A stretch of 64,000 bases of DNA from Candidatus Oxydemutatoraceae bacterium (lineage in GTDB: Bacteria; Pseudomonadota; Gammaproteobacteria; Poriferisulfidales; Oxydemutatoraceae): positions 64,001 to 128,000 of the forward strand of contig CBDCOZ010000003.1 in assembly GCA_965220085.1 (NCBI GenBank), given 5' to 3'. Below, one piece after another: positions 1-64,000 of the stretch; positions within the stretch are counted from its first letter, which is position 1, and the number at the start of each line of letters is the position of its first letter. Made by a program: the position numbers and the translations under genes. Below the pieces are notes generated by a model that saw only the letters and a list, made by a program, of their open reading frames with translations, was not told where the DNA came from and did not search any database.

Positions 1-163
1 CCGTTGCGCCCGTTGCGATTGCCAAACCGCCTTCGCTGTGAGTTGAAAGTATCACTGTATACGAACCCCCGCCGCTGCGCAAATCGCGGGAGCACTCTCC
101 GCCGCGGGAGAATGGGGTTAGTGCAAGGAAACTATCCAAAGAGAAAATTGCCTTCCGCGAGCC

Positions 164-192
164 TTGACAGAACGAAACGAAAATGCTAGATT
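164..192 (+). promoter_or_regulatory. Sigma70-type promoter for the enzyme operon
   Basis: TTGACA (164-169), 17-nt spacer, TAGATT (187-192) with extended -10 TG, upstream of the ORF at 351. Confidence 0.6.
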
Positions 193-350
193 CCATACCT
201 TGATTATTAACTAATGTTAATAGTCGCCTTGATCGTTTAGCCTCTATGGTTGAATTCTTCAGGTGCGTGTGGGTTCTTTTTGAACTCCCTCGGAAGTGAA
301 TTTTTGTTCAGCGCACCCCTGAGATTGAGGCGATTTAATATGGAGACGAT

Positions 351-2504
351 ATGCAAAACTGCAATCTTTTTACTATCCGCACATCTGCAAGAAATGTACA
401 GAGTCGGCCGATTCACATCCTGACCTGCGGTCACCTGTCCCCGGAGAGTCCGGATTCGCTTTGTTTGGAACTTCAAACCGCGCAGGAACAAACCCGCGTG
501 GAATTGCCCACAAACTATCTGCGCTGGGTTGCCATAGACTCCGGACTGGAACCTTCCCTGCGGAAACGAGTTGCCGAAAGGTTCCGACAATGGGGCTTGG
601 ACTTTCGCTGCGTTGATGCAGATGGCAGTCAAAACAACACAGGTTCTATCGAGGGTATGTACCGGGCCCGCGAGAAAGTACTGCACTACGCTCGCGAGGA
701 AATCGGACCGGAGTGGATTCTGTGTTGGCTGGACGCCGACCTTCTTTTTTCCTCTTTAGCGGGCACAGAGAGCGGCGCCTCTGTGCGACCAAACTTCTGG
801 CTACACAGCGTGTGGCACTATCACCTGAAGAACCCGGATGTCGACTTGGCAACGGGAGATGTATTGGGCGATTCCCCCGTGCCCGCCGCCTCCTGCTTGA
901 AGGCCAACCTGCAGGATTTACTCGCCCATGAAGAGGGAAAAGTCTGCGCGGGTCCGGAACGCTGGCAGTACAAGGACCCGGCCTACGACCTAAGCGAGAC
1001 TGCTCCTCTACCCGACCTGCCCTTTCCCTTGCACACGGAAGGTCACTGGAAGTGGAATCCTGCCAAGCTCGCACAGACCTTGCTCTGGCGCGGCACCTTG
1101 GCCAGACCTTTGGTGTACAACCGTGCCATTGCGGAGCAACCACATCGCCCCAAGTGGGTACGAGGCGGGGTGACCGTTATCTTCAACCAGAAGGTCATGC
1201 ACCAAGACTACATGGACATGACCTTTGACGGCGGACACAGGCTACGCAGAGGCGACAGCTTCTGGATGCTCAAGGTAGGACACGACCACAAGGCGGGGCA
1301 TTTCCCTCACCCGCTACTACACCTGCGCGAGAATTTTGAGGGCGATGATGAGGCGCTGATTGCCCGGTTCGTTGAGCGCGGGGTAGCCGACTATCTGGGT
1401 GCCGCCACCCTCAAGGCAACCGCCAGATACCTTGAGCAAGGAGGGAATTTCCGCACCTTGCTACAACAAGGCCTGTGCGAGCGACGCAAACGCATCGTCC
1501 AATCCATGTGCGAATGCGGGAAGATGGCTACCGGCCTGACCCACCATCAGGGCATGGCAACCGTAATCCAAGCCATCAATTGCTTTCAGGAGGCGCTACA
1601 GGCTATTTGCGCAAGCCCGTTCGCCACCCAGTTCCGCCAACGCGCTAACTACTATCTGACCGTAAGGAGAACGACTATGACTAAATCGAAAACACACATC
1701 CAAGCCTGCCGTAAACTGGCGGGCGCTTGGGTACGCAACAAACCTGTCCACGACAACCCTAAAGGGCTAACTGCCGTTTGGCAGGACATCAAAACCAGAA
1801 TGGGAGACATGGGATTCACTGTCGTAATAATTGACAACCCCAAGGCATCCCACCGCCCGCTACTAATCTGCCGTCGCGATGCAGGCTCGGGTCGCAGAAC
1901 CGTCGGCTTCATGGGTCACTACGATGTCGAGCCCGTCAAACCATGCGAATGGGACTCAAACCCTTGGGAAATTGACCACAGGGACAATCGCTGGTATGGC
2001 AGAGGACTGGGCGATAACCTACTACCCTTGGCGCAACGGTTGCTGGTCTTGCAGGACAGTTTCCTCGACCTGGATGTGCTCTACATCCTGCAAGGCGAAG
2101 AAGAGATGGGGGGCGAGTTTGCCCGCCAAATCTGCCCGAGCCTGCATTTTGAAGAGGTCGATCTGTGGATTGATGAGACCGGCTATTTCTACAAGGACGG
2201 TGTGCAACGTATCCTCAGCAAGAACAGTACACCCTTGCTGGAACGGATAATCGAAAGGGCGCTTCTACCCGCTCTGGCAGAGTGCGGCAGGACATGGAAG
2301 CGGCGCGAACGCTTGCTGAACAAAGCTTTTGCCGGCAAGGAGTGCCCCCTCCAGAGCAACTTGATTGGCGAGACGGCCTATCTGGGCATCGGGCCCAACG
2401 ACGACCTGTGCGCCATCCACGCCCCCAACGAATCCATGGACCCCGGCCTACTGCCCTTGTGCGAACAGCAATTACGTGCCGTCAGCGAGGAGCTGTCAAG
2501 ATGA
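351..2504 (+). CDS. Fusion: glycosyltransferase-like (GT-A, DxD) N-terminal region plus M20/ArgE-DapE-like metallopeptidase C-terminal region
   Basis: WLDADLLF DxD motif and RRGDSF in the N-half. GHYDVEP, GRGLGDN, QGEEE and HAPNE (M20 motifs) in the C-half. Internal RBS AAGGAG and in-frame ATG at 1677. Confidence 0.65.
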   Translation: MQNCNLFTIRTSARNVQSRPIHILTCGHLSPESPDSLCLELQTAQEQTRVELPTNYLRWVAIDSGLEPSLRKRVAERFRQWGLDFRCVDADGSQNNTGSIEGMYRAREKVLHYAREEIGPEWILCWLDADLLFSSLAGTESGASVRPNFWLHSVWHYHLKNPDVDLATGDVLGDSPVPAASCLKANLQDLLAHEEGKVCAGPERWQYKDPAYDLSETAPLPDLPFPLHTEGHWKWNPAKLAQTLLWRGTLARPLVYNRAIAEQPHRPKWVRGGVTVIFNQKVMHQDYMDMTFDGGHRLRRGDSFWMLKVGHDHKAGHFPHPLLHLRENFEGDDEALIARFVERGVADYLGAATLKATARYLEQGGNFRTLLQQGLCERRKRIVQSMCECGKMATGLTHHQGMATVIQAINCFQEALQAICASPFATQFRQRANYYLTVRRTTMTKSKTHIQACRKLAGAWVRNKPVHDNPKGLTAVWQDIKTRMGDMGFTVVIIDNPKASHRPLLICRRDAGSGRRTVGFMGHYDVEPVKPCEWDSNPWEIDHRDNRWYGRGLGDNLLPLAQRLLVLQDSFLDLDVLYILQGEEEMGGEFARQICPSLHFEEVDLWIDETGYFYKDGVQRILSKNSTPLLERIIERALLPALAECGRTWKRRERLLNKAFAGKECPLQSNLIGETAYLGIGPNDDLCAIHAPNESMDPGLLPLCEQQLRAVSEELSR

Positions 2505-3385
2505 AAATCCAAACACGGGAATTAGCAGACCGGACTGCGGTGTTTGAGGAGTATGCCGCCAGAGTAAATCTGTGCCGCCCGAAGTCTCACGGGCTGTCCG
2601 AATTGCAGCATGTGACCGCCACTCTCATGGTCAGTTGCTGCTACAACAATATACCCATGCTCATCAGGAACCGAGGACGCGCACCTACTTGGGGGGAACT
2701 CGCCGACGACATGCTGTCGGGAATCGGCGGCCCTTGCACCGTGGCCAACATCTTCCTGCGGGAATTCCTGTGCCACCTGGGGTTCAACTGTGAACTCTTA
2801 TCCTGCTACAAAGTCAAGGGCGAACAGAAAGAGCTCATGCACATCGGCCTGCTGGTGCGGGTTGAGCGGGATAATTACTTTTTGGATTTCGGCAACGGCT
2901 ATCCCTACTTCAGCCCCGCTTCCTTTGACGCACCGAATATCCAAAGCCACGGGGGGCTACACTATCGCCTGCAACACAGGGACGGTATGTGGTACGCCAT
3001 GCAACACAAATCTGCCAGAGGATCAAACTTTGGAAAGACTGACAGATTTATAGATGATTTTCTCATTAAACTGGAGCCGAAGCCACTCCGGTACTTTAGC
3101 GACATGATGCATCGGCACTACACGGATTTCGCGTTCTCGCATTTCCTGCGTTCGCTACGCCTGATTAACTTCCCCAACGGAGGAGTCTTTGCACTGCGCG
3201 TCAACCTGAAGGCCGGCAAGCCGCATTGTGTCACTGTCTGTAGCGAAGGCGACAAGCTTCGTATGAAGCCCATCGTACTCAAAGAATTTTCAGAGGTAGT
3301 CAAGCAACATTTCCCGCAACACGCCGAGGGTGTCATCCAAGCTCTTGACCGCCTCATCACCATCGGAGGTAACCATTATGACTGA
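2501..3385 (+). CDS. Arylamine N-acetyltransferase family protein (possible amide synthase)
   Basis: Cys-His-Asp triad contexts GIGGPC, MHIGL and LDFGNG. ATG at 2501 overlaps the upstream stop (ATGA). Confidence 0.75.
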   Translation: MKIQTRELADRTAVFEEYAARVNLCRPKSHGLSELQHVTATLMVSCCYNNIPMLIRNRGRAPTWGELADDMLSGIGGPCTVANIFLREFLCHLGFNCELLSCYKVKGEQKELMHIGLLVRVERDNYFLDFGNGYPYFSPASFDAPNIQSHGGLHYRLQHRDGMWYAMQHKSARGSNFGKTDRFIDDFLIKLEPKPLRYFSDMMHRHYTDFAFSHFLRSLRLINFPNGGVFALRVNLKAGKPHCVTVCSEGDKLRMKPIVLKEFSEVVKQHFPQHAEGVIQALDRLITIGGNHYD

Positions 3386-4580
3386 ACAAATCAACACCGC
3401 CAGCTTTTCCGGCATGACCGGGGAAGCCATGGACTTCTACGAGGAGCACGGCTTCGCGGTTCTGAACAACTGCCTGCCCGACACCGACATCCGGGGGTTG
3501 CAAAGCGGCTTCGCGCGGCTTGTAGCGAACTACTCTGCCGAGATGGAAATGTCGCCGGAGGAATACCTTGCCAGGATTAACCAGTGGCGCGATCTTTGGG
3601 AACAGAGCGAACAATTCCGGGACGTGCTCTGCAACAAAGCTATACATGGCTTGGCGCGGCGCTTCATGCGCCAGAGTCAGGTTCGACTTCTGCACGACCA
3701 TATCATCAGCAAGCCCTACCGAGGTCGTGAGGCCGTTGGCAAAGGCACTAACCAGACTTTGCCCTGGCATCAGGATTACCCCTTCTGGCCGGTCAACACC
3801 CCGCAATCGCTGTCGCTGTGGATACCCTTTGATGATGTTTCGGCAACCGGCGGGTGCATGGAGATTGTGGAGGGATCACACAAGTGGGGCGCCGCTGCGC
3901 CGGTGGACTTTATCATGGATGACCCGGAAAAATTCCGCGACCGGAACGACCTCAACTTCATCAGAATCCCCGCAACAAAAGGCCAAGTGGTAGTCTTGCA
4001 CAGCCTCACTTGGCACCGCTCGCACCCCAACCAAGATGCCGACACCGAGCGCCGCGTCTATATCATCCTGTGGATTCCCGCCTGTGCCGAATACACGCCC
4101 GACACCACCGAATGGCACCCTCTGAACGAGCGCATTCAAGTGAAGACCGGCGAGCAATTGAACGCCGACAAGTTTCCGGTCTTCGGCGAGTGTACGACCG
4201 GACTTGAGCAAAAGACCGAATATGCCGCCGCCGGCAATCAACCCAAACTATCACAGGCTATGGACATGTTCCACGCCAGTGCCCATATTGCCGCTCAGAT
4301 TAACGAACTGATGAGGTGGGACAACAGCGGCGGCTTGGCAACACTTCTGGCAACACCGCAACGACGCATTGCCATCGCCGAAAGATGCGTTGAGCTTGAT
4401 TTAGTTGAAGACAGCAAACTGGACGACTTAATCGAACTGCTGGAACGGCTAGAGGTTTCGAGCTTGGCTTACGCCAAACACAAAGCGCGCAATGTCTTCA
4501 ACGATGCCTACACCGACTGGTGGCGGCTGATTGGCGCACAGCTTCGTAAGGATGCGGTGGAGTTAGAAAATGCATCCTAA
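3378..4580 (+). CDS. Phytanoyl-CoA dioxygenase (PhyH) family Fe/2OG dioxygenase with C-terminal extension
   Basis: FYEEHGF, PWHQDYPFW, GGCMEIVEGSH and WHRSHPN motifs. RBS GGAGG before ATG 3378. Confidence 0.85.
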   Translation: MTEQINTASFSGMTGEAMDFYEEHGFAVLNNCLPDTDIRGLQSGFARLVANYSAEMEMSPEEYLARINQWRDLWEQSEQFRDVLCNKAIHGLARRFMRQSQVRLLHDHIISKPYRGREAVGKGTNQTLPWHQDYPFWPVNTPQSLSLWIPFDDVSATGGCMEIVEGSHKWGAAAPVDFIMDDPEKFRDRNDLNFIRIPATKGQVVVLHSLTWHRSHPNQDADTERRVYIILWIPACAEYTPDTTEWHPLNERIQVKTGEQLNADKFPVFGECTTGLEQKTEYAAAGNQPKLSQAMDMFHASAHIAAQINELMRWDNSGGLATLLATPQRRIAIAERCVELDLVEDSKLDDLIELLERLEVSSLAYAKHKARNVFNDAYTDWWRLIGAQLRKDAVELENAS

Positions 4581-5895
4581 TGTGATAGCTATCGTCGGTT
4601 CGGCAGGAAAAATTCCCGCATCCCTACGTCGCATAGCCGAAGAATTGGCCGCCGAGCTGAGCGCACGTGGTTTTGACCTCGTTGCCGGCGGTATGGACGG
4701 CATCATGCGTGCTGTGGCCAAGGGTTGCGCAAACTCAACCGGAGGACGCCTGCTGGCTATACACCCCGGCTGGGGCAATCCTTGGCAATCCAATCCCTGG
4801 CGGCAGACCACCCTGAGGACGCAGTTGGGCACCATGCGCAACCATCTGGTGGTACAAGCGGCGGATTTGGTAGTAGCGCTTGGCGGCGGCAGCGGCACCC
4901 TAAGCGAAATCGCCATCGCCTGGCAACTGAAAAAGCCCATCGCCGCCCTGACCGGTTGCGGGGGCTGGAGCGAAAAGCTTGCGGGACAGCAACTGGACAA
5001 AAGACGCTCACAGCCGATTCACAGTTGCGACAGCGTGGGGGAAATCGTCGCTTGGGCGGAGAGTATGCGGCCTCAGGGGGTGGTGGCGGGCAGGCTTAAC
5101 CGCGACATCTATCCCTTGCGCGTAGCAACCCTGCACAGAGTTCAGTCCCCGACCGACACCGACGCGCCGGTCCACGCCGTGCATCGCCAATTCGGCATGA
5201 GCCTGCCTCTGGACACCTGCGCCGAACAACTTGTGCTCTTTGACCGGGAAGTTGCGGCATGGAATGAGGAGAAGCTGGCTAATGCTCTGGGACTGGTGAC
5301 TTTTGACGACGGCTGGAAGGATGTGCTCAATTTGCAGACCGCCTTCTCTGCCTGCCCCAACCTTCTACCCGTAGTCTTTGTCGGCGGCAACCATTTCGGC
5401 GAGCAAGTGCGGCCCTTGCCGCTACAGCGACTCTACCACCACTGGGGCAACAACTCCCGTAGCAACGGAATCAATGAGCGGTGCCACACCCTGCGCAAGA
5501 AACTCAAATGCTTGCCACAGGTCGAGCAACACCGCACCCTTGACGACGAAGGCATCGATGCCATGCAGAACCCTTCCTGGCTACTGCAACCGGACGACTT
5601 GCAGGCACTGCGACAGAAGGGTTGGCTTGTGGCAGGCCACGCCCATGCCCACGAGGACTTGCGGTGTGCCACTCCCGCAGCCCTGCAAAGTGGGCTGGCC
5701 GAACACCTTGAACAACTGGAGGATCAGGGTTTCACACCGTGGCTGGCTTGGCCCGAGGGCAAGTGGTCGTACGACACTTCGGAGATTGCCGCCAATGTCG
5801 GCATGACCCTGCAATTCGGTCTCGCCGAGGAAAAGATGTGGCGGGACGGACAACCCCTGCCAGATACTATGGTGATACGGGAGCTTTGGCAATGA
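4570..5895 (+). CDS. Fusion: LOG/SLOG (TIGR00725-like) domain plus polysaccharide deacetylase domain
   Basis: VAGGMDGIM, MRNHLVV and GGGSGTLSEI (SLOG). VTFDDGW, GHAHAHEDL and LAWPEG (NodB-like). Confidence 0.8.
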   Translation: MHPNVIAIVGSAGKIPASLRRIAEELAAELSARGFDLVAGGMDGIMRAVAKGCANSTGGRLLAIHPGWGNPWQSNPWRQTTLRTQLGTMRNHLVVQAADLVVALGGGSGTLSEIAIAWQLKKPIAALTGCGGWSEKLAGQQLDKRRSQPIHSCDSVGEIVAWAESMRPQGVVAGRLNRDIYPLRVATLHRVQSPTDTDAPVHAVHRQFGMSLPLDTCAEQLVLFDREVAAWNEEKLANALGLVTFDDGWKDVLNLQTAFSACPNLLPVVFVGGNHFGEQVRPLPLQRLYHHWGNNSRSNGINERCHTLRKKLKCLPQVEQHRTLDDEGIDAMQNPSWLLQPDDLQALRQKGWLVAGHAHAHEDLRCATPAALQSGLAEHLEQLEDQGFTPWLAWPEGKWSYDTSEIAANVGMTLQFGLAEEKMWRDGQPLPDTMVIRELWQ

Positions 5896-6818
5896 TGGGG
5901 AAAGTTCTCGTGACAGGGAGCGAGGGGTTTCTGGGCAAGTACTGCTACGAAGACCTGCGCGACAGGGGGAGCGATGTAGCAGGGTTTGACCTATCTTCGG
6001 GTGGCGATATTCTGGACAAGGAGGCTTTGGCAAAGGCTATGCGGGGTAGGGATGTGTGCGTACATTTAGCCGCCATGGCCGACCTCTACGAATGTGCGGA
6101 AGCCAGAGACAGGTCGGAGAGGGTTAATGTGCTGGGTACCGAACGGGTCGCCAGTGCTTGTTGTGAAACGGGAGTTAAGATGTTGTTCGTCTCCACAGCT
6201 TGCGTTTATGGCAACAACGGCTTTGAAGTCCAGTATGAAACAAACCCCGTCGCACCCACCGAGCACTACTCTAAAACTAAGTGGCAGGGCGAAGGGGTTT
6301 TGGAAGCACTGGCCCGGAGCCGCGGTCTGGAGTACCTGATTCTGCGCCCCGCCACTTTCTACGGTCCGGGAATGCGCGAAGCACTGGCGATTTACAAGCT
6401 CCTCATCGCCCATCTGGAGGGAAAACCCGTGACCATTGAGGGAAGCGGCGAGCAAACCCGTTCCTACACCCATGTCCGCGATGTGGCCAGTGCCATCGGC
6501 CTGCTCCTGCAGAAGTGGCCCGAAGATCCTTGCAGGATCTACAACTGTGCCGGAGATGAAACCCACAGTGTCCGTGAACTGCTGGCGTTATGTAGGAACA
6601 TATCAGGTCATAGTGTGGCGCAACGAGATGTACGAGATAGGGAAGGGCAGATTTACAGAAGCCATATCAACTCCACGCGCCTGTGCACACTAGGCTGGAA
6701 ACCAAAGATTTCACTGCGACAGGGTCTGCTGGACCTTTACCGCCAGCTTTGCAATCAGGAACCATCCTTCCCGGAATGGACCGGCACAGCACAACTGGCA
6801 GATATTTCCCAAACATAA
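5892..6818 (+). CDS. NAD-dependent epimerase/dehydratase
   Basis: VLVTGSEGFLG, HLAA, YxxxK (YSKTK), FYGPG and RSYTHVRDVA motifs. Confidence 0.9.
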   Translation: MMGKVLVTGSEGFLGKYCYEDLRDRGSDVAGFDLSSGGDILDKEALAKAMRGRDVCVHLAAMADLYECAEARDRSERVNVLGTERVASACCETGVKMLFVSTACVYGNNGFEVQYETNPVAPTEHYSKTKWQGEGVLEALARSRGLEYLILRPATFYGPGMREALAIYKLLIAHLEGKPVTIEGSGEQTRSYTHVRDVASAIGLLLQKWPEDPCRIYNCAGDETHSVRELLALCRNISGHSVAQRDVRDREGQIYRSHINSTRLCTLGWKPKISLRQGLLDLYRQLCNQEPSFPEWTGTAQLADISQT

Positions 6819-6851
6819 CCATCTTCAAGAAAGCCGGTGCACACATTATAG

Positions 6852-6944
6852 ACTCTCCCCTTGTGGGAGAGTGTAATTAGCACCGTGCAACATTCTCCCC
6901 TTGTGGGAGAGTGTAATTAGCACCGTGCAACATTCTCCCCTTGT
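6852..6944. repeat. 40-bp tandem repeat (about 2.3 copies) containing the REP-like hairpin CTCTCCC-CTTGT-GGGAGAG
   Basis: Direct repeat read from the sequence. The same hairpin recurs at 35166, 38605 and 41920. Confidence 0.85.
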
Positions 6945-7101
6945 CTTAGACGCGGGGGCAAGCAAGTGCGACTCTGCCGCGCGGGAGGGTCGGTAGCGCA
7001 GCGATCCGGAGAGGGGGTCGCGCTTTGTGCCTTCGCCAAGTGATGTCCGGCAATATCATGGTCATTGTCCGGTCGTCCCATAGTCGCATGATGCCGAAAC
7101 C

Positions 7102-7530
7102 ATGAAAAAAATTATATCGATAGCATGCGGTGCGAAAAAGCAAACTCACCGTGGCAAGGCTTGTGCGTTATATACCGGCGCACTGTTTGCCAAGTCCCTT
7201 CAATATGCAAAGAGTCTGGCGCCAGATGAGGATATATACATCCTGTCGGCAAAGCATCATGTCTTGACACTTGATACTGCGGTTGAGCCGTATAACAAAA
7301 CGCTCAATGTTATGAAGAAACAAGACAGGTTGGCATGGGCTGAAAAAGTATTGCAGCAACTCCGCAAGCGGGCGGGCCTTGATAAGGACACATTCACTTT
7401 CCTTGCCGGCGCGAAATACCGGGAGTTCCTTGTTCCTCGCATAGCGCATCACCGCATACCATTAGCGGGGCTTCCGATAGGAAAACAACTCAGGCATCTT
7501 GATGCATTAAATAAAGAGCATGCGAAATGA
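7102..7530 (+). CDS. DUF6884-like protein
   Basis: IACGAKK, LYTGALF, ILSAKH, EPYNKTL, LAGAKY and LPIGKQL are typical of this family. Confidence 0.75.
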   Translation: MKKIISIACGAKKQTHRGKACALYTGALFAKSLQYAKSLAPDEDIYILSAKHHVLTLDTAVEPYNKTLNVMKKQDRLAWAEKVLQQLRKRAGLDKDTFTFLAGAKYREFLVPRIAHHRIPLAGLPIGKQLRHLDALNKEHAK

Positions 7531-7682
7531 GCAAGAGTTGTTGCGTGGCACAAGGCACAAGGCGGAAGCTTTCCCTCTTTGGCGTAGCAAGGCCACGTCG
7601 ACTCCCCCGCAAAGGGGAAAGTATTAGAGAGAAAACGGGAGAAACCCCCCGCTAATCAGCCGGCTCCCCCGCAAGGAGGAGA

Positions 7683-8004
7683 TTAGTCAGTGCGAGACTT
7701 GCGGAGCACGACATAGTCCCGCTCTATCTCTCGGCGGAAGTTATCCGGCAGGGTCGCCCAGTCGCGCACTTCCGCCAGAAACGGGATAGTAGAATCACAG
7801 GGCTTGGATGAGGCCGGCAAGGTCTTCGCGCGGGATTGGTTGCAGGCGGGGCGCGCGGAGTACGAGGTCAAGGTCGCTGCCGTCGTGGGCACGACCGTTG
7901 ATGCGGCTGCCGTAAGCCCAGACTTCCGCATCGGGCAGGCGCTTGCGGAGCAATGCCTCCGGCATGGCGCGATGACGAGGTTGCAGATGCAGACGCTCAG
8001 TCAT
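7683..8004 (-). pseudogene. Minimal nucleotidyltransferase (MNT) antitoxin, frameshifted near 7797
   Basis: VWAYGSR...SDLDL motif in one frame. The C-terminus (STIPFLAEVRDWATLPDNFRREIERDYV) is in another frame. Confidence 0.75.
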
Positions 8005-8419
8005 TCTTCGCCGCCCGAATGGCGGCAGCAAGTGCGCGAGCATCAATGATGAATTGCGGCAGGAGCGCCAGCGTCTTTTCAGCAAAATGAATACCGTAGT
8101 CATGGGCGGCGCTGTTGCGGTTGTCACGGTATTGCAACCAGCGTTCGCAAGCGGCGGCATCCAGCAGGTCGTGTTTGGCAACGTGACGGAAAATATCTCT
8201 AAAATTGTAGGCATCCGCTTGGCGATTGCTGGCAAAGTAATCAGCCAGACATTTACGCAATAACTTGCCGCTTTGCTCCAGAATAATTTCAAACTCTTTG
8301 ACGCAAGCGGCGCGATACACTTCGTAATCGATGGCATCCGGTGTGTTGTTGCGCAGTTGTTCCAGCGCCCTCTCCAGTGCGCGAATGCAACGCTCCGGAA
8401 AGCCAGTGTCTATACTCAT
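7997..8419 (-). CDS. HEPN-type nucleotidyltransferase substrate-binding protein (HI0074-like toxin)
   Basis: ACVKEFEIILE and the RNxxxH motif (RNSAAHDY). Adjacent to the MNT gene. Confidence 0.8.
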   Translation of the reverse strand: MSIDTGFPERCIRALERALEQLRNNTPDAIDYEVYRAACVKEFEIILEQSGKLLRKCLADYFASNRQADAYNFRDIFRHVAKHDLLDAAACERWLQYRDNRNSAAHDYGIHFAEKTLALLPQFIIDARALAAAIRAAKND

Positions 8420-8523
8420 TAAACTTCGTAATCGATGGCATCCGGCGCGTTGTTGTTCAATTGTTCCAGCGCCCTCTCCAGTGCGCGAATGCAACGCTCC
8501 GGAAAGCCGATGTCTATACTCAT
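8419..8523 (-). repeat. Duplicated 5' end of the HEPN gene forming a 34-aa leader ORF
   Basis: 104-bp tandem duplication encoding MSIDIGFPERCIRALERALEQLNNNAPDAIDYEV*, whose TAA overlaps the real ATG (TAATG). Confidence 0.8.
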
Positions 8524-8600
8524 TTTATATTGCCCGAGCGCGCAAGCCTTATTTTTTGGGGCTTATATCCGAATAGCCATTTTGGCTAGTATGGCAGCCC

Positions 8601-9068
8601 TTATTTTTTGTCGGGGTTGTAGTAGCCGGCGCCGAAGACATATCCGTCATGCAGCTTGATGAACGACCGCTTGGGGTCGTCTTTGCCGCTTGCCGGATTG
8701 AGGACGACATACTCGACCCAAACGCCTTCGGGGGTGGCGCTCTCTATCAGGGTCACTCCTTCGTCATTGCGGGTCTTTGCCAGAATGCTTATCGTGTTGA
8801 CGCGCTCCTTATAGGCGCCGTGTGCGACTCTCTTCCCCGTGCGGGGGTCAAGCACAAACGGGTAGCCTTTGTCCGCGCTGCTCAGATGCTTGGCGGTGAT
8901 TTTTGCAAACGCCTGTTCGCGACCTTCTGTGTCGTACAGGAGTATCGCCTGCTCCGTCAGGTCTTGCGCATTCTGTTCGCGCTCGGAGAGCGACACTTTG
9001 TTAATGGTCACAGCTATTAGAGCGGCGACGGCGACTAACAATATCAGACTGAAAAATTTTGTACCCAT
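8601..9068 (-). CDS. Small membrane-anchored single Cache-domain protein
   Basis: N-terminal hydrophobic segment, then YPFVLD, AHG, GVWVEY, PKRSFIK and YVFGAGYY. Start is uncertain (9068 or 9095). Confidence 0.75.
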   Translation of the reverse strand: MGTKFFSLILLVAVAALIAVTINKVSLSEREQNAQDLTEQAILLYDTEGREQAFAKITAKHLSSADKGYPFVLDPRTGKRVAHGAYKERVNTISILAKTRNDEGVTLIESATPEGVWVEYVVLNPASGKDDPKRSFIKLHDGYVFGAGYYNPDKK

Positions 9069-9519
9069 GCGACACATTCTAGCATCATCTGACATCGCTC
9101 CCCCTCGCGCCGTCTTAAAGCGCTTGGTTTCGGGGGGATGCCGGAGATGACAAATGCCCGAAAAATGAATGCGTTCAATGGACGCTTTCGCCGCTTCTTC
9201 GGGAAGAGTCTGCGGAATTTGAAGAGGGTTTGTTGGGGGCCGAGTATGCGACATTCAATGATCGTCGGATATTAAACCATAACAGATACAGTGATAAGCG
9301 GCTGAGGTGGTAAGCGTCCATACTGGCTTTTATGCCGCGTTTCTCCCATAATGTAAGGGCTTCAAGTTTCTGTTAGGTCGTATGACTCATAGTTGCCTCC
9401 TGTAATGCAAAAGCAGCTATTTTATAGAGACCTCTGATGCCGTAGCCGATGTGTTGCTATTGCATGTCGGTTACGTTTTTTGTTGAAGTCAAGAATCCGG
9501 AATGTTTCTGGCATTATTC

Positions 9520-9675
9520 ACCCATAAAAGGAATACCGTCAAATCATGAAGACGAAAAAGGAAGCAGCTGGGCCCAGATGACAAATTATCCGCAACTTCG
9601 CGCACAGGAATTGCGGGTAGCCACGCACCCTTCGGGTTACAAAGAAGCCGCTTTATCGGGGAGCATCGGGTGATG
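9520..9675 (+). repeat. Partial diverged copy A of the priA upstream region
   Basis: Aligns with about 25753-25908 and 27068-27222, and ends at the ATG equivalent to the priA start. Confidence 0.9.
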
Positions 9676-9712
9676 CACACGACATAGCCCTTCGCCTGCA
9701 AAATAAAAGCGA

Positions 9713-12529
9713 TTATGCCGCAATACGCCCTTCGCCGTATTCGGCCAAGATATCCGACAAATCGGAAGGGCTAAACGACACCGCACAGTGCCAGCACCCA
9801 AAGCCACCGTGATTGGTAACAGCCTTGCACCATTCCCCCAGTTGTTTGCGCTTTTCTTGCTCCTGTCCGCTGTCTTGCCCTTTGACTTCCAGAACGAGAT
9901 AGTCGCCGTTGGTCAGGCGAATCAGAAAATCCGGGTAATACTTGCGAGTCGCGCCTCCATAACTATAGTTGATTACAAATCCCAAATGATCGTTCTTCAC
10001 AAACGACTCCACATAGTCGGATTTATCTAATTTATATGCCTCCGACGCTTCCCACCTGCTGTCATATACGCAATGGCTGATATGTGATTTGGCGGCAGAC
10101 TGACAGGGTTTGCGGGTATACCATGGCCTCATGTCGCCGGTAGAAAATATGGGGCGCTCCTGATTAACAACTACCGTCGGGTTGTCGTAGGTGCTGGCGT
10201 CCTTTATGTATCCCCATATATGATCAATGACTTCCCTGGTGTGCAACATAAGGAGCATCTTGCGACGGGATTCATCGCTACCCACATTGCCCTTGAAACT
10301 CAGGTACTCAGATCGGATGAAATGCTCTGCCAAAGGTATCAACTGGGACAGAAAACTATACGCACTGCCCTTCCAACTCTCATATTTCCGCTGTTCATAA
10401 ATGCTTCGGGCAATCTTGAATATTACGGTTTGCAGACGGGTGTTTTCAGCAATGTGCTCCATGTCTATGGCATCCCGCACGGCATCGTGTGGCTTGCCTG
10501 CCAGAATGACTTCCATATCCGCCTCGGTTATGGTTTTCAACGGGTCTATATTAAGGGGCTTAATCCGCTCCCAGTCCAGTTCCAGACTGGGCTTATATTC
10601 ATAGTCTATGCGCGCCACATTAGGCCATCTGATAGCGTGTTCCGCGCGCTCCGGCAGCGACTCAATACGTGTCGCGGGCTTTTCCGGAGGAGGCTCCTCG
10701 CCGCCCTCGTGAGGCAGAAAAGTAAAAGGCACACCGACAACACGCACATATTCCGACCTGAACATGCCGTTCTCCTCAACATCGTAACTGACCCGGCGCA
10801 ATCCTCGTCCCACTACTTGCTCGCATAACAGTTGGCTGCTGAATGCGCGCAGTCCCATTATGTGAGTCACATTCTTGGCATCCCAACCTTCGGATAGCAT
10901 GTTCACCGAGATGACATTACAAAGTTGTTCGCCCGGCTCGCCCAACTGCCCCACAGTGCCGACCTTGCGCCGCAGATATTCGGCTTGCTTGTCCTTGGTA
11001 AGCGTCTTATGGTTGTTGCCGGGCCCGTTTATCTCCGGCCTTTCATCGCGCCCCTCGGCATCCTTCATGGTTTTGCTATCTACTTGTAACAATCTGTCGG
11101 GATTGCACAGTTGCTCATTCACCATCATGTCCTGCCGCTCAAAAGCATTGTGAATACGCGCCGCCGTCTCTATGCTGTTGGCTACTGTGATCATGACCGG
11201 CGGCACCTTGCTGCCCGCCTCTTGCCATTGTTCAAATTTTTCCGACCAGTCAGACCCCAATAACTGGTAAGCGTTGCGCACCAGATCCGGCAACGGTTCG
11301 GTTTTATCCGCCTTGCGGTTGAGGTCTTCCTTCACTTCGGGTTCCTGATACAGATGGTACAGACGCGACTGGTCATCTTTGTTGAGTACGCTATCGTCTC
11401 TCGTAACCACTCTGGGAGTCTTGACCAGCCCCGATTCTATGGCGTCATTAAGGCCAAAATCAGACACTACCCACTCAAACAAGCTGTCCTCATCGGAGCG
11501 GTCGCCCGACGGTCTGAAAGGTGTGGCCGACAAATCAAAGCAACGCAGAATGCCGCGATGCCTATGGATTCTGTCCAGCCCATCGATCCACACCGTAGCC
11601 TCCTCGGCGCTGTCCTTGTCGCTTCCCAAACGTTTGTTTTTGCCTTTGGCCTTGGGGTTAACGCGCCAAGCATGGTGGGCCTCGTCGTTAATCACCAGCA
11701 GGTCTCCATCGTCGGGGGCGTATTTGCCCAGTACCTGTCGCACATAGACGGTGTCGCTTATCGCTTTGCGTTTGCGTTTGTCCACCGAACGCAACTGCCC
11801 CTTGGCAGCCTTGGCATTCAACTTATCCTGACTGTCCCAAGCCAACGCATGCCAATTATGAATCCGCAACTTGCCGCGGCGCAAACGCTCCATCATGGGC
11901 GGCGGCACTATGTTAAACGCTTCGTAATAGTTGTGCTCGTGGCTGGGATTGAGCACCTGCAGACGCTCCTTGATGGTAAGGCCGGGCGCTACAATCAAAG
12001 CGTGTTTGCCGAACCTGCTGTCCTTGGGATCGGTAACTTTGTTGAGAAAGTTCCAAGCAATAATCATCGCCATGACAATAGTCTTCCCCGTGCCCGTAGC
12101 CATCTTGCTGCATAGCCGTTCAAACTCGCTGCCATCTCCATTGAGACCTTCCCGCATGTCCGCGCCTTCTTGCGTTTCCACCAGCCAGATAAGCGTCTCT
12201 ATGGCTTCCAACTGACAGAAGAAAAAGCGATTCTCCCGCTCCTGATTGTCTTGCCAATGCTCAAGCAGTTTGCGAGTGATGATGGTGGCGCCGGCATATC
12301 GCGCCTCCCGCCAGACATCTACCTTCGTGCGAATAGTATTGACTGCCTTGATTGGCTTGAACTGCCCGGGGTCATCAAAGCCTTTGGCATTGGGCGTGGC
12401 TACCACATAGCCGGCATCTCGCCTGCCTGCCAGCAAGTTGAACTGTCGCCGCTCGCGATCGTATTGCCAGCGCTTTTGCGGCGCCTCGTACGGACTGTTT
12501 ACGATAAGTTTATCAATCTTGTCAGGCAT
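9713..12529 (-). CDS. res: Type III restriction enzyme Res subunit (SF2 helicase plus PD-(D/E)xK nuclease)
   Basis: KMATGTGKT, DEAHH, LSEGWD, QVVGRGLR and YYPDFLI...LEVKG motifs. Start MPDKIDKL at 12529. Confidence 0.92.
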   Translation of the reverse strand: MPDKIDKLIVNSPYEAPQKRWQYDRERRQFNLLAGRRDAGYVVATPNAKGFDDPGQFKPIKAVNTIRTKVDVWREARYAGATIITRKLLEHWQDNQERENRFFFCQLEAIETLIWLVETQEGADMREGLNGDGSEFERLCSKMATGTGKTIVMAMIIAWNFLNKVTDPKDSRFGKHALIVAPGLTIKERLQVLNPSHEHNYYEAFNIVPPPMMERLRRGKLRIHNWHALAWDSQDKLNAKAAKGQLRSVDKRKRKAISDTVYVRQVLGKYAPDDGDLLVINDEAHHAWRVNPKAKGKNKRLGSDKDSAEEATVWIDGLDRIHRHRGILRCFDLSATPFRPSGDRSDEDSLFEWVVSDFGLNDAIESGLVKTPRVVTRDDSVLNKDDQSRLYHLYQEPEVKEDLNRKADKTEPLPDLVRNAYQLLGSDWSEKFEQWQEAGSKVPPVMITVANSIETAARIHNAFERQDMMVNEQLCNPDRLLQVDSKTMKDAEGRDERPEINGPGNNHKTLTKDKQAEYLRRKVGTVGQLGEPGEQLCNVISVNMLSEGWDAKNVTHIMGLRAFSSQLLCEQVVGRGLRRVSYDVEENGMFRSEYVRVVGVPFTFLPHEGGEEPPPEKPATRIESLPERAEHAIRWPNVARIDYEYKPSLELDWERIKPLNIDPLKTITEADMEVILAGKPHDAVRDAIDMEHIAENTRLQTVIFKIARSIYEQRKYESWKGSAYSFLSQLIPLAEHFIRSEYLSFKGNVGSDESRRKMLLMLHTREVIDHIWGYIKDASTYDNPTVVVNQERPIFSTGDMRPWYTRKPCQSAAKSHISHCVYDSRWEASEAYKLDKSDYVESFVKNDHLGFVINYSYGGATRKYYPDFLIRLTNGDYLVLEVKGQDSGQEQEKRKQLGEWCKAVTNHGGFGCWHCAVSFSPSDLSDILAEYGEGRIAA

Positions 12530-12533
12530 GCGA

Positions 12534-12911
12534 TTACCAAGGTGACCTTTGGAAAAAACGCCTATACCACGGGCGAGGCGTCCATACAATCTTACCCTTT
12601 TTGACCTGATAGTGGCTGCGGCATGGCAACTTGGGCAGGAATATGGAGGGTGAGAGACTCAGACTGCCATCCCGATGCTCATGAAAACGCCACTTGGGAT
12701 CGGCGTCCTCAAAGACATCCAAATACACCAGATGATCGCATTTGCGTTTTGGGCATTGCATAACAATCCGGTAGGGGTGCGACCGCCCGCCCACTACATA
12801 TATAGTGTCAGGAGACGGAACATCCGGCAAATCTTCCACCCACTCGGTCGCATAGCGTTTGCGCTTATGCCGGAACCGCTTGCGCGCCTTTTTGAACAAC
12901 CTTTTAGGCAT
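12534..12911 (-). CDS. DUF6527-like protein, last gene of the ubiquitin-like operon
   Basis: CPxxxC, SLSPSI and CRSHY...GKIVW pattern. Start MPKRLF overlaps the E1 stop region. Confidence 0.75.
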   Translation of the reverse strand: MPKRLFKKARKRFRHKRKRYATEWVEDLPDVPSPDTIYVVGGRSHPYRIVMQCPKRKCDHLVYLDVFEDADPKWRFHEHRDGSLSLSPSIFLPKLPCRSHYQVKKGKIVWTPRPWYRRFFQRSPW

Positions 12912-14325
12912 TCTTGTTTTCGTCTGTAATACTTTGCAGTAACGGGCTGCTATCGCCCATCCCCGCATACTTGCCGAACAACTTGTCGGCTTGTCCGGGC
13001 TCCGCATGTCGGTTGCTGTAATAGCCTTGCACCAGTTGCATCTGTTGCACGGCAAAAGAGTCGTTGGCATCTAAGCGGAAGTCGTGCAAGCGCGCCATAA
13101 GATCATTGAAAGCCATGCAGGCAGCTTGCATATTCACGGAGATGACGGCTGGCTGGTCTTCGCCCACTGCTGTCAGATAACCCTCTTTCAGTTGTTTCCG
13201 GTAGTGTTTCGGGTCGGAACGATGCATATTCTCCGCCGCAATCTGCTCGCTGGCGTAGCCTCCTCTTGCCATCAGACTGGCATTGTCCGGGTGCATATAA
13301 TGCGCTACGGCTGTGGCTTGGGTCAGGCCGCCTTTGCCATCCGCCTCAAGGTGTACGCCAACATCAAAGTAAGGCAACCAACAGGCGGAAGCTATGCATT
13401 CCAGATGGTAGCGACCGCTGGCAGAATCCACGCAACCAAAGATGACATCGCAATCTATCAGCGCCCTCGCCACTTGCGGAGCGTATGTATCCGCTTGGTA
13501 CGCATCTACCTTGGCGCCTGTGCCCATGGCTTGCACAGCTTTTTTCAGCGCATCTACTTTGGGGGCGCTCTGACTTGCATCGCGGCTTTTGGCGTTTATG
13601 ATGCGATTCAGGTTCTTGGGTTCCACGCAATCCGGGTCTGCTATCACCAACTGCCCCACACAGTTTCGCGCCAACAGTTCAATGATGACGCTGCCGGTGC
13701 CGGAACACCCCACAACGCCTGCTCGCAATCGGCGCAAAAGCGCCAAGGTGTTTTTGCCGAATGTCTGGGCAACCCTCATACCGGACTCGACCGGTTGCGC
13801 CACCCGCTTTGCAGAGTGCCAGATTTTTATATCCTCGCCCACAACGGAAACCGTATCCAAGAGCGCACACTTTCCTTTGACATCAACCACACGCGCGATA
13901 ATCCTGCCATCCGGCAACATGATGGCGGAACCATTGGGCCGCCCGTCATCAAACCAGCGGCCCATCGAGCCAAACAACTTTCGATCATTTTCATTGTCAA
14001 TGTCGGAAAATTCTTCACAGCCTTTGGGATGGCTATGAATCGTCATGATTGAAAGTCCGCGCTTGTCTATGTCGCTAATCTTGTCGGCGGTCAAAAATTC
14101 AGTCACGGGCCAATCCACACGGATGGCTGTTCTATTGGAACAAGTATCGGCGGGTATGAGAATGCACTCGCAGGCCATCAGGCGCAGGCTCCGGGCGCCC
14201 GCCGCCCTGTGGCAGAGAATGATAGCGACAGATTCGCGATTATCCTCCGGGAAAAGGTGCTCCCGGAGTTGCCGATGTTGGCTTTGTGTCAGTGCCAAAG
14301 TGTGCGCATACTTGCCAGCCATCAC
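12904..14325 (-). CDS. JAB/MPN peptidase - ThiF/E1 fusion protein
   Basis: RESVA, IHSHP...FSDID (JAMM). VVGCSGTGS, DPDCVEPKNLNR and FGCVDS (E1/ThiF). Confidence 0.88.
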   Translation of the reverse strand: MMAGKYAHTLALTQSQHRQLREHLFPEDNRESVAIILCHRAAGARSLRLMACECILIPADTCSNRTAIRVDWPVTEFLTADKISDIDKRGLSIMTIHSHPKGCEEFSDIDNENDRKLFGSMGRWFDDGRPNGSAIMLPDGRIIARVVDVKGKCALLDTVSVVGEDIKIWHSAKRVAQPVESGMRVAQTFGKNTLALLRRLRAGVVGCSGTGSVIIELLARNCVGQLVIADPDCVEPKNLNRIINAKSRDASQSAPKVDALKKAVQAMGTGAKVDAYQADTYAPQVARALIDCDVIFGCVDSASGRYHLECIASACWLPYFDVGVHLEADGKGGLTQATAVAHYMHPDNASLMARGGYASEQIAAENMHRSDPKHYRKQLKEGYLTAVGEDQPAVISVNMQAACMAFNDLMARLHDFRLDANDSFAVQQMQLVQGYYSNRHAEPGQADKLFGKYAGMGDSSPLLQSITDENKNA

Positions 14326-14690
14326 CGTATCAGTTCATGTTGCAGAACATTTTTTATATATGCAAAGTGTGTGGCGACGCAATGTATGCCCGGCTTCCAT
14401 TCGTAGTGCCGCGACCATCGTTGCCAGTGCTGACTAAAGTGGCGCTCCTCTGTCAGGGCATCTATGTATTTTTCATCCTTGCGTCCAATCGGCGGGCACA
14501 GATAGAACATATCCAACGGGCTGGCAGGATAGTCGGCAGGAATGCGTATCATCAGATTGGTTTTATCCAGATTGTAGCCTTCGGGCAAAGAGTAATCGCG
14601 AATTAGCAGACCATCGCTATCACCGAGCACTTCCCACTGCCCTGAAAAATGCTTTTCCAGAAACCGTTTGTCATCGGGCACAAGCGCCAC
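14322..14690 (-). CDS. Prokaryotic E2/UBC-like protein
   Basis: LPEGYN, IPADYPASPLDMFY and WQRWSRH...WKPG. Lies between the Ubl and E1 genes. Confidence 0.85.
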   Translation of the reverse strand: MALVPDDKRFLEKHFSGQWEVLGDSDGLLIRDYSLPEGYNLDKTNLMIRIPADYPASPLDMFYLCPPIGRKDEKYIDALTEERHFSQHWQRWSRHYEWKPGIHCVATHFAYIKNVLQHELIR

Positions 14691-14695
14691 CGATG

Positions 14696-15148
14696 TTACG
14701 CCCCTTGTTGCGCCTGTAAGGGCGCTGTCTCAAACCGGTCTAGTTCGGGATTCGTCAAATCTACTTCTTCATCTCCCGCAACAGGAATGCGTCGCCCGCT
14801 CTTCAACTTCTTGTTGAGAGACCACTCGCTGGTTTTCTTGTCGACCAGAGCCAGTATCCGCTCTCCGGTCATCGTCGTCTCCGCTACCGTAAACTCATCG
14901 CCGTCCACCTTGATGGTGATTTTCTTGTCGTCGGGACGTTGCGGCTTAGCCGATGCAGTCTTGAATGCTCTGTTGCCGGGGTCTTTCAAATCTATTTGCT
15001 CGTCTTTCCCCACAGGCACCGACTTGCCATCGCGCTCTAGGCTCAGAGACCACTCCGGGTAACTCTTGCCCGCTAGGTTTAGGATTTGCTCGCCGGTCAA
15101 GTGATCAGAATCTGCCGGATATTGTTTGCCATCAATCTGTATGTTCAA
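14696..15148 (-). CDS. Multi-ubiquitin domain protein (two beta-grasp repeats, C-terminus QQGA)
   Basis: Two repeats (I.IDG...TGE.IL.L...IDL..PG / VDL.NPE..RF.T). Penultimate Gly. RBS AGGAGG. Confidence 0.85.
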   Translation of the reverse strand: MNIQIDGKQYPADSDHLTGEQILNLAGKSYPEWSLSLERDGKSVPVGKDEQIDLKDPGNRAFKTASAKPQRPDDKKITIKVDGDEFTVAETTMTGERILALVDKKTSEWSLNKKLKSGRRIPVAGDEEVDLTNPELDRFETAPLQAQQGA

Positions 15149-15163
15149 CGTCTCATCCTCCTG

Positions 15164-15682
15164 TTAGTGTTTCTCAAGTTTTTTATGGGCCTCTTTTGAA
15201 GTCATCACATCCGCTTGCAACAAATCCATGCCCTCTGCCTTCGATTTTAACTTATCCCGATTGTTAATGATATGCTTTTCATCATTGCTAATAAGTATCC
15301 TGTCCTTGACGAATGCCACATATACAAATATCCGGTCAACCTCTTCTTTATTTTTATCTTGTTCTTCCGGAACTATAGCGCAGATGCCATTCCAAAGCAG
15401 GGAAGACTCATCCACAGTGACACACTCATGATTCTGAGGGTCCATCCAGAGTCGCAAAATGATTCTGTTGTCTATCGTAAGGCGTTCAATCTTTCGTTCT
15501 ATATGGTGTTTATATTCATGCCTTATAACACCCTCGTCGTCAATCAGTAGCAACACTTTCAAATCAACCAGACTTTTCAACAATTTATATATATGATTCT
15601 CTGTATTCATATTTTTGTTATGAATATGTCCGAAAACATTAGTGTCTACGGCTATGAAGTCAACGGTCACTGCTTCCTCCAT
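15164..15682 (-). CDS. PIN-like domain protein
   Basis: IAVDTNVF at the N-terminus, then DRIFVYVA and ILISNDEKH (acidic PIN pattern). Confidence 0.6.
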   Translation of the reverse strand: MEEAVTVDFIAVDTNVFGHIHNKNMNTENHIYKLLKSLVDLKVLLLIDDEGVIRHEYKHHIERKIERLTIDNRIILRLWMDPQNHECVTVDESSLLWNGICAIVPEEQDKNKEEVDRIFVYVAFVKDRILISNDEKHIINNRDKLKSKAEGMDLLQADVMTSKEAHKKLEKH

Positions 15683-15684
15683 GG

Positions 15685-17067
15685 CTATGTAGTCATATCC
15701 ATGACTTCCCAGAAATCCTGATGAAAGAATTCTCTTGGCAAACCATCATCCAGTATGCCTTTCTCATTGATGTTCAGGTTTTTCACAGTGGTTTTATTAT
15801 TATCAGTAGCAAAATAGGCTACGGATATATCACGCCAGTCTAATTCCCCTTTGATAATCTTGTTACGCAAGCGCAACAACATGTTGGCACTGTGCGTCTC
15901 AATAATGGATGTCACCTTGCGCGTATTCCATAACTCAACGAAGAAGTTGGCCAAATTAAGTTGTGCGGTCGGGTGCAAGTTCGCTTCGGGCTCTTCAACC
16001 ATCAGGGTGGAGTAGGGATGCATAATCGCTCCCTGCACCAGAACAGGCAGAAGTTGATTTGTGCCGAAACCAAAATCTGCAATGTTGGTGCGAGCTCCAG
16101 TTTTCAGGTTGGTTGCCCGGCAGGCGGTCAATTCCTCCAGATGCTCATCGAAGGTGATATCGCTTACTCCCAAAATGTTCTCCAGATGACGGCTCACCAA
16201 ATCAAAAGCGTCCCGCCTGTCCTTGTATATCTTATACAGTTGGTGTAATGTCCATTTGCCCTCACTTCCTACTTCGCGATTAGGGCAAGAGGCATGCTTT
16301 GCAAACGCCCTCTCAAAGTATTCAATCTCTGGGCTTATATAAGATATATTGCCGACATCTTGAACTATAAGCCTGTTGCAGTGCTCTAACACCTTCACAT
16401 CATCTTTCAGTTCGCGCTCCATTGCTATGGCAAAGTTACCAAGCTTTTGGATGAGGGCTCCTATATCCTCCTTACCTGACCGGAAAGCTGGGCTAAATTT
16501 TTCAGTGAGCGTATTTATGTCATCTTTCAGTTTGCGCTCGTTAGCATCTGACAAAACACTAGCCAAATGAAACATTCTCAGATTATCAGTTATTTCATTT
16601 TCATACGGGGTTACGCAGCCCTTGTCATGCTCTATGCCCAGCGCTACCTTTCCTCTGGATGCTCGGTCTTTGGCATAATACACACTGGCATTCAGAACAT
16701 AGTTGATTTTTTTGTTTTGCACACCTTTCTGCGATACTTCTTGCTTGCGGCGGATCTGTTCCAAATAACGCTTAACAATATCTCCGGGACTGTCCGCGTC
16801 CTTAAACTTGACGCCAAACTTCAGGTGATCCCCCTTAGTTCGCACATTCTTTTGCGCATAGAGTGATGGCAGTTTTATGGCATCGCCGGATGTTGCCAGA
16901 AATTCCAGACTCGCCGGGTTACACGACTGCTTGAGCATCAGCAGGAGTTTCATCACTGATGACTTGCTGGAATTGTTACGACCTATCAACAGGGTAATCG
17001 GCTTCAAGCGAATTGTCACCTCATCGCTAAACCCTCGGAAGTTGGCTATTTTAAGTTCGGTCAACAT
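15685..17067 (-). CDS. ABC/AAA_21-type ATPase with DUF3696-like C-terminus
   Basis: IANFRGF, GRNNSSKSS (variant Walker A), DFGFGTNQLLP, VEEPEANLHP and IETHS. Confidence 0.85.
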   Translation of the reverse strand: MLTELKIANFRGFSDEVTIRLKPITLLIGRNNSSKSSVMKLLLMLKQSCNPASLEFLATSGDAIKLPSLYAQKNVRTKGDHLKFGVKFKDADSPGDIVKRYLEQIRRKQEVSQKGVQNKKINYVLNASVYYAKDRASRGKVALGIEHDKGCVTPYENEITDNLRMFHLASVLSDANERKLKDDINTLTEKFSPAFRSGKEDIGALIQKLGNFAIAMERELKDDVKVLEHCNRLIVQDVGNISYISPEIEYFERAFAKHASCPNREVGSEGKWTLHQLYKIYKDRRDAFDLVSRHLENILGVSDITFDEHLEELTACRATNLKTGARTNIADFGFGTNQLLPVLVQGAIMHPYSTLMVEEPEANLHPTAQLNLANFFVELWNTRKVTSIIETHSANMLLRLRNKIIKGELDWRDISVAYFATDNNKTTVKNLNINEKGILDDGLPREFFHQDFWEVMDMTT

Positions 17068-17077
17068 TGGGCTCCCC

Positions 17078-17323
17078 CTATTTGTACAGCGGAATGATGC
17101 GCAACGATTCTATGTCGCGCTTGTCTATAATCTTAATGGCTCTGCGCTCGTGTAACTGCCCGAAGTCATCAAAGCCTTTGGCATTGGGCGTGGCTACCAC
17201 ACAGCCGGCATCTCGCCTGCCTGCCGACAAGTTGGACTGCCGTTGCTCGCAATCGTATTGCCAGTGCTTTTGCGTCGCCTCGTGCGGACTGTTTACGATG
17301 AGCTTGTTAATCTTGTCAGGCAT
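17078..17323 (-). pseudogene. Chimeric res-head / mod-tail ORF (81 aa)
   Basis: First about 56 aa match the Res N-terminus (MPDKINKLIVNSP...TPNAKGFDD). The last about 23 aa match the Mod C-terminus (IKIIDKRDIESLRIIPL vs VKIIDNRGIESLRVIPL). Confidence 0.88.
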
Positions 17324-17331
17324 ATATTTCA

Positions 17332-19713
17332 TTAGGCCCTTATTTGCTCTCGCGCTCTGAGTCTGGCCTGAACCTGTGAATATAACTGCACTCCCTCGTT
17401 TTGACGATCACGGAGGCTGATAACCAAAGCATATTTTTCTTTATTGCCACAAAGATTCTCTCCCCATGGAAAATCATTGCGGGTCACTACTACAAAAACT
17501 TTTTCCCGCTTGATTTTAGATCTGCCATCAATCCTTCTGAATTTCCAGACATCTGCTTGTGCTGTTCCTTTGCTACGTGCAACTCGCCCAACTTTAGCCC
17601 CGTCTAGCTCTGGGATATTTTCATATTCATCGTCATCTGTTGCCTTGTTAAACATGGCAGTTACGCGGTCTAGGCTATCGGCTGTGACCAGACGAAAATC
17701 AATGCGCGTAGCGCGATATTTAATTCTCGTAGAGCGAACGGCAGGCGTATAAGCCAATGCAACTGCAATTTCTCTGTCACAACTCCCGGTAATGATAAAG
17801 TCATCAGGCACAGGCACTTCATAGAAATGGTGCTTTTTATTCTCAATTGCCTCACCGGATATGAGAGTGACCGCAGTCTGCAAAGAGCGATACAGTGTGG
17901 TTGAGTCCACCTTGCCATAACCGCAAACCCTTCTAAAATCTTTGTCATCATCAAATAATTCCGGACTTATCTCAGGCAATCTCGCATTTGTGCAAAGAAG
18001 GGCTCTAATCATATTGTGACTTATTTCTGAATCCTCTCTTAGGATGGAGGAAGCCAAATGTGCCACTTGGGGTGCGGCCATGCTTGTGCCCATACCCAGA
18101 TCAAAGAGACGACCCTCTGCGAATTTATAACTGGTGGAAACAACTCCTAACCCTGTATTGGTGCCGGTAGATAACGGCATGTTATCGGCGCGCACATTTG
18201 ATGCCCAATTACCGCCATAGGCCATCAGCTCAGGCTTGATGGCGTCATCCACAGAAGGGCCACATCTGGTAAACGGAGAAGGTTCATCGTGTCGTGCAAT
18301 TGGCCTTTCAGCAGGGTCGCTTGGCCAGTTTTGACTGCCATAGGTAACATCATGTTGCGCCAAGCTACCCACAGTCAGCACATTCAATGCCGGGGCAGGT
18401 TCAATAATCCGCGAATTGTCATCTAATAGGTACTTTGGATAGTCCTCTTTCCACTGAATGCCCTTCGGGGAATCAGCATTAATCCTAAGATTCCCTGCGG
18501 ATACTACAAACAATATCCCTAATTCTCGAGAAAGAGAATCCAGCGCCACCGAAAGACCTTTTAAGTGACCTCCCAGATATGGCTTATTTGTGTCTCCAAG
18601 AGACAGGTTAAAAACTCGACATCCATACTCCTTCACGAAGTAGCGCACCGCTTTATCAATACGGTTCTCCATAAACTCTTCGGCATAGGTATTGTCTTTG
18701 TCCAGAATGCGACCACTAAACAAGCGTAAGGCAGGAATAAATTCACGGCTTCTTATGTTGTCTTCAATACCCTCTCCATATAAGGCCAACCCTGCAACAA
18801 GAGTTCCATGACCGTGCTCATCTATCGCTTCTTCTCCGGGCAGAAAGCTTTGGGCATCACCCACCGCATCACCTAACAAAGGGTGCCCGGTTGCCAACCC
18901 ACTATCCAAAACAACCACCCCCGGAGCAGATTCATCCGGCATGGGAACCTTGGGATAGTCTTGTATGTCTTGATGTAAAAGTGTGCGTTCCAGTTCAAAG
19001 CTGGGCGGCAAGTCAACATAGCGCACATCGCGGTGATTAAGGAGATGTTGTGCCTGCTCGGCATCACAACAAACACGGTAGATAGTCAGTGTCTGTTGCT
19101 TGACACTATCTTTTACTGTTATGCCGGCCTCGGTTAGCCATTGTTCAAACATCCGCCGTTCCTCTTCGTGTTGATTATTATTTTCTAACGGCCAAAGTTC
19201 TATATCAAGCAAAAATGCTTCTTGTTTCGGAAGCCCGTACTTCTTCAGAGCCCATCCTTTGCGATCTTCGGGTTGTAAGGCATCAAGATTCTGCAGGGCA
19301 TAAAAAATATTTTGATTGGTAACCTTACCACCCTCAGCCATGGTAGACAGGCAGGCTTCAAATTCTGCAAGGCCGTTCTCACTCGCAAACCCTATTACGA
19401 CTTCTTGTTCTTCTTGGCTTACAAACTCAATCCCCAAAACGCCTCTCTGTTGTGATGCCACTTTCCTTAGATCATCCGGATCAAAACCTTTCTGCACAGT
19501 GAACTTAAATATTTTACGATTATCAAAACCGCCAATATTGTTATCAGCCTGATCTCTGGCAGCACGAAGATTTTCTAACAACTTGCGGCCATGGCCCCTA
19601 ATATCCTCGGGTGGAGTTCGGCGAGGGCCAGGTCCTGATCTCTTTTGAGTGACCGGTTTCTCCTTGCTTATATTCAGATGAATAAAAGATTCGGGTTCAA
19701 ATAATTGAGCCAT
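17332..19713 (-). CDS. S8 family serine protease (IetS-like)
   Basis: Catalytic triad VLDSG, HGHGTLVAG and GTSMAAP, plus FVVSAGN. Directly downstream of an AAA ATPase. Confidence 0.9.
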   Translation of the reverse strand: MAQLFEPESFIHLNISKEKPVTQKRSGPGPRRTPPEDIRGHGRKLLENLRAARDQADNNIGGFDNRKIFKFTVQKGFDPDDLRKVASQQRGVLGIEFVSQEEQEVVIGFASENGLAEFEACLSTMAEGGKVTNQNIFYALQNLDALQPEDRKGWALKKYGLPKQEAFLLDIELWPLENNNQHEEERRMFEQWLTEAGITVKDSVKQQTLTIYRVCCDAEQAQHLLNHRDVRYVDLPPSFELERTLLHQDIQDYPKVPMPDESAPGVVVLDSGLATGHPLLGDAVGDAQSFLPGEEAIDEHGHGTLVAGLALYGEGIEDNIRSREFIPALRLFSGRILDKDNTYAEEFMENRIDKAVRYFVKEYGCRVFNLSLGDTNKPYLGGHLKGLSVALDSLSRELGILFVVSAGNLRINADSPKGIQWKEDYPKYLLDDNSRIIEPAPALNVLTVGSLAQHDVTYGSQNWPSDPAERPIARHDEPSPFTRCGPSVDDAIKPELMAYGGNWASNVRADNMPLSTGTNTGLGVVSTSYKFAEGRLFDLGMGTSMAAPQVAHLASSILREDSEISHNMIRALLCTNARLPEISPELFDDDKDFRRVCGYGKVDSTTLYRSLQTAVTLISGEAIENKKHHFYEVPVPDDFIITGSCDREIAVALAYTPAVRSTRIKYRATRIDFRLVTADSLDRVTAMFNKATDDDEYENIPELDGAKVGRVARSKGTAQADVWKFRRIDGRSKIKREKVFVVVTRNDFPWGENLCGNKEKYALVISLRDRQNEGVQLYSQVQARLRAREQIRA

Positions 19714-19718
19714 GCGGA

Positions 19719-20714
19719 TTAGTCTCTTTTATACGGCATATTGCGAGACTTCTCTCTGTGAATAGCTGTTCTGATATGCCTTTCATTGAGGCGCTCCATT
19801 CCCGACAGTACCATATCTTTCGCGGCACGGCGTATGACTCTTTCAACATCGGCATGACTCATGCCATCAAACAAGTTGACAACACCGGTATCTTCAATTT
19901 CAAAGCTCCGGCGCAGACCGCGAAGTTTGATACTAAGAAGTTTCAATAATTGCTCTGTGTTCGGAGTTTCAAAAACCAACACCTCGTCAAAACGACGCCA
20001 CATCGCGCTGTCCAACATCTGTTCATGGTTAGTGGCGGCGACGATAATGCTCTTGCCATCATAATCATCCAGCATCTGAAGAAAGGCATTCACCGCTCTC
20101 TTGAGCTCGCCGTGTTCAGATTTTTCCGCTCTCTCTTTGGCAAGCGCATCAAACTCATCAAACAGGGCAACCACGGGTATGGTCGATATAAAGTCAAATA
20201 TCTGACGAAGGTTTGAGGCGGTCTCGCCCAAAAATGAAGAGATTACGCTATCTATCCTGATGACTGCCAAAGGCAAGTTGATTTCACTGGCCAGCACCTC
20301 GGCGGTCAGGGTTTTGCCACACCCGGGAGGACCGCAAAACAGTACTTTGTCTACAGGGAACAGTCCGTAACTTCCCAACAAATCTGCGCGATTGTGTTCC
20401 CGTATAACCTCCTGTACTGTAGAGCAGTTATCTTCGGTCAACACCACATCTTCCATACGCCTTTCGGGTTCCTTGATTTGCACCAAAGGCAACTTCTTTT
20501 CCTTGTCATACGGAATATGTTTGTCGAGCATTGAACTTAAAGGTGTTGCGGAGCTTCTGCGCCCATAAAGAATTTTTTCAAGATCGTTTGCCAACAAATG
20601 ATGTTTTTTAGCGCGCTCTTCCTCAATTAACTGTTCGGAAGCGCGCTTAAAGGCATCATAGTCGCCTTCCGCTCCCGTTTTGATAAGTTGCCTGAGTAAG
20701 CTAGCTGTGGCCAT
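19719..20714 (-). CDS. AAA family ATPase (IetA-like)
   Basis: GPPGCGKT, SSFLGETASNL, LFDEFDA, AATNH and LDSAMWRRFD motifs. Confidence 0.9.
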   Translation of the reverse strand: MATASLLRQLIKTGAEGDYDAFKRASEQLIEEERAKKHHLLANDLEKILYGRRSSATPLSSMLDKHIPYDKEKKLPLVQIKEPERRMEDVVLTEDNCSTVQEVIREHNRADLLGSYGLFPVDKVLFCGPPGCGKTLTAEVLASEINLPLAVIRIDSVISSFLGETASNLRQIFDFISTIPVVALFDEFDALAKERAEKSEHGELKRAVNAFLQMLDDYDGKSIIVAATNHEQMLDSAMWRRFDEVLVFETPNTEQLLKLLSIKLRGLRRSFEIEDTGVVNLFDGMSHADVERVIRRAAKDMVLSGMERLNERHIRTAIHREKSRNMPYKRD

Positions 20715-20725
20715 GACTACCTTCC

Positions 20726-23395
20726 CTAATTCTGCCGGCTGGGTACTTTGAGGGGGATAACGCGCAGCGATTCTATGCCGCGGTTGTCGATGATCTTAAC
20801 GGCAATGCGCTCGTAGTCACCCATGTGAAAAGGAATGGACTGGGTGCCGTGGTAGTAGTCCATCAGGTCTTCGTCTATGTTAGCGCGCAGGGCCTTAGCC
20901 AGACGGTTCCAGCCGTGCTTGGGGTCATTCTCCTTGTGGTCGGGGCAGGGGAAGAAGACCTGACGGGGGTATAGGCTGCGGCCGTCGTAGTCGGTGTCCA
21001 ACATCCAAACGGTTATGTCGGATTCATCGCCGGAGGTGAGTTCGCCGGTCTTGGTATCAAAGTAATCAAAGCCGTGCACGGCGACCTGCCACTTGCCTGT
21101 GTGGGGGCCGCTACGCAACAGGTGCAAGCGCACATCGGGTTGTCCGACAAGCCAGAAGCTGTCGCTGCCGGCCTGCTTTTTCTTCAGGTCGTGGGTTTGC
21201 ATATCGGTGTTCATCTGCGCCTTCAGCAGTTGCACGCCGGGCCAATCCGTCTCGTCTATGTCCTTAGCGGCCTCCGGGTCAAACTGGAATGCGGCAAAAA
21301 CGATGAGGTCGGGTTTGGGACGCATCTTCTCCGCCTCCTGTATGGCACTTTCCACCTGACGCGGATCCATCGGGGCGTGTTCGGGACCGAAACTTATCAT
21401 AACCCGTTGCGGTTGAGTGGCAGTATCGGACTCGCGTACCTGTCTTGTGCCGGAATCGTCAGGCCGAGTGGTGGCCTCGGCATGCAGGTAGCGGGTACCG
21501 GACATCGGTTCTATGTCGGCAAAACTGATGCGTTGGTTTTTCTTGCCGCGAATGCCGGACTTCAGTAGTTCGTCTCGCCATTCGGCATGGCGCACAGTCG
21601 CACCGCTACGGGCTATGGAGCGGTCGGCCTCGGGTGCGGTAGCGTCTACCCCTTTAGATTCCGTATCGCCCTTGGCATCACCTAAGGGCATCACCATCGG
21701 AGAGGGCACCGCCTCTACAGTAAAAGGCCCGGTCACCCGTGCACGCTTGCGGTCTGTCAGAGGCTGGTCGTAAATCAATGTCTCGGTGGTCGCGCCCTGT
21801 GCCAGCGTCTTGGGGGATACGGTGGCGACTGTCTTGTACTGCAAGCCGCCGCCAATACCCGTATCCTCATCAGCCAATTTGTAATAGTCAAAGGTTGCGG
21901 TCATCAGCCGTTGCTTGGCCAGTGCCAACGCCACGCGCGAGGTATCGCAGGTAATCCAGCGCCGTCCCCATTGCTCGGCGACAAGCGCCGAGGTGCCGCT
22001 GCCGCAAGTGATGTCCAACACCAGATCGCCGGGGTCGGTGCTCATCAGCAGGCAACGCTGTATGGCTTTTACGGCGGTTTCCACCACATAGCGCTTATCG
22101 CCGGGATACATCTGTGCGGGCCAGATATTGTTGATGCGCCGCCCAGGCACTTCATCCTCATATCGTTTCCACCTCAGCGAATTCTGACCTTCCAACGCTT
22201 CCAGCCTGCCTAAGGTTGCCAGGCGGTCCAAGTCCTCGTGGGATATCGACCAATGCCGGTTTTTGCCACAGGGAAAAGTCCTGCCATTCCACTCATATGG
22301 CTCTGAGCGTCCAGTGCCCGAAACACCTTGAGCATCCAGTCCTGTTCGCTGGTATATTCTCGCCTCTTCCGGAAGATGTTTATCGGGATCTATACGCTCT
22401 TTGCTATCCGGCTTGCGACATTTCCCGTCGGGCATTTCCACCATCACATCCCAATTAAAAAGATCTATCACTTCAGCACGGGTCAGTTGCTCATACAACT
22501 GGCGGTACTTGACCTGCTTTTTGTCTTTGGCATACCAGAGCAGATAGTCCGCCACTTCCGGCAGAGTTTTGGATGAGCTGCCGCTGGTGGTGGCAAAAGA
22601 GATAGTGGCGATGCAATTCTCAGCGCCGAATATTTCATCCAGCACCATGCTGACACGATGCACATTCTCATCGCCAATCTGCACGAAGATGCTGCCGCTG
22701 TCGGCCAGCAGTTCGCGCGCCAGCAGCAGGCGGTCGCGCATGTACGACAAGTAGGAATGGATGCCCAACTCCCAAGTATCGCGGAACGCCTTGATCATCT
22801 CCGGCTCGGAAGTCAGGTCTTCGTCCTTGCCGTCGGTGGCTTCGCGCTGGTCGACAAAAGGCTGGAAGTTGCTCTGGTATTTGATGCCGTACGGCGGGTC
22901 AAAATAAACCATCTGCACCTTGCCGCCCATGCTCTCTTTTTGTAACAGCGAGTTCATCACTAACAAACTATCGCCCGCCACAAAGCGGTTGCTCCAGCCG
23001 TCCTTGTGCTTGTAGAAATCCACTGCTTCGCGTAGCGGTCTGCGTTCCGCGAACATTTCAGTCTGTGCATCGCCATCGGACAGGCGCTTAGCCTGATTGA
23101 TGATGGTTCTGGGGTCTATGCGCTCATGCACATGCAAGCTGACTGTCTGCACATCAAAACTGGTGCGCTCGGCCTTACCCGCCCATTGCAGGGCCGGGTC
23201 AAGGTGCGGGTCGTAGCGGTAGGTCTGCTTCTCGTCCTTGTATGGGTCTGTGTCGGGACTGACTAATCCGGCTTGCGGAATGTTGGCGCGTTGCTCAGTG
23301 TTATGAACATACTGCCCGACCGCCGCCTTGCCCGTCTTGTCCGCCTTTGTCCGACCGCGCCCGGTAGGTTTCGCTTTGGTCGTTTTCTCTGCCAT
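20726..23395 (-). CDS. mod: Type III R-M DNA methyltransferase Mod subunit
   Basis: YFDPPYG motif IV and VLDITCGSGTS motif I (beta-class order). Co-oriented with res. Confidence 0.92.
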   Translation of the reverse strand: MAEKTTKAKPTGRGRTKADKTGKAAVGQYVHNTEQRANIPQAGLVSPDTDPYKDEKQTYRYDPHLDPALQWAGKAERTSFDVQTVSLHVHERIDPRTIINQAKRLSDGDAQTEMFAERRPLREAVDFYKHKDGWSNRFVAGDSLLVMNSLLQKESMGGKVQMVYFDPPYGIKYQSNFQPFVDQREATDGKDEDLTSEPEMIKAFRDTWELGIHSYLSYMRDRLLLARELLADSGSIFVQIGDENVHRVSMVLDEIFGAENCIATISFATTSGSSSKTLPEVADYLLWYAKDKKQVKYRQLYEQLTRAEVIDLFNWDVMVEMPDGKCRKPDSKERIDPDKHLPEEARIYQRTGLDAQGVSGTGRSEPYEWNGRTFPCGKNRHWSISHEDLDRLATLGRLEALEGQNSLRWKRYEDEVPGRRINNIWPAQMYPGDKRYVVETAVKAIQRCLLMSTDPGDLVLDITCGSGTSALVAEQWGRRWITCDTSRVALALAKQRLMTATFDYYKLADEDTGIGGGLQYKTVATVSPKTLAQGATTETLIYDQPLTDRKRARVTGPFTVEAVPSPMVMPLGDAKGDTESKGVDATAPEADRSIARSGATVRHAEWRDELLKSGIRGKKNQRISFADIEPMSGTRYLHAEATTRPDDSGTRQVRESDTATQPQRVMISFGPEHAPMDPRQVESAIQEAEKMRPKPDLIVFAAFQFDPEAAKDIDETDWPGVQLLKAQMNTDMQTHDLKKKQAGSDSFWLVGQPDVRLHLLRSGPHTGKWQVAVHGFDYFDTKTGELTSGDESDITVWMLDTDYDGRSLYPRQVFFPCPDHKENDPKHGWNRLAKALRANIDEDLMDYYHGTQSIPFHMGDYERIAVKIIDNRGIESLRVIPLKVPSRQN

Positions 23396-23631
23396 GGGGG
23401 TTTGGTGCCTCGCCTGAAAAGTCCCATATTATCAAAAACGGTACGCTAATACTATGTTCAGGGTGCGCTTTTTGATTTAAGGAGATGGTTTGGATTACGG
23501 CATCTTGAGCAGTCGTCGCCAAAGTTCTGATGCTTTTTGCGGCGAGCCATGTTCTCTTCATATGTTGCCCGTGATATTTCGGCGTATCGCGGTATCGCCC
23601 CGGCCGCTCTGCCTCTGCGCGGCATGACTCG

Positions 23632-24204
23632 TCATCTCGCCAGACCGAGCGCTTCGAGCAGTATGGCAAGGTCGGGATTCAGGGGACTCTTTGCGGCTCT
23701 GCATACATCTGCAAGCGTTATGCGTTTTTTCAAGTCCATGGCTGCCATTCCCTTTTTGTATTTAGGCCACACCTTCTCCAGACATTTCAATGCTTCCTCG
23801 CTTGTCGGAGGATCATCATTTTCATGATCTTTGAAATGGCGCAAAAGAACCGACTCAAAACATGTGTCTTGCCAAATCAAGATTAGTTCATCCTTTTCGG
23901 CAATGCGTTGCGCCTCTTTTTTGTGGTTGGCATTCGTAAGCTGATCCGTATCCAGCAACAGGAATCTGCCTTTGGAGGAACTTTCCTTCTTGTCGCGTTC
24001 AATACTCCCAATGGTTAGCACGGCCTTGTTAACCAGTTGCATAGGGTCACCGTATGTGTCCATTACTTTGGCAAGAATATGGATGTGTAACTCGTCGTCA
24101 CTATCAGCAAATTTTTGTAGCAGGGCAACATAGCCTTGTTCGCTTTTCCCTTCACAGGCGACAAAGAAGACCTTGCGGCGGGGAACTATTGGGTGCCTAG
24201 TCAT
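23632..24204 (-). CDS. RloB-like (AbiLii-like) protein
   Basis: VACEGKSEQGY, LLDTD and CFESVLLRHF. Coupled to the upstream ATPase. Confidence 0.8.
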   Translation of the reverse strand: MTRHPIVPRRKVFFVACEGKSEQGYVALLQKFADSDDELHIHILAKVMDTYGDPMQLVNKAVLTIGSIERDKKESSSKGRFLLLDTDQLTNANHKKEAQRIAEKDELILIWQDTCFESVLLRHFKDHENDDPPTSEEALKCLEKVWPKYKKGMAAMDLKKRITLADVCRAAKSPLNPDLAILLEALGLAR

Positions 24205-25427
24205 CAGCCGATGGTAGGCACCGCGCCATATTCGCCGCTCAAGTATTTGCCAAAGAAATCCTCCTCGCGGCGAACCCCTTCAATGTCTGCCAGCCCATAC
24301 ACCGAGGTGTGCCCCTGTGCATCCTTCTCGCAAAGCAATACCTCTTCCTTGGTGAGTTCCCGAAGCAGAGTGGTCGAATGGCACGTCATCCAGAGTTGGG
24401 CACCACGCGGATTGTGTTCCTTGCTATTGAACCAGCGCAATATCTCTAGCAGAATGAGTGGATGAATAGCGGCATCAAAATCATCAATCACGGCTATGCC
24501 ACCAGTAGCAAGTGCCGCAAAAATATATGGAAGCTCTTTTATGACTTGGCGCGTTCCATGGCTCTCCCGCTCAAAAGATATAGGATAATCCAGTCCCGAA
24601 TGTTGGAATTGCAGTTGGGATTTAGAATTTGATTTGTCTATGGTCACATCTTCAATGCCGAAGTCAATGCGCCTTGCTATCTCCTTCAGTTGCTCCAGAA
24701 GAACTTGAGGGTGGCTTTCGTAGCGATGTACCGTTAAGTCATCGTCATCCTCAAATCGACTAATAAAGATGTTGTTGTGCGATTGTGAGTTAATTGAACG
24801 GCTCCAATGTTCAGCGACCGTGTGGTTCAATTGCGCCAGAGTGGAAATCACGCTGGCATTATCGCGCAATACTTGCTCTAACAGGTTCTTTATTTGAGTC
24901 GTCATAAATCCCTTTGCGCACTTAGTGATTTTGTTTTCTTTGCGCTCAAAAATTGTTGTCGGTTTGCCATGCCCTCTGGGTTTGTAGCTCATCTTCTCCA
25001 GCACAACATGTTCAGGTTTTTTCTCACCGCGAGGAGACAAAACCAGTTCATATGTGTAAGGGCATAGCAGTCCTTCGCCTGAAATGTTTTGGAAATCCGC
25101 ATATGCAGAGAAAGAAAGAGCTAACTTTGATGGGCTGGCAATTTTTTTACTGTTATTAAATTTTTCGTAGGGTAGCGGTAAATCAATTCGTTTATCAAAA
25201 CTGTTTGCCCTAAAATCTAAGCTAAAGATGATGGCTCGTAGCACATTGGACTTACCCGAAGCATTGGGGCCAAACAAGGTAACCACATTAGGCACACGTT
25301 CTTCGGAGCCTTCGTAGATTGGCGACAGGCGCCCCAGTTCGTCCCTTACTGACTTGCGGGCACGCAGGTCTATTACCTGACGCTCGCCGATAGAATAGAA
25401 GTTTTCAATTTCAACCTTGTATAGCAT
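24204..25427 (-). CDS. RloA/AbiLi-like AAA_21 ATPase
   Basis: ENFYSI, FGPNASGKSN, ESHGT, IDDFDAAIHP, AQLWMTCH and YLSGEYGAVP. Confidence 0.85.
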   Translation of the reverse strand: MLYKVEIENFYSIGERQVIDLRARKSVRDELGRLSPIYEGSEERVPNVVTLFGPNASGKSNVLRAIIFSLDFRANSFDKRIDLPLPYEKFNNSKKIASPSKLALSFSAYADFQNISGEGLLCPYTYELVLSPRGEKKPEHVVLEKMSYKPRGHGKPTTIFERKENKITKCAKGFMTTQIKNLLEQVLRDNASVISTLAQLNHTVAEHWSRSINSQSHNNIFISRFEDDDDLTVHRYESHPQVLLEQLKEIARRIDFGIEDVTIDKSNSKSQLQFQHSGLDYPISFERESHGTRQVIKELPYIFAALATGGIAVIDDFDAAIHPLILLEILRWFNSKEHNPRGAQLWMTCHSTTLLRELTKEEVLLCEKDAQGHTSVYGLADIEGVRREEDFFGKYLSGEYGAVPTIG

Positions 25428-25613
25428 GATTATCCTCCATAGGACGTATATTATTGCGCTATAGTATCACTTCCAACTATATTTCGTCAAACATAGGATT
25501 ATATGAAACTAAACAGCCATATAAAACCGCATATTCCCCGTCACCGCATCCCGGACATGTCCCCGGTGTAGCCTGTAGCGGGGAGATACCACCGCAAGCG
25601 GGGGGCATAAAAC

Positions 25614-25935
25614 GCCCGTTTGTCGGGCATACATAATCGTGCTTTTGGCGAAGTCTATGCACAACTACGAATATCCGGAGGCGTTTTGCAAGGCAACCGA
25701 AGCCGTGCCAGGAGCCCCCTTGTAAGCGATTGAAAACACTGTGCATTTTGCGACCCATAAAAGGAATACCGTCAAATCACGAAGACGAAAAAGGGAGCAG
25801 TTGGACTCAGATAACAGGTTATCCACAACTCTATGCACAGAGAATGGGGATAGCAGCCTGCCCTTCGGGCGGCAAAGAAGCCGCTTTATCGGGGAGCATC
25901 GGGTGATGGCACCCAACGCCTCTTTGCGGGTTGCT
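25614..25935 (+). repeat. Copy B (about 320 bp) of the priA promoter region and first codons
   Basis: Colinear with 26929-27249, including the first about 10 priA codons. Contains TTATCCACA at 25819-25827. Confidence 0.9.
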
Positions 25936-26208
25936 ACTTGCGCATCAATGCAATCAATACCATATATCGCATGTCCATTCATCAAAGTCACCGTAGAACT
26001 TGCCACTGCTATCGCTTCGTTATGTGTTCCGTGTATTCAGGAAACACTTTGACAATTATTCATGTGCGACGCGGTGTTTTGCGGCACGTGATAGAATGCA
26101 GAGCTTACAGAGCCTTTGCCACTTTTTATGCTTGGTCCGTATAAACCGCTCACAGATAATAATGGAAGTCTTTGAAAAATTCCTGTGCGCAGAATCAGAA
26201 AGCGAAGC

Positions 26209-26292
26209 AGATTGCATATAGGCAACGCGGTGCCGCCCAAATTTGCGAAAGCGGTTGGCGAAGCGATAGAGCGATATAAAACCGCCTGCTAA
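26209..26292 (+). pseudogene. C-terminal remnant of a C5-cytosine DNA methyltransferase
   Basis: Reads RLHIGNAVPPKFAKAVGEAIERYKTAC* (motif X, GNAVP), directly upstream of vsr. Confidence 0.7.
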
Positions 26293-26308
26293 GAGACAAG
26301 GTTATTAA

Positions 26309-26740
26309 GTGGACATCTATAGCAAAGAAAAACGTTCTTCGGTGATGCGGTGCATAAAGGATTCGGGCAATGCCTCTACGGAGTTAAAATTTCTCTCGGT
26401 CATGAAGCAATATAAATTGACCGGTTGGCGACGAAATTTTCCCGCTTACGGAAGGCCCGATTTCGTTTTCCCAAAAGAGAAAATAGCTGTGTTTGTAGAC
26501 GGATGTTTTTGGCACGGATGCCCGAAGCACAAACAAATACCCGAGACAAATACGGAATACTGGCGCGATAAAATCCGCAAAAACAGACAGAGAGACAGAA
26601 GAGTCACACGCGTTTTGCGGAATTCCGGTTGGTCTGTGATGCGCGTGTGGGAACACGAACTGACCGAGAAAAAGATAAAGCGCAGAATGCTCATGCTGGA
26701 GAAACTGCTGGAGCGCCGCGGCTATCGGAGCAAACGATGA
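26309..26740 (+). CDS. vsr: Very short patch repair endonuclease
   Basis: KRSSVMRCIK, GRPDFVF, FVDGCFWHGCP, YWRDKI and GWSVMRVWEHE. Confidence 0.92.
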   Translation: MDIYSKEKRSSVMRCIKDSGNASTELKFLSVMKQYKLTGWRRNFPAYGRPDFVFPKEKIAVFVDGCFWHGCPKHKQIPETNTEYWRDKIRKNRQRDRRVTRVLRNSGWSVMRVWEHELTEKKIKRRMLMLEKLLERRGYRSKR

Positions 26741-26928
26741 TGAGCGATGTTCAATTGGAACCGACACGATAGGCGCTTGGATGACGCCACTGCCATGCCT
26801 GCCAAGCCCGAGCCGGATAAATACGGATGGATTCGGATACTGTGCGCAAGTCACATGCGTGCTCACAAAAAGGCGACGCTCATGAGCGCCGCCGTAGCGT
26901 TGCGAGACTACGATCGTTTGCACACAAT

Positions 26929-27249
26929 GCCCGTTTGTCGGGCATATATAATCATGTCTTTAGCAAAGCCTATGCACAGCTACAAATATCCGGAGGCGTT
27001 TTGCAAGGCAACCGAAGCCATGTCGGGAGCCCCTTGTAAGCGATTGAAAGCATTATGCATTTTGCAACCCATAAAAGGAATACCGTCAAATCATGAAGAC
27101 AAAAAAAGGAAGCAGTTTGACCAGATGACAAGTTACCCACAACTTTGCGCACAGGAATCGCGGATAGCAACCTGCCCTTCGGGTCGCAAAGCAGCCGCTT
27201 TATCGGGGAGCATCGGGTGATGGCGACCAACGCCTCTTTGCGAGTTGCT
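26929..27249 (+). promoter_or_regulatory. priA upstream region (native copy C) with TATAAT and DnaA-box-like sites
   Basis: TATAAT at 26947-26952, TTACCCACA at 27133-27141, GGGGAG RBS before ATG 27220. Confidence 0.55.
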
Positions 27250-29421
27250 GTTTTCGGCTCCGCAACCCTCTGTCTGGAGTACGCTCCCGCCCCGCAGCAA
27301 ACGGCGGCGCCCGGCTGTCGGGTGCGGGTACCGCTCAACAAAAGCGCCAGAGTAGGCATGGTGCTGGAGGTCTTGGACGAAGCAAGCATAGACGCCGGCA
27401 AACTGCTTCCGGTAAGCGAGGCGCTGGATGACGAACCCATCGTTCCCGATCACTTGCTGTCGCTGCTGCGATGGATGGCGGATTACTACCACTACTCTTT
27501 TAACGGGGTGCTGTGTGTCGCCCTGCCGGATGCGATACGCAGAGGCAAGCCGCTGGAAGCCGAGCGCACGGTTTGGGAATGTTGCCCTGATGCGGATGCC
27601 GCCATACCCGCGCGCGCAAAAAAGCAAAAGGCTTTGTATGAGTTGCTGGCGAGCGACGGGCCGCTTGACGAGCAGACTATCAGCAGCCACTTCGGCGGCT
27701 GGCAAAAGCCGCTGCAAGCATTGGCGGCGAAGGGAGCCGCCCGTTGCCGCAAGGCGGAGCGCGCCGATGAAAAGACCCCTCAAGAGATAGGTCACGATCT
27801 CAATGCCGAGCAGGCGGCGGCGGTGGCGGCGGTGCGCGGCGCGGCGGACCGTTTCGGTTGCTACTTGCTGGAAGGGGTTACGGGAAGTGGCAAGACCGAA
27901 GTGTATTTAAACCTGTGCGCCGACGCCATCGCCTCGCAGCGGCAGGCGCTGGCGCTGGTGCCGGAAATCGGTTTAATCCCGCAGACCATATCCCGTTTCC
28001 GCAAACGCCTTGGCGGCGGCGTCATGAGTTTTCACTCCGCTCTGACCCCATCCGCTCGCGCGCAGTGTTGGAGCGCGGTATCTCTGGGCCGCGTGAGCGT
28101 GGTTGTTGGCACCCGCTCGGCAATCTTTTTGCCCTTCCAAAACTTAGGGCTCATCATCGTTGACGAAGAACACGACGCGTCATACAAACAAGACGCCTTC
28201 GGCGGGCAACGCGAGCGCCTCTGCTATCACGCCCGCGATGTGGCGGTCAAGCGCGCCCGCGATGCGAACATACCGGTCGTGCTCGGCAGCGCGACCGCAT
28301 CGCTTGAATCGCTTCGCAACGCCGCCGACGGCAAGTATCGCCGCCTCAGCCTGCCCCGCCGGGTCGGGCAATTTGCCCAGCCGGCGTATCGCATAATCGA
28401 TATGCGCGCGCAGCAATCGCTGGCGGGCATGTCAGAGGCGCTGGTCAATGCCATGCGCGAGAAGCTCGCCGCCGACGAACAAGTGTTGCTGTTTATCAAC
28501 CGCCGCGGCTACGCGCCGGTGACCTTGTGCGAAGCGTGCGGGGAAGTGCTGGACTGCGAGCGTTGCGATACGCACATGACATATCACCTCCACGACAAAA
28601 AGTTGCGCTGTCACCAGTGCGGCAAGGCGACCCCGGTTCCGCCCAAATGTCCGGCTTGCGGCGCCAGCCGTTTGCGCCCGGCGGGAGTTGCGATCGAACA
28701 GATCGAAGAAGCGTTGCGGGCATTGTTCCCCGCCGTCGGCATCGTCCGCTTTGACAGCGATGCGGTGCGCAGGAAGGACCAACTTGAGGAGTTGTTTGAC
28801 AGAGTGCACAAACGCCGCGCGCGCATTCTGCTCGGCACCCAAATGCTGATCAAAGGGCATCACTTCACCGGCGTGACTCTGGTCGGCGTTATCAATGTCG
28901 ATAACAGCCTGTTCTCTTCCGACTTCAGAGCGGTGGAACGTCTGGCCCAAGTGGTCATCCAAGTCGGCGGTCGCGCCGGTCGCGGCGAAGCCCCGGGCGA
29001 AGTGATGATACAGACCCATCACCCCGAGCACCCGCACTTGCGCTCGTTATTGCAAGACGGCTACGCGGTGTTTGCAAAAAGACTTCTCGCCGAGCGCGCA
29101 TCGACCGAGTTGCCGCCGTATTATCGTTGCGCGGTATTTCGCGCCGAAGCGGTGCGCATCGAAGAAGCGATGAAGTTCTTATCGCAAGTCGCGCGGCTTG
29201 CGGCGCGAACCCAAGGCAGCGAGGCGGTTCGGTTGTATGCCCCGATGCCGGCGACGATGGAAAAACGACAAGGGCTTTACCGCGCGCGGCTTGTGGTCAA
29301 GGCGCGGCAAGGCGCGGCATTACAACGGTTTCTGACCGCCTTGCTCCCTCGGATCAAGCCCCCCCCAAGCGGTGCGCCGGCGCGTTGGCATATTGATGTG
29401 GACCCGATTGAGTTTGACTAA
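27220..29421 (+). CDS. priA: Primosomal protein N' (replication restart helicase)
   Basis: GVTGSGKTEVY, VDEEHD, NRRGYA, Cys-rich Zn region and QVGGRAGR. Confidence 0.97.
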   Translation: MATNASLRVAVFGSATLCLEYAPAPQQTAAPGCRVRVPLNKSARVGMVLEVLDEASIDAGKLLPVSEALDDEPIVPDHLLSLLRWMADYYHYSFNGVLCVALPDAIRRGKPLEAERTVWECCPDADAAIPARAKKQKALYELLASDGPLDEQTISSHFGGWQKPLQALAAKGAARCRKAERADEKTPQEIGHDLNAEQAAAVAAVRGAADRFGCYLLEGVTGSGKTEVYLNLCADAIASQRQALALVPEIGLIPQTISRFRKRLGGGVMSFHSALTPSARAQCWSAVSLGRVSVVVGTRSAIFLPFQNLGLIIVDEEHDASYKQDAFGGQRERLCYHARDVAVKRARDANIPVVLGSATASLESLRNAADGKYRRLSLPRRVGQFAQPAYRIIDMRAQQSLAGMSEALVNAMREKLAADEQVLLFINRRGYAPVTLCEACGEVLDCERCDTHMTYHLHDKKLRCHQCGKATPVPPKCPACGASRLRPAGVAIEQIEEALRALFPAVGIVRFDSDAVRRKDQLEELFDRVHKRRARILLGTQMLIKGHHFTGVTLVGVINVDNSLFSSDFRAVERLAQVVIQVGGRAGRGEAPGEVMIQTHHPEHPHLRSLLQDGYAVFAKRLLAERASTELPPYYRCAVFRAEAVRIEEAMKFLSQVARLAARTQGSEAVRLYAPMPATMEKRQGLYRARLVVKARQGAALQRFLTALLPRIKPPPSGAPARWHIDVDPIEFD

Positions 29422-29475
29422 AGCCCATGCTTTGCGCCCGGCAACAAGCGACAACACGGTAAAATAGCGACCGAT

Positions 29476-31212
29476 ATGAATCAGAAAATAAAACAATGGC
29501 TCACAGAGAGCCTCAACGCTTTGCAAGCCGCCGGCGCCATCGACAGCTTTCCCGACCCCGAAGTCAAGCCGGCAAAAAATCCCGCGCACGGTGACTACAC
29601 GAGCAATATCGCGATGATAATCTCCCGCGCCGCCGCCCGCCCGGCCGCCGATCTTGCAAACACCATCATTGCCGCGCACCCGTTGCCGCGTGAAATTAAA
29701 AAAGCCGAAGTCGCCGGCCCCGGCTTTATAAACTTTTATCTGCAAGACGCGGTGCGCGCCGATGTCATCGCCGCCATTCTCGAGCAAGGCGAGCGCTACG
29801 GGTGCCGCCCGCCCGGCAGCCGGGGGCGCGCGCTGGTCGAGTTCGTATCCGCCAACCCGACCGGGCCTTTGCACATCGGGCACGGGCGCGGCGCCGCGTA
29901 TGGCGCGGCACTGGTCAATCTGCTGACCGCGGCGGGCTATGACACCGACAGCGAATACTACATCAACGACAAAGGCCGGCAGATGGACATCCTGACGCTA
30001 TCGGTATGGTTGCGCTACCTCGACCTGTGCGGCGCCGAGACAGACTTTCCCGCCGGCTGTTATCAGGGCGACTATGTGTGGGACATCGCCGCCAAGTTGC
30101 GCAACGCCCACGGCGAAGCGTTCAAACACACGCTAAGCGATGTACCGCCCGAGGACACCGAGGCGAACCTCGATGCGCTGATTGCCCGCATGAAAGATTT
30201 GTTGCGCGAAGAGTACGCCGTCGTGTTTGACCTGACGCTTAAAGTCATGCTGGACAGCATCCGCAACGACCTGGACCGCCTCGGCGTGTCCTACTCGCGC
30301 TGGTTTTCGGAGCGCGAAGAGCTCGGCGAAAAAGAGATTGCCCAAGCGATCGCCGCATTGGAAAAGAACGGCCTGATATACGAGAAGGAAGGCGCGCGCT
30401 GGTTCAAGTCCGGCGCGCTGGGCGATGCAAAAGACCGCGTAGTCGCGCGCGCCAACGGTCAGACGACATACTTCGCATCGGATATCGCCTACCATCTTCA
30501 CAAGTACCGGCGCGGCTACGATTTGCTCGTCAATGTTTGGGGCGCCGATCACCACGGCTACGCGGCGCGCATCACCGCCGCGATGCAAGCGGCGGGGTTT
30601 GACAAGAACAAGTTGCGCATCGTATTGGTGCAATTCGTAAACCTCTACCGCAAAAAGGAATTGGTCGCCATGTCCACCCGCAGCGGCGAGTTCTACCCGC
30701 TGGCGGCGTTGCGCAAGGAAGTGGGCCGCGATGCGACCCGGCTGTTTTACCTGACATACAAATACAATCAGCACATGGACTTTGACATGGCCCTGGCGGC
30801 CTCCCGCAGCGCGGACAACCCCGTGTACTACATTCAATACGCACACGCGCGGGTGTGCAGCGTGTTCTCGCGCCTGCAAGAGAAGGGCCTTGACTATGCT
30901 TTTGACGCGCGGGCGTTATCGCGCCTTGAGGAGGAGCAGGAATCCGACCTGCTCAAACTGATGGCACAGTATCCCGGCGCATTGGCCGCCGCTGCGCGCG
31001 AGATGGAGCCGCATGCGTTGCTGAATTATCTGAGAACGCTGGCGGGACAGTTTCATTCTTACTACAACAGCCGCCGGCTCATCGTTGACGACGACGCACT
31101 GCGCGCCGCGCGGCTTGCCCTGACCCTGGCAATCGGTCAAATTATCCGCTCCGGCTTGGAGATGCTCGGCGCGTCCGCGCCGCAGCGCATGGACAGCAAT
31201 GACGACTCGTGA
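29476..31212 (+). CDS. argS: Arginine--tRNA ligase
   Basis: EFVSANPTGPLHIGHGRGA, WGADHHGY, MSTRSG and YYIQYAHAR. Confidence 0.98.
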   Translation: MNQKIKQWLTESLNALQAAGAIDSFPDPEVKPAKNPAHGDYTSNIAMIISRAAARPAADLANTIIAAHPLPREIKKAEVAGPGFINFYLQDAVRADVIAAILEQGERYGCRPPGSRGRALVEFVSANPTGPLHIGHGRGAAYGAALVNLLTAAGYDTDSEYYINDKGRQMDILTLSVWLRYLDLCGAETDFPAGCYQGDYVWDIAAKLRNAHGEAFKHTLSDVPPEDTEANLDALIARMKDLLREEYAVVFDLTLKVMLDSIRNDLDRLGVSYSRWFSEREELGEKEIAQAIAALEKNGLIYEKEGARWFKSGALGDAKDRVVARANGQTTYFASDIAYHLHKYRRGYDLLVNVWGADHHGYAARITAAMQAAGFDKNKLRIVLVQFVNLYRKKELVAMSTRSGEFYPLAALRKEVGRDATRLFYLTYKYNQHMDFDMALAASRSADNPVYYIQYAHARVCSVFSRLQEKGLDYAFDARALSRLEEEQESDLLKLMAQYPGALAAAAREMEPHALLNYLRTLAGQFHSYYNSRRLIVDDDALRAARLALTLAIGQIIRSGLEMLGASAPQRMDSNDDS

Positions 31213-31741
31213 TTACATCAACCGCAAGATAAGTCTCAAAAAGCGGGGGCCTGTCAACAAAGGATTTCTAATCGGCGCGGTGTTCGGCCTGACGCTTGGC
31301 ATCGGCGTTGCGGCGGGCATGCATTACTACTGCCAAAACATAGCGCGCAGCGCCCTGACATCCGAAGAGCAAGCCACCCCGTCGGGCAAAGGAGAAGCCG
31401 CTCCCGAGCGACTTCCCGGCTCCGACTTTCGTTTCTTCTCCCACCTCCCGTCGTTTGAGATTACCGTGCCCGAAGGGCAAGCGCCGCCGGACAAAGCCGC
31501 CAACGCCGCCGCCCCGTCATACATCCTGCAAGCGAGAGCGTTCAAAACGCGCGAAGCCGCCGACGAACACAAGCGCTCGCTGAGCGAACTGAACTACGAA
31601 GCAAAGATAAAAAAGATCAGTCGGGACGGTCGCGACTGGTTCCGCATATGGCTCGGCCCATACCCGCTGACGGAAGCGGCATCAACGCGGCGTCAACTGC
31701 GCGCCAAAGGCGTGGAGACCATGATCAAAGAAGACCGCTAG
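31199..31741 (+). CDS. SPOR-domain cell division protein (FtsN-like)
   Basis: N-terminal TM segment, FRFFSHLP, and C-terminal YILQARAF...WFRIWLGPY. Conserved position after argS. Confidence 0.85.
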   Translation: MTTRDYINRKISLKKRGPVNKGFLIGAVFGLTLGIGVAAGMHYYCQNIARSALTSEEQATPSGKGEAAPERLPGSDFRFFSHLPSFEITVPEGQAPPDKAANAAAPSYILQARAFKTREAADEHKRSLSELNYEAKIKKISRDGRDWFRIWLGPYPLTEAASTRRQLRAKGVETMIKEDR

Positions 31742-31810
31742 CGGTCTGCGCAGAAGCGCGCGCTCGCCCGCAACGGAGACAACAAGCAAGGCGGCCAGCG
31801 CGAGCGGTCC

Positions 31811-31894
31811 TACCGAGAGAGGGACTCGAACCCTCATGGAGTTACCCCCACCGGATTTTGAGTCCGGCGCGTCTACCAATTCCGCCATCTCGGC
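31811..31894 (-). tRNA. tRNA-Leu(CAA)
   Basis: Reverse complement GCCGAGATGGCGGAATTGGTAGACGCGCCGGACT-CAA-AATCCGG...GGTTCGAGTCCCTCTCTCGGTA. Long variable arm, CCA not encoded. Confidence 0.96.
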
Positions 31895-32147
31895 ATGGCC
31901 CGAATTATATATGCTTTTATCGCCGCCGTCATTTGTCGCGCCATGCGACGCTCCCCTTGCGGGGGAGTCCGAATCTCGCGCCACAAAATGCCCGGGCTTT
32001 GCCCCTCGTCGCGCTATCCTTCGCCTTGCGGCTCGGCTCTGCGCCTTTCCCGCAGGGGATGTGGCCGGCGCGACCACAGCGTGCGCTTAGGGATACCCTT
32101 ATAATGCGGGCATCTGACCGGAGGCGGATGCGCTGATTGCAGGGGGG

Positions 32148-32174
32148 TTGCAAATATTTTTTATGTGGTATAAT
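32148..32174 (+). promoter_or_regulatory. Promoter of the first tagged-protein gene
   Basis: TTGCAA...TGTGG-TATAAT. The same architecture precedes other family members. Confidence 0.6.
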
Positions 32175-32393
32175 CGCCGACAGTGGGGATGTGTTTGAAC
32201 CCTCATGGGATTCTGCTATTGCAAAGTGACGGCGCACACCCCCACGCTTTGCAACTAAAATTAGGAGGAAATATCACATGCAGTTTTTATCAGACCCACA
32301 GGGTACACAAAACAACAATGCGGTTATGAAAATATCACATGCAGTCTTCACCGGACTCACAGGAGATCCTGGCAGTGTAGGATCATATTTATA

Positions 32394-32417
32394 CCCCCCC
32401 CCCCCCCCCCCCCCCCC
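32394..32417 (+). repeat. Poly-C tract (C24), putative phase-variation switch
   Basis: Lies between RBS-preceded ATG 32278 and the signal-peptide codons. Out of frame by 1. Confidence 0.8.
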
Positions 32418-32440
32418 TGCGCACATACGGGTGGGCAACG

Positions 32441-35110
32441 ATGACAGGGCGCGGTCTTTTTATGCTGGCACTGCTGGCTGTCTGCGCCCAAGCGCAGGCG
32501 CAGGCCAACAATGCCGCCACTGGTAATATATCTGTCGCCTACGCCAGCGGCACTGTGCCCACCGAGGATGTGCCGATAACCGCATCTGCAAGCAACATAG
32601 CCGATGACGATGGCGTGCCCGACCCGCTCAGCCTGAGCTGGCAATGGAGCCAGTCCAACGACAACGGCGTCACCTACGACGACATCACCGCCACCGCCGA
32701 AAACGGCGCGAACACCGCCACCTTCACCCCCGACCAGCCTCAGTCGAACAGGCTTCTGCAGGTCTGCGCATCGTTCGCCGACAACGCAAACAACTCCGAG
32801 AAGCTATGCCACCGGATAGCCACCAGGGTGGTCAATGTCAATGACCCGCCCGACAACCCCATGTTTACCGTTGGGGATCACTCAGACGGCCCTGCACTGA
32901 CTGGCGCACCCGTAGAGGACACGTCCATAACACTGGGATCCCAAGGCGTAAACGATGCCGACGGCTTTAGTGATCTCAACCGTACCACATATATTTGGAG
33001 CGCCGATAATGGCGGCGACGGGGTATTCACTGAAATCAGCAGACGAACCCTGTCTTTTACACCCGGCCAGGAACATGTCGGCAGTGTCATCCGCTGCTGT
33101 CTCACCTATAGGGATGACTTTAATGTCAGGGAAAGTTTCTGCATCATGACCCCCGAGCCGGTGGTCAACGCCAACGATGCGCCGGTGGCGCAACGAAGCA
33201 GTGTCGCGGTGCGCACCGATGCCACTTCCGCCGAGCCATATACATTCAAGCCATCCGACTTTCGCTTCGCCGATGAGGATGGCGATGCGTTGGCGAACAT
33301 CCGCATAACCGGCCTGCCCACTGGCAACTCCCAGGGTGTTGGCACTCTGCTCCTGAATGGCACCGCCCTGACCAGCGGCAACCTGCCGGTCACCTTGACA
33401 GCGGATGAACTTGATGACGGCGACCTCACCTATTATCCGACAGCCGGCAATGCGGCGGTCACCACCAGCAACAGCTTGTCAGCTGGATTCTATGCCCAAT
33501 TCAGCTTCAAGGTGGAGGACGATGGCGACGATATCAGGCTGGATGGCAATGGCGAAGAGATCGAGGCCAACGTAAGCGCCAACATCGGCTCCATGAACAT
33601 CCGTTTGGCAGACACCAGCGAGCAGGTCCCCGCCGGCGGCGCGCCCGCCATCTCCCCCTCGGGCGACAGCCACCGTCAGCACACCGTGCTGACCGCCGCA
33701 TACACCGACGATACCAACTTTATAATATTTGACCGCAACGGCATAGACGAGGGCACAGTCAGGTGGCAGTGGCAACAAGCCGCTCCGGTCAATGACGCGG
33801 TCCCCGCCGAAGCCAGCAGCGCCTGGACCAACATAACCGGGGCCACCGATGCCGCCTTCGCCCTGACCCAGGCCCAGGTGGGCATGCATACCCGCGTCCG
33901 CATCACCTTTGCCGATGGCCTGGGCAATACCGAGGGCCCGTTCTATTCCGCCTCCATCACGACCACCGATGTCGCCGATGCGCCAGTGGCGCCGGGTAAC
34001 ACCATCCCGGTGGCCGCGGGCCGCAGTTATGCTTTCTCGGCGGCTGATTTTCCGTCTAGCGACGAGGACGGGGATGCCTTGGTTCACATGCGACTGAGAA
34101 GTCTGCCTGACAACGGTACGCTGTCTCTCCGCCGCCCCGCCACCGCTACTGCTTCAACTTTAACGAGCGTTCCTGTAGTAGCATTCACAAGGGAAGAATT
34201 TGAGCAACTCGGAGAAGAAGGAGGGATCGAGTTGGTCTATGCCCCTCCCGCGGCTGCCACCACGCCCACGGCGAACTATGACAGATTTACGTACAGCGTC
34301 CAAACTGGCACGGATGCGGCGCCGAGCAACGAGGCCGTCATCACCATAGCCCTGGTGTCGGCCATGCAATCAACGGCAACCGGCGCGCCGACGGTGACAG
34401 CGGTTGCCGGCGCCGCCTACGCCGAGGACACGGAATTGACCGCCTCCGTCGACGACATCAGCGATGACAACGGCATAGACCGCAGAACCCTGATGTGGCA
34501 GTGGCAATCTGCCGCCGCCCCCGCTAACGGCACCGCCCCGGCGGTCAGAGCCTACGGTGCCATCGCCGGAGCCACCGCCGCCGCCTTCACCCCGTTGCAA
34601 ACCCATGTGGGCAGATACATCCGCGTCTGCCTGACATTCACCGACGGCATAGGCGAGCGCGAGGACCCGCTCTGTTCCGACGGTGAGCGGGTTGCCAATG
34701 TCAACGATGCGCCGATGACCGAAGACAGCGAAGTGTCCGTGCCCACCATGACCACCGAGGAGATGCCCTATGCATTCAAGGCGAGCGACTTCCCGTTTGC
34801 CGACGAGGACACCGGTGACTCTCTGCAAGGTATCACCATCACCGATGCGCCGGACAAGGGCGCTTTGTTGGTAGGCGGCGAAGCGCTGTTGACATCCGGC
34901 TCGAGCAAAAACAACGTGGTGTCTGTGTCCGACATCTCCATGCTCGCTTACTACCCGGCGGCCGATGCGGAAGCGGGGCGAAACTATGACTCATTTGAAT
35001 TCACTGTCAGCGATGGCACGGAGAGCAGCGTCGCCGCGTCAATGAGCATACATCTGGGGGCCGACCTGCGCTTGCGGTTGCGCATCTTCTTGGAGGGGCC
35101 GCTGCGATAG
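32441..35110 (+). CDS. Secreted cadherin/Ig-like repeat protein with C-terminal LRLRLRIFLEGPLR tag (member 1)
   Basis: Signal peptide ending AQAQA. NVNDAP...DF.F.DEDGD.L repeats alternate with WQWQQ...GAT..F...VG..IRV modules. The true start may be 32278 through the poly-C. Confidence 0.85.
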   Translation: MTGRGLFMLALLAVCAQAQAQANNAATGNISVAYASGTVPTEDVPITASASNIADDDGVPDPLSLSWQWSQSNDNGVTYDDITATAENGANTATFTPDQPQSNRLLQVCASFADNANNSEKLCHRIATRVVNVNDPPDNPMFTVGDHSDGPALTGAPVEDTSITLGSQGVNDADGFSDLNRTTYIWSADNGGDGVFTEISRRTLSFTPGQEHVGSVIRCCLTYRDDFNVRESFCIMTPEPVVNANDAPVAQRSSVAVRTDATSAEPYTFKPSDFRFADEDGDALANIRITGLPTGNSQGVGTLLLNGTALTSGNLPVTLTADELDDGDLTYYPTAGNAAVTTSNSLSAGFYAQFSFKVEDDGDDIRLDGNGEEIEANVSANIGSMNIRLADTSEQVPAGGAPAISPSGDSHRQHTVLTAAYTDDTNFIIFDRNGIDEGTVRWQWQQAAPVNDAVPAEASSAWTNITGATDAAFALTQAQVGMHTRVRITFADGLGNTEGPFYSASITTTDVADAPVAPGNTIPVAAGRSYAFSAADFPSSDEDGDALVHMRLRSLPDNGTLSLRRPATATASTLTSVPVVAFTREEFEQLGEEGGIELVYAPPAAATTPTANYDRFTYSVQTGTDAAPSNEAVITIALVSAMQSTATGAPTVTAVAGAAYAEDTELTASVDDISDDNGIDRRTLMWQWQSAAAPANGTAPAVRAYGAIAGATAAAFTPLQTHVGRYIRVCLTFTDGIGEREDPLCSDGERVANVNDAPMTEDSEVSVPTMTTEEMPYAFKASDFPFADEDTGDSLQGITITDAPDKGALLVGGEALLTSGSSKNNVVSVSDISMLAYYPAADAEAGRNYDSFEFTVSDGTESSVAASMSIHLGADLRLRLRIFLEGPLR

Positions 35111-35203
35111 CGCGAGCAATCCCATCGCAAGACTTGCGCTAACACGCTTCCTTGTGGCAAGCAATACTCTCCCCTTGTGGGAGAGTCAGCGAGCTTCGCT
35201 CGC
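35111..35203 (+). repeat. Post-gene repeat with REP-like hairpin
   Basis: CATCGCAAGACTTGCGCTAACA...ACTCTCCCCTTGTGGGAGAGT also occurs at about 38553-38642 and 41865-41940. Confidence 0.85.
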
Positions 35204-35400
35204 CGGAGAGGGGGAGAGTCGTGGGGTGCGCACAAGGGGGTGCGCATACCTCACTAAAGGTAGGCCGCTGCGATAGCACGAGAGCCCTGCAGCGGAAAAG
35301 GGGAGTGTTGTGCGGTGCGCACGAGGGAGTGCGCCTACCCCCTTTGAGGTATGCCGCTACGGAGGTGTTGTGGAGTCGCACAAGAAGGCGAGACAGTAGA

Positions 35401-35563
35401 CTTGCAAATGATCGGCACTTTGTGGTAGAGTACATTAAATGAGGGAAACACTGAACAACTCAACTCTTGCAAAGGACTCGCACTTTGTGGTAGAGTACAT
35501 CAAATGAGGGAAACATTGAATAACTCAACTCTTGCAAAGGACTCGCACTTTGTGGTAGAGTAC
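35401..35563 (+). promoter_or_regulatory. 65-bp tandem repeat giving three copies of a promoter-like motif
   Basis: CTTGCAAA...CACTTTGTGG-TAGAGTAC at 35401, 35466 and 35531. Single copies near 38826, 43912 and 45509. Confidence 0.7.
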
Positions 35564-35747
35564 GCAGTACTAAGAGTGCTGGCACTCATTAGTACAATTT
35601 CGTTTGCTAGACAACTACGAGGAGTAAATACGATGAATCGACAATCTGCCAAAGGCACTTGCACAATGGCTCGCACTGATAGCAGAATAACTGCTACCAT
35701 AGACTGCTATAGGAGTAATACTATGAATAAACAAGTTTTTAATACTG

Positions 35748-35769
35748 CCCCCCCCCCCCCCCCCCCCCC
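35748..35769 (+). repeat. Poly-C tract (C22), putative phase-variation switch
   Basis: Follows AGGAG-ATG 35723 (MNKQVFNTA). Out of frame by 1 with the 35793 ORF. Confidence 0.8.
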
Positions 35770-35792
35770 TGCGCACATACGGGTGGGCAACG

Positions 35793-38396
35793 ATGACAGG
35801 CCGCGGTCTTTTTATGCTGGCACTGCTGACCGTCTGCGCCCAAGCGCAGGCACAGAACAATGCCGCCACCGGTAATATATCTGTCGCCTACGCCAGCGGC
35901 ACTGTGCCCACCGAGGATGTGCCGATAACCGCATCCGCGAGCAACATAGCCGACACCGATGGCGTGCCCGACCCGCTCAGCCTGAGCTGGCGATGGAAAC
36001 AGGTCCACCCCGTCAACAGCGCCATTACCGACATAGAGGGCGCCACCTCCGCCACTTTCACCCCCGACCAGCCCCAGGTGCGCTTTTTTCTGCGCGCCTG
36101 CGCATCGTTCACAGACAACGTCGGAAACAGCGAGGAGCTGTGCCACCAGATAGCCACCGCCGTGGCCAATGTCAATGACCCGCCCGCCCCCGTGCTTACC
36201 ATTGGAAGCGACCTGAACTCCCCTGAACTGACCGGCGCACCCAGAGAGGGCGCATCCTTAACACTGGCAGGCTCCAACATAAACGACCCCGACGGCGTCG
36301 ATGAGTTTTTCTCCCAATCCCTATGGATTTGGGACCAGGACGATGGCGGCAACGGGGTATTCGTCAATGTGCTCACATCGAGCAACGCCGCCGCATTCAC
36401 CCCGACTCAGGAACATGTCGGAAATCGCATCCGCGGCTGTATCAGGTACAGAGATGACTTTAGTGCCATGGAAAAGGCCTGCGTCACCACCCTGCCGGTG
36501 GTCAACGCCAACGATGCGCCGGTGGCGCAACTCGGCAGAGTGGCGGTGCCCGTCAACGCCACCTCCGCCGAGCCATATCCATTCAAGCCGACCGACTTCC
36601 CATTCACCGATGAGGATGGCGATGCGCTGGCGAAAGTCCAAATAACCGCACTGCCCACTGGCGGCGGCCAGGGTGGCGGCACTATGGCCAGGAATGGCGC
36701 CGCCCTGACCAGCGGCGACCTGCCGGTCACCCTGACAGTGGCGCAACTTGAGGCTGGCAACCTGACCTATTATCCGACTGCCAGCAATGCGGAGGTCACC
36801 ACCAGCAACAGATTGTCATCTGGATTCTATGCCCAATTCAGCTTCAAGGTGGAGGACGATGGCAGCGATGGCGAGGATGACAAAGTTAGCGTGGATGCCG
36901 CCACAATCAACATCCGCCTGGTATCCACCAGCCAGGCCGCCGCCGGAGGTGCGCCCGCCATCACCCCCTCGGGCGCCAGCCAACCCCAGCACACCGTGCT
37001 GACCGCCGCATACGATGACGGCACGAACTTTATAATATTTGACCGCAACGGCATAGACGAGGGCACAGTCAGGTGGCAGTGGCAGCAAGCCGCCCCGGTC
37101 GATGGCGCGGCCCCGCCGCCGACAAGCAGTGCCTGGACCAACATAACCGGGGCCACCGATGCCGCCTTCGCCCTGACCCAGGCCCAGGTGGGCATGCATA
37201 CCCGCGTCCGCATCACCTTTGCCGATGGCCTGGGCAATACCGAGGGCCCGCTCTATTCCGCCTCCATCACGACCGCCGATGTCGCCGATGCGCCGGTGGC
37301 GCCGGGCAATACCATCCCCGTGGCCGCGGGCCGCAGTTATGATTTCTCGGCGGATGATTTTCCGTTTAGCGACGAGGACGGGGATGCCTTGGTTCACATG
37401 CAATTAGTCAGTCTGCCTGACAACGGTACGCTGTCTCTCCGCCGCCCCGCCACTGCTACTGCCTCAACTTTAACGAGCGTTCCCGGAGCATTCACAAGGG
37501 ACGAATTGGAACAACTCGGAGAGGAAGGAGGGATCGAGTTGGTCTATGCCCCTCCCGCGGCTGCCACCACGCCCACGGCGAACTATGACAGATTTACGTA
37601 CAGCGTCCGAACCGGTACGGGCGCGGCGCAAAGGGATAGCAACGAGGCCGTCATCACCATAGACCTGGTACCGGCCACGCAATCAACAGCAACCGGCGCG
37701 CCGACGGTGACAGCGGTTGCCGGCGCCGCCTACGACGAGGACACGGAATTGACCGCCTCCGTCGACGGCATCAGCGATGGCAACGGCATAGACCGCAGAA
37801 CCCTGATGTGGCAGTGGCAACAGTCCGCCACTCAGGCCGGCACCTACGCCGACATCGCCGGGGCCGCCGCCGCAGCCTTCACCCCGTTGCAAGCCCATGT
37901 CAACCGATACATCCGCGTCTGCCTGACATTTGAAGATGGCATAGACACGACCGAGGGCCCGCTCTGTTCCGCTGGTGCGCGGGTTGCCAATGTCAACGAT
38001 GCGCCGACGACCAAAGACAGCGAAGTGTCCGTGCCCACCATGACCACCGAGGAGATGCCCCATGCATTTCAGAAGAGCGACTTCCCGTTTGCCGACGAGG
38101 ACGCCGACGACTCTCTGCGAAGTATCGCTATCACCAGCACGCCGACCGCAGGCATCTTGCGCGCGGGGACGACGAGAATCACCGCAAGCAATGTGCCATA
38201 CGAGGTAGAGGCAGACGACATCTCCATGCTCGCCTACTACCCGGCGGACGATGCGGAAGCGGGGCGAAACTATGACTCATTTGAATTCACTGTCAGCGAT
38301 GGCACGAAGAGCAGCGCCGCCGCGTCAATGAACATCCATCTGGGGGGCGACCTGCGCTTGCGGCTGCGCATCTTCCTGGAAGGGCCGTTGCGGTAA
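35793..38396 (+). CDS. Secreted cadherin/Ig-like repeat protein with C-terminal tag (member 2), mosaic paralogue of member 1
   Basis: Long near-identical blocks shared with 32441-35110. Ends LRLRLRIFLEGPLR. Confidence 0.85.
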   Translation: MTGRGLFMLALLTVCAQAQAQNNAATGNISVAYASGTVPTEDVPITASASNIADTDGVPDPLSLSWRWKQVHPVNSAITDIEGATSATFTPDQPQVRFFLRACASFTDNVGNSEELCHQIATAVANVNDPPAPVLTIGSDLNSPELTGAPREGASLTLAGSNINDPDGVDEFFSQSLWIWDQDDGGNGVFVNVLTSSNAAAFTPTQEHVGNRIRGCIRYRDDFSAMEKACVTTLPVVNANDAPVAQLGRVAVPVNATSAEPYPFKPTDFPFTDEDGDALAKVQITALPTGGGQGGGTMARNGAALTSGDLPVTLTVAQLEAGNLTYYPTASNAEVTTSNRLSSGFYAQFSFKVEDDGSDGEDDKVSVDAATINIRLVSTSQAAAGGAPAITPSGASQPQHTVLTAAYDDGTNFIIFDRNGIDEGTVRWQWQQAAPVDGAAPPPTSSAWTNITGATDAAFALTQAQVGMHTRVRITFADGLGNTEGPLYSASITTADVADAPVAPGNTIPVAAGRSYDFSADDFPFSDEDGDALVHMQLVSLPDNGTLSLRRPATATASTLTSVPGAFTRDELEQLGEEGGIELVYAPPAAATTPTANYDRFTYSVRTGTGAAQRDSNEAVITIDLVPATQSTATGAPTVTAVAGAAYDEDTELTASVDGISDGNGIDRRTLMWQWQQSATQAGTYADIAGAAAAAFTPLQAHVNRYIRVCLTFEDGIDTTEGPLCSAGARVANVNDAPTTKDSEVSVPTMTTEEMPHAFQKSDFPFADEDADDSLRSIAITSTPTAGILRAGTTRITASNVPYEVEADDISMLAYYPADDAEAGRNYDSFEFTVSDGTKSSAAASMNIHLGGDLRLRLRIFLEGPLR

Positions 38397-38483
38397 TGGC
38401 AAACACACGCGCACAAGTGAGTATTGCCATTGAAGGCGGCGCCGATGGTCGGACTCAAGCCGGCGCGGCTTACGCCCGCGTCA

Positions 38484-38552
38484 ATGAACATCCATCTGGG
38501 TGCCGATCTGCGCTTGCGCTTGCGCATCTTCCTGGAGGGGCCGTTGCGATAG
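38484..38552 (+). repeat. Orphan duplicate of the C-terminal tag (MNIHLGADLRLRLRIFLEGPLR*)
   Basis: Copy of the last 22 codons of member 2 with mostly synonymous changes. Confidence 0.85.
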
Positions 38553-39073
38553 CGAGCAATCCATCGCAAGACTTGCGCTAACATGCTCCCTTGTGGCAAG
38601 CAATACTCTCCCCTTGTGGGAGAGTCAGCGAGCTTCGCTCGCTGGAGAGGGGGATAAACCACACTCCCTCTCGCACCATCCCCGAAGGCGAGACGGTAGG
38701 GAAGCAGCGATAGCAACGCCCGAACCTTTCCCCCTCACCGCATCGTCCTTCGCCTGCGGCTCGTCCTCTGCGACTCTCCCGCGAGGGGAGAGTCGTGGGG
38801 TGCGCACAAGGGAGTGACAGACAGACTTGCAAAGGACTTGTGCTTTGTGGTAGAGTAGAATACTAAGAGTACAGCACTCATTATTAAGAGTACGGTACTC
38901 ATTTATACGACTGCATTAATATGGCTACATTTACCAGACAAGACTAAACATCAGGAGGAAGACTATGATTTGTGATAGAGTGCATAGCATTAAGCGTACC
39001 AACACGCACCGTACAATCGTATTCACTAGACAAGCCATGAGGGGGGCCGCCATGAAGCAAAAAATATTTAATA

Positions 39074-39096
39074 CCCCCCCCCCCCCCCCCCCCCCC
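39074..39096 (+). repeat. Poly-C tract (C23), putative phase-variation switch
   Basis: Follows ATG 39052 (MKQKIFNT). Out of frame with the 39114 ORF. Confidence 0.8.
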
Positions 39097-39113
39097 TCGC
39101 ACTAGGGGTAGCG

Positions 39114-41864
39114 ATGATTCGGCGCTTCCTCTTGTTGCTGGTTCTGCTTGCCCTGTTTGCCGTCTACACCCAGGCCCAGGCCCGCACCGACCAGACAGCG
39201 GGTGACTTCGTAGCGCCGGTCGTCCCCCAGGCTGCGCCCATTGCCGTAGGCCCTTCGGCGCCCGTGGGGGCGCTGACCAGCGCCACCGCCGACAATCCGC
39301 ACTACTTCACGGCCAATGACTTCGGTTTTGTGGACTTCGACGGCGACCGTCTGCAAAGTGTGATCATAAAGACTCTGCCGAATCTTGGCACCCTGAGGGT
39401 AGGCGCCGCTAATGTTGTCATAGGCGCCAACAATACTGTGGCGATGATGGCCATCGCCACCCTGAACTATTACCCCCCATCGGGTCAGTCCCCGCAATCG
39501 AACTACGCCAGTTTCACCTTCAGTGTCACCGCCGGCGATGAGGAATCCAACATCGCCGCCGTCCGCATAGACCTGCGCGCAACCGCTCAGGTGGCCGCCA
39601 CCGGCATGCCCGACATAGCATCTGTGCGCTCCGGCCTGCTCAATGCCGCCCATTACGACAAGGACGAGGAGCTGTTTGGCCTGGCCATTTTCAACGGCAT
39701 CACCAACCTGCAAGTCCAACGCAGCTCAATCATCCAGAACGGCGGCGCGACCGCCTTTGCCTCCGCCGCCTTAGGCGCCATCAGCGACCACAACGGCATC
39801 GGCTCAAGCATCAGTTGGCAATGGCAACAGTCCGCTACCAGCGATGGCACATATGCGCCCGTCAGCGGTGCCAACCCAGTCAGAGTCACCACAACCATCA
39901 ACAGAATCACCCCGCGCCAGGCCCAGGTGGGCAAATACATCCGCGCCTGCGTCACCTTCAATGACCTCCACGCCACCTCCAACTCCGAGACGCTGTGTTC
40001 CGCCAGCGCCCGCATAGTGGATGGCGGCGAACGCCCTGCCGGCGGCGACAGCACCGTCAGTGTGCCGGACAACGCCAACGCCGCCAGCCCGCACCGCTTT
40101 GCCGCCGCCGACTTCCCCTTCAGCGATACGGGCGGCGATACCATCAACGGCATCCGCATAATATCCCTGCCCTCCAGGGGCACGCTGGCGGTGGCGGGCG
40201 ATACCAATGTCACCATAGCCGTCGGCACCGAACTCAGCCAGGCGCAGTTGAACGCCCTGGCCTACTACCCGGATGCCTACGCCAGCCCCGAGCCGGGCTA
40301 TGCCACCTTCACATACCGGGTACACGATAGCGGCAGCGATGACGCCACCAACACCGCCACCGGCGATTCCACCCTTACCATAGATCTGGCTCCCACCACC
40401 ACAGAACAGGTCGCCGCCAGCGGTCGCCCGGACTTTACCGGCGGCGCCACCCAGGGCCAGACCCTGAGCGCCGCCATCGGCACAGTGCGCGATGCCAACG
40501 GCATCAACCGGGATACCATCGCCTGGCAATGGTATCAAGCCCCCACCGATGCCGATGTTTTTCCCCCTACCGGCGACTTCGTCCCCATAGCGGATGCCGC
40601 AGAGGCCGAGCTTGTGCTCACCCAGGCCCAGGTGGGGCATCTTGTGCGCGTCTGCATCAGTTTCACCGACACCCACAGCGCCCCCAACCCCGAAGGCCCG
40701 CTCTGCTCCATCATCTTTTTCATACAGAACATCAACGATGCCCCCACCGGCGACGACACCATTGTGATGGTACCTGCCGCCGCCGCCGCCGCCAGCCCGC
40801 ACAACTTTGAGCGCGGCGATTTTCCATTCATGGATATAGATGGCGATGATCTGGCCGGCATCCGCATAGCCAGCCTGCCGACAGGCGGCACGCTGGTGGT
40901 GGCGGGCGATGCCAGTGTCACCATAGCCGTCGGCACCGACCTGACTCTGGCACATCTGGATGCTCTGGCCTGGTATCCCCATGACAACGCCACCCCAGGC
41001 AATGGCTACGACAGTTTCACCTACTGGGTGCGCGATGATATGGGCGGAAGCGCCTCCATCGCGCAGGACGCATCCACCCTCACGATAGATCTCATCAGCG
41101 CAACCCCGACCGCCGCCGGCGGTCAGCCCGCCATCAGCGGCGCCGCCACCCAGGGCCAAACCCTGAGCGCCGCCATCGGCACAGTGCGCGATGCCAACGG
41201 CCTGAACCCCGCGACCTTGCGTTGGCAATGGTATGCGGCCGCGCCGGACGACGGCTCGGCGCCGGCGGCGGACAGCAGCGCCTGGGCCGCCATAGCCGAT
41301 GCCACCGCCGCCGCCTTCATCCCGGCCCAGGCCCAGGTGGGCATGCACATCCGCGTCTGCGCATTCTTTATGGACAGCCACGCCACCAGCCCGGCAGCCG
41401 AAGGCGGCACCGTCGTCGCTCCCACGCTGTGCTCCGCAGCCAGTGCGCAGGTTGCCAATGTAAACGATGCGCCGATGACCGAAGACAGCGAAGTGTCCGT
41501 GCCCGCCACGGCCACTGCGATGATGCCCTATGCATTCAAGGCGAGCGACTTCCCCTTTGCCGATGAGGACGGTGACTCTCTGCAAAGTATCACCATCACC
41601 GGCATGCCGACCAAGGGCGCCTTGCGCGCGGGTACGACGATTATCACCGCAAGCAATGTGCCATACGAGGCAAGCGACATCCCCGAACTCAACTACTACC
41701 CGGAGGTGACCGAGACTGAAGTGGAAGCGGAGCGAAACTATGCCTCATTTCGATTCACTGTCAGCGATGGCATGGCGAGCAGTGCGCCTGCCACCATGAG
41801 CATACATCTGGGTGCCGACCTGCGCCTGCGCTTGCGCATCTTCCTTGAAGGGCCGCTGCGATAG
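39114..41864 (+). CDS. Secreted cadherin/Ig-like repeat protein with C-terminal tag (member 3)
   Basis: Signal peptide, four cadherin-like and three Ig-like modules. Ends LRLRLRIFLEGPLR. Confidence 0.85.
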   Translation: MIRRFLLLLVLLALFAVYTQAQARTDQTAGDFVAPVVPQAAPIAVGPSAPVGALTSATADNPHYFTANDFGFVDFDGDRLQSVIIKTLPNLGTLRVGAANVVIGANNTVAMMAIATLNYYPPSGQSPQSNYASFTFSVTAGDEESNIAAVRIDLRATAQVAATGMPDIASVRSGLLNAAHYDKDEELFGLAIFNGITNLQVQRSSIIQNGGATAFASAALGAISDHNGIGSSISWQWQQSATSDGTYAPVSGANPVRVTTTINRITPRQAQVGKYIRACVTFNDLHATSNSETLCSASARIVDGGERPAGGDSTVSVPDNANAASPHRFAAADFPFSDTGGDTINGIRIISLPSRGTLAVAGDTNVTIAVGTELSQAQLNALAYYPDAYASPEPGYATFTYRVHDSGSDDATNTATGDSTLTIDLAPTTTEQVAASGRPDFTGGATQGQTLSAAIGTVRDANGINRDTIAWQWYQAPTDADVFPPTGDFVPIADAAEAELVLTQAQVGHLVRVCISFTDTHSAPNPEGPLCSIIFFIQNINDAPTGDDTIVMVPAAAAAASPHNFERGDFPFMDIDGDDLAGIRIASLPTGGTLVVAGDASVTIAVGTDLTLAHLDALAWYPHDNATPGNGYDSFTYWVRDDMGGSASIAQDASTLTIDLISATPTAAGGQPAISGAATQGQTLSAAIGTVRDANGLNPATLRWQWYAAAPDDGSAPAADSSAWAAIADATAAAFIPAQAQVGMHIRVCAFFMDSHATSPAAEGGTVVAPTLCSAASAQVANVNDAPMTEDSEVSVPATATAMMPYAFKASDFPFADEDGDSLQSITITGMPTKGALRAGTTIITASNVPYEASDIPELNYYPEVTETEVEAERNYASFRFTVSDGMASSAPATMSIHLGADLRLRLRIFLEGPLR

Positions 41865-42209
41865 CGCGAGAACCCTCATCGCAAGACTTGCGCTAACACG
41901 CTTCCTTGTGGCAAGCAATACTCTCCCCTTGTGGGAGAGTTGGAAAGGATAAGCAACGCATACCGTCCGTACGGCGGACTTCGCCGACTCTCTCGCAAGC
42001 GAAGCGCCATGACGGCGCTCCGCAAATGCTTCTTTGCGCAGAAAAACCGCGGCGTGAATTGATGCGATTAGACCGTTCGTCAGACAATCTATGCCGCCTG
42101 TCCTATTCGGTTGGCTACAACTCCTAAAGCAGTGTTACTATCGGGCACAAGGCTGTTGACTATAGCCTTCGAGTTAGTGTTATTATCCAATGTGGAGGTG
42201 TAAATAATT

Positions 42210-43150
42210 ATGAAAAAAACTAAAGACTTAAAAGCAGAAGATACGGCGGGGGTTGCTTATGACCCCGTCGATAACTTGACCGGCGCGGGCTTTGACAAAC
42301 AGAAAGCAGACGCGATTGCCAACGAGCAACTTGCGCTGGTGCGCAGACATCTGCGCACTCTGCTAACCAGAGAAGAGTTTGCCAAGTTTGAAGCAGTGAC
42401 TCAAAAAGAATTTGACAAGTTTGAGTTAGCGCTCAAAGAAAACAGGGCTCAGTGGAAAGAAGAGTTAGACAAGTTTGAGTCAGCCATGAAAGAAGCGCTG
42501 ACCGGTTAGCGACGAAAGAAGAATTGGCCGCTCTTGAAGCAGCCATGAAAGAAGAGCTGACCAAGTTGAGAGAAGCGTTAGACAATCTGGCGACGAAAAA
42601 AGAGATTGCCGAGTTCAAGTCAGAGATCAAAGAACACATAAATCAGTTGGAAAAAGAGCTGACCAAGTTGAGCGAAGAATTGACCAATCTGACGACGAAG
42701 AAAGAGTTAGGCGAGTTCAGCTCAGAGATCAAAGAAAACATAGATCGGTTGGAAAAAGAATTGGCTCGGTTGAGAGAAAAGTTAATTCAGTTTGAATTGG
42801 CAATAAAAGAAGGCTTAGCCAAGTTCAAGTCAGAAACCCAAAAAGACATAGCGCAGTTGCAAAAAGAATTGGACGAGTTCAAGTCAGAAATCAAAAAAGA
42901 GATGAATCAGTTGAGAAGAGAGATAACTGAGTTGAGAAAAGAATTGACCAAGGTGAGAGAAGCGTTAACCGATCTGGCAACCAAAAAGGAGTTAGCCGAG
43001 TTCAGAAAAGACATGGAAAATATGGCAACCAAAAAAGATCTGGAAAATCTGGCGACTAAAGAAGACGTGGCTAAGGCGACAATAGGAATCATAAAGTGGC
43101 TTGTATTAACCGCACTTGCGTTAGCGGCTGCGATAGCCGCATTTATGTGA
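42210..43150 (+). pseudogene. DUF1640/CCDC90-like coiled-coil protein with C-terminal TM segment, frameshifted near 42505
   Basis: AGFDKQKADAI head, repeated LATKKEL necks, C-terminal IIKWLVLTALALAAAI. Split into 42210-42509 and 42524-43150. Confidence 0.75.
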
Positions 43151-43479
43151 CTCTTTGCTTAGGCCTGTGCCGTATCTTGTTCGCGCCGGCTGGGAGGGGC
43201 GCTTCAGAGACAGCGCTCCCTCTCGGGCGTAGCGTAGCCCCGCTGCCGCTCTCCTCTCGCGCCATCCTCGCAATCTCACCGAAGAAGGAGGTTACGCCGC
43301 GCCAAACCGCACAAGACGCAACTTGCGCCATCCCCGCAAGTGCGCCGAAGAGGGAGGCGTGTAGTGAGCGCAAGCGCGCAGCCCGCGCTTGGGGATAGTC
43401 TGCTATAATGCAGGCATTGCCAAAGATGTATGCGCTTGATTGCAGGGCGGGTGCGCGTATCTTATATAATGTGGGTTGC

Positions 43480-43790
43480 ATGCGGAAACTTAATAATGTT
43501 TACACCAATTTACCCCCCGCGCTGGCGGGCAACGATGGCTCGGTTTGGTCTCTTGTTACCGTCGGTGATGCGGCGCAGCCTCCGGCTACTGGTTCTGCTG
43601 ACCCTGTTGGTTATCTGTGCGCAGGCGCAGGCGCAGAACAAAGCCGCCACCGGCGCACCAGCGGTCACGGCGGCAGACAGTGCCGACCTGACCATGGTGG
43701 GGGCCCAATGAGGACATCTTTCTCACCGCCGCCAGAGTCGCCGGTTTGCTCTTGCGGTTGCGTATCTTCTTGGAAGGCCCGCTACGATAG
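43480..43790 (+). pseudogene. Internally deleted member of the tagged family (signal peptide joined almost directly to the tag)
   Basis: LLVICAQAQAQNKAATGAPAVTAADSADLTMVG matches the 5' end of 45702-46912. ARVAGLLLRLRIFLEGPLR* matches its 3' end. Confidence 0.8.
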
Positions 43791-44138
43791 TGCCGAGTAC
43801 CCTGCGGCGGAGAAGGAGAGTGTTTGAGGTGCGCACAAGGGAGTGAGTGCCCCATTTAAGGTAGGCTGCTCCGTCGGTGTTATGGAGTCACACAAGGAGG
43901 TGAGACAGTACGCTTGCAAAGAGGTTGTACTTTGTGGTAGAGTAGACAGCATTAAGCGTACCGGGGCGCATTAAACAACCCACAAACTGAGTGTTGTTTA
44001 TAAGTGCGTTCACCGGATACAGACTAAATATCAGGAGGAAGACTATGATTTGCGGCAGAGCACATAGCATTAAGAGTATCAGCGCTCACTGTACAACTGC
44101 ATTTATCAGAAACAGGAGAGGCCAACAGGAGTAATAAT

Positions 44139-45386
44139 ATGAAGCGAAAAACTTTTAACACTACCCCCCCCCCCCCCCCCCTTAAAATTTTTGGAGGGGT
44201 TTGCGCGGCGATGATGGCCGCTTTGTGTTTCGCATTCGCCGAAACCGCCCAAGCGCAAACCGAAGAATGCCCCGAAGGGGAAACGCGAGTCACGTCAACC
44301 AACAACGGCGCCGGCTGCTTCCCCAACGCCGCAGTTGACATTCTAATGCAATGCGAAGCAGCGGGATGGCTGGGCCGGGAAACGCCCGGCACATTTGTTG
44401 GCCGAGGGGAATTGGGTTGCGGAATCCCCTCATTGCTTTACACATCAGACACCGCCTCCTCCGGATTTTTTTGCTTCCTCCAAGAGCAATCCTCCCTTGG
44501 CGTGAATAGGTCTTGCACGGCAATGTATGGCGACCCGCCGGTCTTTCCGAAAGCGGCGGACCATCCCAATGTCCAAACCGACGGCCTTTCAGCCGGGCCG
44601 CGCTTTGTCGCAAACTGCGACCAGGACGGAGATGCCCCCGGCGGTTATCCGCCCGACCGCAACTTGAACGGCGAAACCGAATGCGTCTGCAATCCGAATT
44701 CGCACTTCGGCGACTGGCCGGACTGCACGGCCTTTCCGACCGGCGCGACGGCGGCGGATAGGGCGAAGGCGCTCAAATGTGTGGCGCAAGGGTGGACTAT
44801 TTCCACCGGCACCGCCCCCATCAAATGCGAAGTCCCGCTGACCTCCGGCGGCGCCGTTTTTGACGGGTGCTTTTTCGGTTCGGGTTCGCCGCTGTGCGCG
44901 GATGTGTTCGGCACGGAGTTCGCCGTGCCGGAAAAGGAGCCTCCGGAATGGGTTTTGAATCTTGCCAACGCCTTCGTCGCAAAGTCCCGAGACGCAACGC
45001 TTACCGATACGGTTAAAGCCGCCGCGGCGGTTTACGCGGCGGCGGTGTGGGCGCGATACGACGGCGATTCGGATTATCTGGACGGCCCCACCGGCAACCA
45101 CGACAGCAGCAGCGACGACGACAAAACCAGCATTGCCCTTTTGGTTTCGGGTCCGGTTTTCACGGCGCATGGAATTCCGTTTGAGTGGCAGCCGGATTTG
45201 TTCCGGATACCGCCTGCGATTCGGCTGGCGTACAGTCGTATTCCGGTGGCGGTTCCGTATGTTTTCAATTGCGGGGAGGGCATGTCTCCGGCAACGGCCA
45301 ACACGGACGGCGCGACGGCATGCGCGGTCGCCGACTCGCCCCTGCGCTTGCGGTTGCGCCTCTTCTTGGAAGGCCCGCTGCGATAG
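44139..45386 (+). CDS. Secreted Cys-rich protein with C-terminal tag; in-frame C18 tract (ON)
   Basis: MKRKTFNTTPPPPP, signal peptide ending AQAQ, Cys-rich modules, LRLRLRLFLEGPLR. RBS AGGAG. Confidence 0.85.
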   Translation: MKRKTFNTTPPPPPLKIFGGVCAAMMAALCFAFAETAQAQTEECPEGETRVTSTNNGAGCFPNAAVDILMQCEAAGWLGRETPGTFVGRGELGCGIPSLLYTSDTASSGFFCFLQEQSSLGVNRSCTAMYGDPPVFPKAADHPNVQTDGLSAGPRFVANCDQDGDAPGGYPPDRNLNGETECVCNPNSHFGDWPDCTAFPTGATAADRAKALKCVAQGWTISTGTAPIKCEVPLTSGGAVFDGCFFGSGSPLCADVFGTEFAVPEKEPPEWVLNLANAFVAKSRDATLTDTVKAAAAVYAAAVWARYDGDSDYLDGPTGNHDSSSDDDKTSIALLVSGPVFTAHGIPFEWQPDLFRIPPAIRLAYSRIPVAVPYVFNCGEGMSPATANTDGATACAVADSPLRLRLRLFLEGPLR

Positions 45387-45701
45387 CGCGAGTAACCGAC
45401 GGCAGAGAAGGAGAGCGTTGCGGGGTGCGCACAAGGGAGTGCGCATACCCCATTTGAGGTAGGCCGCTCCGTCGGTGTCATGGGGTTACACGAAGGTGAG
45501 ACAGTACACTTGCAAAGGACTCGCACTTTGTGGTAGAGTACGCAGTACTAAGAGTGCTCGCACTCATTAGTACAATTTCGTTTGCTAGACAACTATGAGG
45601 AGTAAATACGATGAATCGACAATCTGCCAAAGGCACTTGCACAATGGCTCGCACTGATAGCAGAATAACTGCTACCATAGACTGCTATTAGGAGTAATAC
45701 T

Positions 45702-46912
45702 ATGAATAAACAAGTTTTTAATACTGCCCCCCCCCCCCCCCCCCCTCGCACTGGAGGACAGCACTAACCCGGCTTAGCCTCTGGTCGCTTATTCTGCCGG
45801 CCCTGCTCGCCGTCTGCGCTCAGGCGCAGGCGCAGAACGCCACCGGCGCACCGGCGGTCACGGCGGTGGACAGTGCCGACCTGACCATGGTGGGACCCAA
45901 TGAGAGCATCTCTCTCGTCGCCGCCCGGGGCACCATAGCCGATGCCGATGGCATAACCACATTCGCGCCCGCCTGGCAGTGGCGACAGGCCGATGCCCCG
46001 ACCTCCGGCACCCCGGCGGACAGCGCCTACACCGCCATAGCCGATGCCACCACCGCCATCTTCGTGCCCCGGCAGGCCCAGACCGGCAAGTTTCTGCGCG
46101 TCTGCGCCACCTTTGACGATGATGCCGGCAACAGCGAGACCCGATGCTGGACCTCCGTCGCCGCCGTTGTTGATGTCAACAATGCACCCACCACCGGCTC
46201 CAACCCTGTGGATGTGCCATCCAATGCCACTGCCGCGGCACCATACACCTTTAAGGAATCCGACTTCCCATTCATGGATGCGGACGGCGACACCCTGTTC
46301 GGAATCATCGTAGTCGAAAACCCGGACTCAAGCAAGGGCACATTGCTCCATGCGGGCGCGGCCATAGCCGATGGTGGCAACATACCCCGGTCCGGTCTGG
46401 GCCAGATCACCTACTACCCTGATGTGGGCGCCAGGCCCAAAGTCAACTATGACAGTTTCACCTTCCGGGTGCAGGACAGCAGCACCGACAGACTGACCAG
46501 CAATCTCCGCGCCATAATCATCAACCTCCGCAATCCCAATCAGGTGGCCGCCACCGGCACTGCCACCATAACCCCGGCCACCACCGCCGACAACCCCACC
46601 CACGCCGAGGGCACCGGGCTGTTCGCTTCCATCCTGCGAATCAGAGACGACAACGGCATAAACGCCAGCACCGTGGAATATGAATGGCAACAGTCCGCCA
46701 GTGCCAATGGCCCGTTCACCGCCATAGCCGGGGCCACCGCCAACGCATTCACCCCGGAGCAGGCTCAGGCGGGGAAGCACATCAGAGTCTGCATAAGTTT
46801 TATGGATTCTCACAGCACCCCCAACGACGAGGGGCCGTTCTGCTCTGCCGCCGCCAGAGTCGCCGGTTTGCGCTTGCGGTTGCGCCTCTTCTTGGAAGGC
46901 CCGCTGCGATAG
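45702..46912 (+). CDS. Secreted Ig/cadherin-like protein with C-terminal tag; C19 tract out of frame (OFF)
   Basis: AGGAG-ATG 45702 (MNKQVFNTA), C19 at 45727-45745. The downstream frame encodes the signal peptide LWSLILPALLAVCAQAQAQ with no ATG of its own. Confidence 0.8.
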
Positions 46913-46945
46913 CGCGAGTAACCGACGGCAGAGAAGGAGAGTGTC

Positions 46946-47204
46946 TTAACGATTAATTTTTCTGCGATGACCGATGGCGTGAATGGTGACAATTTTATCT
47001 TCGTGGGAAAGGGTGTAAAGAATGCGGTAATCGCTGACGCGCAAACATCTCTGCCCATAAAGACCGTATAGGTTTGCCATAAGAAAGCGGATCGCGCATC
47101 AGCCGCGTTTCAATAGCGCGTTTAATCAATTCTGCGGCGCTCTTAGGCAGGGCGGGCATATCATCTGTGACAACTTTTTGCGCATACTCAACCTTGTAAG
47201 TCAT
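46946..47204 (-). pseudogene. RelE/ParE family toxin, frameshifted near 47060
   Basis: MTYKVEY...DPLSYGKP in one frame, LRVSDYRILY...IHAIGHRR in another. Confidence 0.8.
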
Positions 47205-47231
47205 CCGGCAGACAGGCAAGCGCAGGCTCTG

Positions 47232-47453
47232 CTACCAAGCGTCTTTATGCGCGACACGCCGGCCTGTATCTTCGCTGATGCGGTGATTGCTGATGTCGGA
47301 CCGCAGGCGGTCTTCTTGCAGTTCCAGAGCCTCACGAATGAGAGCAACCGCCAGCGCAGAAACAGGTTGCCGACGTCCCTCGGCAAGCTTTGCCAATTCG
47401 CTGCCGGTTTCGGCATCCAATGTGACCCGTATTTGTGAACGTGGATTTGACAT
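47232..47453 (-). CDS. Ribbon-helix-helix antitoxin
   Basis: RVTLD...VSALAVALIREALELQED...VAHKDAW. Upstream of the RelE remnant. Confidence 0.75.
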   Translation of the reverse strand: MSNPRSQIRVTLDAETGSELAKLAEGRRQPVSALAVALIREALELQEDRLRSDISNHRISEDTGRRVAHKDAW

Positions 47454-47655
47454 GTTTTCCTTTTCGCTTGCTTTGTCGGGCAAGTCTATCACCCCTTATG
47501 CGAAAAGGCAAATGTGCGGGCATCAAGCCTCGCGGGGAAACCACAGGGAGAACATCTCCGCCCTAAGCAAAGTGAATCATGCCAGAAACATTCCGGATTC
47601 CCGGCATCAACACGAGTTGCTGTAATATCAACACCCCAGCCGCTCCCTGCCGCCC

Positions 47656-47700
47656 CTGCGCCTGCGGCTGCGTCTCTTCCTGGAAGGCCCGTTGCGATAG
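47656..47700 (+). repeat. Orphan copy of the C-terminal tag coding sequence
   Basis: Reads LRLRLRLFLEGPLR* with no passenger gene upstream. Confidence 0.85.
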
Positions 47701-47873
47701 CGGGCGCTATCGCTTTCCCCTCGCCGGCGCACTCGCGGGGATGGCGCGAGGGGTGTGTTATGGAACACAGTAAGTAAGAGCACAAACGATAAAAAAGCCA
47801 CAAACAGTTAAGTATTGTTTGTGCTCTCATTACTGTTTGTGGCTTCTTAGGGACAGCCACCGCCAGGCTACCC

Positions 47874-48075
47874 GCCAGCCGCTTAATCTCGCCGCCTCCC
47901 GCAGGGGAGTTATGCAATGAGCCGGGCGCGATTCGGATTCTGACGCGACTCCGCAGGGGAATTGCCCGCACCGGCTCCTCCGAGCCGCCAGCCGCCTGAG
48001 TTTGCCGCCTCCCGCAGGGGGTTATGCAATGAGCCGGGCGCGGTTCAGGTTCTGACGCGACTCCCGCAGGGAGGC
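47874..48075. repeat. About 113-bp imperfect tandem repeat with CTCCCGCAGGG(G)AG hairpins
   Basis: GCCGCCTCCCGCAGGGGG..TTATGCAATGAGCCGGGCGCG..TTCTGACGCGACTCC occurs twice. Confidence 0.75.
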
Positions 48076-48128
48076 GTCATGGTCAGGGGGGAGCGATATA
48101 TGCGGATGTAGCATAGAATACGCAGGCG

Positions 48129-48248
48129 ATGCAGAAAGTTTTATATCCATTTATTCTGATGACGATGTTGTTGCTTGCCGCATGCGGCGAGCGCGGCGAT
48201 TTGTACCTGCCCGACGACGAGCGCAATGAGACGCGCGCCGCCCGATAG
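48129..48248 (+). CDS. lptM: Small lipoprotein LptM/LppL (not in the ORF track)
   Basis: MQKVLYPFILMTMLLLAACGERGDLYLP: lipobox LAAC plus the CGxxGxLYLP motif, immediately before lysA. Confidence 0.85.
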   Translation: MQKVLYPFILMTMLLLAACGERGDLYLPDDERNETRAAR

Positions 48249-48258
48249 ATTTTAAGTT

Positions 48259-49545
48259 ATGCAAGAGCGACTCCCCCCCAATAGCAATCTGCATCGGGAC
48301 GGCAAGCGTCTGCGCATGGAGGGTGTGCGGCTTGACAAGATCGCGCACGAAGCGGGCACGCCGGTGTATGTGTATTCGCGCGCGGCGATAGAAGACAACT
48401 GGCGCCGCTGCGATGCGGCGTTCGGGACGCAAGCGCATCTTGTTTGCTATGCGGTCAAGGCGTGTTCAAATCTGGCGGTGTTGTCTTTGCTGGCGCAACT
48501 CGGCAGCGGTTTTGACATCGTATCGGTCGGCGAGTTGACGCGGGTGCTAAAGGCCGGCGGCGACCCGCGAAAAGTTTTCTTCTCCGGCGTCGGCAAGCGG
48601 GCGGATGAGATAGAACGGGCATTGCTCGCCGGCATCGCTTGCTTTAACGTTGAGTCGGCGTCCGAGTTGGACGTTCTCGCCCGTCAGGCGTCGCTCACCG
48701 GCTGTCGGGCGTCGGTGGCGATACGCATCAATCCCGATGTCGATGCGGATACGCACCCGCACATCGCGACGGGACGGCACCGCGACAAGTTCGGAGTCAC
48801 CGCCGCACAGGCGCCGGAGTTATACGAGCGGGTGCGCGAACATCCGTTGCTGGAAGCGCGCGGGGTCGATTGCCACATAGGCTCGCAGATAAAAGACCCC
48901 GCGATCTATGCCGAAGCGGCGGCGCGCATCGTTGAGTTTGCCGACCGGCTGTGCGCGGACGGGCACGCCATTGAACATATCGATGTCGGCGGCGGCTTTG
49001 CCATCGCTTATGACGACGAGCAAGCGACGCCGGTTGAAGACCACATCAAGGCCATCGTCGCCGCTGCGGACGGGCGGCCGTATCGGATTGTGATTGAGCC
49101 CGGACGCGCGGTGGTCGGCGAGGCGGGCGCGCTTGTCACCCAAGTGCTGTACATAAAACACATGCCGCAAAAAAACTTCGCTGTCGTTGACGCGGCGATG
49201 AACGACCTGTTGCGTCCGGCGCTTTATCAGGCGCGGCACGGCATCGTCCCGCTGGAAACGCGCAACGGCGAGGCCGCGACATACGATATCGTCGGGCCGG
49301 TGTGCGAGAGCGGCGACACGCTCGCCGCCAATCGGGAGATGGTTCTCGGCGAAGGGCAACGGCTTGCGATCCTGTCCGCCGGCGCGTACGGCTTTTCTAT
49401 GGCGGGAGGGTATAACTCCAGACCGCGGGCTGCGGAAGTGATGGTCGACGGCGATGACTGGCACATCGTGCGTCTGCGCGAGAGCCTCGACGATTTGACA
49501 GACGGCGAGTGTGCCTTGCCGGACGGCGATGCGACGGATTCTTGA
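48259..49545 (+). CDS. lysA: Diaminopimelate decarboxylase
   Basis: YAVKACSN, HIGSQ, IEPGR, GPVCESGD and AGAYG...YNSRPR. Confidence 0.97.
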   Translation: MQERLPPNSNLHRDGKRLRMEGVRLDKIAHEAGTPVYVYSRAAIEDNWRRCDAAFGTQAHLVCYAVKACSNLAVLSLLAQLGSGFDIVSVGELTRVLKAGGDPRKVFFSGVGKRADEIERALLAGIACFNVESASELDVLARQASLTGCRASVAIRINPDVDADTHPHIATGRHRDKFGVTAAQAPELYERVREHPLLEARGVDCHIGSQIKDPAIYAEAAARIVEFADRLCADGHAIEHIDVGGGFAIAYDDEQATPVEDHIKAIVAAADGRPYRIVIEPGRAVVGEAGALVTQVLYIKHMPQKNFAVVDAAMNDLLRPALYQARHGIVPLETRNGEAATYDIVGPVCESGDTLAANREMVLGEGQRLAILSAGAYGFSMAGGYNSRPRAAEVMVDGDDWHIVRLRESLDDLTDGECALPDGDATDS

Positions 49546-49573
49546 ATGCCCCCTCGTGTATTGACCCGAAGCA

Positions 49574-50233
49574 ATGGACAGAGTGACCGAACCCGAATTG
49601 ATGGATGGCAGCGAGCAGGCGGCGGCTTATGCGCGCGCCGATTTTGAACAGCCGCATGCGATGATCGTGGCGCACCTCGCGCGCGTGTTACCCGCCGCCG
49701 CCGAATGCAAAACCGCGATGGACCTCGGTTGCGGCCCCTGCGATGTCACCGTGCGTCTGGCGCGCCTGTGCCCGCAACTGACGATCGATGCGCTGGACGG
49801 AGCGGCGGCGATGTTGCGGCTGGCGCAACAGCGGTTGCACAAAGAGCGTCTCACGCAACGCGTACGGCTAATCGAGGCGACTCTGCCGGTCGTCGCGCGC
49901 AAAAGCTATGACCTGATCGTCGCGAGCAGCCTCTTGCATCACCTGCACGAGCCGCAAGTTCTGTGGCGTGCGATACGCGACTTTGGCCGGCGCGGTTCCC
50001 GCGTGTTCGTCGCCGACCTCACCCGTCCCGCCGATGCGCAAGGCGCAGACCGCCTCGTCGCGCGCTATGCGGCGGACGAAGCGCCCGTGTTGCGGCGTGA
50101 CTTTCGCAACTCGTTGCGCGCGGCTTTCACGCCGGCGGAGGCGCGCGCGCAACTGGACGAGGCGGGCTTGTCGCAACTGGCCGTCGAAGAGATCAGCGAC
50201 CGCCATCTGATTGTTTACGGACGGCTGGATTGA
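49574..50233 (+). CDS. Class I SAM-dependent methyltransferase
   Basis: EPELMD, DLGCGP, LLHHL and DFRNSLRAAFT. Confidence 0.88.
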   Translation: MDRVTEPELMDGSEQAAAYARADFEQPHAMIVAHLARVLPAAAECKTAMDLGCGPCDVTVRLARLCPQLTIDALDGAAAMLRLAQQRLHKERLTQRVRLIEATLPVVARKSYDLIVASSLLHHLHEPQVLWRAIRDFGRRGSRVFVADLTRPADAQGADRLVARYAADEAPVLRRDFRNSLRAAFTPAEARAQLDEAGLSQLAVEEISDRHLIVYGRLD

Positions 50234-51032
50234 GCGTTTGGCGCGACCGGATGCGGGAATGCCGTATAATTTTCCAATGCCCGTTTGCTTTTCAAAGATG
50301 CAGAGTCTCGGCAACGATTTCATGATTGTCGATGCCACCGCGCAGACTTTTTCCCCGTCGCCCGAAGTCATCGCCCGCCTCGTCGCGCGCTATGCGGCGG
50401 ACGAAGCGCCCGTGTTGCGGCGTGACTTTCGCAACTCGCTGTGCGCGGCTTTCACGCCGGCGGAGGCGCGCGCGCAACTGGACGAGGCGGGCTTGTCGCA
50501 ACTGGCCGTCGCCAAGATTAGCAACCGTCATCTGATCGTTTGCGGACGGCTGGATTGAGCGCTTCGCGCGCCCGGATGCGGGAATGCCGTATAATTTTCC
50601 AATGCCCGTTCGCTTTTCAAAGATGCAGAGTCTCGGCAACGATTTCATGATCGTCGACGCCACCGCGCAGACTTTTTCCCCGTCGCCCGAAGTCATCGCC
50701 CGCCTCGTCGCGCGCTATGCGGCGGACGAAGCGCCCGTGTTGCGGCGTGACTTTCGCAACTCGCTGTGCGCGGCTTTCACGCCGCCGGAGGCGCGCGCGC
50801 AACGGGACGAGGCGGGCTTGTCGCAACTGGCCGTCGCCGAGATTAGCGACCGTCATCTGATCGTTTGCGGACGGCTGGATTGAGCGTTTGGCGCGACCGG
50901 ATGCGGGAATGCCGTATAATTTTCCAATGCCTGTTCGCTTTTCAAAGATGCAGAGTCTCGGCAACGATTTCATGATTGTCGATGCCACCGCGCAGACTTT
51001 TTCCCCGTCGCCCGAAGTCATCGCCCGCCTCG
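50050..51032 (+). repeat. 3 x 325-bp tandem repeat of the methyltransferase/dapF junction, creating two chimeric ORFs (50277-50558, 50602-50883)
   Basis: TATAAT-TTTCCA-ATG starts at 50265, 50590 and 50915. Junction microhomology CCGCCTCG. Confidence 0.92.
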
Positions 51033-51757
51033 GCGACCGCCGCACCGGCGTCGGTTTTGACCAACTGCTGATGGCGACCGAAGTCGCGCCGGATGCGTCC
51101 GAGATTTTCTGCCGCATCTTTAACGCCGACGGCGGCGAAGTGATGCAGTGCGGCAACGGTGTGCGCTGTCTTGCGCGCTTTGCCGCGGACAAGGGTTTGC
51201 TCACGGTCGGCGCACAAGGCATCGGCATAAAGACCCGGACGCGCACGACGGTTCTTGAGATGGCGGACGACGGCATGATTCGCGCGGCGATGGGACAAGC
51301 CGTGACCGCGCCCGAGCGGATTCCGTTTGCGTGCGAAGGCGATCTGATGTCTTACCCGATGGATGTCGGCGGGCGCGAGTTCAATATCGGCGTGCTCTCG
51401 TTTGGCAATCCCCACGCGGTGGTTGAAGTGGCGCGATTGGATGATATTCCGGTCGCGGACTTGGGCGCGGCGATGCAGACCCACGAATGCTTTCCGCAAG
51501 GGGTCAATGTCGAATTTATGCAATGCATCGATCGCAACACGATCGCATTGCGCATCTACGAACGCGGCGCGGGGGAGACGATGGCGTGCGGCAGCGGCGC
51601 GTGTGCCGCTGCGGTGATTGCGGTGCGCCGCAAGCGCACCGATAGCAATCTGCGGATACGCATGCCGGGCGGCGAGTTGGCGGCGGTGTGTGACGGCGAC
51701 AGCGTCGTGCTCACCGGCCCTGCGCTGTATGTGTATGACGGAAGCGTTGAGACATGA
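50927..51757 (+). CDS. dapF: Diaminopimelate epimerase
   Basis: FSKMQSLGNDF, QCGNGVRC, GNPHAV, GVNVEF and ERGAGETMACGSGACA. Confidence 0.97.
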   Translation: MPVRFSKMQSLGNDFMIVDATAQTFSPSPEVIARLGDRRTGVGFDQLLMATEVAPDASEIFCRIFNADGGEVMQCGNGVRCLARFAADKGLLTVGAQGIGIKTRTRTTVLEMADDGMIRAAMGQAVTAPERIPFACEGDLMSYPMDVGGREFNIGVLSFGNPHAVVEVARLDDIPVADLGAAMQTHECFPQGVNVEFMQCIDRNTIALRIYERGAGETMACGSGACAAAVIAVRRKRTDSNLRIRMPGGELAAVCDGDSVVLTGPALYVYDGSVET

Positions 51758-52362
51758 GCGAGAAGCAGCAGCAAGCCGATGAAGCGCGGATAGCGGAGCG
51801 CCTTGCCGCGCCCGCGGCGTATGCGTATGACGGAAGCGTTGAGACATGAGCGAGAAGCAGCAGCAAGCCGATGAAGCGCGGATAGCGGAGCGCCTCGCCG
51901 CGCCTGCGCTGTATGCGTATGACGGAAGCGCTGAGACATGAGCAAGAAGAAGCAGCAAGCCGACGAAGCGCGGATAGCGGAGCGCCTTGCCGCGCCCGCG
52001 GCGTATGCGTATGACGGAAGCGCTGAGACATGAGCGAGAAGCAGCAGCAAGCCGATGAAGCGCGGATAGCGGAGCGCCTTGCCGCGCCCGCGGCGTATGC
52101 GTATGACGGAAGCGCTGAGACATGAGCGAGAAGCAGCAGCAAGCCGGTGAAGCGCGGATAGCGGAGTACCTCGCCGCGCCCGCGCTGTATGCGTATGACG
52201 GAAGCGTTGAGACATGAGCGAGAAGCAGCAGCAAGCCGATGAAGCGCGGATAGCGGAGTACCTCGCCGCGCCTGCGCTGTATGCGTATGACGGAAGCGCT
52301 GAGACATGAGCAAGAAGAAGCAGCAAGCCGATGAAGCGCGGATAGCGGAGTACCTCGCCGCG
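51718..52362 (+). repeat. 7 x 92-bp tandem repeat of the dapF/DUF484 junction encoding six 31-aa ORFs
   Basis: ATGA overlaps at 51754, 51846, 51938, 52030, 52122, 52214 and 52306. Confidence 0.95.
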
Positions 52363-53013
52363 CATCCCGACTTCTTTGAGCGCCACCCCGAAGTGATAGA
52401 GCGCCTGAACTTGTCGCCGCAGGATGTTGTCGGCAATGTGGCGATACTCGCGGAGAAGCAAACCCGGCAGTTGCAAAATCGCCACCACAAACTCGAGACG
52501 AGTTTTAAGACGGTGGTCAAAAATGCCACCGAGAATGAGCGGCGGAGTATCTGCCTGCACCGTCTGGCGGTGCGCCTGACGATGCGCGAATACAGCGGCC
52601 GGGCGCATGTGGCGGAGAGTGCGCTGGGTGTGTTGCGCGAAGAGTTGCCGATGAATATCATCAACATTATCGGCTGCGCCGACAGCCGGGATGGCAATAG
52701 CGGGGCGGACGACCCGCGGCTACGGAGCTTGGTGACATCGCTGTTTGCCGCCAACAAACCCGATTGCGGCCCGTTTGACGCGGCGGCCAAAGCGGCCATG
52801 TTCGGCAATCTCGCAAAGCGCATCGCATCCGCTGTCGTCATGCCGCTGTCGTGCCCCGGCGGCAGCGATGGCGGTCACATCGAACGCTTGGGCGTGCTGG
52901 TTTTTGGCAACACCTCGGCGGAAAGCTTCAAGGCCGGGATGGGAACGATGTTTCTGGTGCAGTGCGCGGAATTGATTGCCGCGACGCTTGCGCGGTGTGA
53001 CGACCGGGCATGA
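52306..53013 (+). CDS. DUF484 (YigA-like) family protein
   Basis: IAEYLAAHPDFFERHP and FKAGMGTMFL. Conserved position between dapF and xerC. Confidence 0.9.
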   Translation: MSKKKQQADEARIAEYLAAHPDFFERHPEVIERLNLSPQDVVGNVAILAEKQTRQLQNRHHKLETSFKTVVKNATENERRSICLHRLAVRLTMREYSGRAHVAESALGVLREELPMNIINIIGCADSRDGNSGADDPRLRSLVTSLFAANKPDCGPFDAAAKAAMFGNLAKRIASAVVMPLSCPGGSDGGHIERLGVLVFGNTSAESFKAGMGTMFLVQCAELIAATLARCDDRA

Positions 53014-53924
53014 ACGCCGCAAGCGAAGGCGAAGAGATCTGCCGCCGCTTTCTTGACACGTTACAGGGCGCGCGCAACTATTCCGCGCATACGATCGATG
53101 CCTATCGCCGGGACATCGGACGCTTTCTGAAGTTTCTTGAGAGCGCGGGCGTCGCCTTTCGCCACATCGGCGAGTCGGCGGTGCGCGAGTATGTTTCCAA
53201 CCGCTATCTGGCGGGCATCAAGGCGCGCAGCTTGCAGCGCGAGCTGTCGGCGATCAGACAATTCTTTGATTACTGCAAGCAAAAGGGAATCGTCAAAGAC
53301 AATGTCGTGGCGGATGTCAAAGCCCCGCGCGGGGAGAAGCATTTGCCCGCGACATTGACGGTCGATCAGGTGGCGCACTTGCTCGATGCGCCGGACTCCG
53401 ACGACCCCCTGGTCATTCGCGATCACGCGATGACGGAATTGATTTACTCAGCGGGCTTGCGCCTGTCGGAGTTGGTCGCCGCCGATCTCATCGACATGGA
53501 TTTGGCGCAGGGTTCTATGCGGGTGATCGGCAAAGGCTCCAAGGAGCGCGAGACCCTGATCGGTCGGCGCGCGAAAGAATCTTTGCAAAGATGGTTTCCC
53601 GAACGCGCTAAGCTCGCCGCGGCGGATGAGGCCGCGGTGTTCGTCGGCCGCCACGGCGCCCGCATGAGCGCGCGCAATGTTCAGATGCGCCTGCGACAGT
53701 TCGCCCGCCGTCGCGGGCTGCCGCAACACCTGCACCCGCACATGTTGCGCCATTCGTTTGCCAGCCACCTGCTACAGTCGTCGGGCGACTTGCGGGCGGT
53801 GCAGGAATTGCTCGGCCACGCCGACATCAGCACGACCCAGATTTACACCCATCTGGATTTTCAACACCTCGCTAAGGTTTACGACAAGGCACACCCGCGC
53901 GCGCACAAGAAACCGAAATCCTGA
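53010..53924 (+). CDS. xerC: Tyrosine recombinase XerC
   Basis: YSAGLRLSEL, GKGSKER, HPHMLRHSFASHLL and LGHADISTTQIYTHLDFQHL. dapF-yigA-xerC synteny. Confidence 0.96.
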   Translation: MNAASEGEEICRRFLDTLQGARNYSAHTIDAYRRDIGRFLKFLESAGVAFRHIGESAVREYVSNRYLAGIKARSLQRELSAIRQFFDYCKQKGIVKDNVVADVKAPRGEKHLPATLTVDQVAHLLDAPDSDDPLVIRDHAMTELIYSAGLRLSELVAADLIDMDLAQGSMRVIGKGSKERETLIGRRAKESLQRWFPERAKLAAADEAAVFVGRHGARMSARNVQMRLRQFARRRGLPQHLHPHMLRHSFASHLLQSSGDLRAVQELLGHADISTTQIYTHLDFQHLAKVYDKAHPRAHKKPKS

Positions 53925-54074
53925 CACAGTGCTTGCGGGGGAGGTGATTTGTGTCAACGCGGAATCTTATGATGCAGGGCTACAATAGAGGTTGGTCTTT
54001 TTAACATTTTCCGACATAGGGAGGCGCGAGAGATTTAATACGGCGTAATACAGAAAATCCTTTATAATGACGCC

Positions 54075-54434
54075 ATGCATCCTGTTTCCCCCATTGCTAC
54101 TCTTCCGTCGTTGTCCCTCACGGGGCGGAGGCTGTTGCGTTTGTTGAAAGGCGACTTGAACTTTCACGGCACAAACGGGAAGTTTTCCTCGCATGGCTGG
54201 CATTCGTTTCCGGCGAAGTTTCCTCCGCAATTGCCTGGGATTTTCATTGAGGAATTGACCCGTCCCGGCGACCTTGTTTTAGATCCGATGATGGGTTCTG
54301 GCACGACTCTGGTGGAAGCGGTTCGTCAAGGCCGGCAGGCAGCGGGATGTGATATTGACCCTCTTGCTATTCTCATCGCCGGAGCGAAACTGTCGCCCGT
54401 CCCCGTCGCCAAAGCGGTGGGAAAGGGGGCGTGA
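54075..54434 (+). pseudogene. Truncated N4/N6 DNA methyltransferase (N-terminal part)
   Basis: HGWHSFPAKFPPQL and VLDPMMGSGTTL. No catalytic motif IV before the stop. Confidence 0.75.
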
Positions 54435-55478
54435 ATGGCCCGCCTTGACATCAGCGAAGCGCAAATTGAAGGCGCGTTTGTCGGGAACCTGGACCTGCTG
54501 GCAAAACGCCTGAAAACCGCCCATCCGCTCAAACTCATCGCCCGCCAATTCCCCATGAAAGGCGGCGACCAGCGGCTGGACATGCTCTTGACTTGCGGAA
54601 AGCGCCTCGCCCTCGTTGAACTGAAAGTCGGGGTTTTCTCGGACAAGCATTTGTAGCAAACGCTGCAATATCGGGAATCCCTGCGAGAAATGCAGGCGGC
54701 GGAGGAATTGCCGATGGGCGTCATCGACGCCTATCTGCTGGTCACGGCGGCGGGTTCCCCGCAAATCAATTCGGCGGCAAGGCAGGGCGTGCAGGTCGTT
54801 GCATACGACCCGCTGGAAGTGATGAGCGAGTACTTTCAGCGGATGACCTCGCTTTCGCGGTTCCTGCAAATCAAGCCCAAGGATTACGGGGCTTACAGTC
54901 TCACGCGCATTGCCAACATTGCGCGCACAATGGTGGACGGCAACACCTCCATGTCCGACATCGCCGCCGCAATTTCCCTCGACAAAGTCACCGTTTATCA
55001 CATTCTGTCCGGAGCGGCGGACTTTGGCATCGTCCGCCAAAAGGGGGAGCATTGGTTCCTCACCGACTTTGGCGACGCCTTTGTTTCCGAGCAGGAAAGC
55101 CCGGGGATTCTTTCGCACAAGCAAACCGAAATGGTTCGGGAGTTTGTCTCCAAGCATCCGTTTCATTCGCCGACCGCGTTTGGCGTTTCCGCCGTTGTGG
55201 AGTGCGCGTTTTTGCTGGCGCGCAATTCCTATCCGGTGGATGTTGACGACCTGAACAAAAATTTTCGGATGGTCGGGGGCAAGATGAATGAATGGCAGGA
55301 CAATGTCCTCGGGCGGCGAACCCGCGCGTTTGTGCGCTTTGCCTTGGAGTTGGACCTGCTGGGGCGAATTGGGAAAAAGGTGGTGATTACGCCCGCCGGA
55401 TTCCGATTCGTCCTGATGATGCAGTTGCACAAGGGAATAGAAATGATTGAAGGCCTGTCCTTTCAGGAGGACGCGTAA
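54435..55478 (+). pseudogene. PD-(D/E)xK (NucS-like) nuclease domain protein with in-frame TAG at 54654-54656
   Basis: RQF...RLDML...LVELK...QTLQY. Both ORF pieces are in the same frame. Confidence 0.65.
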
Positions 55479-55493
55479 AACAGGAGGCGACAA

Positions 55494-56303
55494 ATGTCGA
55501 GCACATGGAAAACGGAAAGCGCCGCTTTGGGCGGCGGGGTTTGGATTCTCTCGCGCATGGGGCAAGAGTTCCCCGCCGAGCGCGTCATTGCGGGCGTTGC
55601 GGCGGAATTGGAAATGGTCCAGCGGCAAGGCGCGGACGCTTGGGGGAAATTCGGCGACGGCGTTATTGAAATGCCGCGTCCGGATTCCGCGTTGTCGGTT
55701 GTCTCCCGGACCCGCAGTCCGGCGCTGTTCCGGCGCGTGATTCGGTTTTGCCGAATGGAAAAGCGCAGGGTGTTTTTGCAAGCGGTCGCCGCCGAGGCCC
55801 GGAGCGTTGCGATTCCGGCGGAAAACCGGGGGAGGTTGTTGCGGGCGGCGAAGCGGTTGGAGTTGGCGGATGATGAATCCGGCAAGCGCGATTTGCGCGA
55901 ATGCCTGACGGCGATATTTTCGGCGAAAGCGGGGGAGATTGCCGATTTGGTTTTTCGGGGCGACGACGAAGCCAACGCCGCCATCGGAGATGATGTCGCC
56001 GATTTGTTTGGGGTTCTGTCCCCCGCCGCGGGTTGCGCCGTGAATTTCTGCAACCTGATTTGGTGGAAACAGGAATACGGCGTGTCGACAATTGTTCCCG
56101 ATTCTCTGCGACGGGAAATACGCGACGCGCGGAAAATGGGGGAGGATTTGTATCTGGTGCGCGCGCCGTTCGCAAAACGCCCGGACGGAGGGGTTAAATC
56201 TGATTCGCAACCGCAAGGGCAAAACGCCGCACATTGTTATTGTGACCGGCGAACCAATGCCGGCCCGGTTGGCTTCGCTGGCACTGGGGACGGGCGACAT
56301 TGA
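55494..56303 (+). CDS. Hypothetical protein, probably 3'-truncated and running into the NgoMIV-like remnant
   Basis: RBS AGGAGG, 269-aa ORF, no recognised motif. Confidence 0.45.
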   Translation: MSSTWKTESAALGGGVWILSRMGQEFPAERVIAGVAAELEMVQRQGADAWGKFGDGVIEMPRPDSALSVVSRTRSPALFRRVIRFCRMEKRRVFLQAVAAEARSVAIPAENRGRLLRAAKRLELADDESGKRDLRECLTAIFSAKAGEIADLVFRGDDEANAAIGDDVADLFGVLSPAAGCAVNFCNLIWWKQEYGVSTIVPDSLRREIRDARKMGEDLYLVRAPFAKRPDGGVKSDSQPQGQNAAHCYCDRRTNAGPVGFAGTGDGRH

Positions 56304-56442
56304 CTGCGTTTACCACTTTGCATTGCGCGAGTTGCGGGCGGCGGCAAAGCAAGAACCGGATGGTAGCGACATGCTAGATATTTTGGTGTCTGGGCGGCGG
56401 TTGCGCGACATTAGCGATTTGCCGTTTGACTTGGCAATCTGA
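56180..56442 (+). pseudogene. C-terminal remnant of an NgoMIV-family type II restriction endonuclease
   Basis: LNLIRNRKGKTPHIVIVTGEPMPARLASLALGTGDIDCVYHFAL...RRLRDISDLPFDLAI. Confidence 0.8.
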
Positions 56443-56444
56443 CT

Positions 56445-57453
56445 CTACCCGCCTTTAGGCTGGCTTTTGCCCGAAATGCAGTGCTCCGCTATTTTTTCCA
56501 TAATGCTGTCTAGTTCTCGGTCAACGCCATCTATGGCTGCCATCCGAATGCCTTCTGAAAAATGCTCCATATGTAACGGAACTGCTCTTTCCATAACATA
56601 ATCAATCTTTCCGCAGTTAACAAGGGCAGTCTCCTTTCCTGTTAGCAGGACGACAAAAAAGATGAAGTCGGGAAAATCTACGAATCCAGTATATTCAAGG
56701 ACAATCGGCAAGTCTGGGCGAGCAATGTGCGCCCTCCGAAGATGCATGTCCGCGCCATCCCGGCGGAAAAAAAGTCACGGGGACATATGACATTTCCACC
56801 TTGGTTTCAGGGGGATACCGATTGAAGTTCTCCTCTTGCTTGTTCAAGAGTTGTTTCATCGTGCGGACTTTGGTGTCATTCTTGTGCCACATGTTGATAT
56901 ACATATAGTCTTGGGATGCTATGGATACCTCTAATAAATCAAGAGGGGTGCCTCGCTGATACAGGTATGCCAAAGGAGCGCTGGACATGTCGCCAAGCCT
57001 GTCCCTGTTGTCAACCACCCATCCAAACGGGGCGGTTAAGAGAACACCATGCGAATCCACATAAGGGAATCCCCATTTGGATTGAAACATCCACAGATTA
57101 ATGGGATCCGTGGTAAGGATGTCCAACTCAATGCCCTGCCTCTCGCTCTGGGCCCTCTTCAAGGCACCGGAAGTGTAGCCCACATTCGTTACGAGAATGC
57201 CCCTGTCGGCGCGGACATCGCGCACCAGCCCGGCGAATGATTCCACAACCCCGACATTCACTTTGCGGTTGAAGTATTTTCCGTCCACAACGATGTTGAC
57301 CGTTCGTCCGGCCGCCCGATCCCGAATGAGCACATCAATTTGTCGCCTTGCGCCGGACTTCCCTTCCAATTTTTGGTTCCGGAGAACCTGCGCTTCGGGA
57401 AATAACATGCGAAATTCGGCATGAATTTCTCGCTCGTATTCCTTCCAGTTCAT
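56445..57453 (-). pseudogene. Mrr-like restriction endonuclease, likely frameshifted near 56750
   Basis: WKEYE...RQIDVLI...VDGKYF...VESF...GILVTNVGYT. Continues in a second ORF at 56445-56747. Confidence 0.65.
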
Positions 57454-57893
57454 TGTGTTTATTCACCTCACGACTCCCGCCATACGGACAGGATGGATAT
57501 TGACTACATTTTTCTTTTCCGCTATTTTTGAAAAGAGTCTTCCTTTGATTCAAAGCAACAAACAGGATGAGCAAGATAATTTTCGCCCGCCTCACCTGCT
57601 GAAATTATGCCATACTCTCTCCTAAAAAAATTGCACTCGGCGGCAAAAAGCAGGTGCAGTTCCGCTCTTCTGCCGTAAACTTCCGTGTCCGCAGATGATT
57701 GCCCCGCGCGAATTGCGGGAAGAAATTTAAAAGTGGCTCGTTCCGGTCGCTGGTGCGGAAGCGTTTGCCTTCGGCGGTTTCGCGCTCAATTACAACGCTA
57801 ACCGGCTCGTCGCTACCATCGCCCGACGGGGCATTCGTCAAGCGAGGCGGCATGCTGTTAGAATAACACATCCGCCATGCGGATACGGAGATT

Positions 57894-58268
57894 ATGGAAA
57901 CGCGCATCAAACCGACCGAAATACATTTGCACCAGGCTTCAAGGGCGCTTGAAATCGCTTTTGAAGACGGTAAAAACTTCAAGATGAGTTGTGAGTACCT
58001 GCGCGTGTATTCGCCGTCCGCCGAGGTAGCGGGGCACGGCCCGGGGCAGGAAGTGTTGCAGGTCGGCAAGGAGGATGTCAATATTTCCGCGATTGAACCG
58101 GTCGGTAATTATGCGGTCAAACTCGTGTTTGACGACGGCCATAGCAGCGGTATATACGCATGGAATTATCTCTACTCGCTCGGTGCAAACTATGAGGAAA
58201 ACTGGCAACGCTATTTGCAGCGCCTGAAAGAAAGCGGCCATGAGCGCCGCACCGATCGTCTCAACTGA
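57894..58268 (+). CDS. DUF971 / GBBH-like N-terminal domain protein
   Basis: EYLRVYSPSAEV and PVGNYAVKLVFDDGHSSGIYAW. Confidence 0.92.
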   Translation: METRIKPTEIHLHQASRALEIAFEDGKNFKMSCEYLRVYSPSAEVAGHGPGQEVLQVGKEDVNISAIEPVGNYAVKLVFDDGHSSGIYAWNYLYSLGANYEENWQRYLQRLKESGHERRTDRLN

Positions 58269-58270
58269 GA

Positions 58271-59179
58271 ATGAGCGCGCTGTGGGTTCCCATCTCACTG
58301 CTGGCGGCGTGCATGCAGGTCGCGCGAACCGGCTTGCAGAAGTCACTGAAAGCGGACTTGGACGACTGGTCTGTAACATGGGTGCGAAGCGGATTCGCGC
58401 TGCCTTTGGCGGGGTTGTATGCTTTGGCAGCGGAGGTTTCGGGCTTTGGTGTCTCGCCGCCCGCTGCCGGGTTCTGGATGTGGTGCGCGTTGTCGGCGTT
58501 GGCGCAAGTGATTGCAACGGCGGTGCTGGTAGCGCTTTTTTCGCGCAGGAACTTCGCGGTTAGTACGGCGTTTTCAAAGACAGAGGCCCCTCAGATTGCG
58601 TTGTTTGGATTTTTGCTTTTTGGCGAAAGTGTTTCCGGTTTGGGCGCATTGGCAATCGTTTTGGGATTTTGCGGCGTGTTACTGATGATGGTCGGCGGCG
58701 GTTTGGCGCGGGGATATCTGCGGGACATGGACGGGCGGGAATGCCTAACCGCATGCGCGCAGGGTCTGGCAGCGGGATTCTTTTTTGCCTTGACAGCGCT
58801 TTTCATTCTGTGCGCATATGACACGCTGGACGGCAATGCATTCGGCGCGTCGGCTGTGACCTTGCTGGCGGTGATCGCGATGCAGACAGTCGGCTTGGGC
58901 GCGGTACTTTTGTTTTTCCGCCGCGGCGCTTTCGGGCGGATATGGGCGGTACGAAGGCGGTGCTTTGCGGTGGGATTGACGAGCGTGTTGGGTTCGGCGT
59001 GTTGGTTTGCCGCTTTCGCCTTGACGCATCCGGCATATGTGAAAACCTTGGCGCAGGTGGAGCTACCGCTGGCGTGGTTAGTCGGGCGGCGGGCGTTTCG
59101 GGAGCATCCGGACAGCTTTGAACTTGCGGGTATGGCGCTGGTAGGGGCGGGCGCGGTCGCGGCGGCTTTTGCCGGATAG
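58271..59179 (+). CDS. DMT/EamA family transporter
   Basis: About 10 hydrophobic segments, RNFAVSTAFSKTE and YVKTLAQVEL. Confidence 0.85.
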   Translation: MSALWVPISLLAACMQVARTGLQKSLKADLDDWSVTWVRSGFALPLAGLYALAAEVSGFGVSPPAAGFWMWCALSALAQVIATAVLVALFSRRNFAVSTAFSKTEAPQIALFGFLLFGESVSGLGALAIVLGFCGVLLMMVGGGLARGYLRDMDGRECLTACAQGLAAGFFFALTALFILCAYDTLDGNAFGASAVTLLAVIAMQTVGLGAVLLFFRRGAFGRIWAVRRRCFAVGLTSVLGSACWFAAFALTHPAYVKTLAQVELPLAWLVGRRAFREHPDSFELAGMALVGAGAVAAAFAG

Positions 59180-59215
59180 CGCGAGCGGCTACAATGTCGT
59201 CAAAAGAGGAGAGCA

Positions 59216-59959
59216 ATGGATAAACGCGCGACACACTTCGGCTACAAGACGGTATCTATGGATGAGAAAACGCAGATGGTGAAGAATGTCTTTCAGTCGG
59301 TTACACAGAACTATGATTTGATGAATGACCTGATGTCGTTCGGCACCCACCGCATATGGAAGCGTGCCGCGATAAACCTGTGCGGCTTGCGTGAGGGGAT
59401 GTCACTGCTTGATCTTGCTAGTGGCACCGGAGACATGGTCAAACTCGCCCGCCCGTCACTTGGCGCCAGCGGGCGCATCGTGGCGGCGGACATCAGCGCC
59501 GACATGTTGCGCAAGGGACGCGATGCGATGATGGATGCCGGCATTACGACCGCCGAGCATGTCGAATGCGATGCGGAGGCGTTGCCGTTTGACGACTGCC
59601 GGTTTGGGTGTGTGCTGACCGCTTTTGGCTTGCGCAATGTGGCCGACAAGGAAGCCGCCATTGCGAACGCCTATCGCGTGCTCAAGCCCGGCGGGCGATT
59701 TGTCATCCTGGAGTTCTCAAGCCCGCACAAGTGGCTGGATAAATGGTATCGGATGTATTCTTTCAATGTCATCCCCTTGCTTGGCAAATACATCGCATCC
59801 GATGAGGCCAGTTACCGCTATCTGGCGGAATCCATCCGCATGCATCCCGACCAGCGGACTCTGCGCGCGATGATGACCGACGCCGGCTTTGAACGCTGCG
59901 AGTATTTCAATATGAGCGGCGGCATCGTCGCAATTCACAGGGGCTACCGCTTGCAATGA
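59216..59959 (+). CDS. ubiE: Ubiquinone/menaquinone C-methyltransferase
   Basis: THFGY, YDLMNDLMSFGTHRIWK, FGLRNV and YRYLAESIRMHPDQ. Confidence 0.97.
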   Translation: MDKRATHFGYKTVSMDEKTQMVKNVFQSVTQNYDLMNDLMSFGTHRIWKRAAINLCGLREGMSLLDLASGTGDMVKLARPSLGASGRIVAADISADMLRKGRDAMMDAGITTAEHVECDAEALPFDDCRFGCVLTAFGLRNVADKEAAIANAYRVLKPGGRFVILEFSSPHKWLDKWYRMYSFNVIPLLGKYIASDEASYRYLAESIRMHPDQRTLRAMMTDAGFERCEYFNMSGGIVAIHRGYRLQ

Positions 59960-60546
59960 GTGTGGATGCTGATTTTGCCGCAGTGATAGAGAAAGCGGTC
60001 AACGCCTGTCTCCGCTATGACGCGCGCGCGAGCGACGAGCTGCGCCCTCTGCGCGGCAAAGTCATCGGCTTTGACATCGCCACTTTTGACAAGCGCATTT
60101 TTTTCCTGCCGCGCGCAGACGGGACGCTTGAGGTTGTCGCCGAGTGCGACGGCGAGCCGGATACCTTGATCAAGGCGCGGGCGGCGGATTTTTTCCGTCT
60201 TGCCGTCGGCGATGACAGCGAAGCAAGAGCCGAGATTTCCGGCGACATCAATTTGGGCGACGCCTTTCGGCGCATATTCCGGCACATAGATTTTGACTGG
60301 GAAGAGTTGCTCGCCCCGTGGCTCGGGGATGCGCTTGCAAACGAGATCGGGCGCGGCGCGCGAGATGTTCTCGGCTGGCTGAAGTACTGCGGCGGCGCGT
60401 TGTCCGACAACGCCGGCGAGTACCTGCGCGACGAGACACGACAGGCGGTCGATCGCGATGAGGTCAATGACTTCATTCAAAAAGTCGACAGCCTGCGCGA
60501 TGCGGTCGACCGCTGCGAAGAGAAACTGAACCGGCGCGGGCGCTGA
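59956..60546 (+). CDS. ubiJ: Ubiquinone biosynthesis accessory factor (SCP2 domain)
   Basis: Follows ubiE. ISGD, DWEELLAPWLGD, EYLRDE and LRDAVDR. Confidence 0.88.
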   Translation: MSVDADFAAVIEKAVNACLRYDARASDELRPLRGKVIGFDIATFDKRIFFLPRADGTLEVVAECDGEPDTLIKARAADFFRLAVGDDSEARAEISGDINLGDAFRRIFRHIDFDWEELLAPWLGDALANEIGRGARDVLGWLKYCGGALSDNAGEYLRDETRQAVDRDEVNDFIQKVDSLRDAVDRCEEKLNRRGR

Positions 60547-60635
60547 TGCGACCAATCGCACAAACGAACACTCCGCCTTGCGCGAAGCGCGTGCTTGGGG
60601 ATGTATAATGAAGGTTTCATGCGGGATGACTCATA

Positions 60636-61508
60636 ATGTTTCACATCGGCTCACACTTTAGAATGTGTGCGCTTTGCGCGGCGATGATGCTCGCCGCCGC
60701 GGATGCCCTTGCGCAAACCTCCGGTAACGAATGCGCCGCCGGAACGGAGTCGGTCACGGCGCATTCCACAACCGCGTGTCTTCCGTCCGCCGCCGCACAA
60801 GCGTTTCGGGACTGCCGCGACGCGGGATGGACTGTCATGTTGACTGCTACGTCGTCAGTTTGCAGTATGCCGTTTCGCCTTTACGGCGCAACGCAAAACT
60901 CCGGCGTCTCCGGCTCGGACTGCCTGATTCACGGCATAATGTCCACCACCGCCTGCTCCGACATTTTCGGGACCCCGCCCAAGTTTCCCAAAGCATCTGA
61001 CCATACCGATGTTGTCGTCAATGACATCAACACCAAGCGTTTTCAAGCCAACTGCGACCTGTCCGGCAACGCCCCCGGCGGTTATCCGCCCGACCACAAC
61101 TTGAACGGCGAAACCGAATGCGTCTGCGATCGGGCCTCGTACGTCGACCCATGGCCGAACTGCACACCCTTTCCGACCGGCTTAACCTCCGCCGAGCGGG
61201 AGGGGATTCGCGCATGTACGGATCAAGGCTGGACTATTTCCACCGCCACCGCCTACTTCAAATGCGACATCCCGCTGACCTCCGGCGAGGGAAATTCTGA
61301 CGGGTGCGTTTTCGGCGAGGGTACGCCGCAGTGCGCGGATGTATTCGGCGAGCAGATCATCCTGCCGGAAAAGGAGGATTCGGTTCGGTATGTTTTCAGC
61401 TGCGGGGCGGGCATGTCTCCGGCGGGTGCGAATCTGAATGGCGCGACGGAATGCGTTCAAAACCTGCTCTTGCGGCTGCGCCTATTCTTGGAAGGCCCGT
61501 TGCGGTAG
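60636..61508 (+). CDS. Secreted Cys-rich protein with C-terminal tag (no poly-C); paralogue of 44139-45386
   Basis: Signal peptide ending ALAQ, shared ANCD..G.APGGYPPD.NLNGETECVC block. Ends LLLRLRLFLEGPLR. Confidence 0.85.
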   Translation: MFHIGSHFRMCALCAAMMLAAADALAQTSGNECAAGTESVTAHSTTACLPSAAAQAFRDCRDAGWTVMLTATSSVCSMPFRLYGATQNSGVSGSDCLIHGIMSTTACSDIFGTPPKFPKASDHTDVVVNDINTKRFQANCDLSGNAPGGYPPDHNLNGETECVCDRASYVDPWPNCTPFPTGLTSAEREGIRACTDQGWTISTATAYFKCDIPLTSGEGNSDGCVFGEGTPQCADVFGEQIILPEKEDSVRYVFSCGAGMSPAGANLNGATECVQNLLLRLRLFLEGPLR

Positions 61509-61788
61509 CGGGTATCCTGCGGCGGAGAAGGGGAGTGAAGGTGTGCAGGGGTGAGACAGGAGGCGCTTGCACACAACCGAATGTGTGGTATAGTGCGACA
61601 TCCTTTTGACGCAAGTGCAGATGAAACTTGCGAATGATTGAATGTGTGGTATAGTGCAAGACTTATATTGAGCAAACGCCTTCGCTGGCCACGAGTTATC
61701 AGGAGTAACAGATATGAATAAACAGATTTTTAATATACTACTCTTCAGAGGAAGCGACCCAATGTGTCGCGCCATTATAGGTAAAAGC

Positions 61789-63112
61789 ATGAACAAAAAA
61801 GTTATTAATACTACCCCCCCCCCCCCCCCCCCACCCACCCCTGAACAGAAGGCGGCGATGACCCGGCGTAGCCTCTGGTTGCTGGTCATGCTCGCCCTGT
61901 TCGCCGTCTGCGAACAGGCACAGGCGCAGGACACCGCACCGGACTTTGGCAATGCGCAGGTGACTGGTTCGGATCTGATCTGGCTGACCGACCGAGACCT
62001 CAATCTGATCTTGCCCGCGGCTACCGGCGGCAACGGCGCCATCACCTACAGCTTGTCGCCGGTCCTGAACAACGCTTCCGGCCTGACCTTTGATGCGGCT
62101 ACTCGCACCATCAGCGGCCGACCGGCTTTGTCTGTCGGTACCAACGACTACACGCTGACAGCCACCGATGCCGACGGCGATACCGATACGCTGACATTTA
62201 GGGCCGAAGCGCAAGCCGATTCGGCGCCGGCCTTTGCCGATGATGCCACCGTTGCCAACCAGACCTGGATATCGCATCTTGCCATTAATCTGGCGTTGCC
62301 CGCAGCCAGCAGCGCTACCGCGGGTAATATCCTCCTTGATGCCGCACAGACGCAAAACTTGGCTCCGCTCACCTATGCCCTGACCCCGGCTTTGCCTGCG
62401 GGCTTGCGCTTTGATGCCGACACCCGCACCATCAGCGGCGCACCCGCCGCTACCGCAACCGCCATCACCTATGCCTACACGGTCGCCGATGGCGACAGCA
62501 ATACCTCGCCCGACGATGCGGATACCCTGACGTTCGCCATCGCCATCAATGCCACTTCTTGCGCCGATGGCAAGGTGCCGCTGGACGGGGACGACTCGTG
62601 CGTGACTCCGGCGGAGAAATGCGCGATGAGGGGATGGGACAAAACCACCGGAGCGGTTTGCCATTTTGGAAACAGGGGGGGACTACGCGATTTACGATCT
62701 CAGAAACTTCACCGGCAATCTCATCAACACCGATAGCGACGGCTTATGCAACATAACACCCGGCGCGGCAAGCGGCATTTCGGAATGCACAGATGTGTTT
62801 GGCCCGAATTATGAGTTTCCCCAAATTCCGAATCCGGCTGTGCTCACCCGCTATGTTTACAACTGCGACCCGGACGGGACGCGCGGTCTGGTTCCGGCGA
62901 CTTACAACGCCATCGGCGCCATAGGTTGCGCTTGCGCCAATCCCGCCAAGGTTCCGCGCGATGCGATTTTCGGCAATTTAGCCAACGGTCCCCGAGTGAT
63001 GCTTACCGGCCAATGCGCTTGTCCGGAGGGGACGACGGAGAATGCGGCCGGCGCTTGCGTTGCGGCTCTGCGCCTGCGGCTACGCCTTTTTCTTGAAGGC
63101 CCGCTACGGTAG
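61789..63112 (+). CDS. Secreted putative-Ig (He_PIG-like) plus Cys-rich protein with C-terminal tag; C19 in frame, frameshift at G7 (62675-62681)
   Basis: MNKKVINTTPPPPPP, LPAATGGNG...GLTFDAATRTISG repeats. Loss of one G joins it to 62666-63112, which ends in the tag. Confidence 0.75.
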
Positions 63113-63237
63113 CGAGTGCCCTGCGGCGGAGAAGGGGAGTGTTAGGTGCAAAAAGGGGTGAGACAGGAGGCACTTGCGGATGCAAGACTTATATTGAGTA
63201 AACGCCTTCACTGGTCACAATGTTAGGAGTAATAGAT

Positions 63238-64000
63238 ATGAATCAAAAAATGATTAATACTACCCCCCCGAATTGGCGGGTAGCACGAACCCGGCTTAGC
63301 CTCTTACCACTTATTCTGCTCACCCTGTTCGCAGTCTGCGACCCGGCACAGGCGCAGAACGCCACTGGCGAACCGGCGGTAACGGCGGCGGATGGCGCCG
63401 ATTTGACGATGGCGGGGCCCAATGAGGACAGCCTGCTCACCGCCACCACGGGCACCATAGAAAACCCCGCTGGCATAGGTACTGTCTTCTGGCAATGGCA
63501 ATCCGCCCCCGCTCCCGACACCGGCGCTCCGGCGGCCAACGTATACACCAACATAGACGGGGCCACTGCCGCCACTTTTACGCCCCTGCAGGAACATGTC
63601 GGCAAATTTTTGAACGCCTGCGCCTTCTTCCATGATAATGATTTCAACGTTGAGATTTTGTGTTGGGCCTCCGTCGCCGCAGTTGCCAATGTCAACGATG
63701 CCCCGACGGCTACCGACAACACCATAATGGTGTCCAATACCGCCGATGCCGACAACCCCTACAAATTCTCGGCCAGCGCCTTCGCCTTTGCCGATGAGGA
63801 GGATGGCGACAGTCTGGCCAGCGTCACCATAGTGACCCTGCCAACCACCGGCACCCTGAGTCTGAATGGCACGGCCCTGAGCGCCGTCCCCGAAAGTCCC
63901 ATAACCGCCGCCCAGCTGGAGGCGGGCGCTCTGACCTACTATCCGGCGGCCGACCAACAGCCCACCGACCCCTCCGCCGCCGCCTACGACAGTTTCACAT
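63238..64000 (+). CDS. Secreted Ig/cadherin-like family member (partial, runs off the window; not in the ORF track)
   Basis: AGGAG-ATG, MNQKMINTTPPNW (C7), signal peptide ending PAQAQ, ATGEPAVTAADGADLTMAGPNED and NVNDAP. Confidence 0.85.
   Translation, partial: MNQKMINTTPPNWRVARTRLSLLPLILLTLFAVCDPAQAQNATGEPAVTAADGADLTMAGPNEDSLLTATTGTIENPAGIGTVFWQWQSAPAPDTGAPAANVYTNIDGATAATFTPLQEHVGKFLNACAFFHDNDFNVEILCWASVAAVANVNDAPTATDNTIMVSNTADADNPYKFSASAFAFADEEDGDSLASVTIVTLPTTGTLSLNGTALSAVPESPITAAQLEAGALTYYPAADQQPTDPSAAAYDSFT

What the first reader, a model, noticed from the sequence alone, without database searches (positions are those of the whole stretch)
32278..63112. Family of exported proteins sharing a 14-residue C-terminal tag L[RL]LRLR[IL]FLEGPLR*: candidate undescribed sorting or docking system
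Seen: ten copies of the tag plus stop codon, ending at 35110, 38396, 38552, 41864, 43790, 45386, 46912, 47700, 61508 and 63112, in two loci. The tag caps unrelated passengers (cadherin/Ig-like repeats, Cys-rich modules, putative-Ig repeats), all with Sec-type signal peptides ending in A-x-A-Q. DNA differences between copies are mostly synonymous (ctg/ttg/ctt/cta, gag/gaa, ggg/ggc, cga/cgg, tag/taa), so selection acts on the peptide, not on a DNA site. Established: it does not fit PEP-CTERM, GlyGly-CTERM or LPxTG (no TM helix), the autotransporter beta-signal (no terminal aromatic, no barrel) or the much longer T9SS CTD. Inference: the alternating L-R pattern is an amphipathic beta-strand used either as a signal for an unknown outer-membrane translocon or anchor, or as a donor strand that completes a partner domain and so allows plug-in display of interchangeable adhesins. 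From memory and unverified, similar 'VFLEGP' strings start internal domains in some bacterial surface proteins, which would fit a split-domain model.
Basis: partly seen in the sequence, partly recalled or inferred. Interest (0 to 1): 0.9.

Follow-up and report, generated by a model that had tools for sequence, protein, structure and literature searches.

The report
Undescribed C-terminal tag on surface proteins
About one gene in ten of this small sponge-type gammaproteobacterial genome ends in the same 14-residue peptide, an apparently undescribed address label for exported adhesin-like proteins that replaces a known membrane-anchor signal found on the same proteins in related bacteria.

Summary
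All ten copies lie at the stated ends. The genome (2.49 Mb) holds 211-219 copies, each followed at once by a stop. Residues are nearly invariant while codons and all three stop codons vary, so selection acts on the peptide.

A broader form, [IL]R[ILV]Rx[KR]VFLEG[PA]L[QRE]-stop, occurs in 13 of 19 genomes of the same family. It was found in 0 of 34 genomes of three sister families, and only at chance level in 400 genomes of the class. No Pfam or NCBIfam model covers it. No paper in the searched library holds the motif.

AlphaFold leaves the tag unstructured beyond two different, complete passenger folds. In two passenger families, homologues in tag-free relatives end instead in Gly-rich, hydrophobic-helix, basic tails resembling GlyGly-CTERM.

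Best reading: a lineage-specific sorting or surface-retention tag without a membrane helix. No partner was identified. Also seen: 80 of 85 long poly-C tracts lie in the 5' leaders of tagged genes, suggesting phase variation.

The parts
35066..35110 (+). tag copy 1 (14 codons plus TAG), end of gene 32441-35110
38352..38396 (+). tag copy 2 (plus TAA), end of gene 35793-38396
38508..38552 (+). tag copy 3, orphan: a 156-nt duplicate of the preceding gene's 3' end (open frame 43 aa)
41820..41864 (+). tag copy 4, end of gene 39114-41864
43746..43790 (+). tag copy 5, orphan remnant (open frame 32 aa)
45342..45386 (+). tag copy 6, end of gene 44139-45386
46868..46912 (+). tag copy 7, end of gene 45866-46912
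47656..47700 (+). tag copy 8, orphan (open frame 24 aa)
61464..61508 (+). tag copy 9, end of gene 60636-61508
63068..63112 (+). tag copy 10, end of the frameshifted gene 61789-63112
32441..35110 (+). tagged gene, 889 aa: signal peptide, then Ig-like and cadherin-like (Big_9, Cadherin_3/4) repeats
35793..38396 (+). tagged gene, 867 aa, paralogue of the previous gene
39114..41864 (+). tagged gene, 916 aa: signal peptide and Big_9 repeats
44139..45386 (+). tagged gene, 415 aa: signal peptide and a Cys-rich passenger with no Pfam hit
45702..46912 (+). tagged gene. Leader ATG at 45702, poly-C tract, signal peptide and 348-aa Ig/cadherin-like body. The leader ATG is out of frame with the body in this assembly.
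60636..61508 (+). tagged gene, 290 aa: signal peptide and Cys-rich passenger
61789..63112 (+). tagged gene: leader, He_PIG repeats and Cys-rich end. It is split into two frames near a G7 run at about 62660.
32394..32417 (+). poly-C tract (24 nt) in a 5' leader
35748..35769 (+). poly-C tract (22 nt) in a 5' leader
39074..39096 (+). poly-C tract (23 nt) in a 5' leader
44164..44181 (+). poly-C tract (18 nt) in a 5' leader
45727..45745 (+). poly-C tract (19 nt) in a 5' leader
61814..61832 (+). poly-C tract (19 nt) in a 5' leader

Best explanation
The peptide is a lineage-specific C-terminal sorting or surface-retention tag for Sec-exported, mostly adhesin-like proteins.

Form. Its consensus in this genome is [LIV]R L R L R [LIV] F L E G P L R-COOH. 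Family-wide it is [IL]R[ILV]Rx[KR]VFLEG[PA]L[Q/R/E]-COOH. It has no membrane-spanning helix.

Proposed mechanism (inferred, not shown):
1. The protein crosses the inner membrane by Sec.
2. It leaves the periplasm, most plausibly by the type II secretion system that the genome encodes.
3. It is held at the cell surface by the tag. The tag forms a ten-residue amphipathic beta-strand with an aliphatic face and an Arg/Lys face, followed by a Gly-Pro turn and exactly three more residues.
4. This strand docks by strand addition onto an outer-membrane component, either a protein or the anionic lipopolysaccharide.

The tag does the job that the GlyGly-CTERM/rhombosortase anchor does for homologous proteins in tag-free relatives. 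In this genome the repertoire has expanded to about 190 genes. Many of them also carry a poly-C tract that would switch expression on and off.
For: Shown:
- Peptide-level purifying selection across 219 copies, with all three stop codons used.
- The same tag with completely different codons in other genera. It occurs in 13 of 19 family genomes, with 1 hit to the reversed control pattern among those 19 genomes.
- It always sits at the exact C-terminus: 117 of 141 further database hits.
- Most tagged ORFs have an N-terminal signal peptide: 149 of 188 by a crude regex, and several of the 39 misses show one by eye.
- Passengers are cadherin/Ig-like repeats, Cys-rich modules, subtilisin-like and trypsin-like proteases and PPC repeats. 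These are typical surface or secreted cargo.
- AlphaFold folds two passenger types completely and leaves the last 14 residues as low-confidence coil. Pfam Cadherin_3 and Big_9 profiles end 4-6 residues before the tag.
- Alternation with an established kind of anchor, first family: the trypsin-like passenger ends in a Gly/Ser-rich, hydrophobic-helix, basic tail in G012 and G001. It ends in the tag in G007, G015 and G009, and carries the tag N-terminally in this genome.
- Alternation, second family: a giant repeat adhesin ends in GGGGG, helix, KRR in the tag-free G005 but in the tag in G003 and G012.
- A complete gspC-D-A-E-F-G-J-K-L cluster is present. Only one Omp85 gene is present in each of the 19 family genomes, so there is no TamA or TpsB route.

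From papers (search listing and start of abstracts only):
- GlyGly-CTERM is a Gly/Ser motif, a hydrophobic region and positive residues on the serine protease VesB, processed by rhombosortase (PMC6219818).
- VesB is a surface-retained type II secretion substrate (PMC13393428).
Against: - No localisation or processing data exist.
- No partner gene was found. Three candidates tested across five relatives do not track the tag: an unknown outer-membrane protein, a FadL-like protein and a PilMN-like protein beside a second secretin.
- Rhombosortase and the single BamA are present in tag-bearing and tag-free genomes alike.
- The tails resembling GlyGly-CTERM in relatives were judged by eye. The four full-length protease homologues scanned at E<=1, two of which carry such tails, matched no NCBIfam sorting-signal model. 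The TIGR03501 model also found nothing in this genome at E<=1.
- Type II secretion of 4,000-15,000-aa proteins would be unusual.
- The last residue varies between R, Q and E among genera, so a simple charge rule at the terminus does not hold.
- Three proteins carry the tag internally, so a free carboxyl end may not be needed. Yet the spacing of three residues between the conserved Gly and the stop is fixed.
Confidence: 0.5

Rival explanations
1. The tag is a translocation signal rather than an anchor. It is a linear C-terminal export signal read in the periplasm, by the type II secretion system or by an unknown outer-membrane translocon, after which the proteins are released or held by other means.
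For: - Sec signal peptide plus a conserved C-terminal peptide.
- A full type II secretion system and a second secretin-ATPase locus are present.
- GspC has a PDZ-like C-terminal domain, a fold that reads C-termini (2i4s, E 0.0076).
- The distance from the conserved Gly to the carboxyl end is fixed.
Against: - Type II substrates are not known to use linear signals (established knowledge).
- The terminal residue is polar and varies (R/Q/E), unlike usual PDZ ligands.
- The tag also works, or at least persists, near the N-terminus in three proteins.
- The type II system is expected in tag-free relatives too (inferred from rhombosortase in 18 of 19 genomes).
Confidence: 0.2
2. The tag is a self-assembly tag. 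The alternating Leu/Arg strands of many different proteins pair with each other into sheets, knitting the adhesins into a shared surface layer or matrix.
For: - A perfect ten-residue amphipathic alternation.
- The same tag on about 190 different proteins.
- It is disordered in monomer models.
- It is usable at either end of a protein.
Against: - No test was run.
- A sticky strand on 10% of the proteome would risk aggregation in the periplasm.
- The invariant FLEG-P-L part suggests recognition by something specific rather than generic pairing.
Confidence: 0.1
3. The tag is a processing or recognition site for a protease, for example the trypsin-like enzyme that itself carries the motif before a GGSSS linker. 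The C-terminal copies would then mimic the product end and serve for regulation or turnover.
For: - Three proteins have ...FLEGPLR followed by GGSSS.
- One of them has a weak Trypsin_2 match (E 0.019) with His and Ser motifs seen by eye.
Against: - In other genera the tag ends in Q or E, which does not fit an Arg-specific cut.
- The 219 copies already end at the stop, so nothing is left to cleave.
- The protease passenger occurs in tag-free relatives too.
Confidence: 0.07
4. The conserved 42 bases act mainly at the DNA or RNA level, as a recombination or gene-conversion boundary or as a 3' regulatory element. The peptide would then be a by-product.
For: - Orphan and tandem copies of gene 3' ends exist: 30 short copies, with tandem 156-168-nt repeats.
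- Sequence after the stop is shared within subsets of copies.
Against: - Variation is concentrated at synonymous sites, and all three stop codons are used.
- Other genera keep the peptide with unrelated codons, for example AGA-ATC-AGG-GTG against CGC-TTG-CGC-CTC.
- Rfam finds nothing there.
Confidence: 0.03

Closest known systems
GlyGly-CTERM / rhombosortase (TIGR03501 / TIGR03902)
   Same: - A short C-terminal signal on many Sec-exported proteins of one genome, including a trypsin-like protease.
- It occurs in Gammaproteobacteria with a type II secretion system.
- In this family the two kinds of ending alternate on homologous passengers.
- Rhombosortase is present here.
   Different: - The tag has no Gly-Gly motif, no hydrophobic helix and no basic tail.
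- It cannot sit in the inner membrane for a rhomboid protease to cut.
- Rhombosortase is present whether or not the tag is.
- This genome keeps only two tails resembling GlyGly-CTERM.
PEP-CTERM/exosortase, LPXTG/sortase, MYXO-CTERM and related tripartite sorting domains
   Same: A many-to-one design: one conserved C-terminal signal on dozens to hundreds of unrelated surface proteins, restricted to a lineage.
   Different: All of these are tripartite (motif, transmembrane helix, basic cluster) and are cut by a membrane enzyme. The tag is 14 residues long, amphipathic rather than hydrophobic, and ends three residues after its Gly. No NCBIfam model hits it.
Outer-membrane protein beta-signal / autotransporter C-terminus
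   Same: A C-terminal amphipathic beta-strand on exported proteins. Homologous repeat proteins in a sister family do end in a barrel-type ...LQLQGRW.
   Different: There is no terminal aromatic residue and no barrel domain before the tag. The strand's polar face is Arg/Lys-rich.
T9SS C-terminal domain
   Same: A C-terminal signal on Sec-exported adhesins and proteases that directs them to the surface.
   Different: From recalled knowledge, the T9SS domain is a folded domain of about 70-100 residues in Bacteroidota. Here the tag is 14 unstructured residues in a gammaproteobacterium.
Donor strands of chaperone-usher and type V pili; cationic amphipathic LPS-binding strands (recalled)
   Same: A short strand of alternating hydrophobic residues that completes or binds a partner. 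Alternating basic and hydrophobic residues are typical of peptides that bind lipid A.
   Different: No acceptor domain, usher or chaperone was identified, and no binding was tested. These are resemblances of mechanism only.

Membership tests
GlyGly-CTERM (TIGR03501) | Gly/Ser-rich motif, then a hydrophobic transmembrane helix, then basic residues at the C-terminus | tested here: not met
   The tag has no run of hydrophobic residues. TIGR03501 gives no hit in the genome at E<=1. NCBIfam gives no hit on tails at E<=10.
GlyGly-CTERM (TIGR03501) | Co-occurrence with rhombosortase as the dedicated processing enzyme | tested here: inconclusive
   Rhombosortase scores over its cut-off in 18 of 19 family genomes whether or not the tag is present, so it does not track the tag.
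PEP-CTERM / LPXTG / other tripartite sorting signals | Signature motif plus transmembrane helix plus basic cluster; a model in NCBIfam | tested here: not met
   No NCBIfam family covers the tag in 6 full proteins at E<=1 or in 7 tails at E<=10. The sequence has no helix.
Outer-membrane beta-barrel / autotransporter beta-signal | Terminal aromatic residue, and a barrel domain of which the strand is the last member | tested here: not met
   The last residue is R, Q or E. The models show beta-sandwich or Cys-rich folds with the tag as coil.
T9SS C-terminal domain | Folded C-terminal domain of about 70-100 residues (TIGR04183 or TIGR04131 type) | tested here: not met
   The conserved part is 14 residues and no such model hits. 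The presence of T9SS genes was not tested.
Type I secretion C-terminal signal | No Sec signal peptide; an uncleaved C-terminal signal of about 50-60 residues; adjacent ABC, MFP and TolC genes | tested here: not met
   Most tagged ORFs have an N-terminal signal peptide. Conservation ends 14 residues from the terminus. Type I secretion genes were not searched.
   P0009 model (pLDDT 90.7): the last strand is residues 330-333 and the tag residues are coil with block pLDDT 53-72. P0011 model (pLDDT 70): residues 277-290 score below 50. Only two passenger types were modelled.
Phase-variable contingency loci (for the poly-C tracts) | Long homopolymer inside or just after the start of the reading frame, with lengths in all three phases, and length variation within a population | tested here: inconclusive
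   80 of 85 tracts of 11 or more C lie at the 5' ends of tagged genes. Length mod 3 is 24/25/31, with 15 in frame and 53 out of frame. Read-level variation could not be checked because the read tools were unreachable. Homopolymer errors in the assembly cannot be excluded.

The most novel reading that the evidence does not exclude
This is a new kind of protein-sorting system in a double-membraned bacterium. A 14-residue C-terminal strand with no membrane helix docks by strand addition into an outer-membrane acceptor or onto lipopolysaccharide. It thereby gives plug-in surface display of about 190 interchangeable adhesins, which are also phase-variable. The system evolved within one symbiont family as a replacement for the GlyGly-CTERM/rhombosortase anchor.
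Probability: 0.35. Interest if true: 0.9.

Novelty: new variant of a known kind. Interest (0 to 1): 0.8.

Why it matters
All described many-to-one C-terminal sorting signals use a membrane helix and a membrane-embedded processing enzyme. These include LPXTG, PEP-CTERM, GlyGly-CTERM, PGF-CTERM and MYXO-CTERM. A short tag without a helix, doing the same job on up to a tenth of a genome's genes, would point to a different way of holding proteins on a Gram-negative surface.

It would also give a compact, transferable display tag. And it marks the likely host-interaction repertoire of an uncultured lineage whose relatives are labelled as sponge-associated. That repertoire takes up about 19% of the genome and appears to be switched gene by gene through poly-C tracts.

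Tried and rejected
Partner search by presence or absence across five relatives (G003 and G009 carry the tag; G008, G001 and G005 do not):
- An unknown 449-aa outer-membrane protein is present in 5 of 5.
- A FadL-like protein is absent from tag-bearing G003 and present in tag-free G008 and G001.
- A PilMN-like protein beside the second secretin is present in 4 of 5, including tag-free G001 and G005.
- None of the three tracks the tag.
- Omp85 copy number is one per genome in 19 of 19, so there is no extra paralogue.
- Rhombosortase is present in 18 of 19, so it does not discriminate.
- Genes between the two window loci are housekeeping: DAP decarboxylase type, methyltransferases, DUF484, XerC-type recombinase and UbiE.
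- The C1 locus around the N-terminal-tag genes holds Fic, MBL-fold and Cache-like proteins and nothing that suggests machinery.

Complex prediction with GspC residues 60-283, GspD residues 25-250 and the tag alignment gave 'no answer' (score 0.00). It counts neither for nor against binding.

Other dead ends:
- Ten outer-membrane candidates were picked by a signal peptide and a terminal aromatic residue. Pfam showed ordinary porins, a TonB-dependent receptor, CopB and LppC, or non-membrane proteins.
- Single-linkage clustering of passengers merged 177 of 180 and was useless for counting families. I used junction classes instead.
- The Cys-rich passenger model has no PDB fold match.
- The strict tag pattern found nothing in 185,579 species genomes. 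Only a relaxed pattern revealed the relatives.
- My first paper search was swamped by the surname Flegal and was repeated without that term.
- My crude signal-peptide test on database hits gave 34 of 79. It is too strict to be informative, since the same threshold gave 39 of 189 in this genome.

Tools that did not answer:
- The look-up of sequencing runs was unreachable four times, so read laying was never used. Neither expression nor poly-C length variation could be checked.
- Supplements of papers were not consulted.
Full report
OBSERVATION

Six-frame translation of the window finds exactly ten copies of the peptide ...RLR[LI]FLEGPLR followed at once by a stop. Seven cap long open frames and three are orphans behind a nearby stop. 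One orphan, at 38508-38552, belongs to a 156-nt duplicate of the preceding gene's 3' end.

The window lies in a 2.49-Mb, three-contig genome of 55.6% G+C, rated 99% complete. That genome holds 219 copies by peptide regex. By DNA patterns it holds 211-214, against 0 matches to the reversed control patterns.

Of the 219 copies, 189 end ORFs of 80 aa or more and 30 are short or orphan. Eight tagged ORFs have 3,997-15,193 aa. Tagged ORFs sum to about 479 kb, or 19% of the genome. This is an overestimate, because each ORF was started at its first possible start codon.

PEPTIDE, NOT DNA

Across the 219 copies the residues F, L, E, G, P, L, R are kept in 215-219 copies each. Third codon positions and Leu first positions vary freely. 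The stop is TAG 138 times, TAA 53 and TGA 28. Conservation drops to background about 14 residues upstream and about 6 bases downstream. Longer shared stretches after the stop exist only within subsets of recent duplicates. Rfam finds only a tRNA in the window.

DISTRIBUTION

- The exact form is unique to this genome. It is found in 0 of 40 relatives and in 0 records of 185,579 species genomes. In a profile search of 5.8 billion proteins, all 47 hits with E<0.1 lie on this genome's own contigs.
- A giant ORF of a same-family genome (G007) ends ...IRIRAKVFLEGPLQ. This led me to relaxed patterns.
- FLEGPLx-stop occurs in all 5 genomes of genus g3 (11-34 copies) and in 1 of 5 of g4.
- The general form [RK]h[RK]h[FL]L[EGD]Gxxx-stop occurs in 13 of 19 family genomes. 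Counts are 213 in this genome, 8-22 in g3 (5 of 5), 5-27 in g4 (4 of 5) and 4-33 in g5 (3 of 3). It is absent from g2 (0 of 4) and g6 (0 of 1). The control gave one hit in all.
- Sister families of the order have none: 0 of 16, 0 of 17 and 0 of 1.
- In a sample of 400 genomes from 240 families of the class, FLEGPLx-stop gave 6 single hits against 6 control hits.
- A scan of all species genomes returned multi-hit records only under the labels Candidatus Oxydemutatoraceae, candidatus Porisulfidus and 'uncultured Chromatiales'. The rest were singletons in unrelated taxa.
- A cross-genus profile against 1.84 billion representatives gave 156 hits at E<=0.001. Of the 141 new ones, 117 carry the tag at the exact C-terminus. 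About 5 more are cut off within the tag or run 1-4 residues past it. The remaining 19 or so I read by eye as passenger-only matches.
- The family consensus is G-[IL]-R-[ILV]-R-x-[KR]-V-F-L-E-G-P-L-[QR]. Genus g4 uses ...FLEGAL[EQ] and g5 uses ...FLGGMIR or ...LLGGATR.

NOT A KNOWN SIGNAL

Pfam and NCBIfam scans of full proteins and of 40-45-residue tails at E<=10 hit only passenger domains. The Cadherin_3 and Big_9 profiles end 4-6 residues before the tag begins. Five of the six motif strings I searched occur in no paper of the library. The sixth occurs only in an unrelated duck proteomics paper.

ANATOMY OF THE PROTEINS

- Most tagged ORFs carry a signal peptide, often ...LPALFVVCAQAQAQ: 149 of 188 by a crude regex.
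- Passengers are mosaics of a few modules: Ig-like and cadherin-like repeats, Cys-rich modules with no family or fold match, He_PIG repeats, subtilisin and others.
- The AlphaFold model of the Ig/cadherin type has pLDDT 90.7 and resembles protocadherins and bacterial RTX-adhesin repeats.
- The tag follows at least eight kinds of terminal context after a linker of 2-8 residues.
- In both AlphaFold models the passenger fold is complete and the last 14 residues are low-confidence coil.

INTERNAL COPIES

Three proteins of this genome share a different signal peptide. It is followed by about 25 residues, the tag, a GGSSS linker and then a passenger. One passenger has a weak Trypsin_2 match (E 0.019) and two are PPC repeats. 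So the tag can sit at the N-terminal end of a mature protein.

ALTERNATION WITH A KNOWN ANCHOR TYPE

The trypsin-like passenger has homologues in all five relatives tested. Their endings differ:
- In G012 and G001 they end in a Gly/Ser-rich stretch, a hydrophobic helix and basic residues.
- In G007 the ending is ...IRLRIKLFLEGPLQ.
- In G015 it is ...IKLRIKVFLESSMQ.
- In G009 it is ...VRLKVLLGGATR or ...KLRLRVFLGGMIR.

A second passenger family, a giant repeat adhesin, shows the same pattern:
- It ends in the tag in G012 and G003.
- In the tag-free G005 it ends in GGGGG, a helix and KRR.

These tails look like GlyGly-CTERM as the abstract of PMC6219818 describes it (seen in the search listing). 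The TIGR03501 model did not score them, so the likeness is by eye.

Rhombosortase is present in 18 of 19 family genomes. This genome keeps only two such tails.

A complete type II secretion cluster is present, plus a second secretin-ATPase locus. Each family genome has a single Omp85 gene. In a sister family, homologous repeat proteins end in a barrel-type ...LQLQGRW.

INTERPRETATION

What is shown: a family-restricted C-terminal peptide, under selection as a peptide, sits on Sec-exported proteins of surface type. It lies outside the passenger fold and is interchangeable in evolution with a helix-type anchor signal.

What is inferred: it directs sorting to, or retention at, the cell surface, most plausibly after type II secretion. 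It would act as a ten-residue amphipathic strand (aliphatic face, Arg/Lys face) that adds to a partner sheet or binds anionic lipopolysaccharide.

No partner was found. Three candidates do not track the tag, and one complex prediction gave no answer. I put 0.5 on a sorting or retention tag. I put 0.2 on a pure translocation signal, 0.1 on self-assembly, 0.07 on a protease-recognition role and 0.03 on a DNA-level role.

PHASE VARIATION

Each tagged gene of the window that has a leader carries a poly-C tract of 18-24 nt. The tract lies just after a short conserved start (MNKQVFNT...) and before the hydrophobic core of the signal peptide.

Genome-wide, 80 of 85 tracts of 11 or more C lie at the 5' ends of tagged genes. 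Tract lengths fall evenly into the three phases (24/25/31). Of the 68 with a recognisable leader ATG, 15 are in frame and 53 are out of frame.

Long poly-C tracts also occur in g4 and in the tag-free g2, but hardly at all in g3 and g5. The two traits are therefore independent and are combined in this genome.

Homopolymer errors in the assembly cannot be excluded, and reads could not be examined.

VERDICT

The tag matches no described sorting signal and fails the defining features of each family considered. Its function class, a C-terminal sorting tag, is supported indirectly. Its mechanism is open.

Noticed in passing
window 32394-32417, 35748-35769, 39074-39096, 44164-44181, 45727-45745, 61814-61832; genome-wide: Poly-C tracts of 18-24 nt (up to 28 elsewhere) sit in the 5' leaders of tagged genes, encoding a proline run. 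Genome-wide, 80 of 85 long tracts are at such genes, with all three length phases about equally common (15 in frame, 53 out). This looks like slipped-strand phase variation of about 80 surface-protein genes. Long poly-C tracts also occur in two other genera of the family, independent of the tag.
   Followed up: partly
window 38397-38552; also G000 C3 about 513700-514200 and 908950-909460: Tandem repeats of 156-168 nt that copy a gene's last 40 or so codons, the tag, the stop and the downstream spacer. They give strings of orphan tag copies.
   Followed up: partly
window 61789-63112: One tagged gene (He_PIG repeats plus a Cys-rich end) is split into two overlapping frames near a run of seven G at about 62660. 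This is either a real frameshift or a homopolymer error.
   Followed up: partly
window 42524-43150: A 208-aa ORF inside the tagged-gene cluster has a repetitive coiled-coil-like sequence (repeated KELxEF units) and a hydrophobic C-terminal segment. It has no tag and no annotation.
   Followed up: no
G000 C1:23865-25292, C1:36355-38001, C3:1171407-1173515: Three proteins carry the tag near the N-terminus, after a distinct signal peptide and before a GGSSS linker. Two are PPC-repeat proteins and one is a divergent trypsin-like protease.
   Followed up: yes
G009 (same family), C1 about 284-441 kb and 2450-2583 kb: About 30 matches to the trypsin-like passenger lie in giant open frames of 3,100-3,630 aa. 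This is a separate large expansion in another genus. One of these ORFs ends in a variant tag.
   Followed up: partly
G000 C3:559000-564300 (locus L247): A compact locus holds a PilN-like 479-aa protein, a 202-aa unknown, a 459-aa secretin and a 404-aa T2SSE-type ATPase, with no pilin gene noticed nearby. It lies beside bamB and der.
   Followed up: partly
window 31810-31895 (- strand): A tRNA-Leu(CAA) gene lies directly upstream of the first tagged-gene cluster.
   Followed up: no
G000 C1:28700-31500 (locus L124 10745-13507): Two adjacent Fic/DOC-family genes (372 and 370 aa) lie between the N-terminal-tag genes.
   Followed up: no

Follow-up and report, generated by a model that had tools for sequence, protein, structure and literature searches.

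Poly-C tracts as predicted phase-variation switches of tagged secreted proteins and a putative donor-strand adaptor in an uncultured gammaproteobacterium

The repeats of the neisserial opa and pilC genes are located in signal-peptide codons, and chaperone-usher pili are built by donor-strand complementation. Phase variation by simple sequence repeats (SSR) is defined by reversible switching at a high rate (PMC11868660), and opa is described as a multigene family that is switched locus by locus (PMC5953494). The mean number of phase-variable genes per genome is given as 54 for the gonococcus and 39 for the meningococcus (PMC5953494), and for Campylobacter 5–81 such genes per strain are reported, with tracts of mostly 9–10 and rarely 13–15 bases (PMC6321876). 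In the Vibrio VesB system, surface location is reported to require a type II secretion system (T2SS; PMC6219818, PMC3237569), and up to thirteen directly anchored proteins are described for genomes with GlyGly-CTERM proteins (PMC3237569). A neighbouring cohesin-dockerin pair has been predicted in a symbiont (10.64898/2026.03.19.712371).

The window analyzed here, i.e., the whole stretch of 64,000 nucleotides on contig C3 of the genome under study (G000), contains seven poly-C-bearing members of a family of tagged secreted proteins. Judged from the sequence, these are best explained as phase-variable adhesins that would dock by a donor strand on one anchored adaptor, a reading to which we assign a probability of roughly 0.75. 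Of its two layers, the use of the poly-C tract as a switch is highly likely, and the display via tag, adaptor and anchor is likely, with both binding steps and the surface location as predictions. A literature search, judged by titles and abstract openings, returned no description of such a display system.

Census of the tracts and assignment of start sites

Runs of A or T in the genome reach a maximum length of 9 (two runs), whereas runs of G or C show a second mode at about 13–28 bases, with 90 runs of at least 9 bases; because of this difference, the tract lengths are non-chance. The 5′ end of a long reading frame is the location of 88 of these 90 runs, and 83 of the 88 tract frames end in the tag LRLRLRLFLEGPLR. 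The frames downstream of the tracts are unbroken up to the tag in 83 of 88 cases, therefore indel errors outside the tracts are rare. The repertoire of six long tracts named in the original prediction is consequently an undercount, with 88 tracts present genome-wide.

In a frame-blind test, 31 of 35 leaders lacking a long run read through to the tag, compared with 8 of 29 that have one (Fisher p 6e-7); of the four exceptions, three represent upstream copies of the leader in long-tract genes. Because the tract-less leaders read through, the leader ATG is assigned as the translation start and the tract as the element that sets the frame, less firmly for members 1–3. For tracts preceded by at least two stop-free ATGs, all ATGs are in one frame in 61 of 68 cases. 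No in-frame ATG, GTG or TTG is located ahead of the h-region in 42 of 86 tract genes, and 16 of the 86 have an internal in-frame start with a Shine-Dalgarno (SD)-like duplex. Among paralogs with identical 60-nt upstream flanks, the tracts differ by 2 and 6 C's; within two of four close paralog pairs, the tracts are equally long. The frame classes (n = 81) are uneven, with 20 in frame, 38 one base over and 23 one base short (chi-square p 0.03), which could also be caused by a systematic over-call of the length. Promoter-like sites are at chance level (7 vs. 6.4). A mutator explanation for the tracts was ruled out, as mutS and mutL are intact in the genome.

Comparable tracts occur in relatives, eight of which contain 6–45 runs of at least 12 C's each. 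Among 47 frames adjoining such tracts in the relatives scanned, 4 match DNA methylase or restriction families, 5 match methyl-, sulfo- or glycosyl-transferases or a 2OG oxygenase, and 7 match Ig, fn3, Calx or PKD domains. These are gene classes typical of contingency loci, which by analogy supports switching. Two of 12 poly-C genes of relatives, both in sister-family genomes, end in a barrel. No genome of the same genus is among the 40 relatives, and a scan of a sequence collection, from which near records are possibly missing, found the leader-plus-tract in none of the metagenome contigs and the tag in none of the genome contigs. The best ArgS matches are at most 53% identical, and in the tree the window is unplaced on a long branch (rows L123 and L135 are probably wrong-frame). 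The interpretation of the tracts as slipped-strand ON/OFF switches is supported as their best reading by the leader test, the pure CCC codons and the gene classes in relatives, and by analogy the switching would be active and reversible.

Members of the family in the window

The originally given positions and lengths of all seven tracts match the sequence exactly, and so does the assignment of 44139, 61789 and 63238 as in frame at the tract, of 32278 and 35723 as one base over and of 39052 and 45702 as one base short. All members, tags and tracts given below are on the + strand. Member 1 (32278..35110) consists of a long leader, a signal peptide, Ig/cadherin-like repeats and a C-terminal tag (LRLRLRIFLEGPLR and stop, 35066..35110); it is out of frame as assembled, since its C24 tract (32394–32417) is one base over, and it has an internal ATG at 32441. 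Member 2 (35723..38396) has the leader MNKQVFNT, extra leader-frame ATGs at 35633 and 35666, a signal peptide, Ig-like repeats and a tag (38352..38396); it is out of frame by one extra base at the C22 tract (35748–35769), with an internal ATG at 35793. An orphan tag copy at 38508..38552 represents a duplicated gene end. Member 3 (39052..41864), with the leader MKQKIFN, a signal peptide, Big_9 Ig domains and a tag (41820..41864), is out of frame and one base short at its C23 tract (39074–39096), and its internal ATG is located at 39114. A further orphan tag ends a decayed gene fragment (43746..43790).

Member 4 (44139..45386), in frame with its C18 tract (44164–44181), encodes a Cys-rich secreted protein of 415 aa with a C-terminal tag (45342..45386) and no Pfam or NCBIfam match. 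Member 5 (45702..46912; tag at 46868..46912) is out of frame, as its C19 tract (45727–45745) is one base short. The absence of an ATG between tract and h-region in this gene was confirmed and extends to in-frame GTG and TTG, so that no alternative in-frame start precedes the h-region. It is followed by an orphan tag (47656..47700) and, at 60636..61508, by a tagged family member that has a signal peptide and lacks a long tract. Member 6 (61714..63112; leader ATGs at 61714, 61762 and 61789) contains He_PIG Ig domains. The predicted read-through from 61789 holds at its C19 tract (61814–61832), but the frame stops at 62736 before the tag, and the gene is therefore cut short as assembled; a second frame break lies at about 62620–62690, a region that takes in a G7 run at 62675–62681, and the tag (63068..63112) is in another frame than the start. 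Member 7 (63238..64000) is in frame and crosses the window edge, with its tag at G000:C3:128140, and its C7 run (63263–63269) is ordinary background (112 G/C runs of 7 genome-wide). No glycoside hydrolase match was found in the window members.

An AGGAG ribosome binding site, which had been proposed for the family, is found immediately before five of the seven ATGs, but member 3 has GAGGGGG and the ATG of member 6 at 61789 only a weak site; the in-frame ATG of the latter at 61714 is AGGAG-led. The alternative downstream ATGs in members 1–3 are present with an SD-like duplex, but in-frame ATGs also occur in members 4 and 6, there without a duplex. The internal duplex of members 1–3 is as strong as that of the member 2 leader (−7.3 vs. 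−6.8), calculated with a generic anti-SD sequence, as the 16S 3′ motif was not found in the assembly.

Tag, split domain and putative anchor locus

About 190 genes of the genome are tagged, about 83 with a long tract and about 100 without, and their products of up to 15,000 aa account for about a fifth of the genome. The tag matches strand 1 (LxLKVFLEGPF) of a widespread, dockerin-ending, Ig-like domain at 7 of 11 positions; among 82 fused domains, the consensus starts with LdLKVFLEGPF. The domain itself occurs in about 16,000 protein clusters. With an HMM of the fused domain, one significant gene was detected in G000 (E 3.6e-23). The putative adaptor (G000:C3:469175-470137) is single-copy and secreted and comprises the rest of the domain without strand 1. 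Its sequence starts just past the strand-1 motif, so that the boundaries are complementary and, at sequence level, the acceptor lacks exactly the strand carried by the donor tag. The motif is also missing in 30 of 32 short homologs with a signal peptide.

A tag-before-stop match was found in 11 of 18 genomes of the same family, and in all 11 a short frame encodes the domain. No tag match was found in genome G001, which has 25 fused-domain matches; among the matches listed, all are in frames of at least 687 aa. Split and fused forms almost exclude each other between genomes; the split form appears to recur across the family, and the fused copies in one relative probably represent the other state. 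In G004, G006, G010 and G013 the adaptor is present with no match to the tag pattern used, and G006 has a longer-tailed tag variant. In G002, G015 and G017, the gene immediately upstream of the adaptor is tagged. In three proteins the tag is placed just behind the signal peptide, a position compatible with a docking strand but not with a C-terminal cleavage signal.

Bare tags gave no score against the full-domain HMM. A duplicated dockerin-like motif is visible in the alignment at the end of the domain; the PF00404 cut-off was passed by one of five relatives' adaptors scanned, the G000 adaptor has no Pfam dockerin match, and in an Atlas look-alike cluster Dockerin_1 is found in 19% of the members. 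The model of the fused domain is poor (pLDDT 55, strand 1 below 50) and its fold matches are weak, with none above Z 4.5 in the VIA search and the X-dockerin chain 5g5d_B at Z 4.1 among ties. A sequence search for a solved structure of the adaptor found none.

The gene after the adaptor encodes the putative anchor (C3:470148-474257), which has neighbours coding for a rhombosortase (TIGR03902, 96 bits, cut-off 84) and a T2SS operon with GspF (450, cut-off 424), GspL and GspJ above the cut-off. According to its model (pLDDT 72), the N-domain of the anchor has a cohesin fold: the top 19 VIA rows are cohesins at Z 8.8–11.9, with a best match of Z 11.9, rmsd 2.8 and 129 aligned residues, and Foldseek gave an E of 8.7e-6. 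One cohesin was detected in the anchor. At least 20 of 26 loci have, after the adaptor, a second secreted gene whose N-domain is cohesin-like; as a single query the domain was found in only 2 of 41 genomes, and the relatives were located by synteny. In the tail of the anchor, a Gly-rich motif, a hydrophobic segment and a basic tail are visible by inspection; no GlyGly-CTERM model matched, and choice-of-anchor U was slightly below its cut-off. The display layer rests on homology, complementary boundaries, synteny, co-occurrence and the cohesin fold.

Proposed mechanism and its alternatives

In the proposed mechanism, the tract separates an SD-led ATG leader from the hydrophobic core of a Sec signal peptide, and replication slippage, as known from SSR phase variation, would add or remove C's. 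One length class in three would fuse the leader to the gene and the remaining two would stop early, so that about 83 tagged genes would be gated independently. ON products would reach the periplasm via Sec, where their tag would slot into the single-copy secreted adaptor and supply the missing strand 1. The dockerin-like end of the adaptor would bind the product of the next gene at its cohesin-fold N-domain. This product, the anchor, would have its GlyGly-CTERM-like tail processed by the neighbouring rhombosortase and would be anchored at the surface via the T2SS encoded alongside. The switches would then decide which cargo competes for the single socket. This plug-and-socket display, with a split X-dockerin-like domain, a tag of 14 residues on some 190 secreted proteins unrelated to each other, one adaptor and about 83 switches, is on balance slightly favoured as a whole.

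Homopolymers of 15–28 bases are error-prone in sequencing, and the tracts might be real but fixed in frame in the population, with the OFF states as consensus errors and the runs as a proline spacer. The skew to one extra base (38 of 81) would agree with this, as would the lack of variant reads: the raw Hi-C run X3, of which about 1 in 100 was read, has near-zero true depth, its poly-C reads being artefacts heaped on two tracts; run X2 gave short pieces only; and contigs of run X1 end at the tracts, except one that crosses the member 3 tract gap-free with the same C23, and X1 matches the window, may be the assembly's own source and yields contigs that drop rare length variants. A fixed spacer is nevertheless quite improbable, as the tracts are pure CCC while other proline runs are mostly CCG (420 of 588, 71%), tract lengths span 9 to 28 within one family with leader lengths that differ by non-multiples of three, the homologous leader of tract-less paralogs is in frame and has no proline run, and a proline spacer would be senseless in the methylase and transferase genes of relatives that carry like tracts. 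Where an internal ATG exists (members 1–3; 16 of 86 genes with an SD-like site), the tract could instead act as a dimmer, the internal start yielding protein anyway and the leader frame blocking it or feeding it by re-initiation at an ATGA overlap. The SD-like duplexes in members 1–3 fit this idea, and the first OFF-frame stop overlaps the internal ATG as ATGA in 10 of 32 genes, including members 1, 2, 4 and 6. Still, it is improbable: the internal Met is unconserved, many paralogs having Leu or Thr at this position, the upstream leader stays in frame in tract-less genes that share the internal ATG, and an SD-supported internal start is missing from 70 of the 86 tract genes.

The switch could also operate as proposed with the tag as a direct signal for secretion or pilus binding (T2SS or minor pilins) and the adaptor-cohesin pair serving otherwise. 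The T2SS operon adjoining adaptor and anchor, the barrel ends of 2 of 12 poly-C genes in relatives and the conserved C-terminal tails of Kingella, reported to bind minor pilins by beta-strand augmentation (PMC13711793), speak for such a signal, which we consider unlikely given the match of the tag to strand 1 at 7 of 11 positions, the start of the adaptor just behind this strand, the near-exclusive split and fused forms, the tagged genes immediately upstream of the adaptor in three genomes and the N-terminal tags. An action of the G/C tracts at the DNA level, as G-quadruplex or recombination hot spot that shuffles paralogs with frameshifts as a by-product, would account for the common orphan tags and the mosaic leaders and bodies; for member 2, for example, 240 nt of upstream sequence are also found at member 5 (98%), and the flank downstream recurs at member 1. 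It is very improbable, since 88 of 90 tracts have one orientation and are restricted to the coding leader, and since relatives also have such tracts in single genes belonging to other classes.

If frameshift switching combined with donor-strand docking is correct, an uncultured bacterium could draw on a large library to vary its coat at random. As a mechanism the switch is a textbook one, but the roughly 83 long tracts of one family exceed the single-family repertoires in the literature compared. Their host is an uncultured, apparently host-associated, mismatch-repair-positive gammaproteobacterium, and the relatives show that the tract habit is lineage-wide. The docking model, if true, would explain how some 190 secreted proteins that have no barrel are retained on a Gram-negative surface, assign a function to a domain found in about 16,000 protein clusters and represent a natural peptide-and-catcher pair.

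As in Neisseria opa (CTTCT) and pilC (G9-20) and in the poly-G genes of Campylobacter, the repeat lies within the reading frame of a predicted surface protein. Unlike opa with 11–12 genes, about 83 paralogs would be switched here, and in contrast to Campylobacter and Neisseria the tracts are mostly 13–28 bases long, mutS and mutL are intact and the proteins are barrel-less. Cohesin-dockerin systems, both the X-dockerin modules of cellulosomes and non-cellulosomal pairs such as Chlorobium Cag_2037/Cag_2038, are resembled by the apparent duplicated dockerin-like motif that ends a secreted Ig-like module and by the neighbour gene with a cohesin-fold N-domain. The dockerin-like end, however, is on one small adaptor and not on each cargo, which apparently joins via the donated strand; in the anchor, a single cohesin was detected besides the GlyGly-CTERM-like tail, and the cargo is Ig/cadherin-like or Cys-rich. 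The Gly-rich motif, hydrophobic segment and basic tail, as judged by inspection, of a target beside a rhombosortase resemble the GlyGly-CTERM anchoring of Vibrio VesB, but in contrast to GlyGly-CTERM genomes one anchor would indirectly serve about 190 tagged genes. Classical autotransporters share the signal peptide and long Ig-like passenger; in the window members, by contrast, no outer-membrane beta-barrel family matched and the chain ends in the 14-residue tag, while two sister-family poly-C genes do end in a barrel. As in chaperone-usher pili, a short strand would complete or extend the beta-sheet of a partner, with the adhesin held on the surface. Such strand augmentation is also described for PilC tails (PMC13711793). 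Unlike in these systems, the model implies neither a polymer nor a pilus, the acceptor would be a split dockerin-bearing domain, and the donor would be common to hundreds of unrelated cargos and work at either terminus.

C tracts, leaders and reading frames

In the 2.49 Mb genome (three contigs, G000), of which the window is C3:64001-128000, A/T runs reach 9 bases at most (two runs), and G/C runs show a second mode at about 13-28 bases, with 90 runs of at least 9 bases. Downstream of 88 of these runs, with the C's on the coding strand, lies a frame of 150 codons or more, and 83 of these frames are terminated by the 14-residue tag common to this secreted-protein family. The tag is present in 222 copies. 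Of these, 217 directly precede a stop codon and 189 follow an open stretch of 100 codons or more; the frames of the 189 total 0.49 Mb. Giant tagged frames of 15,193, 14,215 and 13,255 open codons (C3:1442649-1488230, C3:1770458-1813105, C3:1344695-1384462) have no long C tract.

The seven C runs of the window were found with the predicted coordinates and lengths, and the frames at the tracts were also as predicted: 44139, 61789 and 63238 are in frame, 32278 and 35723 one base over, 39052 and 45702 one base under. The 61789 gene is truncated all the same, with an in-frame stop at 62736 and its tag in another frame ending at 63112. This second break lies within 62620-62690, a stretch including G7 at 62675-62681, and might reflect a misassembly, gene decay or another slippage site. 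On inspection, the window members show signal peptides of the A-x-A type; their Ig/cadherin-like matches are weak to moderate, and a domain search of the window proteins gave no barrel match.

Function of the tracts as frameshift ON/OFF switches is considered likely (probability around 80%), in agreement with the original prediction, based on the leader frames, the pure CCC codons, length differences between paralogs and the gene classes in relatives. A frame-blind DNA motif search revealed 64 family leaders, the ATG stretches preceding the tract position, which were scored for read-through to the tag. This was the case for 31 of 35 leaders lacking a long run, compared with 8 of the 29 that have one (p 6e-7, Fisher test). 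Of the four run-less leaders that do not read through, three are upstream leader copies of genes whose long tract comes later, and the remaining one duplicates the leader of a gene that is in frame. At 35633-35723 and 61714-61789, leaders are nested duplicates, an M-N-x-Q leader being followed in the same frame by another leader. The leader frame is unambiguous for 81 tracts: 20 of them are in frame, 38 have an extra base and 23 lack one, which deviates from even thirds (p 0.03); the in-frame share does not differ from one third (p 0.12). The tracts use CCC exclusively, whereas proline runs elsewhere consist mostly of CCG (420 of 588 codons). In two paralog pairs whose 60 upstream bases are identical, tract lengths differ by 2 and 6 C's. 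Four pairs are similar on both flanks; the tracts have the same length in two of them and differ by 3 and 4 C's in the others.

Frames downstream of the tracts are almost never broken, which argues for an accurate assembly away from them. The tract of gene 39052 is spanned at its assembled length by one contig of sequencing run X1, possibly derived from the source data of the assembly; a raw read run had no depth. The intact mutS and mutL genes would favour long tracts, in line with PMC4085013, where mismatch repair is described as having less effect the longer the tract.

Of 68 tracts preceded by several stop-free ATGs, 61 have all of these in a single frame. The signal peptide was located in 86 tract genes. 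Of these, 44 have an in-frame ATG, GTG or TTG after the tract, and in 16 such a codon has an SD-like duplex, scored against a generic anti-SD. These 16 genes include 32278, 35723 and 39052, so that the caveat of an alternative downstream ATG in these genes stands, and not 44139, 45702 and 61789. Among 32 genes that have an internal ATG, 10 show it overlapping, as ATGA, the stop codon reached first in one of the OFF frames, which makes graded output through re-initiation possible.

The gene end coding for the tag also occurs as orphan or tandem copies (38508-38552, 43746-43790, 47656-47700; C3:513720-514187), which suggests frequent duplication or recombination at these sites. Between the genes at 39052 and 44139, the stretch 42524-43150 encodes a protein with coiled-coil repeats, a hydrophobic segment at its C-terminus and a weak CCDC90-like match; a gene at C3:476731 has a similar repeat. 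Inside the lysA-dapF-xerC region, the window has arrays of direct repeats at 50050-51032 (period about 325 bases) and 51710-52363 (about 92 bases). An Mrr_cat restriction endonuclease domain gene is located at 56695-57453 (minus strand).

Tracts in related genomes

C13 runs are present in 25 of 40 relatives, and eight relatives examined have 6-45 tracts each. From 125 tracts, 60 were taken, of which 47 with an adjacent frame of at least 140 codons were searched with Pfam. This named DNA methylase or restriction domains in four, other transferases or oxygenases in five, Ig/fn3/Calx/PKD in seven, two others, and none for 29. By these matches, the predicted gene classes are those of known contingency loci, across separate assemblies. 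The methylase and restriction genes with long C/G tracts (L027 in G003, L033 in G026, L034 in G019, L035 in G022) are candidate phase-variable methylation systems.

Twelve poly-C-gated secreted genes of relatives were extended to their ends: a tag variant forms the end of four, a GlyGly-CTERM-like tail that of three and, in a sister family, an autotransporter barrel that of two; two run beyond the fetched DNA, and one (L146 in G001) ends in a 270-residue domain.

The tag as a probable part of a split domain

The 270-residue domain starts with VNARVYLQGAY. Its search in G000 matched one gene, the 320-aa adaptor (C3:469175-470137), whose mature chain starts just past the position of this strand. 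The domain profile has 15,997 representatives at E <=0.001. Among 152 listed proteins of these matches, 82 fused domains have the consensus LdLKVFLEGPF, to which the tag LRLRLFLEGPL is equal at 7 of 11 positions, and the strand motif is missing from 30 of 32 short signal-peptide forms. The second half of the domain contains a duplicated dockerin-like motif; PF00404 was above cut-off in one of five relatives' adaptors and gave no match in the G000 adaptor. These data point to the tag as a piece of a split dockerin-bearing domain and not as a substitute for an autotransporter barrel, even though poly-C genes of the sister family can have such barrels. The structure model of the fused domain is too weak to show strand insertion. 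Three secreted proteins (C1:23868, C1:36358, C3:1171425) carry the tag directly after the signal peptide, before a GGSSS-type linker, which argues against a C-terminal cleavage signal.

The domain was found in 16 of 18 same-family genomes, G008 and G014 having neither domain nor tag match, and in none of 22 searched genomes of three other families. In all 11 of the 18 genomes with a tag-before-stop match, it is located in a short frame, whose N-terminus was inspected for all but G005, G012 and G018. Since kin genomes are not independent, this co-occurrence is given without a p value. A tagged gene is located directly upstream of an adaptor in G002, G015 and G017; G004, G006, G010 and G013 have adaptors and no match to the tag pattern used. 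No tag match was obtained in G001, which has 25 domain matches; those listed are without exception in long proteins. These copies are complete domains fused to large secreted proteins (L146, L164, L177), at least one (L146) being poly-C-gated.

Adaptor locus and comparison with known systems

The adaptor, sole in G000, is preceded by a type II secretion (T2SS) operon and followed after 10 bases by the anchor (C3:470148-474257) and a rhombosortase gene (locus C3:455040-475607, L153). The anchor is a secreted protein of 1369 aa with a GlyGly-CTERM-like tail, made up of a run of Gly, a hydrophobic stretch and basic residues. Its N-domain, folded with 20 syntenic homologs (pLDDT 72), matched cohesins in the top 19 rows of the VIA structure search (best Z 11.9, rmsd 2.8, 129 aligned) and by Foldseek (E 8.7e-6), and is the only cohesin-like match in G000. 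Another protein with a GlyGly-CTERM-like tail is encoded at C3:1167979-1169079, near an N-terminally tagged gene.

In the proposed mechanism, slippage would set each tract gene ON or OFF, and ON products would be exported by Sec, given their signal peptides. The tag, by complementary homology, would act as a donor strand completing the adaptor fold, and the adaptor dockerin would bind the anchor cohesin. The rhombosortase would process the anchor, and the T2SS would bring it to the surface, as demonstrated for Vibrio VesB (PMC6219818). Docking of tagged proteins via adaptor and anchor appears reasonably probable from these gene features, and the interest of the finding rests mainly on it. The organism, an unplaced gammaproteobacterium, may be host-associated, as hinted at by a large Hi-C data set from the same study.

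The putative display system would consist of known parts (donor strand, cohesin-dockerin, GlyGly-CTERM, T2SS), and no published description was found of these joined in this way. The switch described here is a candidate for phase variation, which is defined by population variation and reversibility. Neisseria opa and pilC and the Campylobacter poly-G genes follow the same switch principle (PMC5953494, PMC6321876 and PMC11868660); compared to these, the G000 family is unrelated and far larger, and its tracts are longer.
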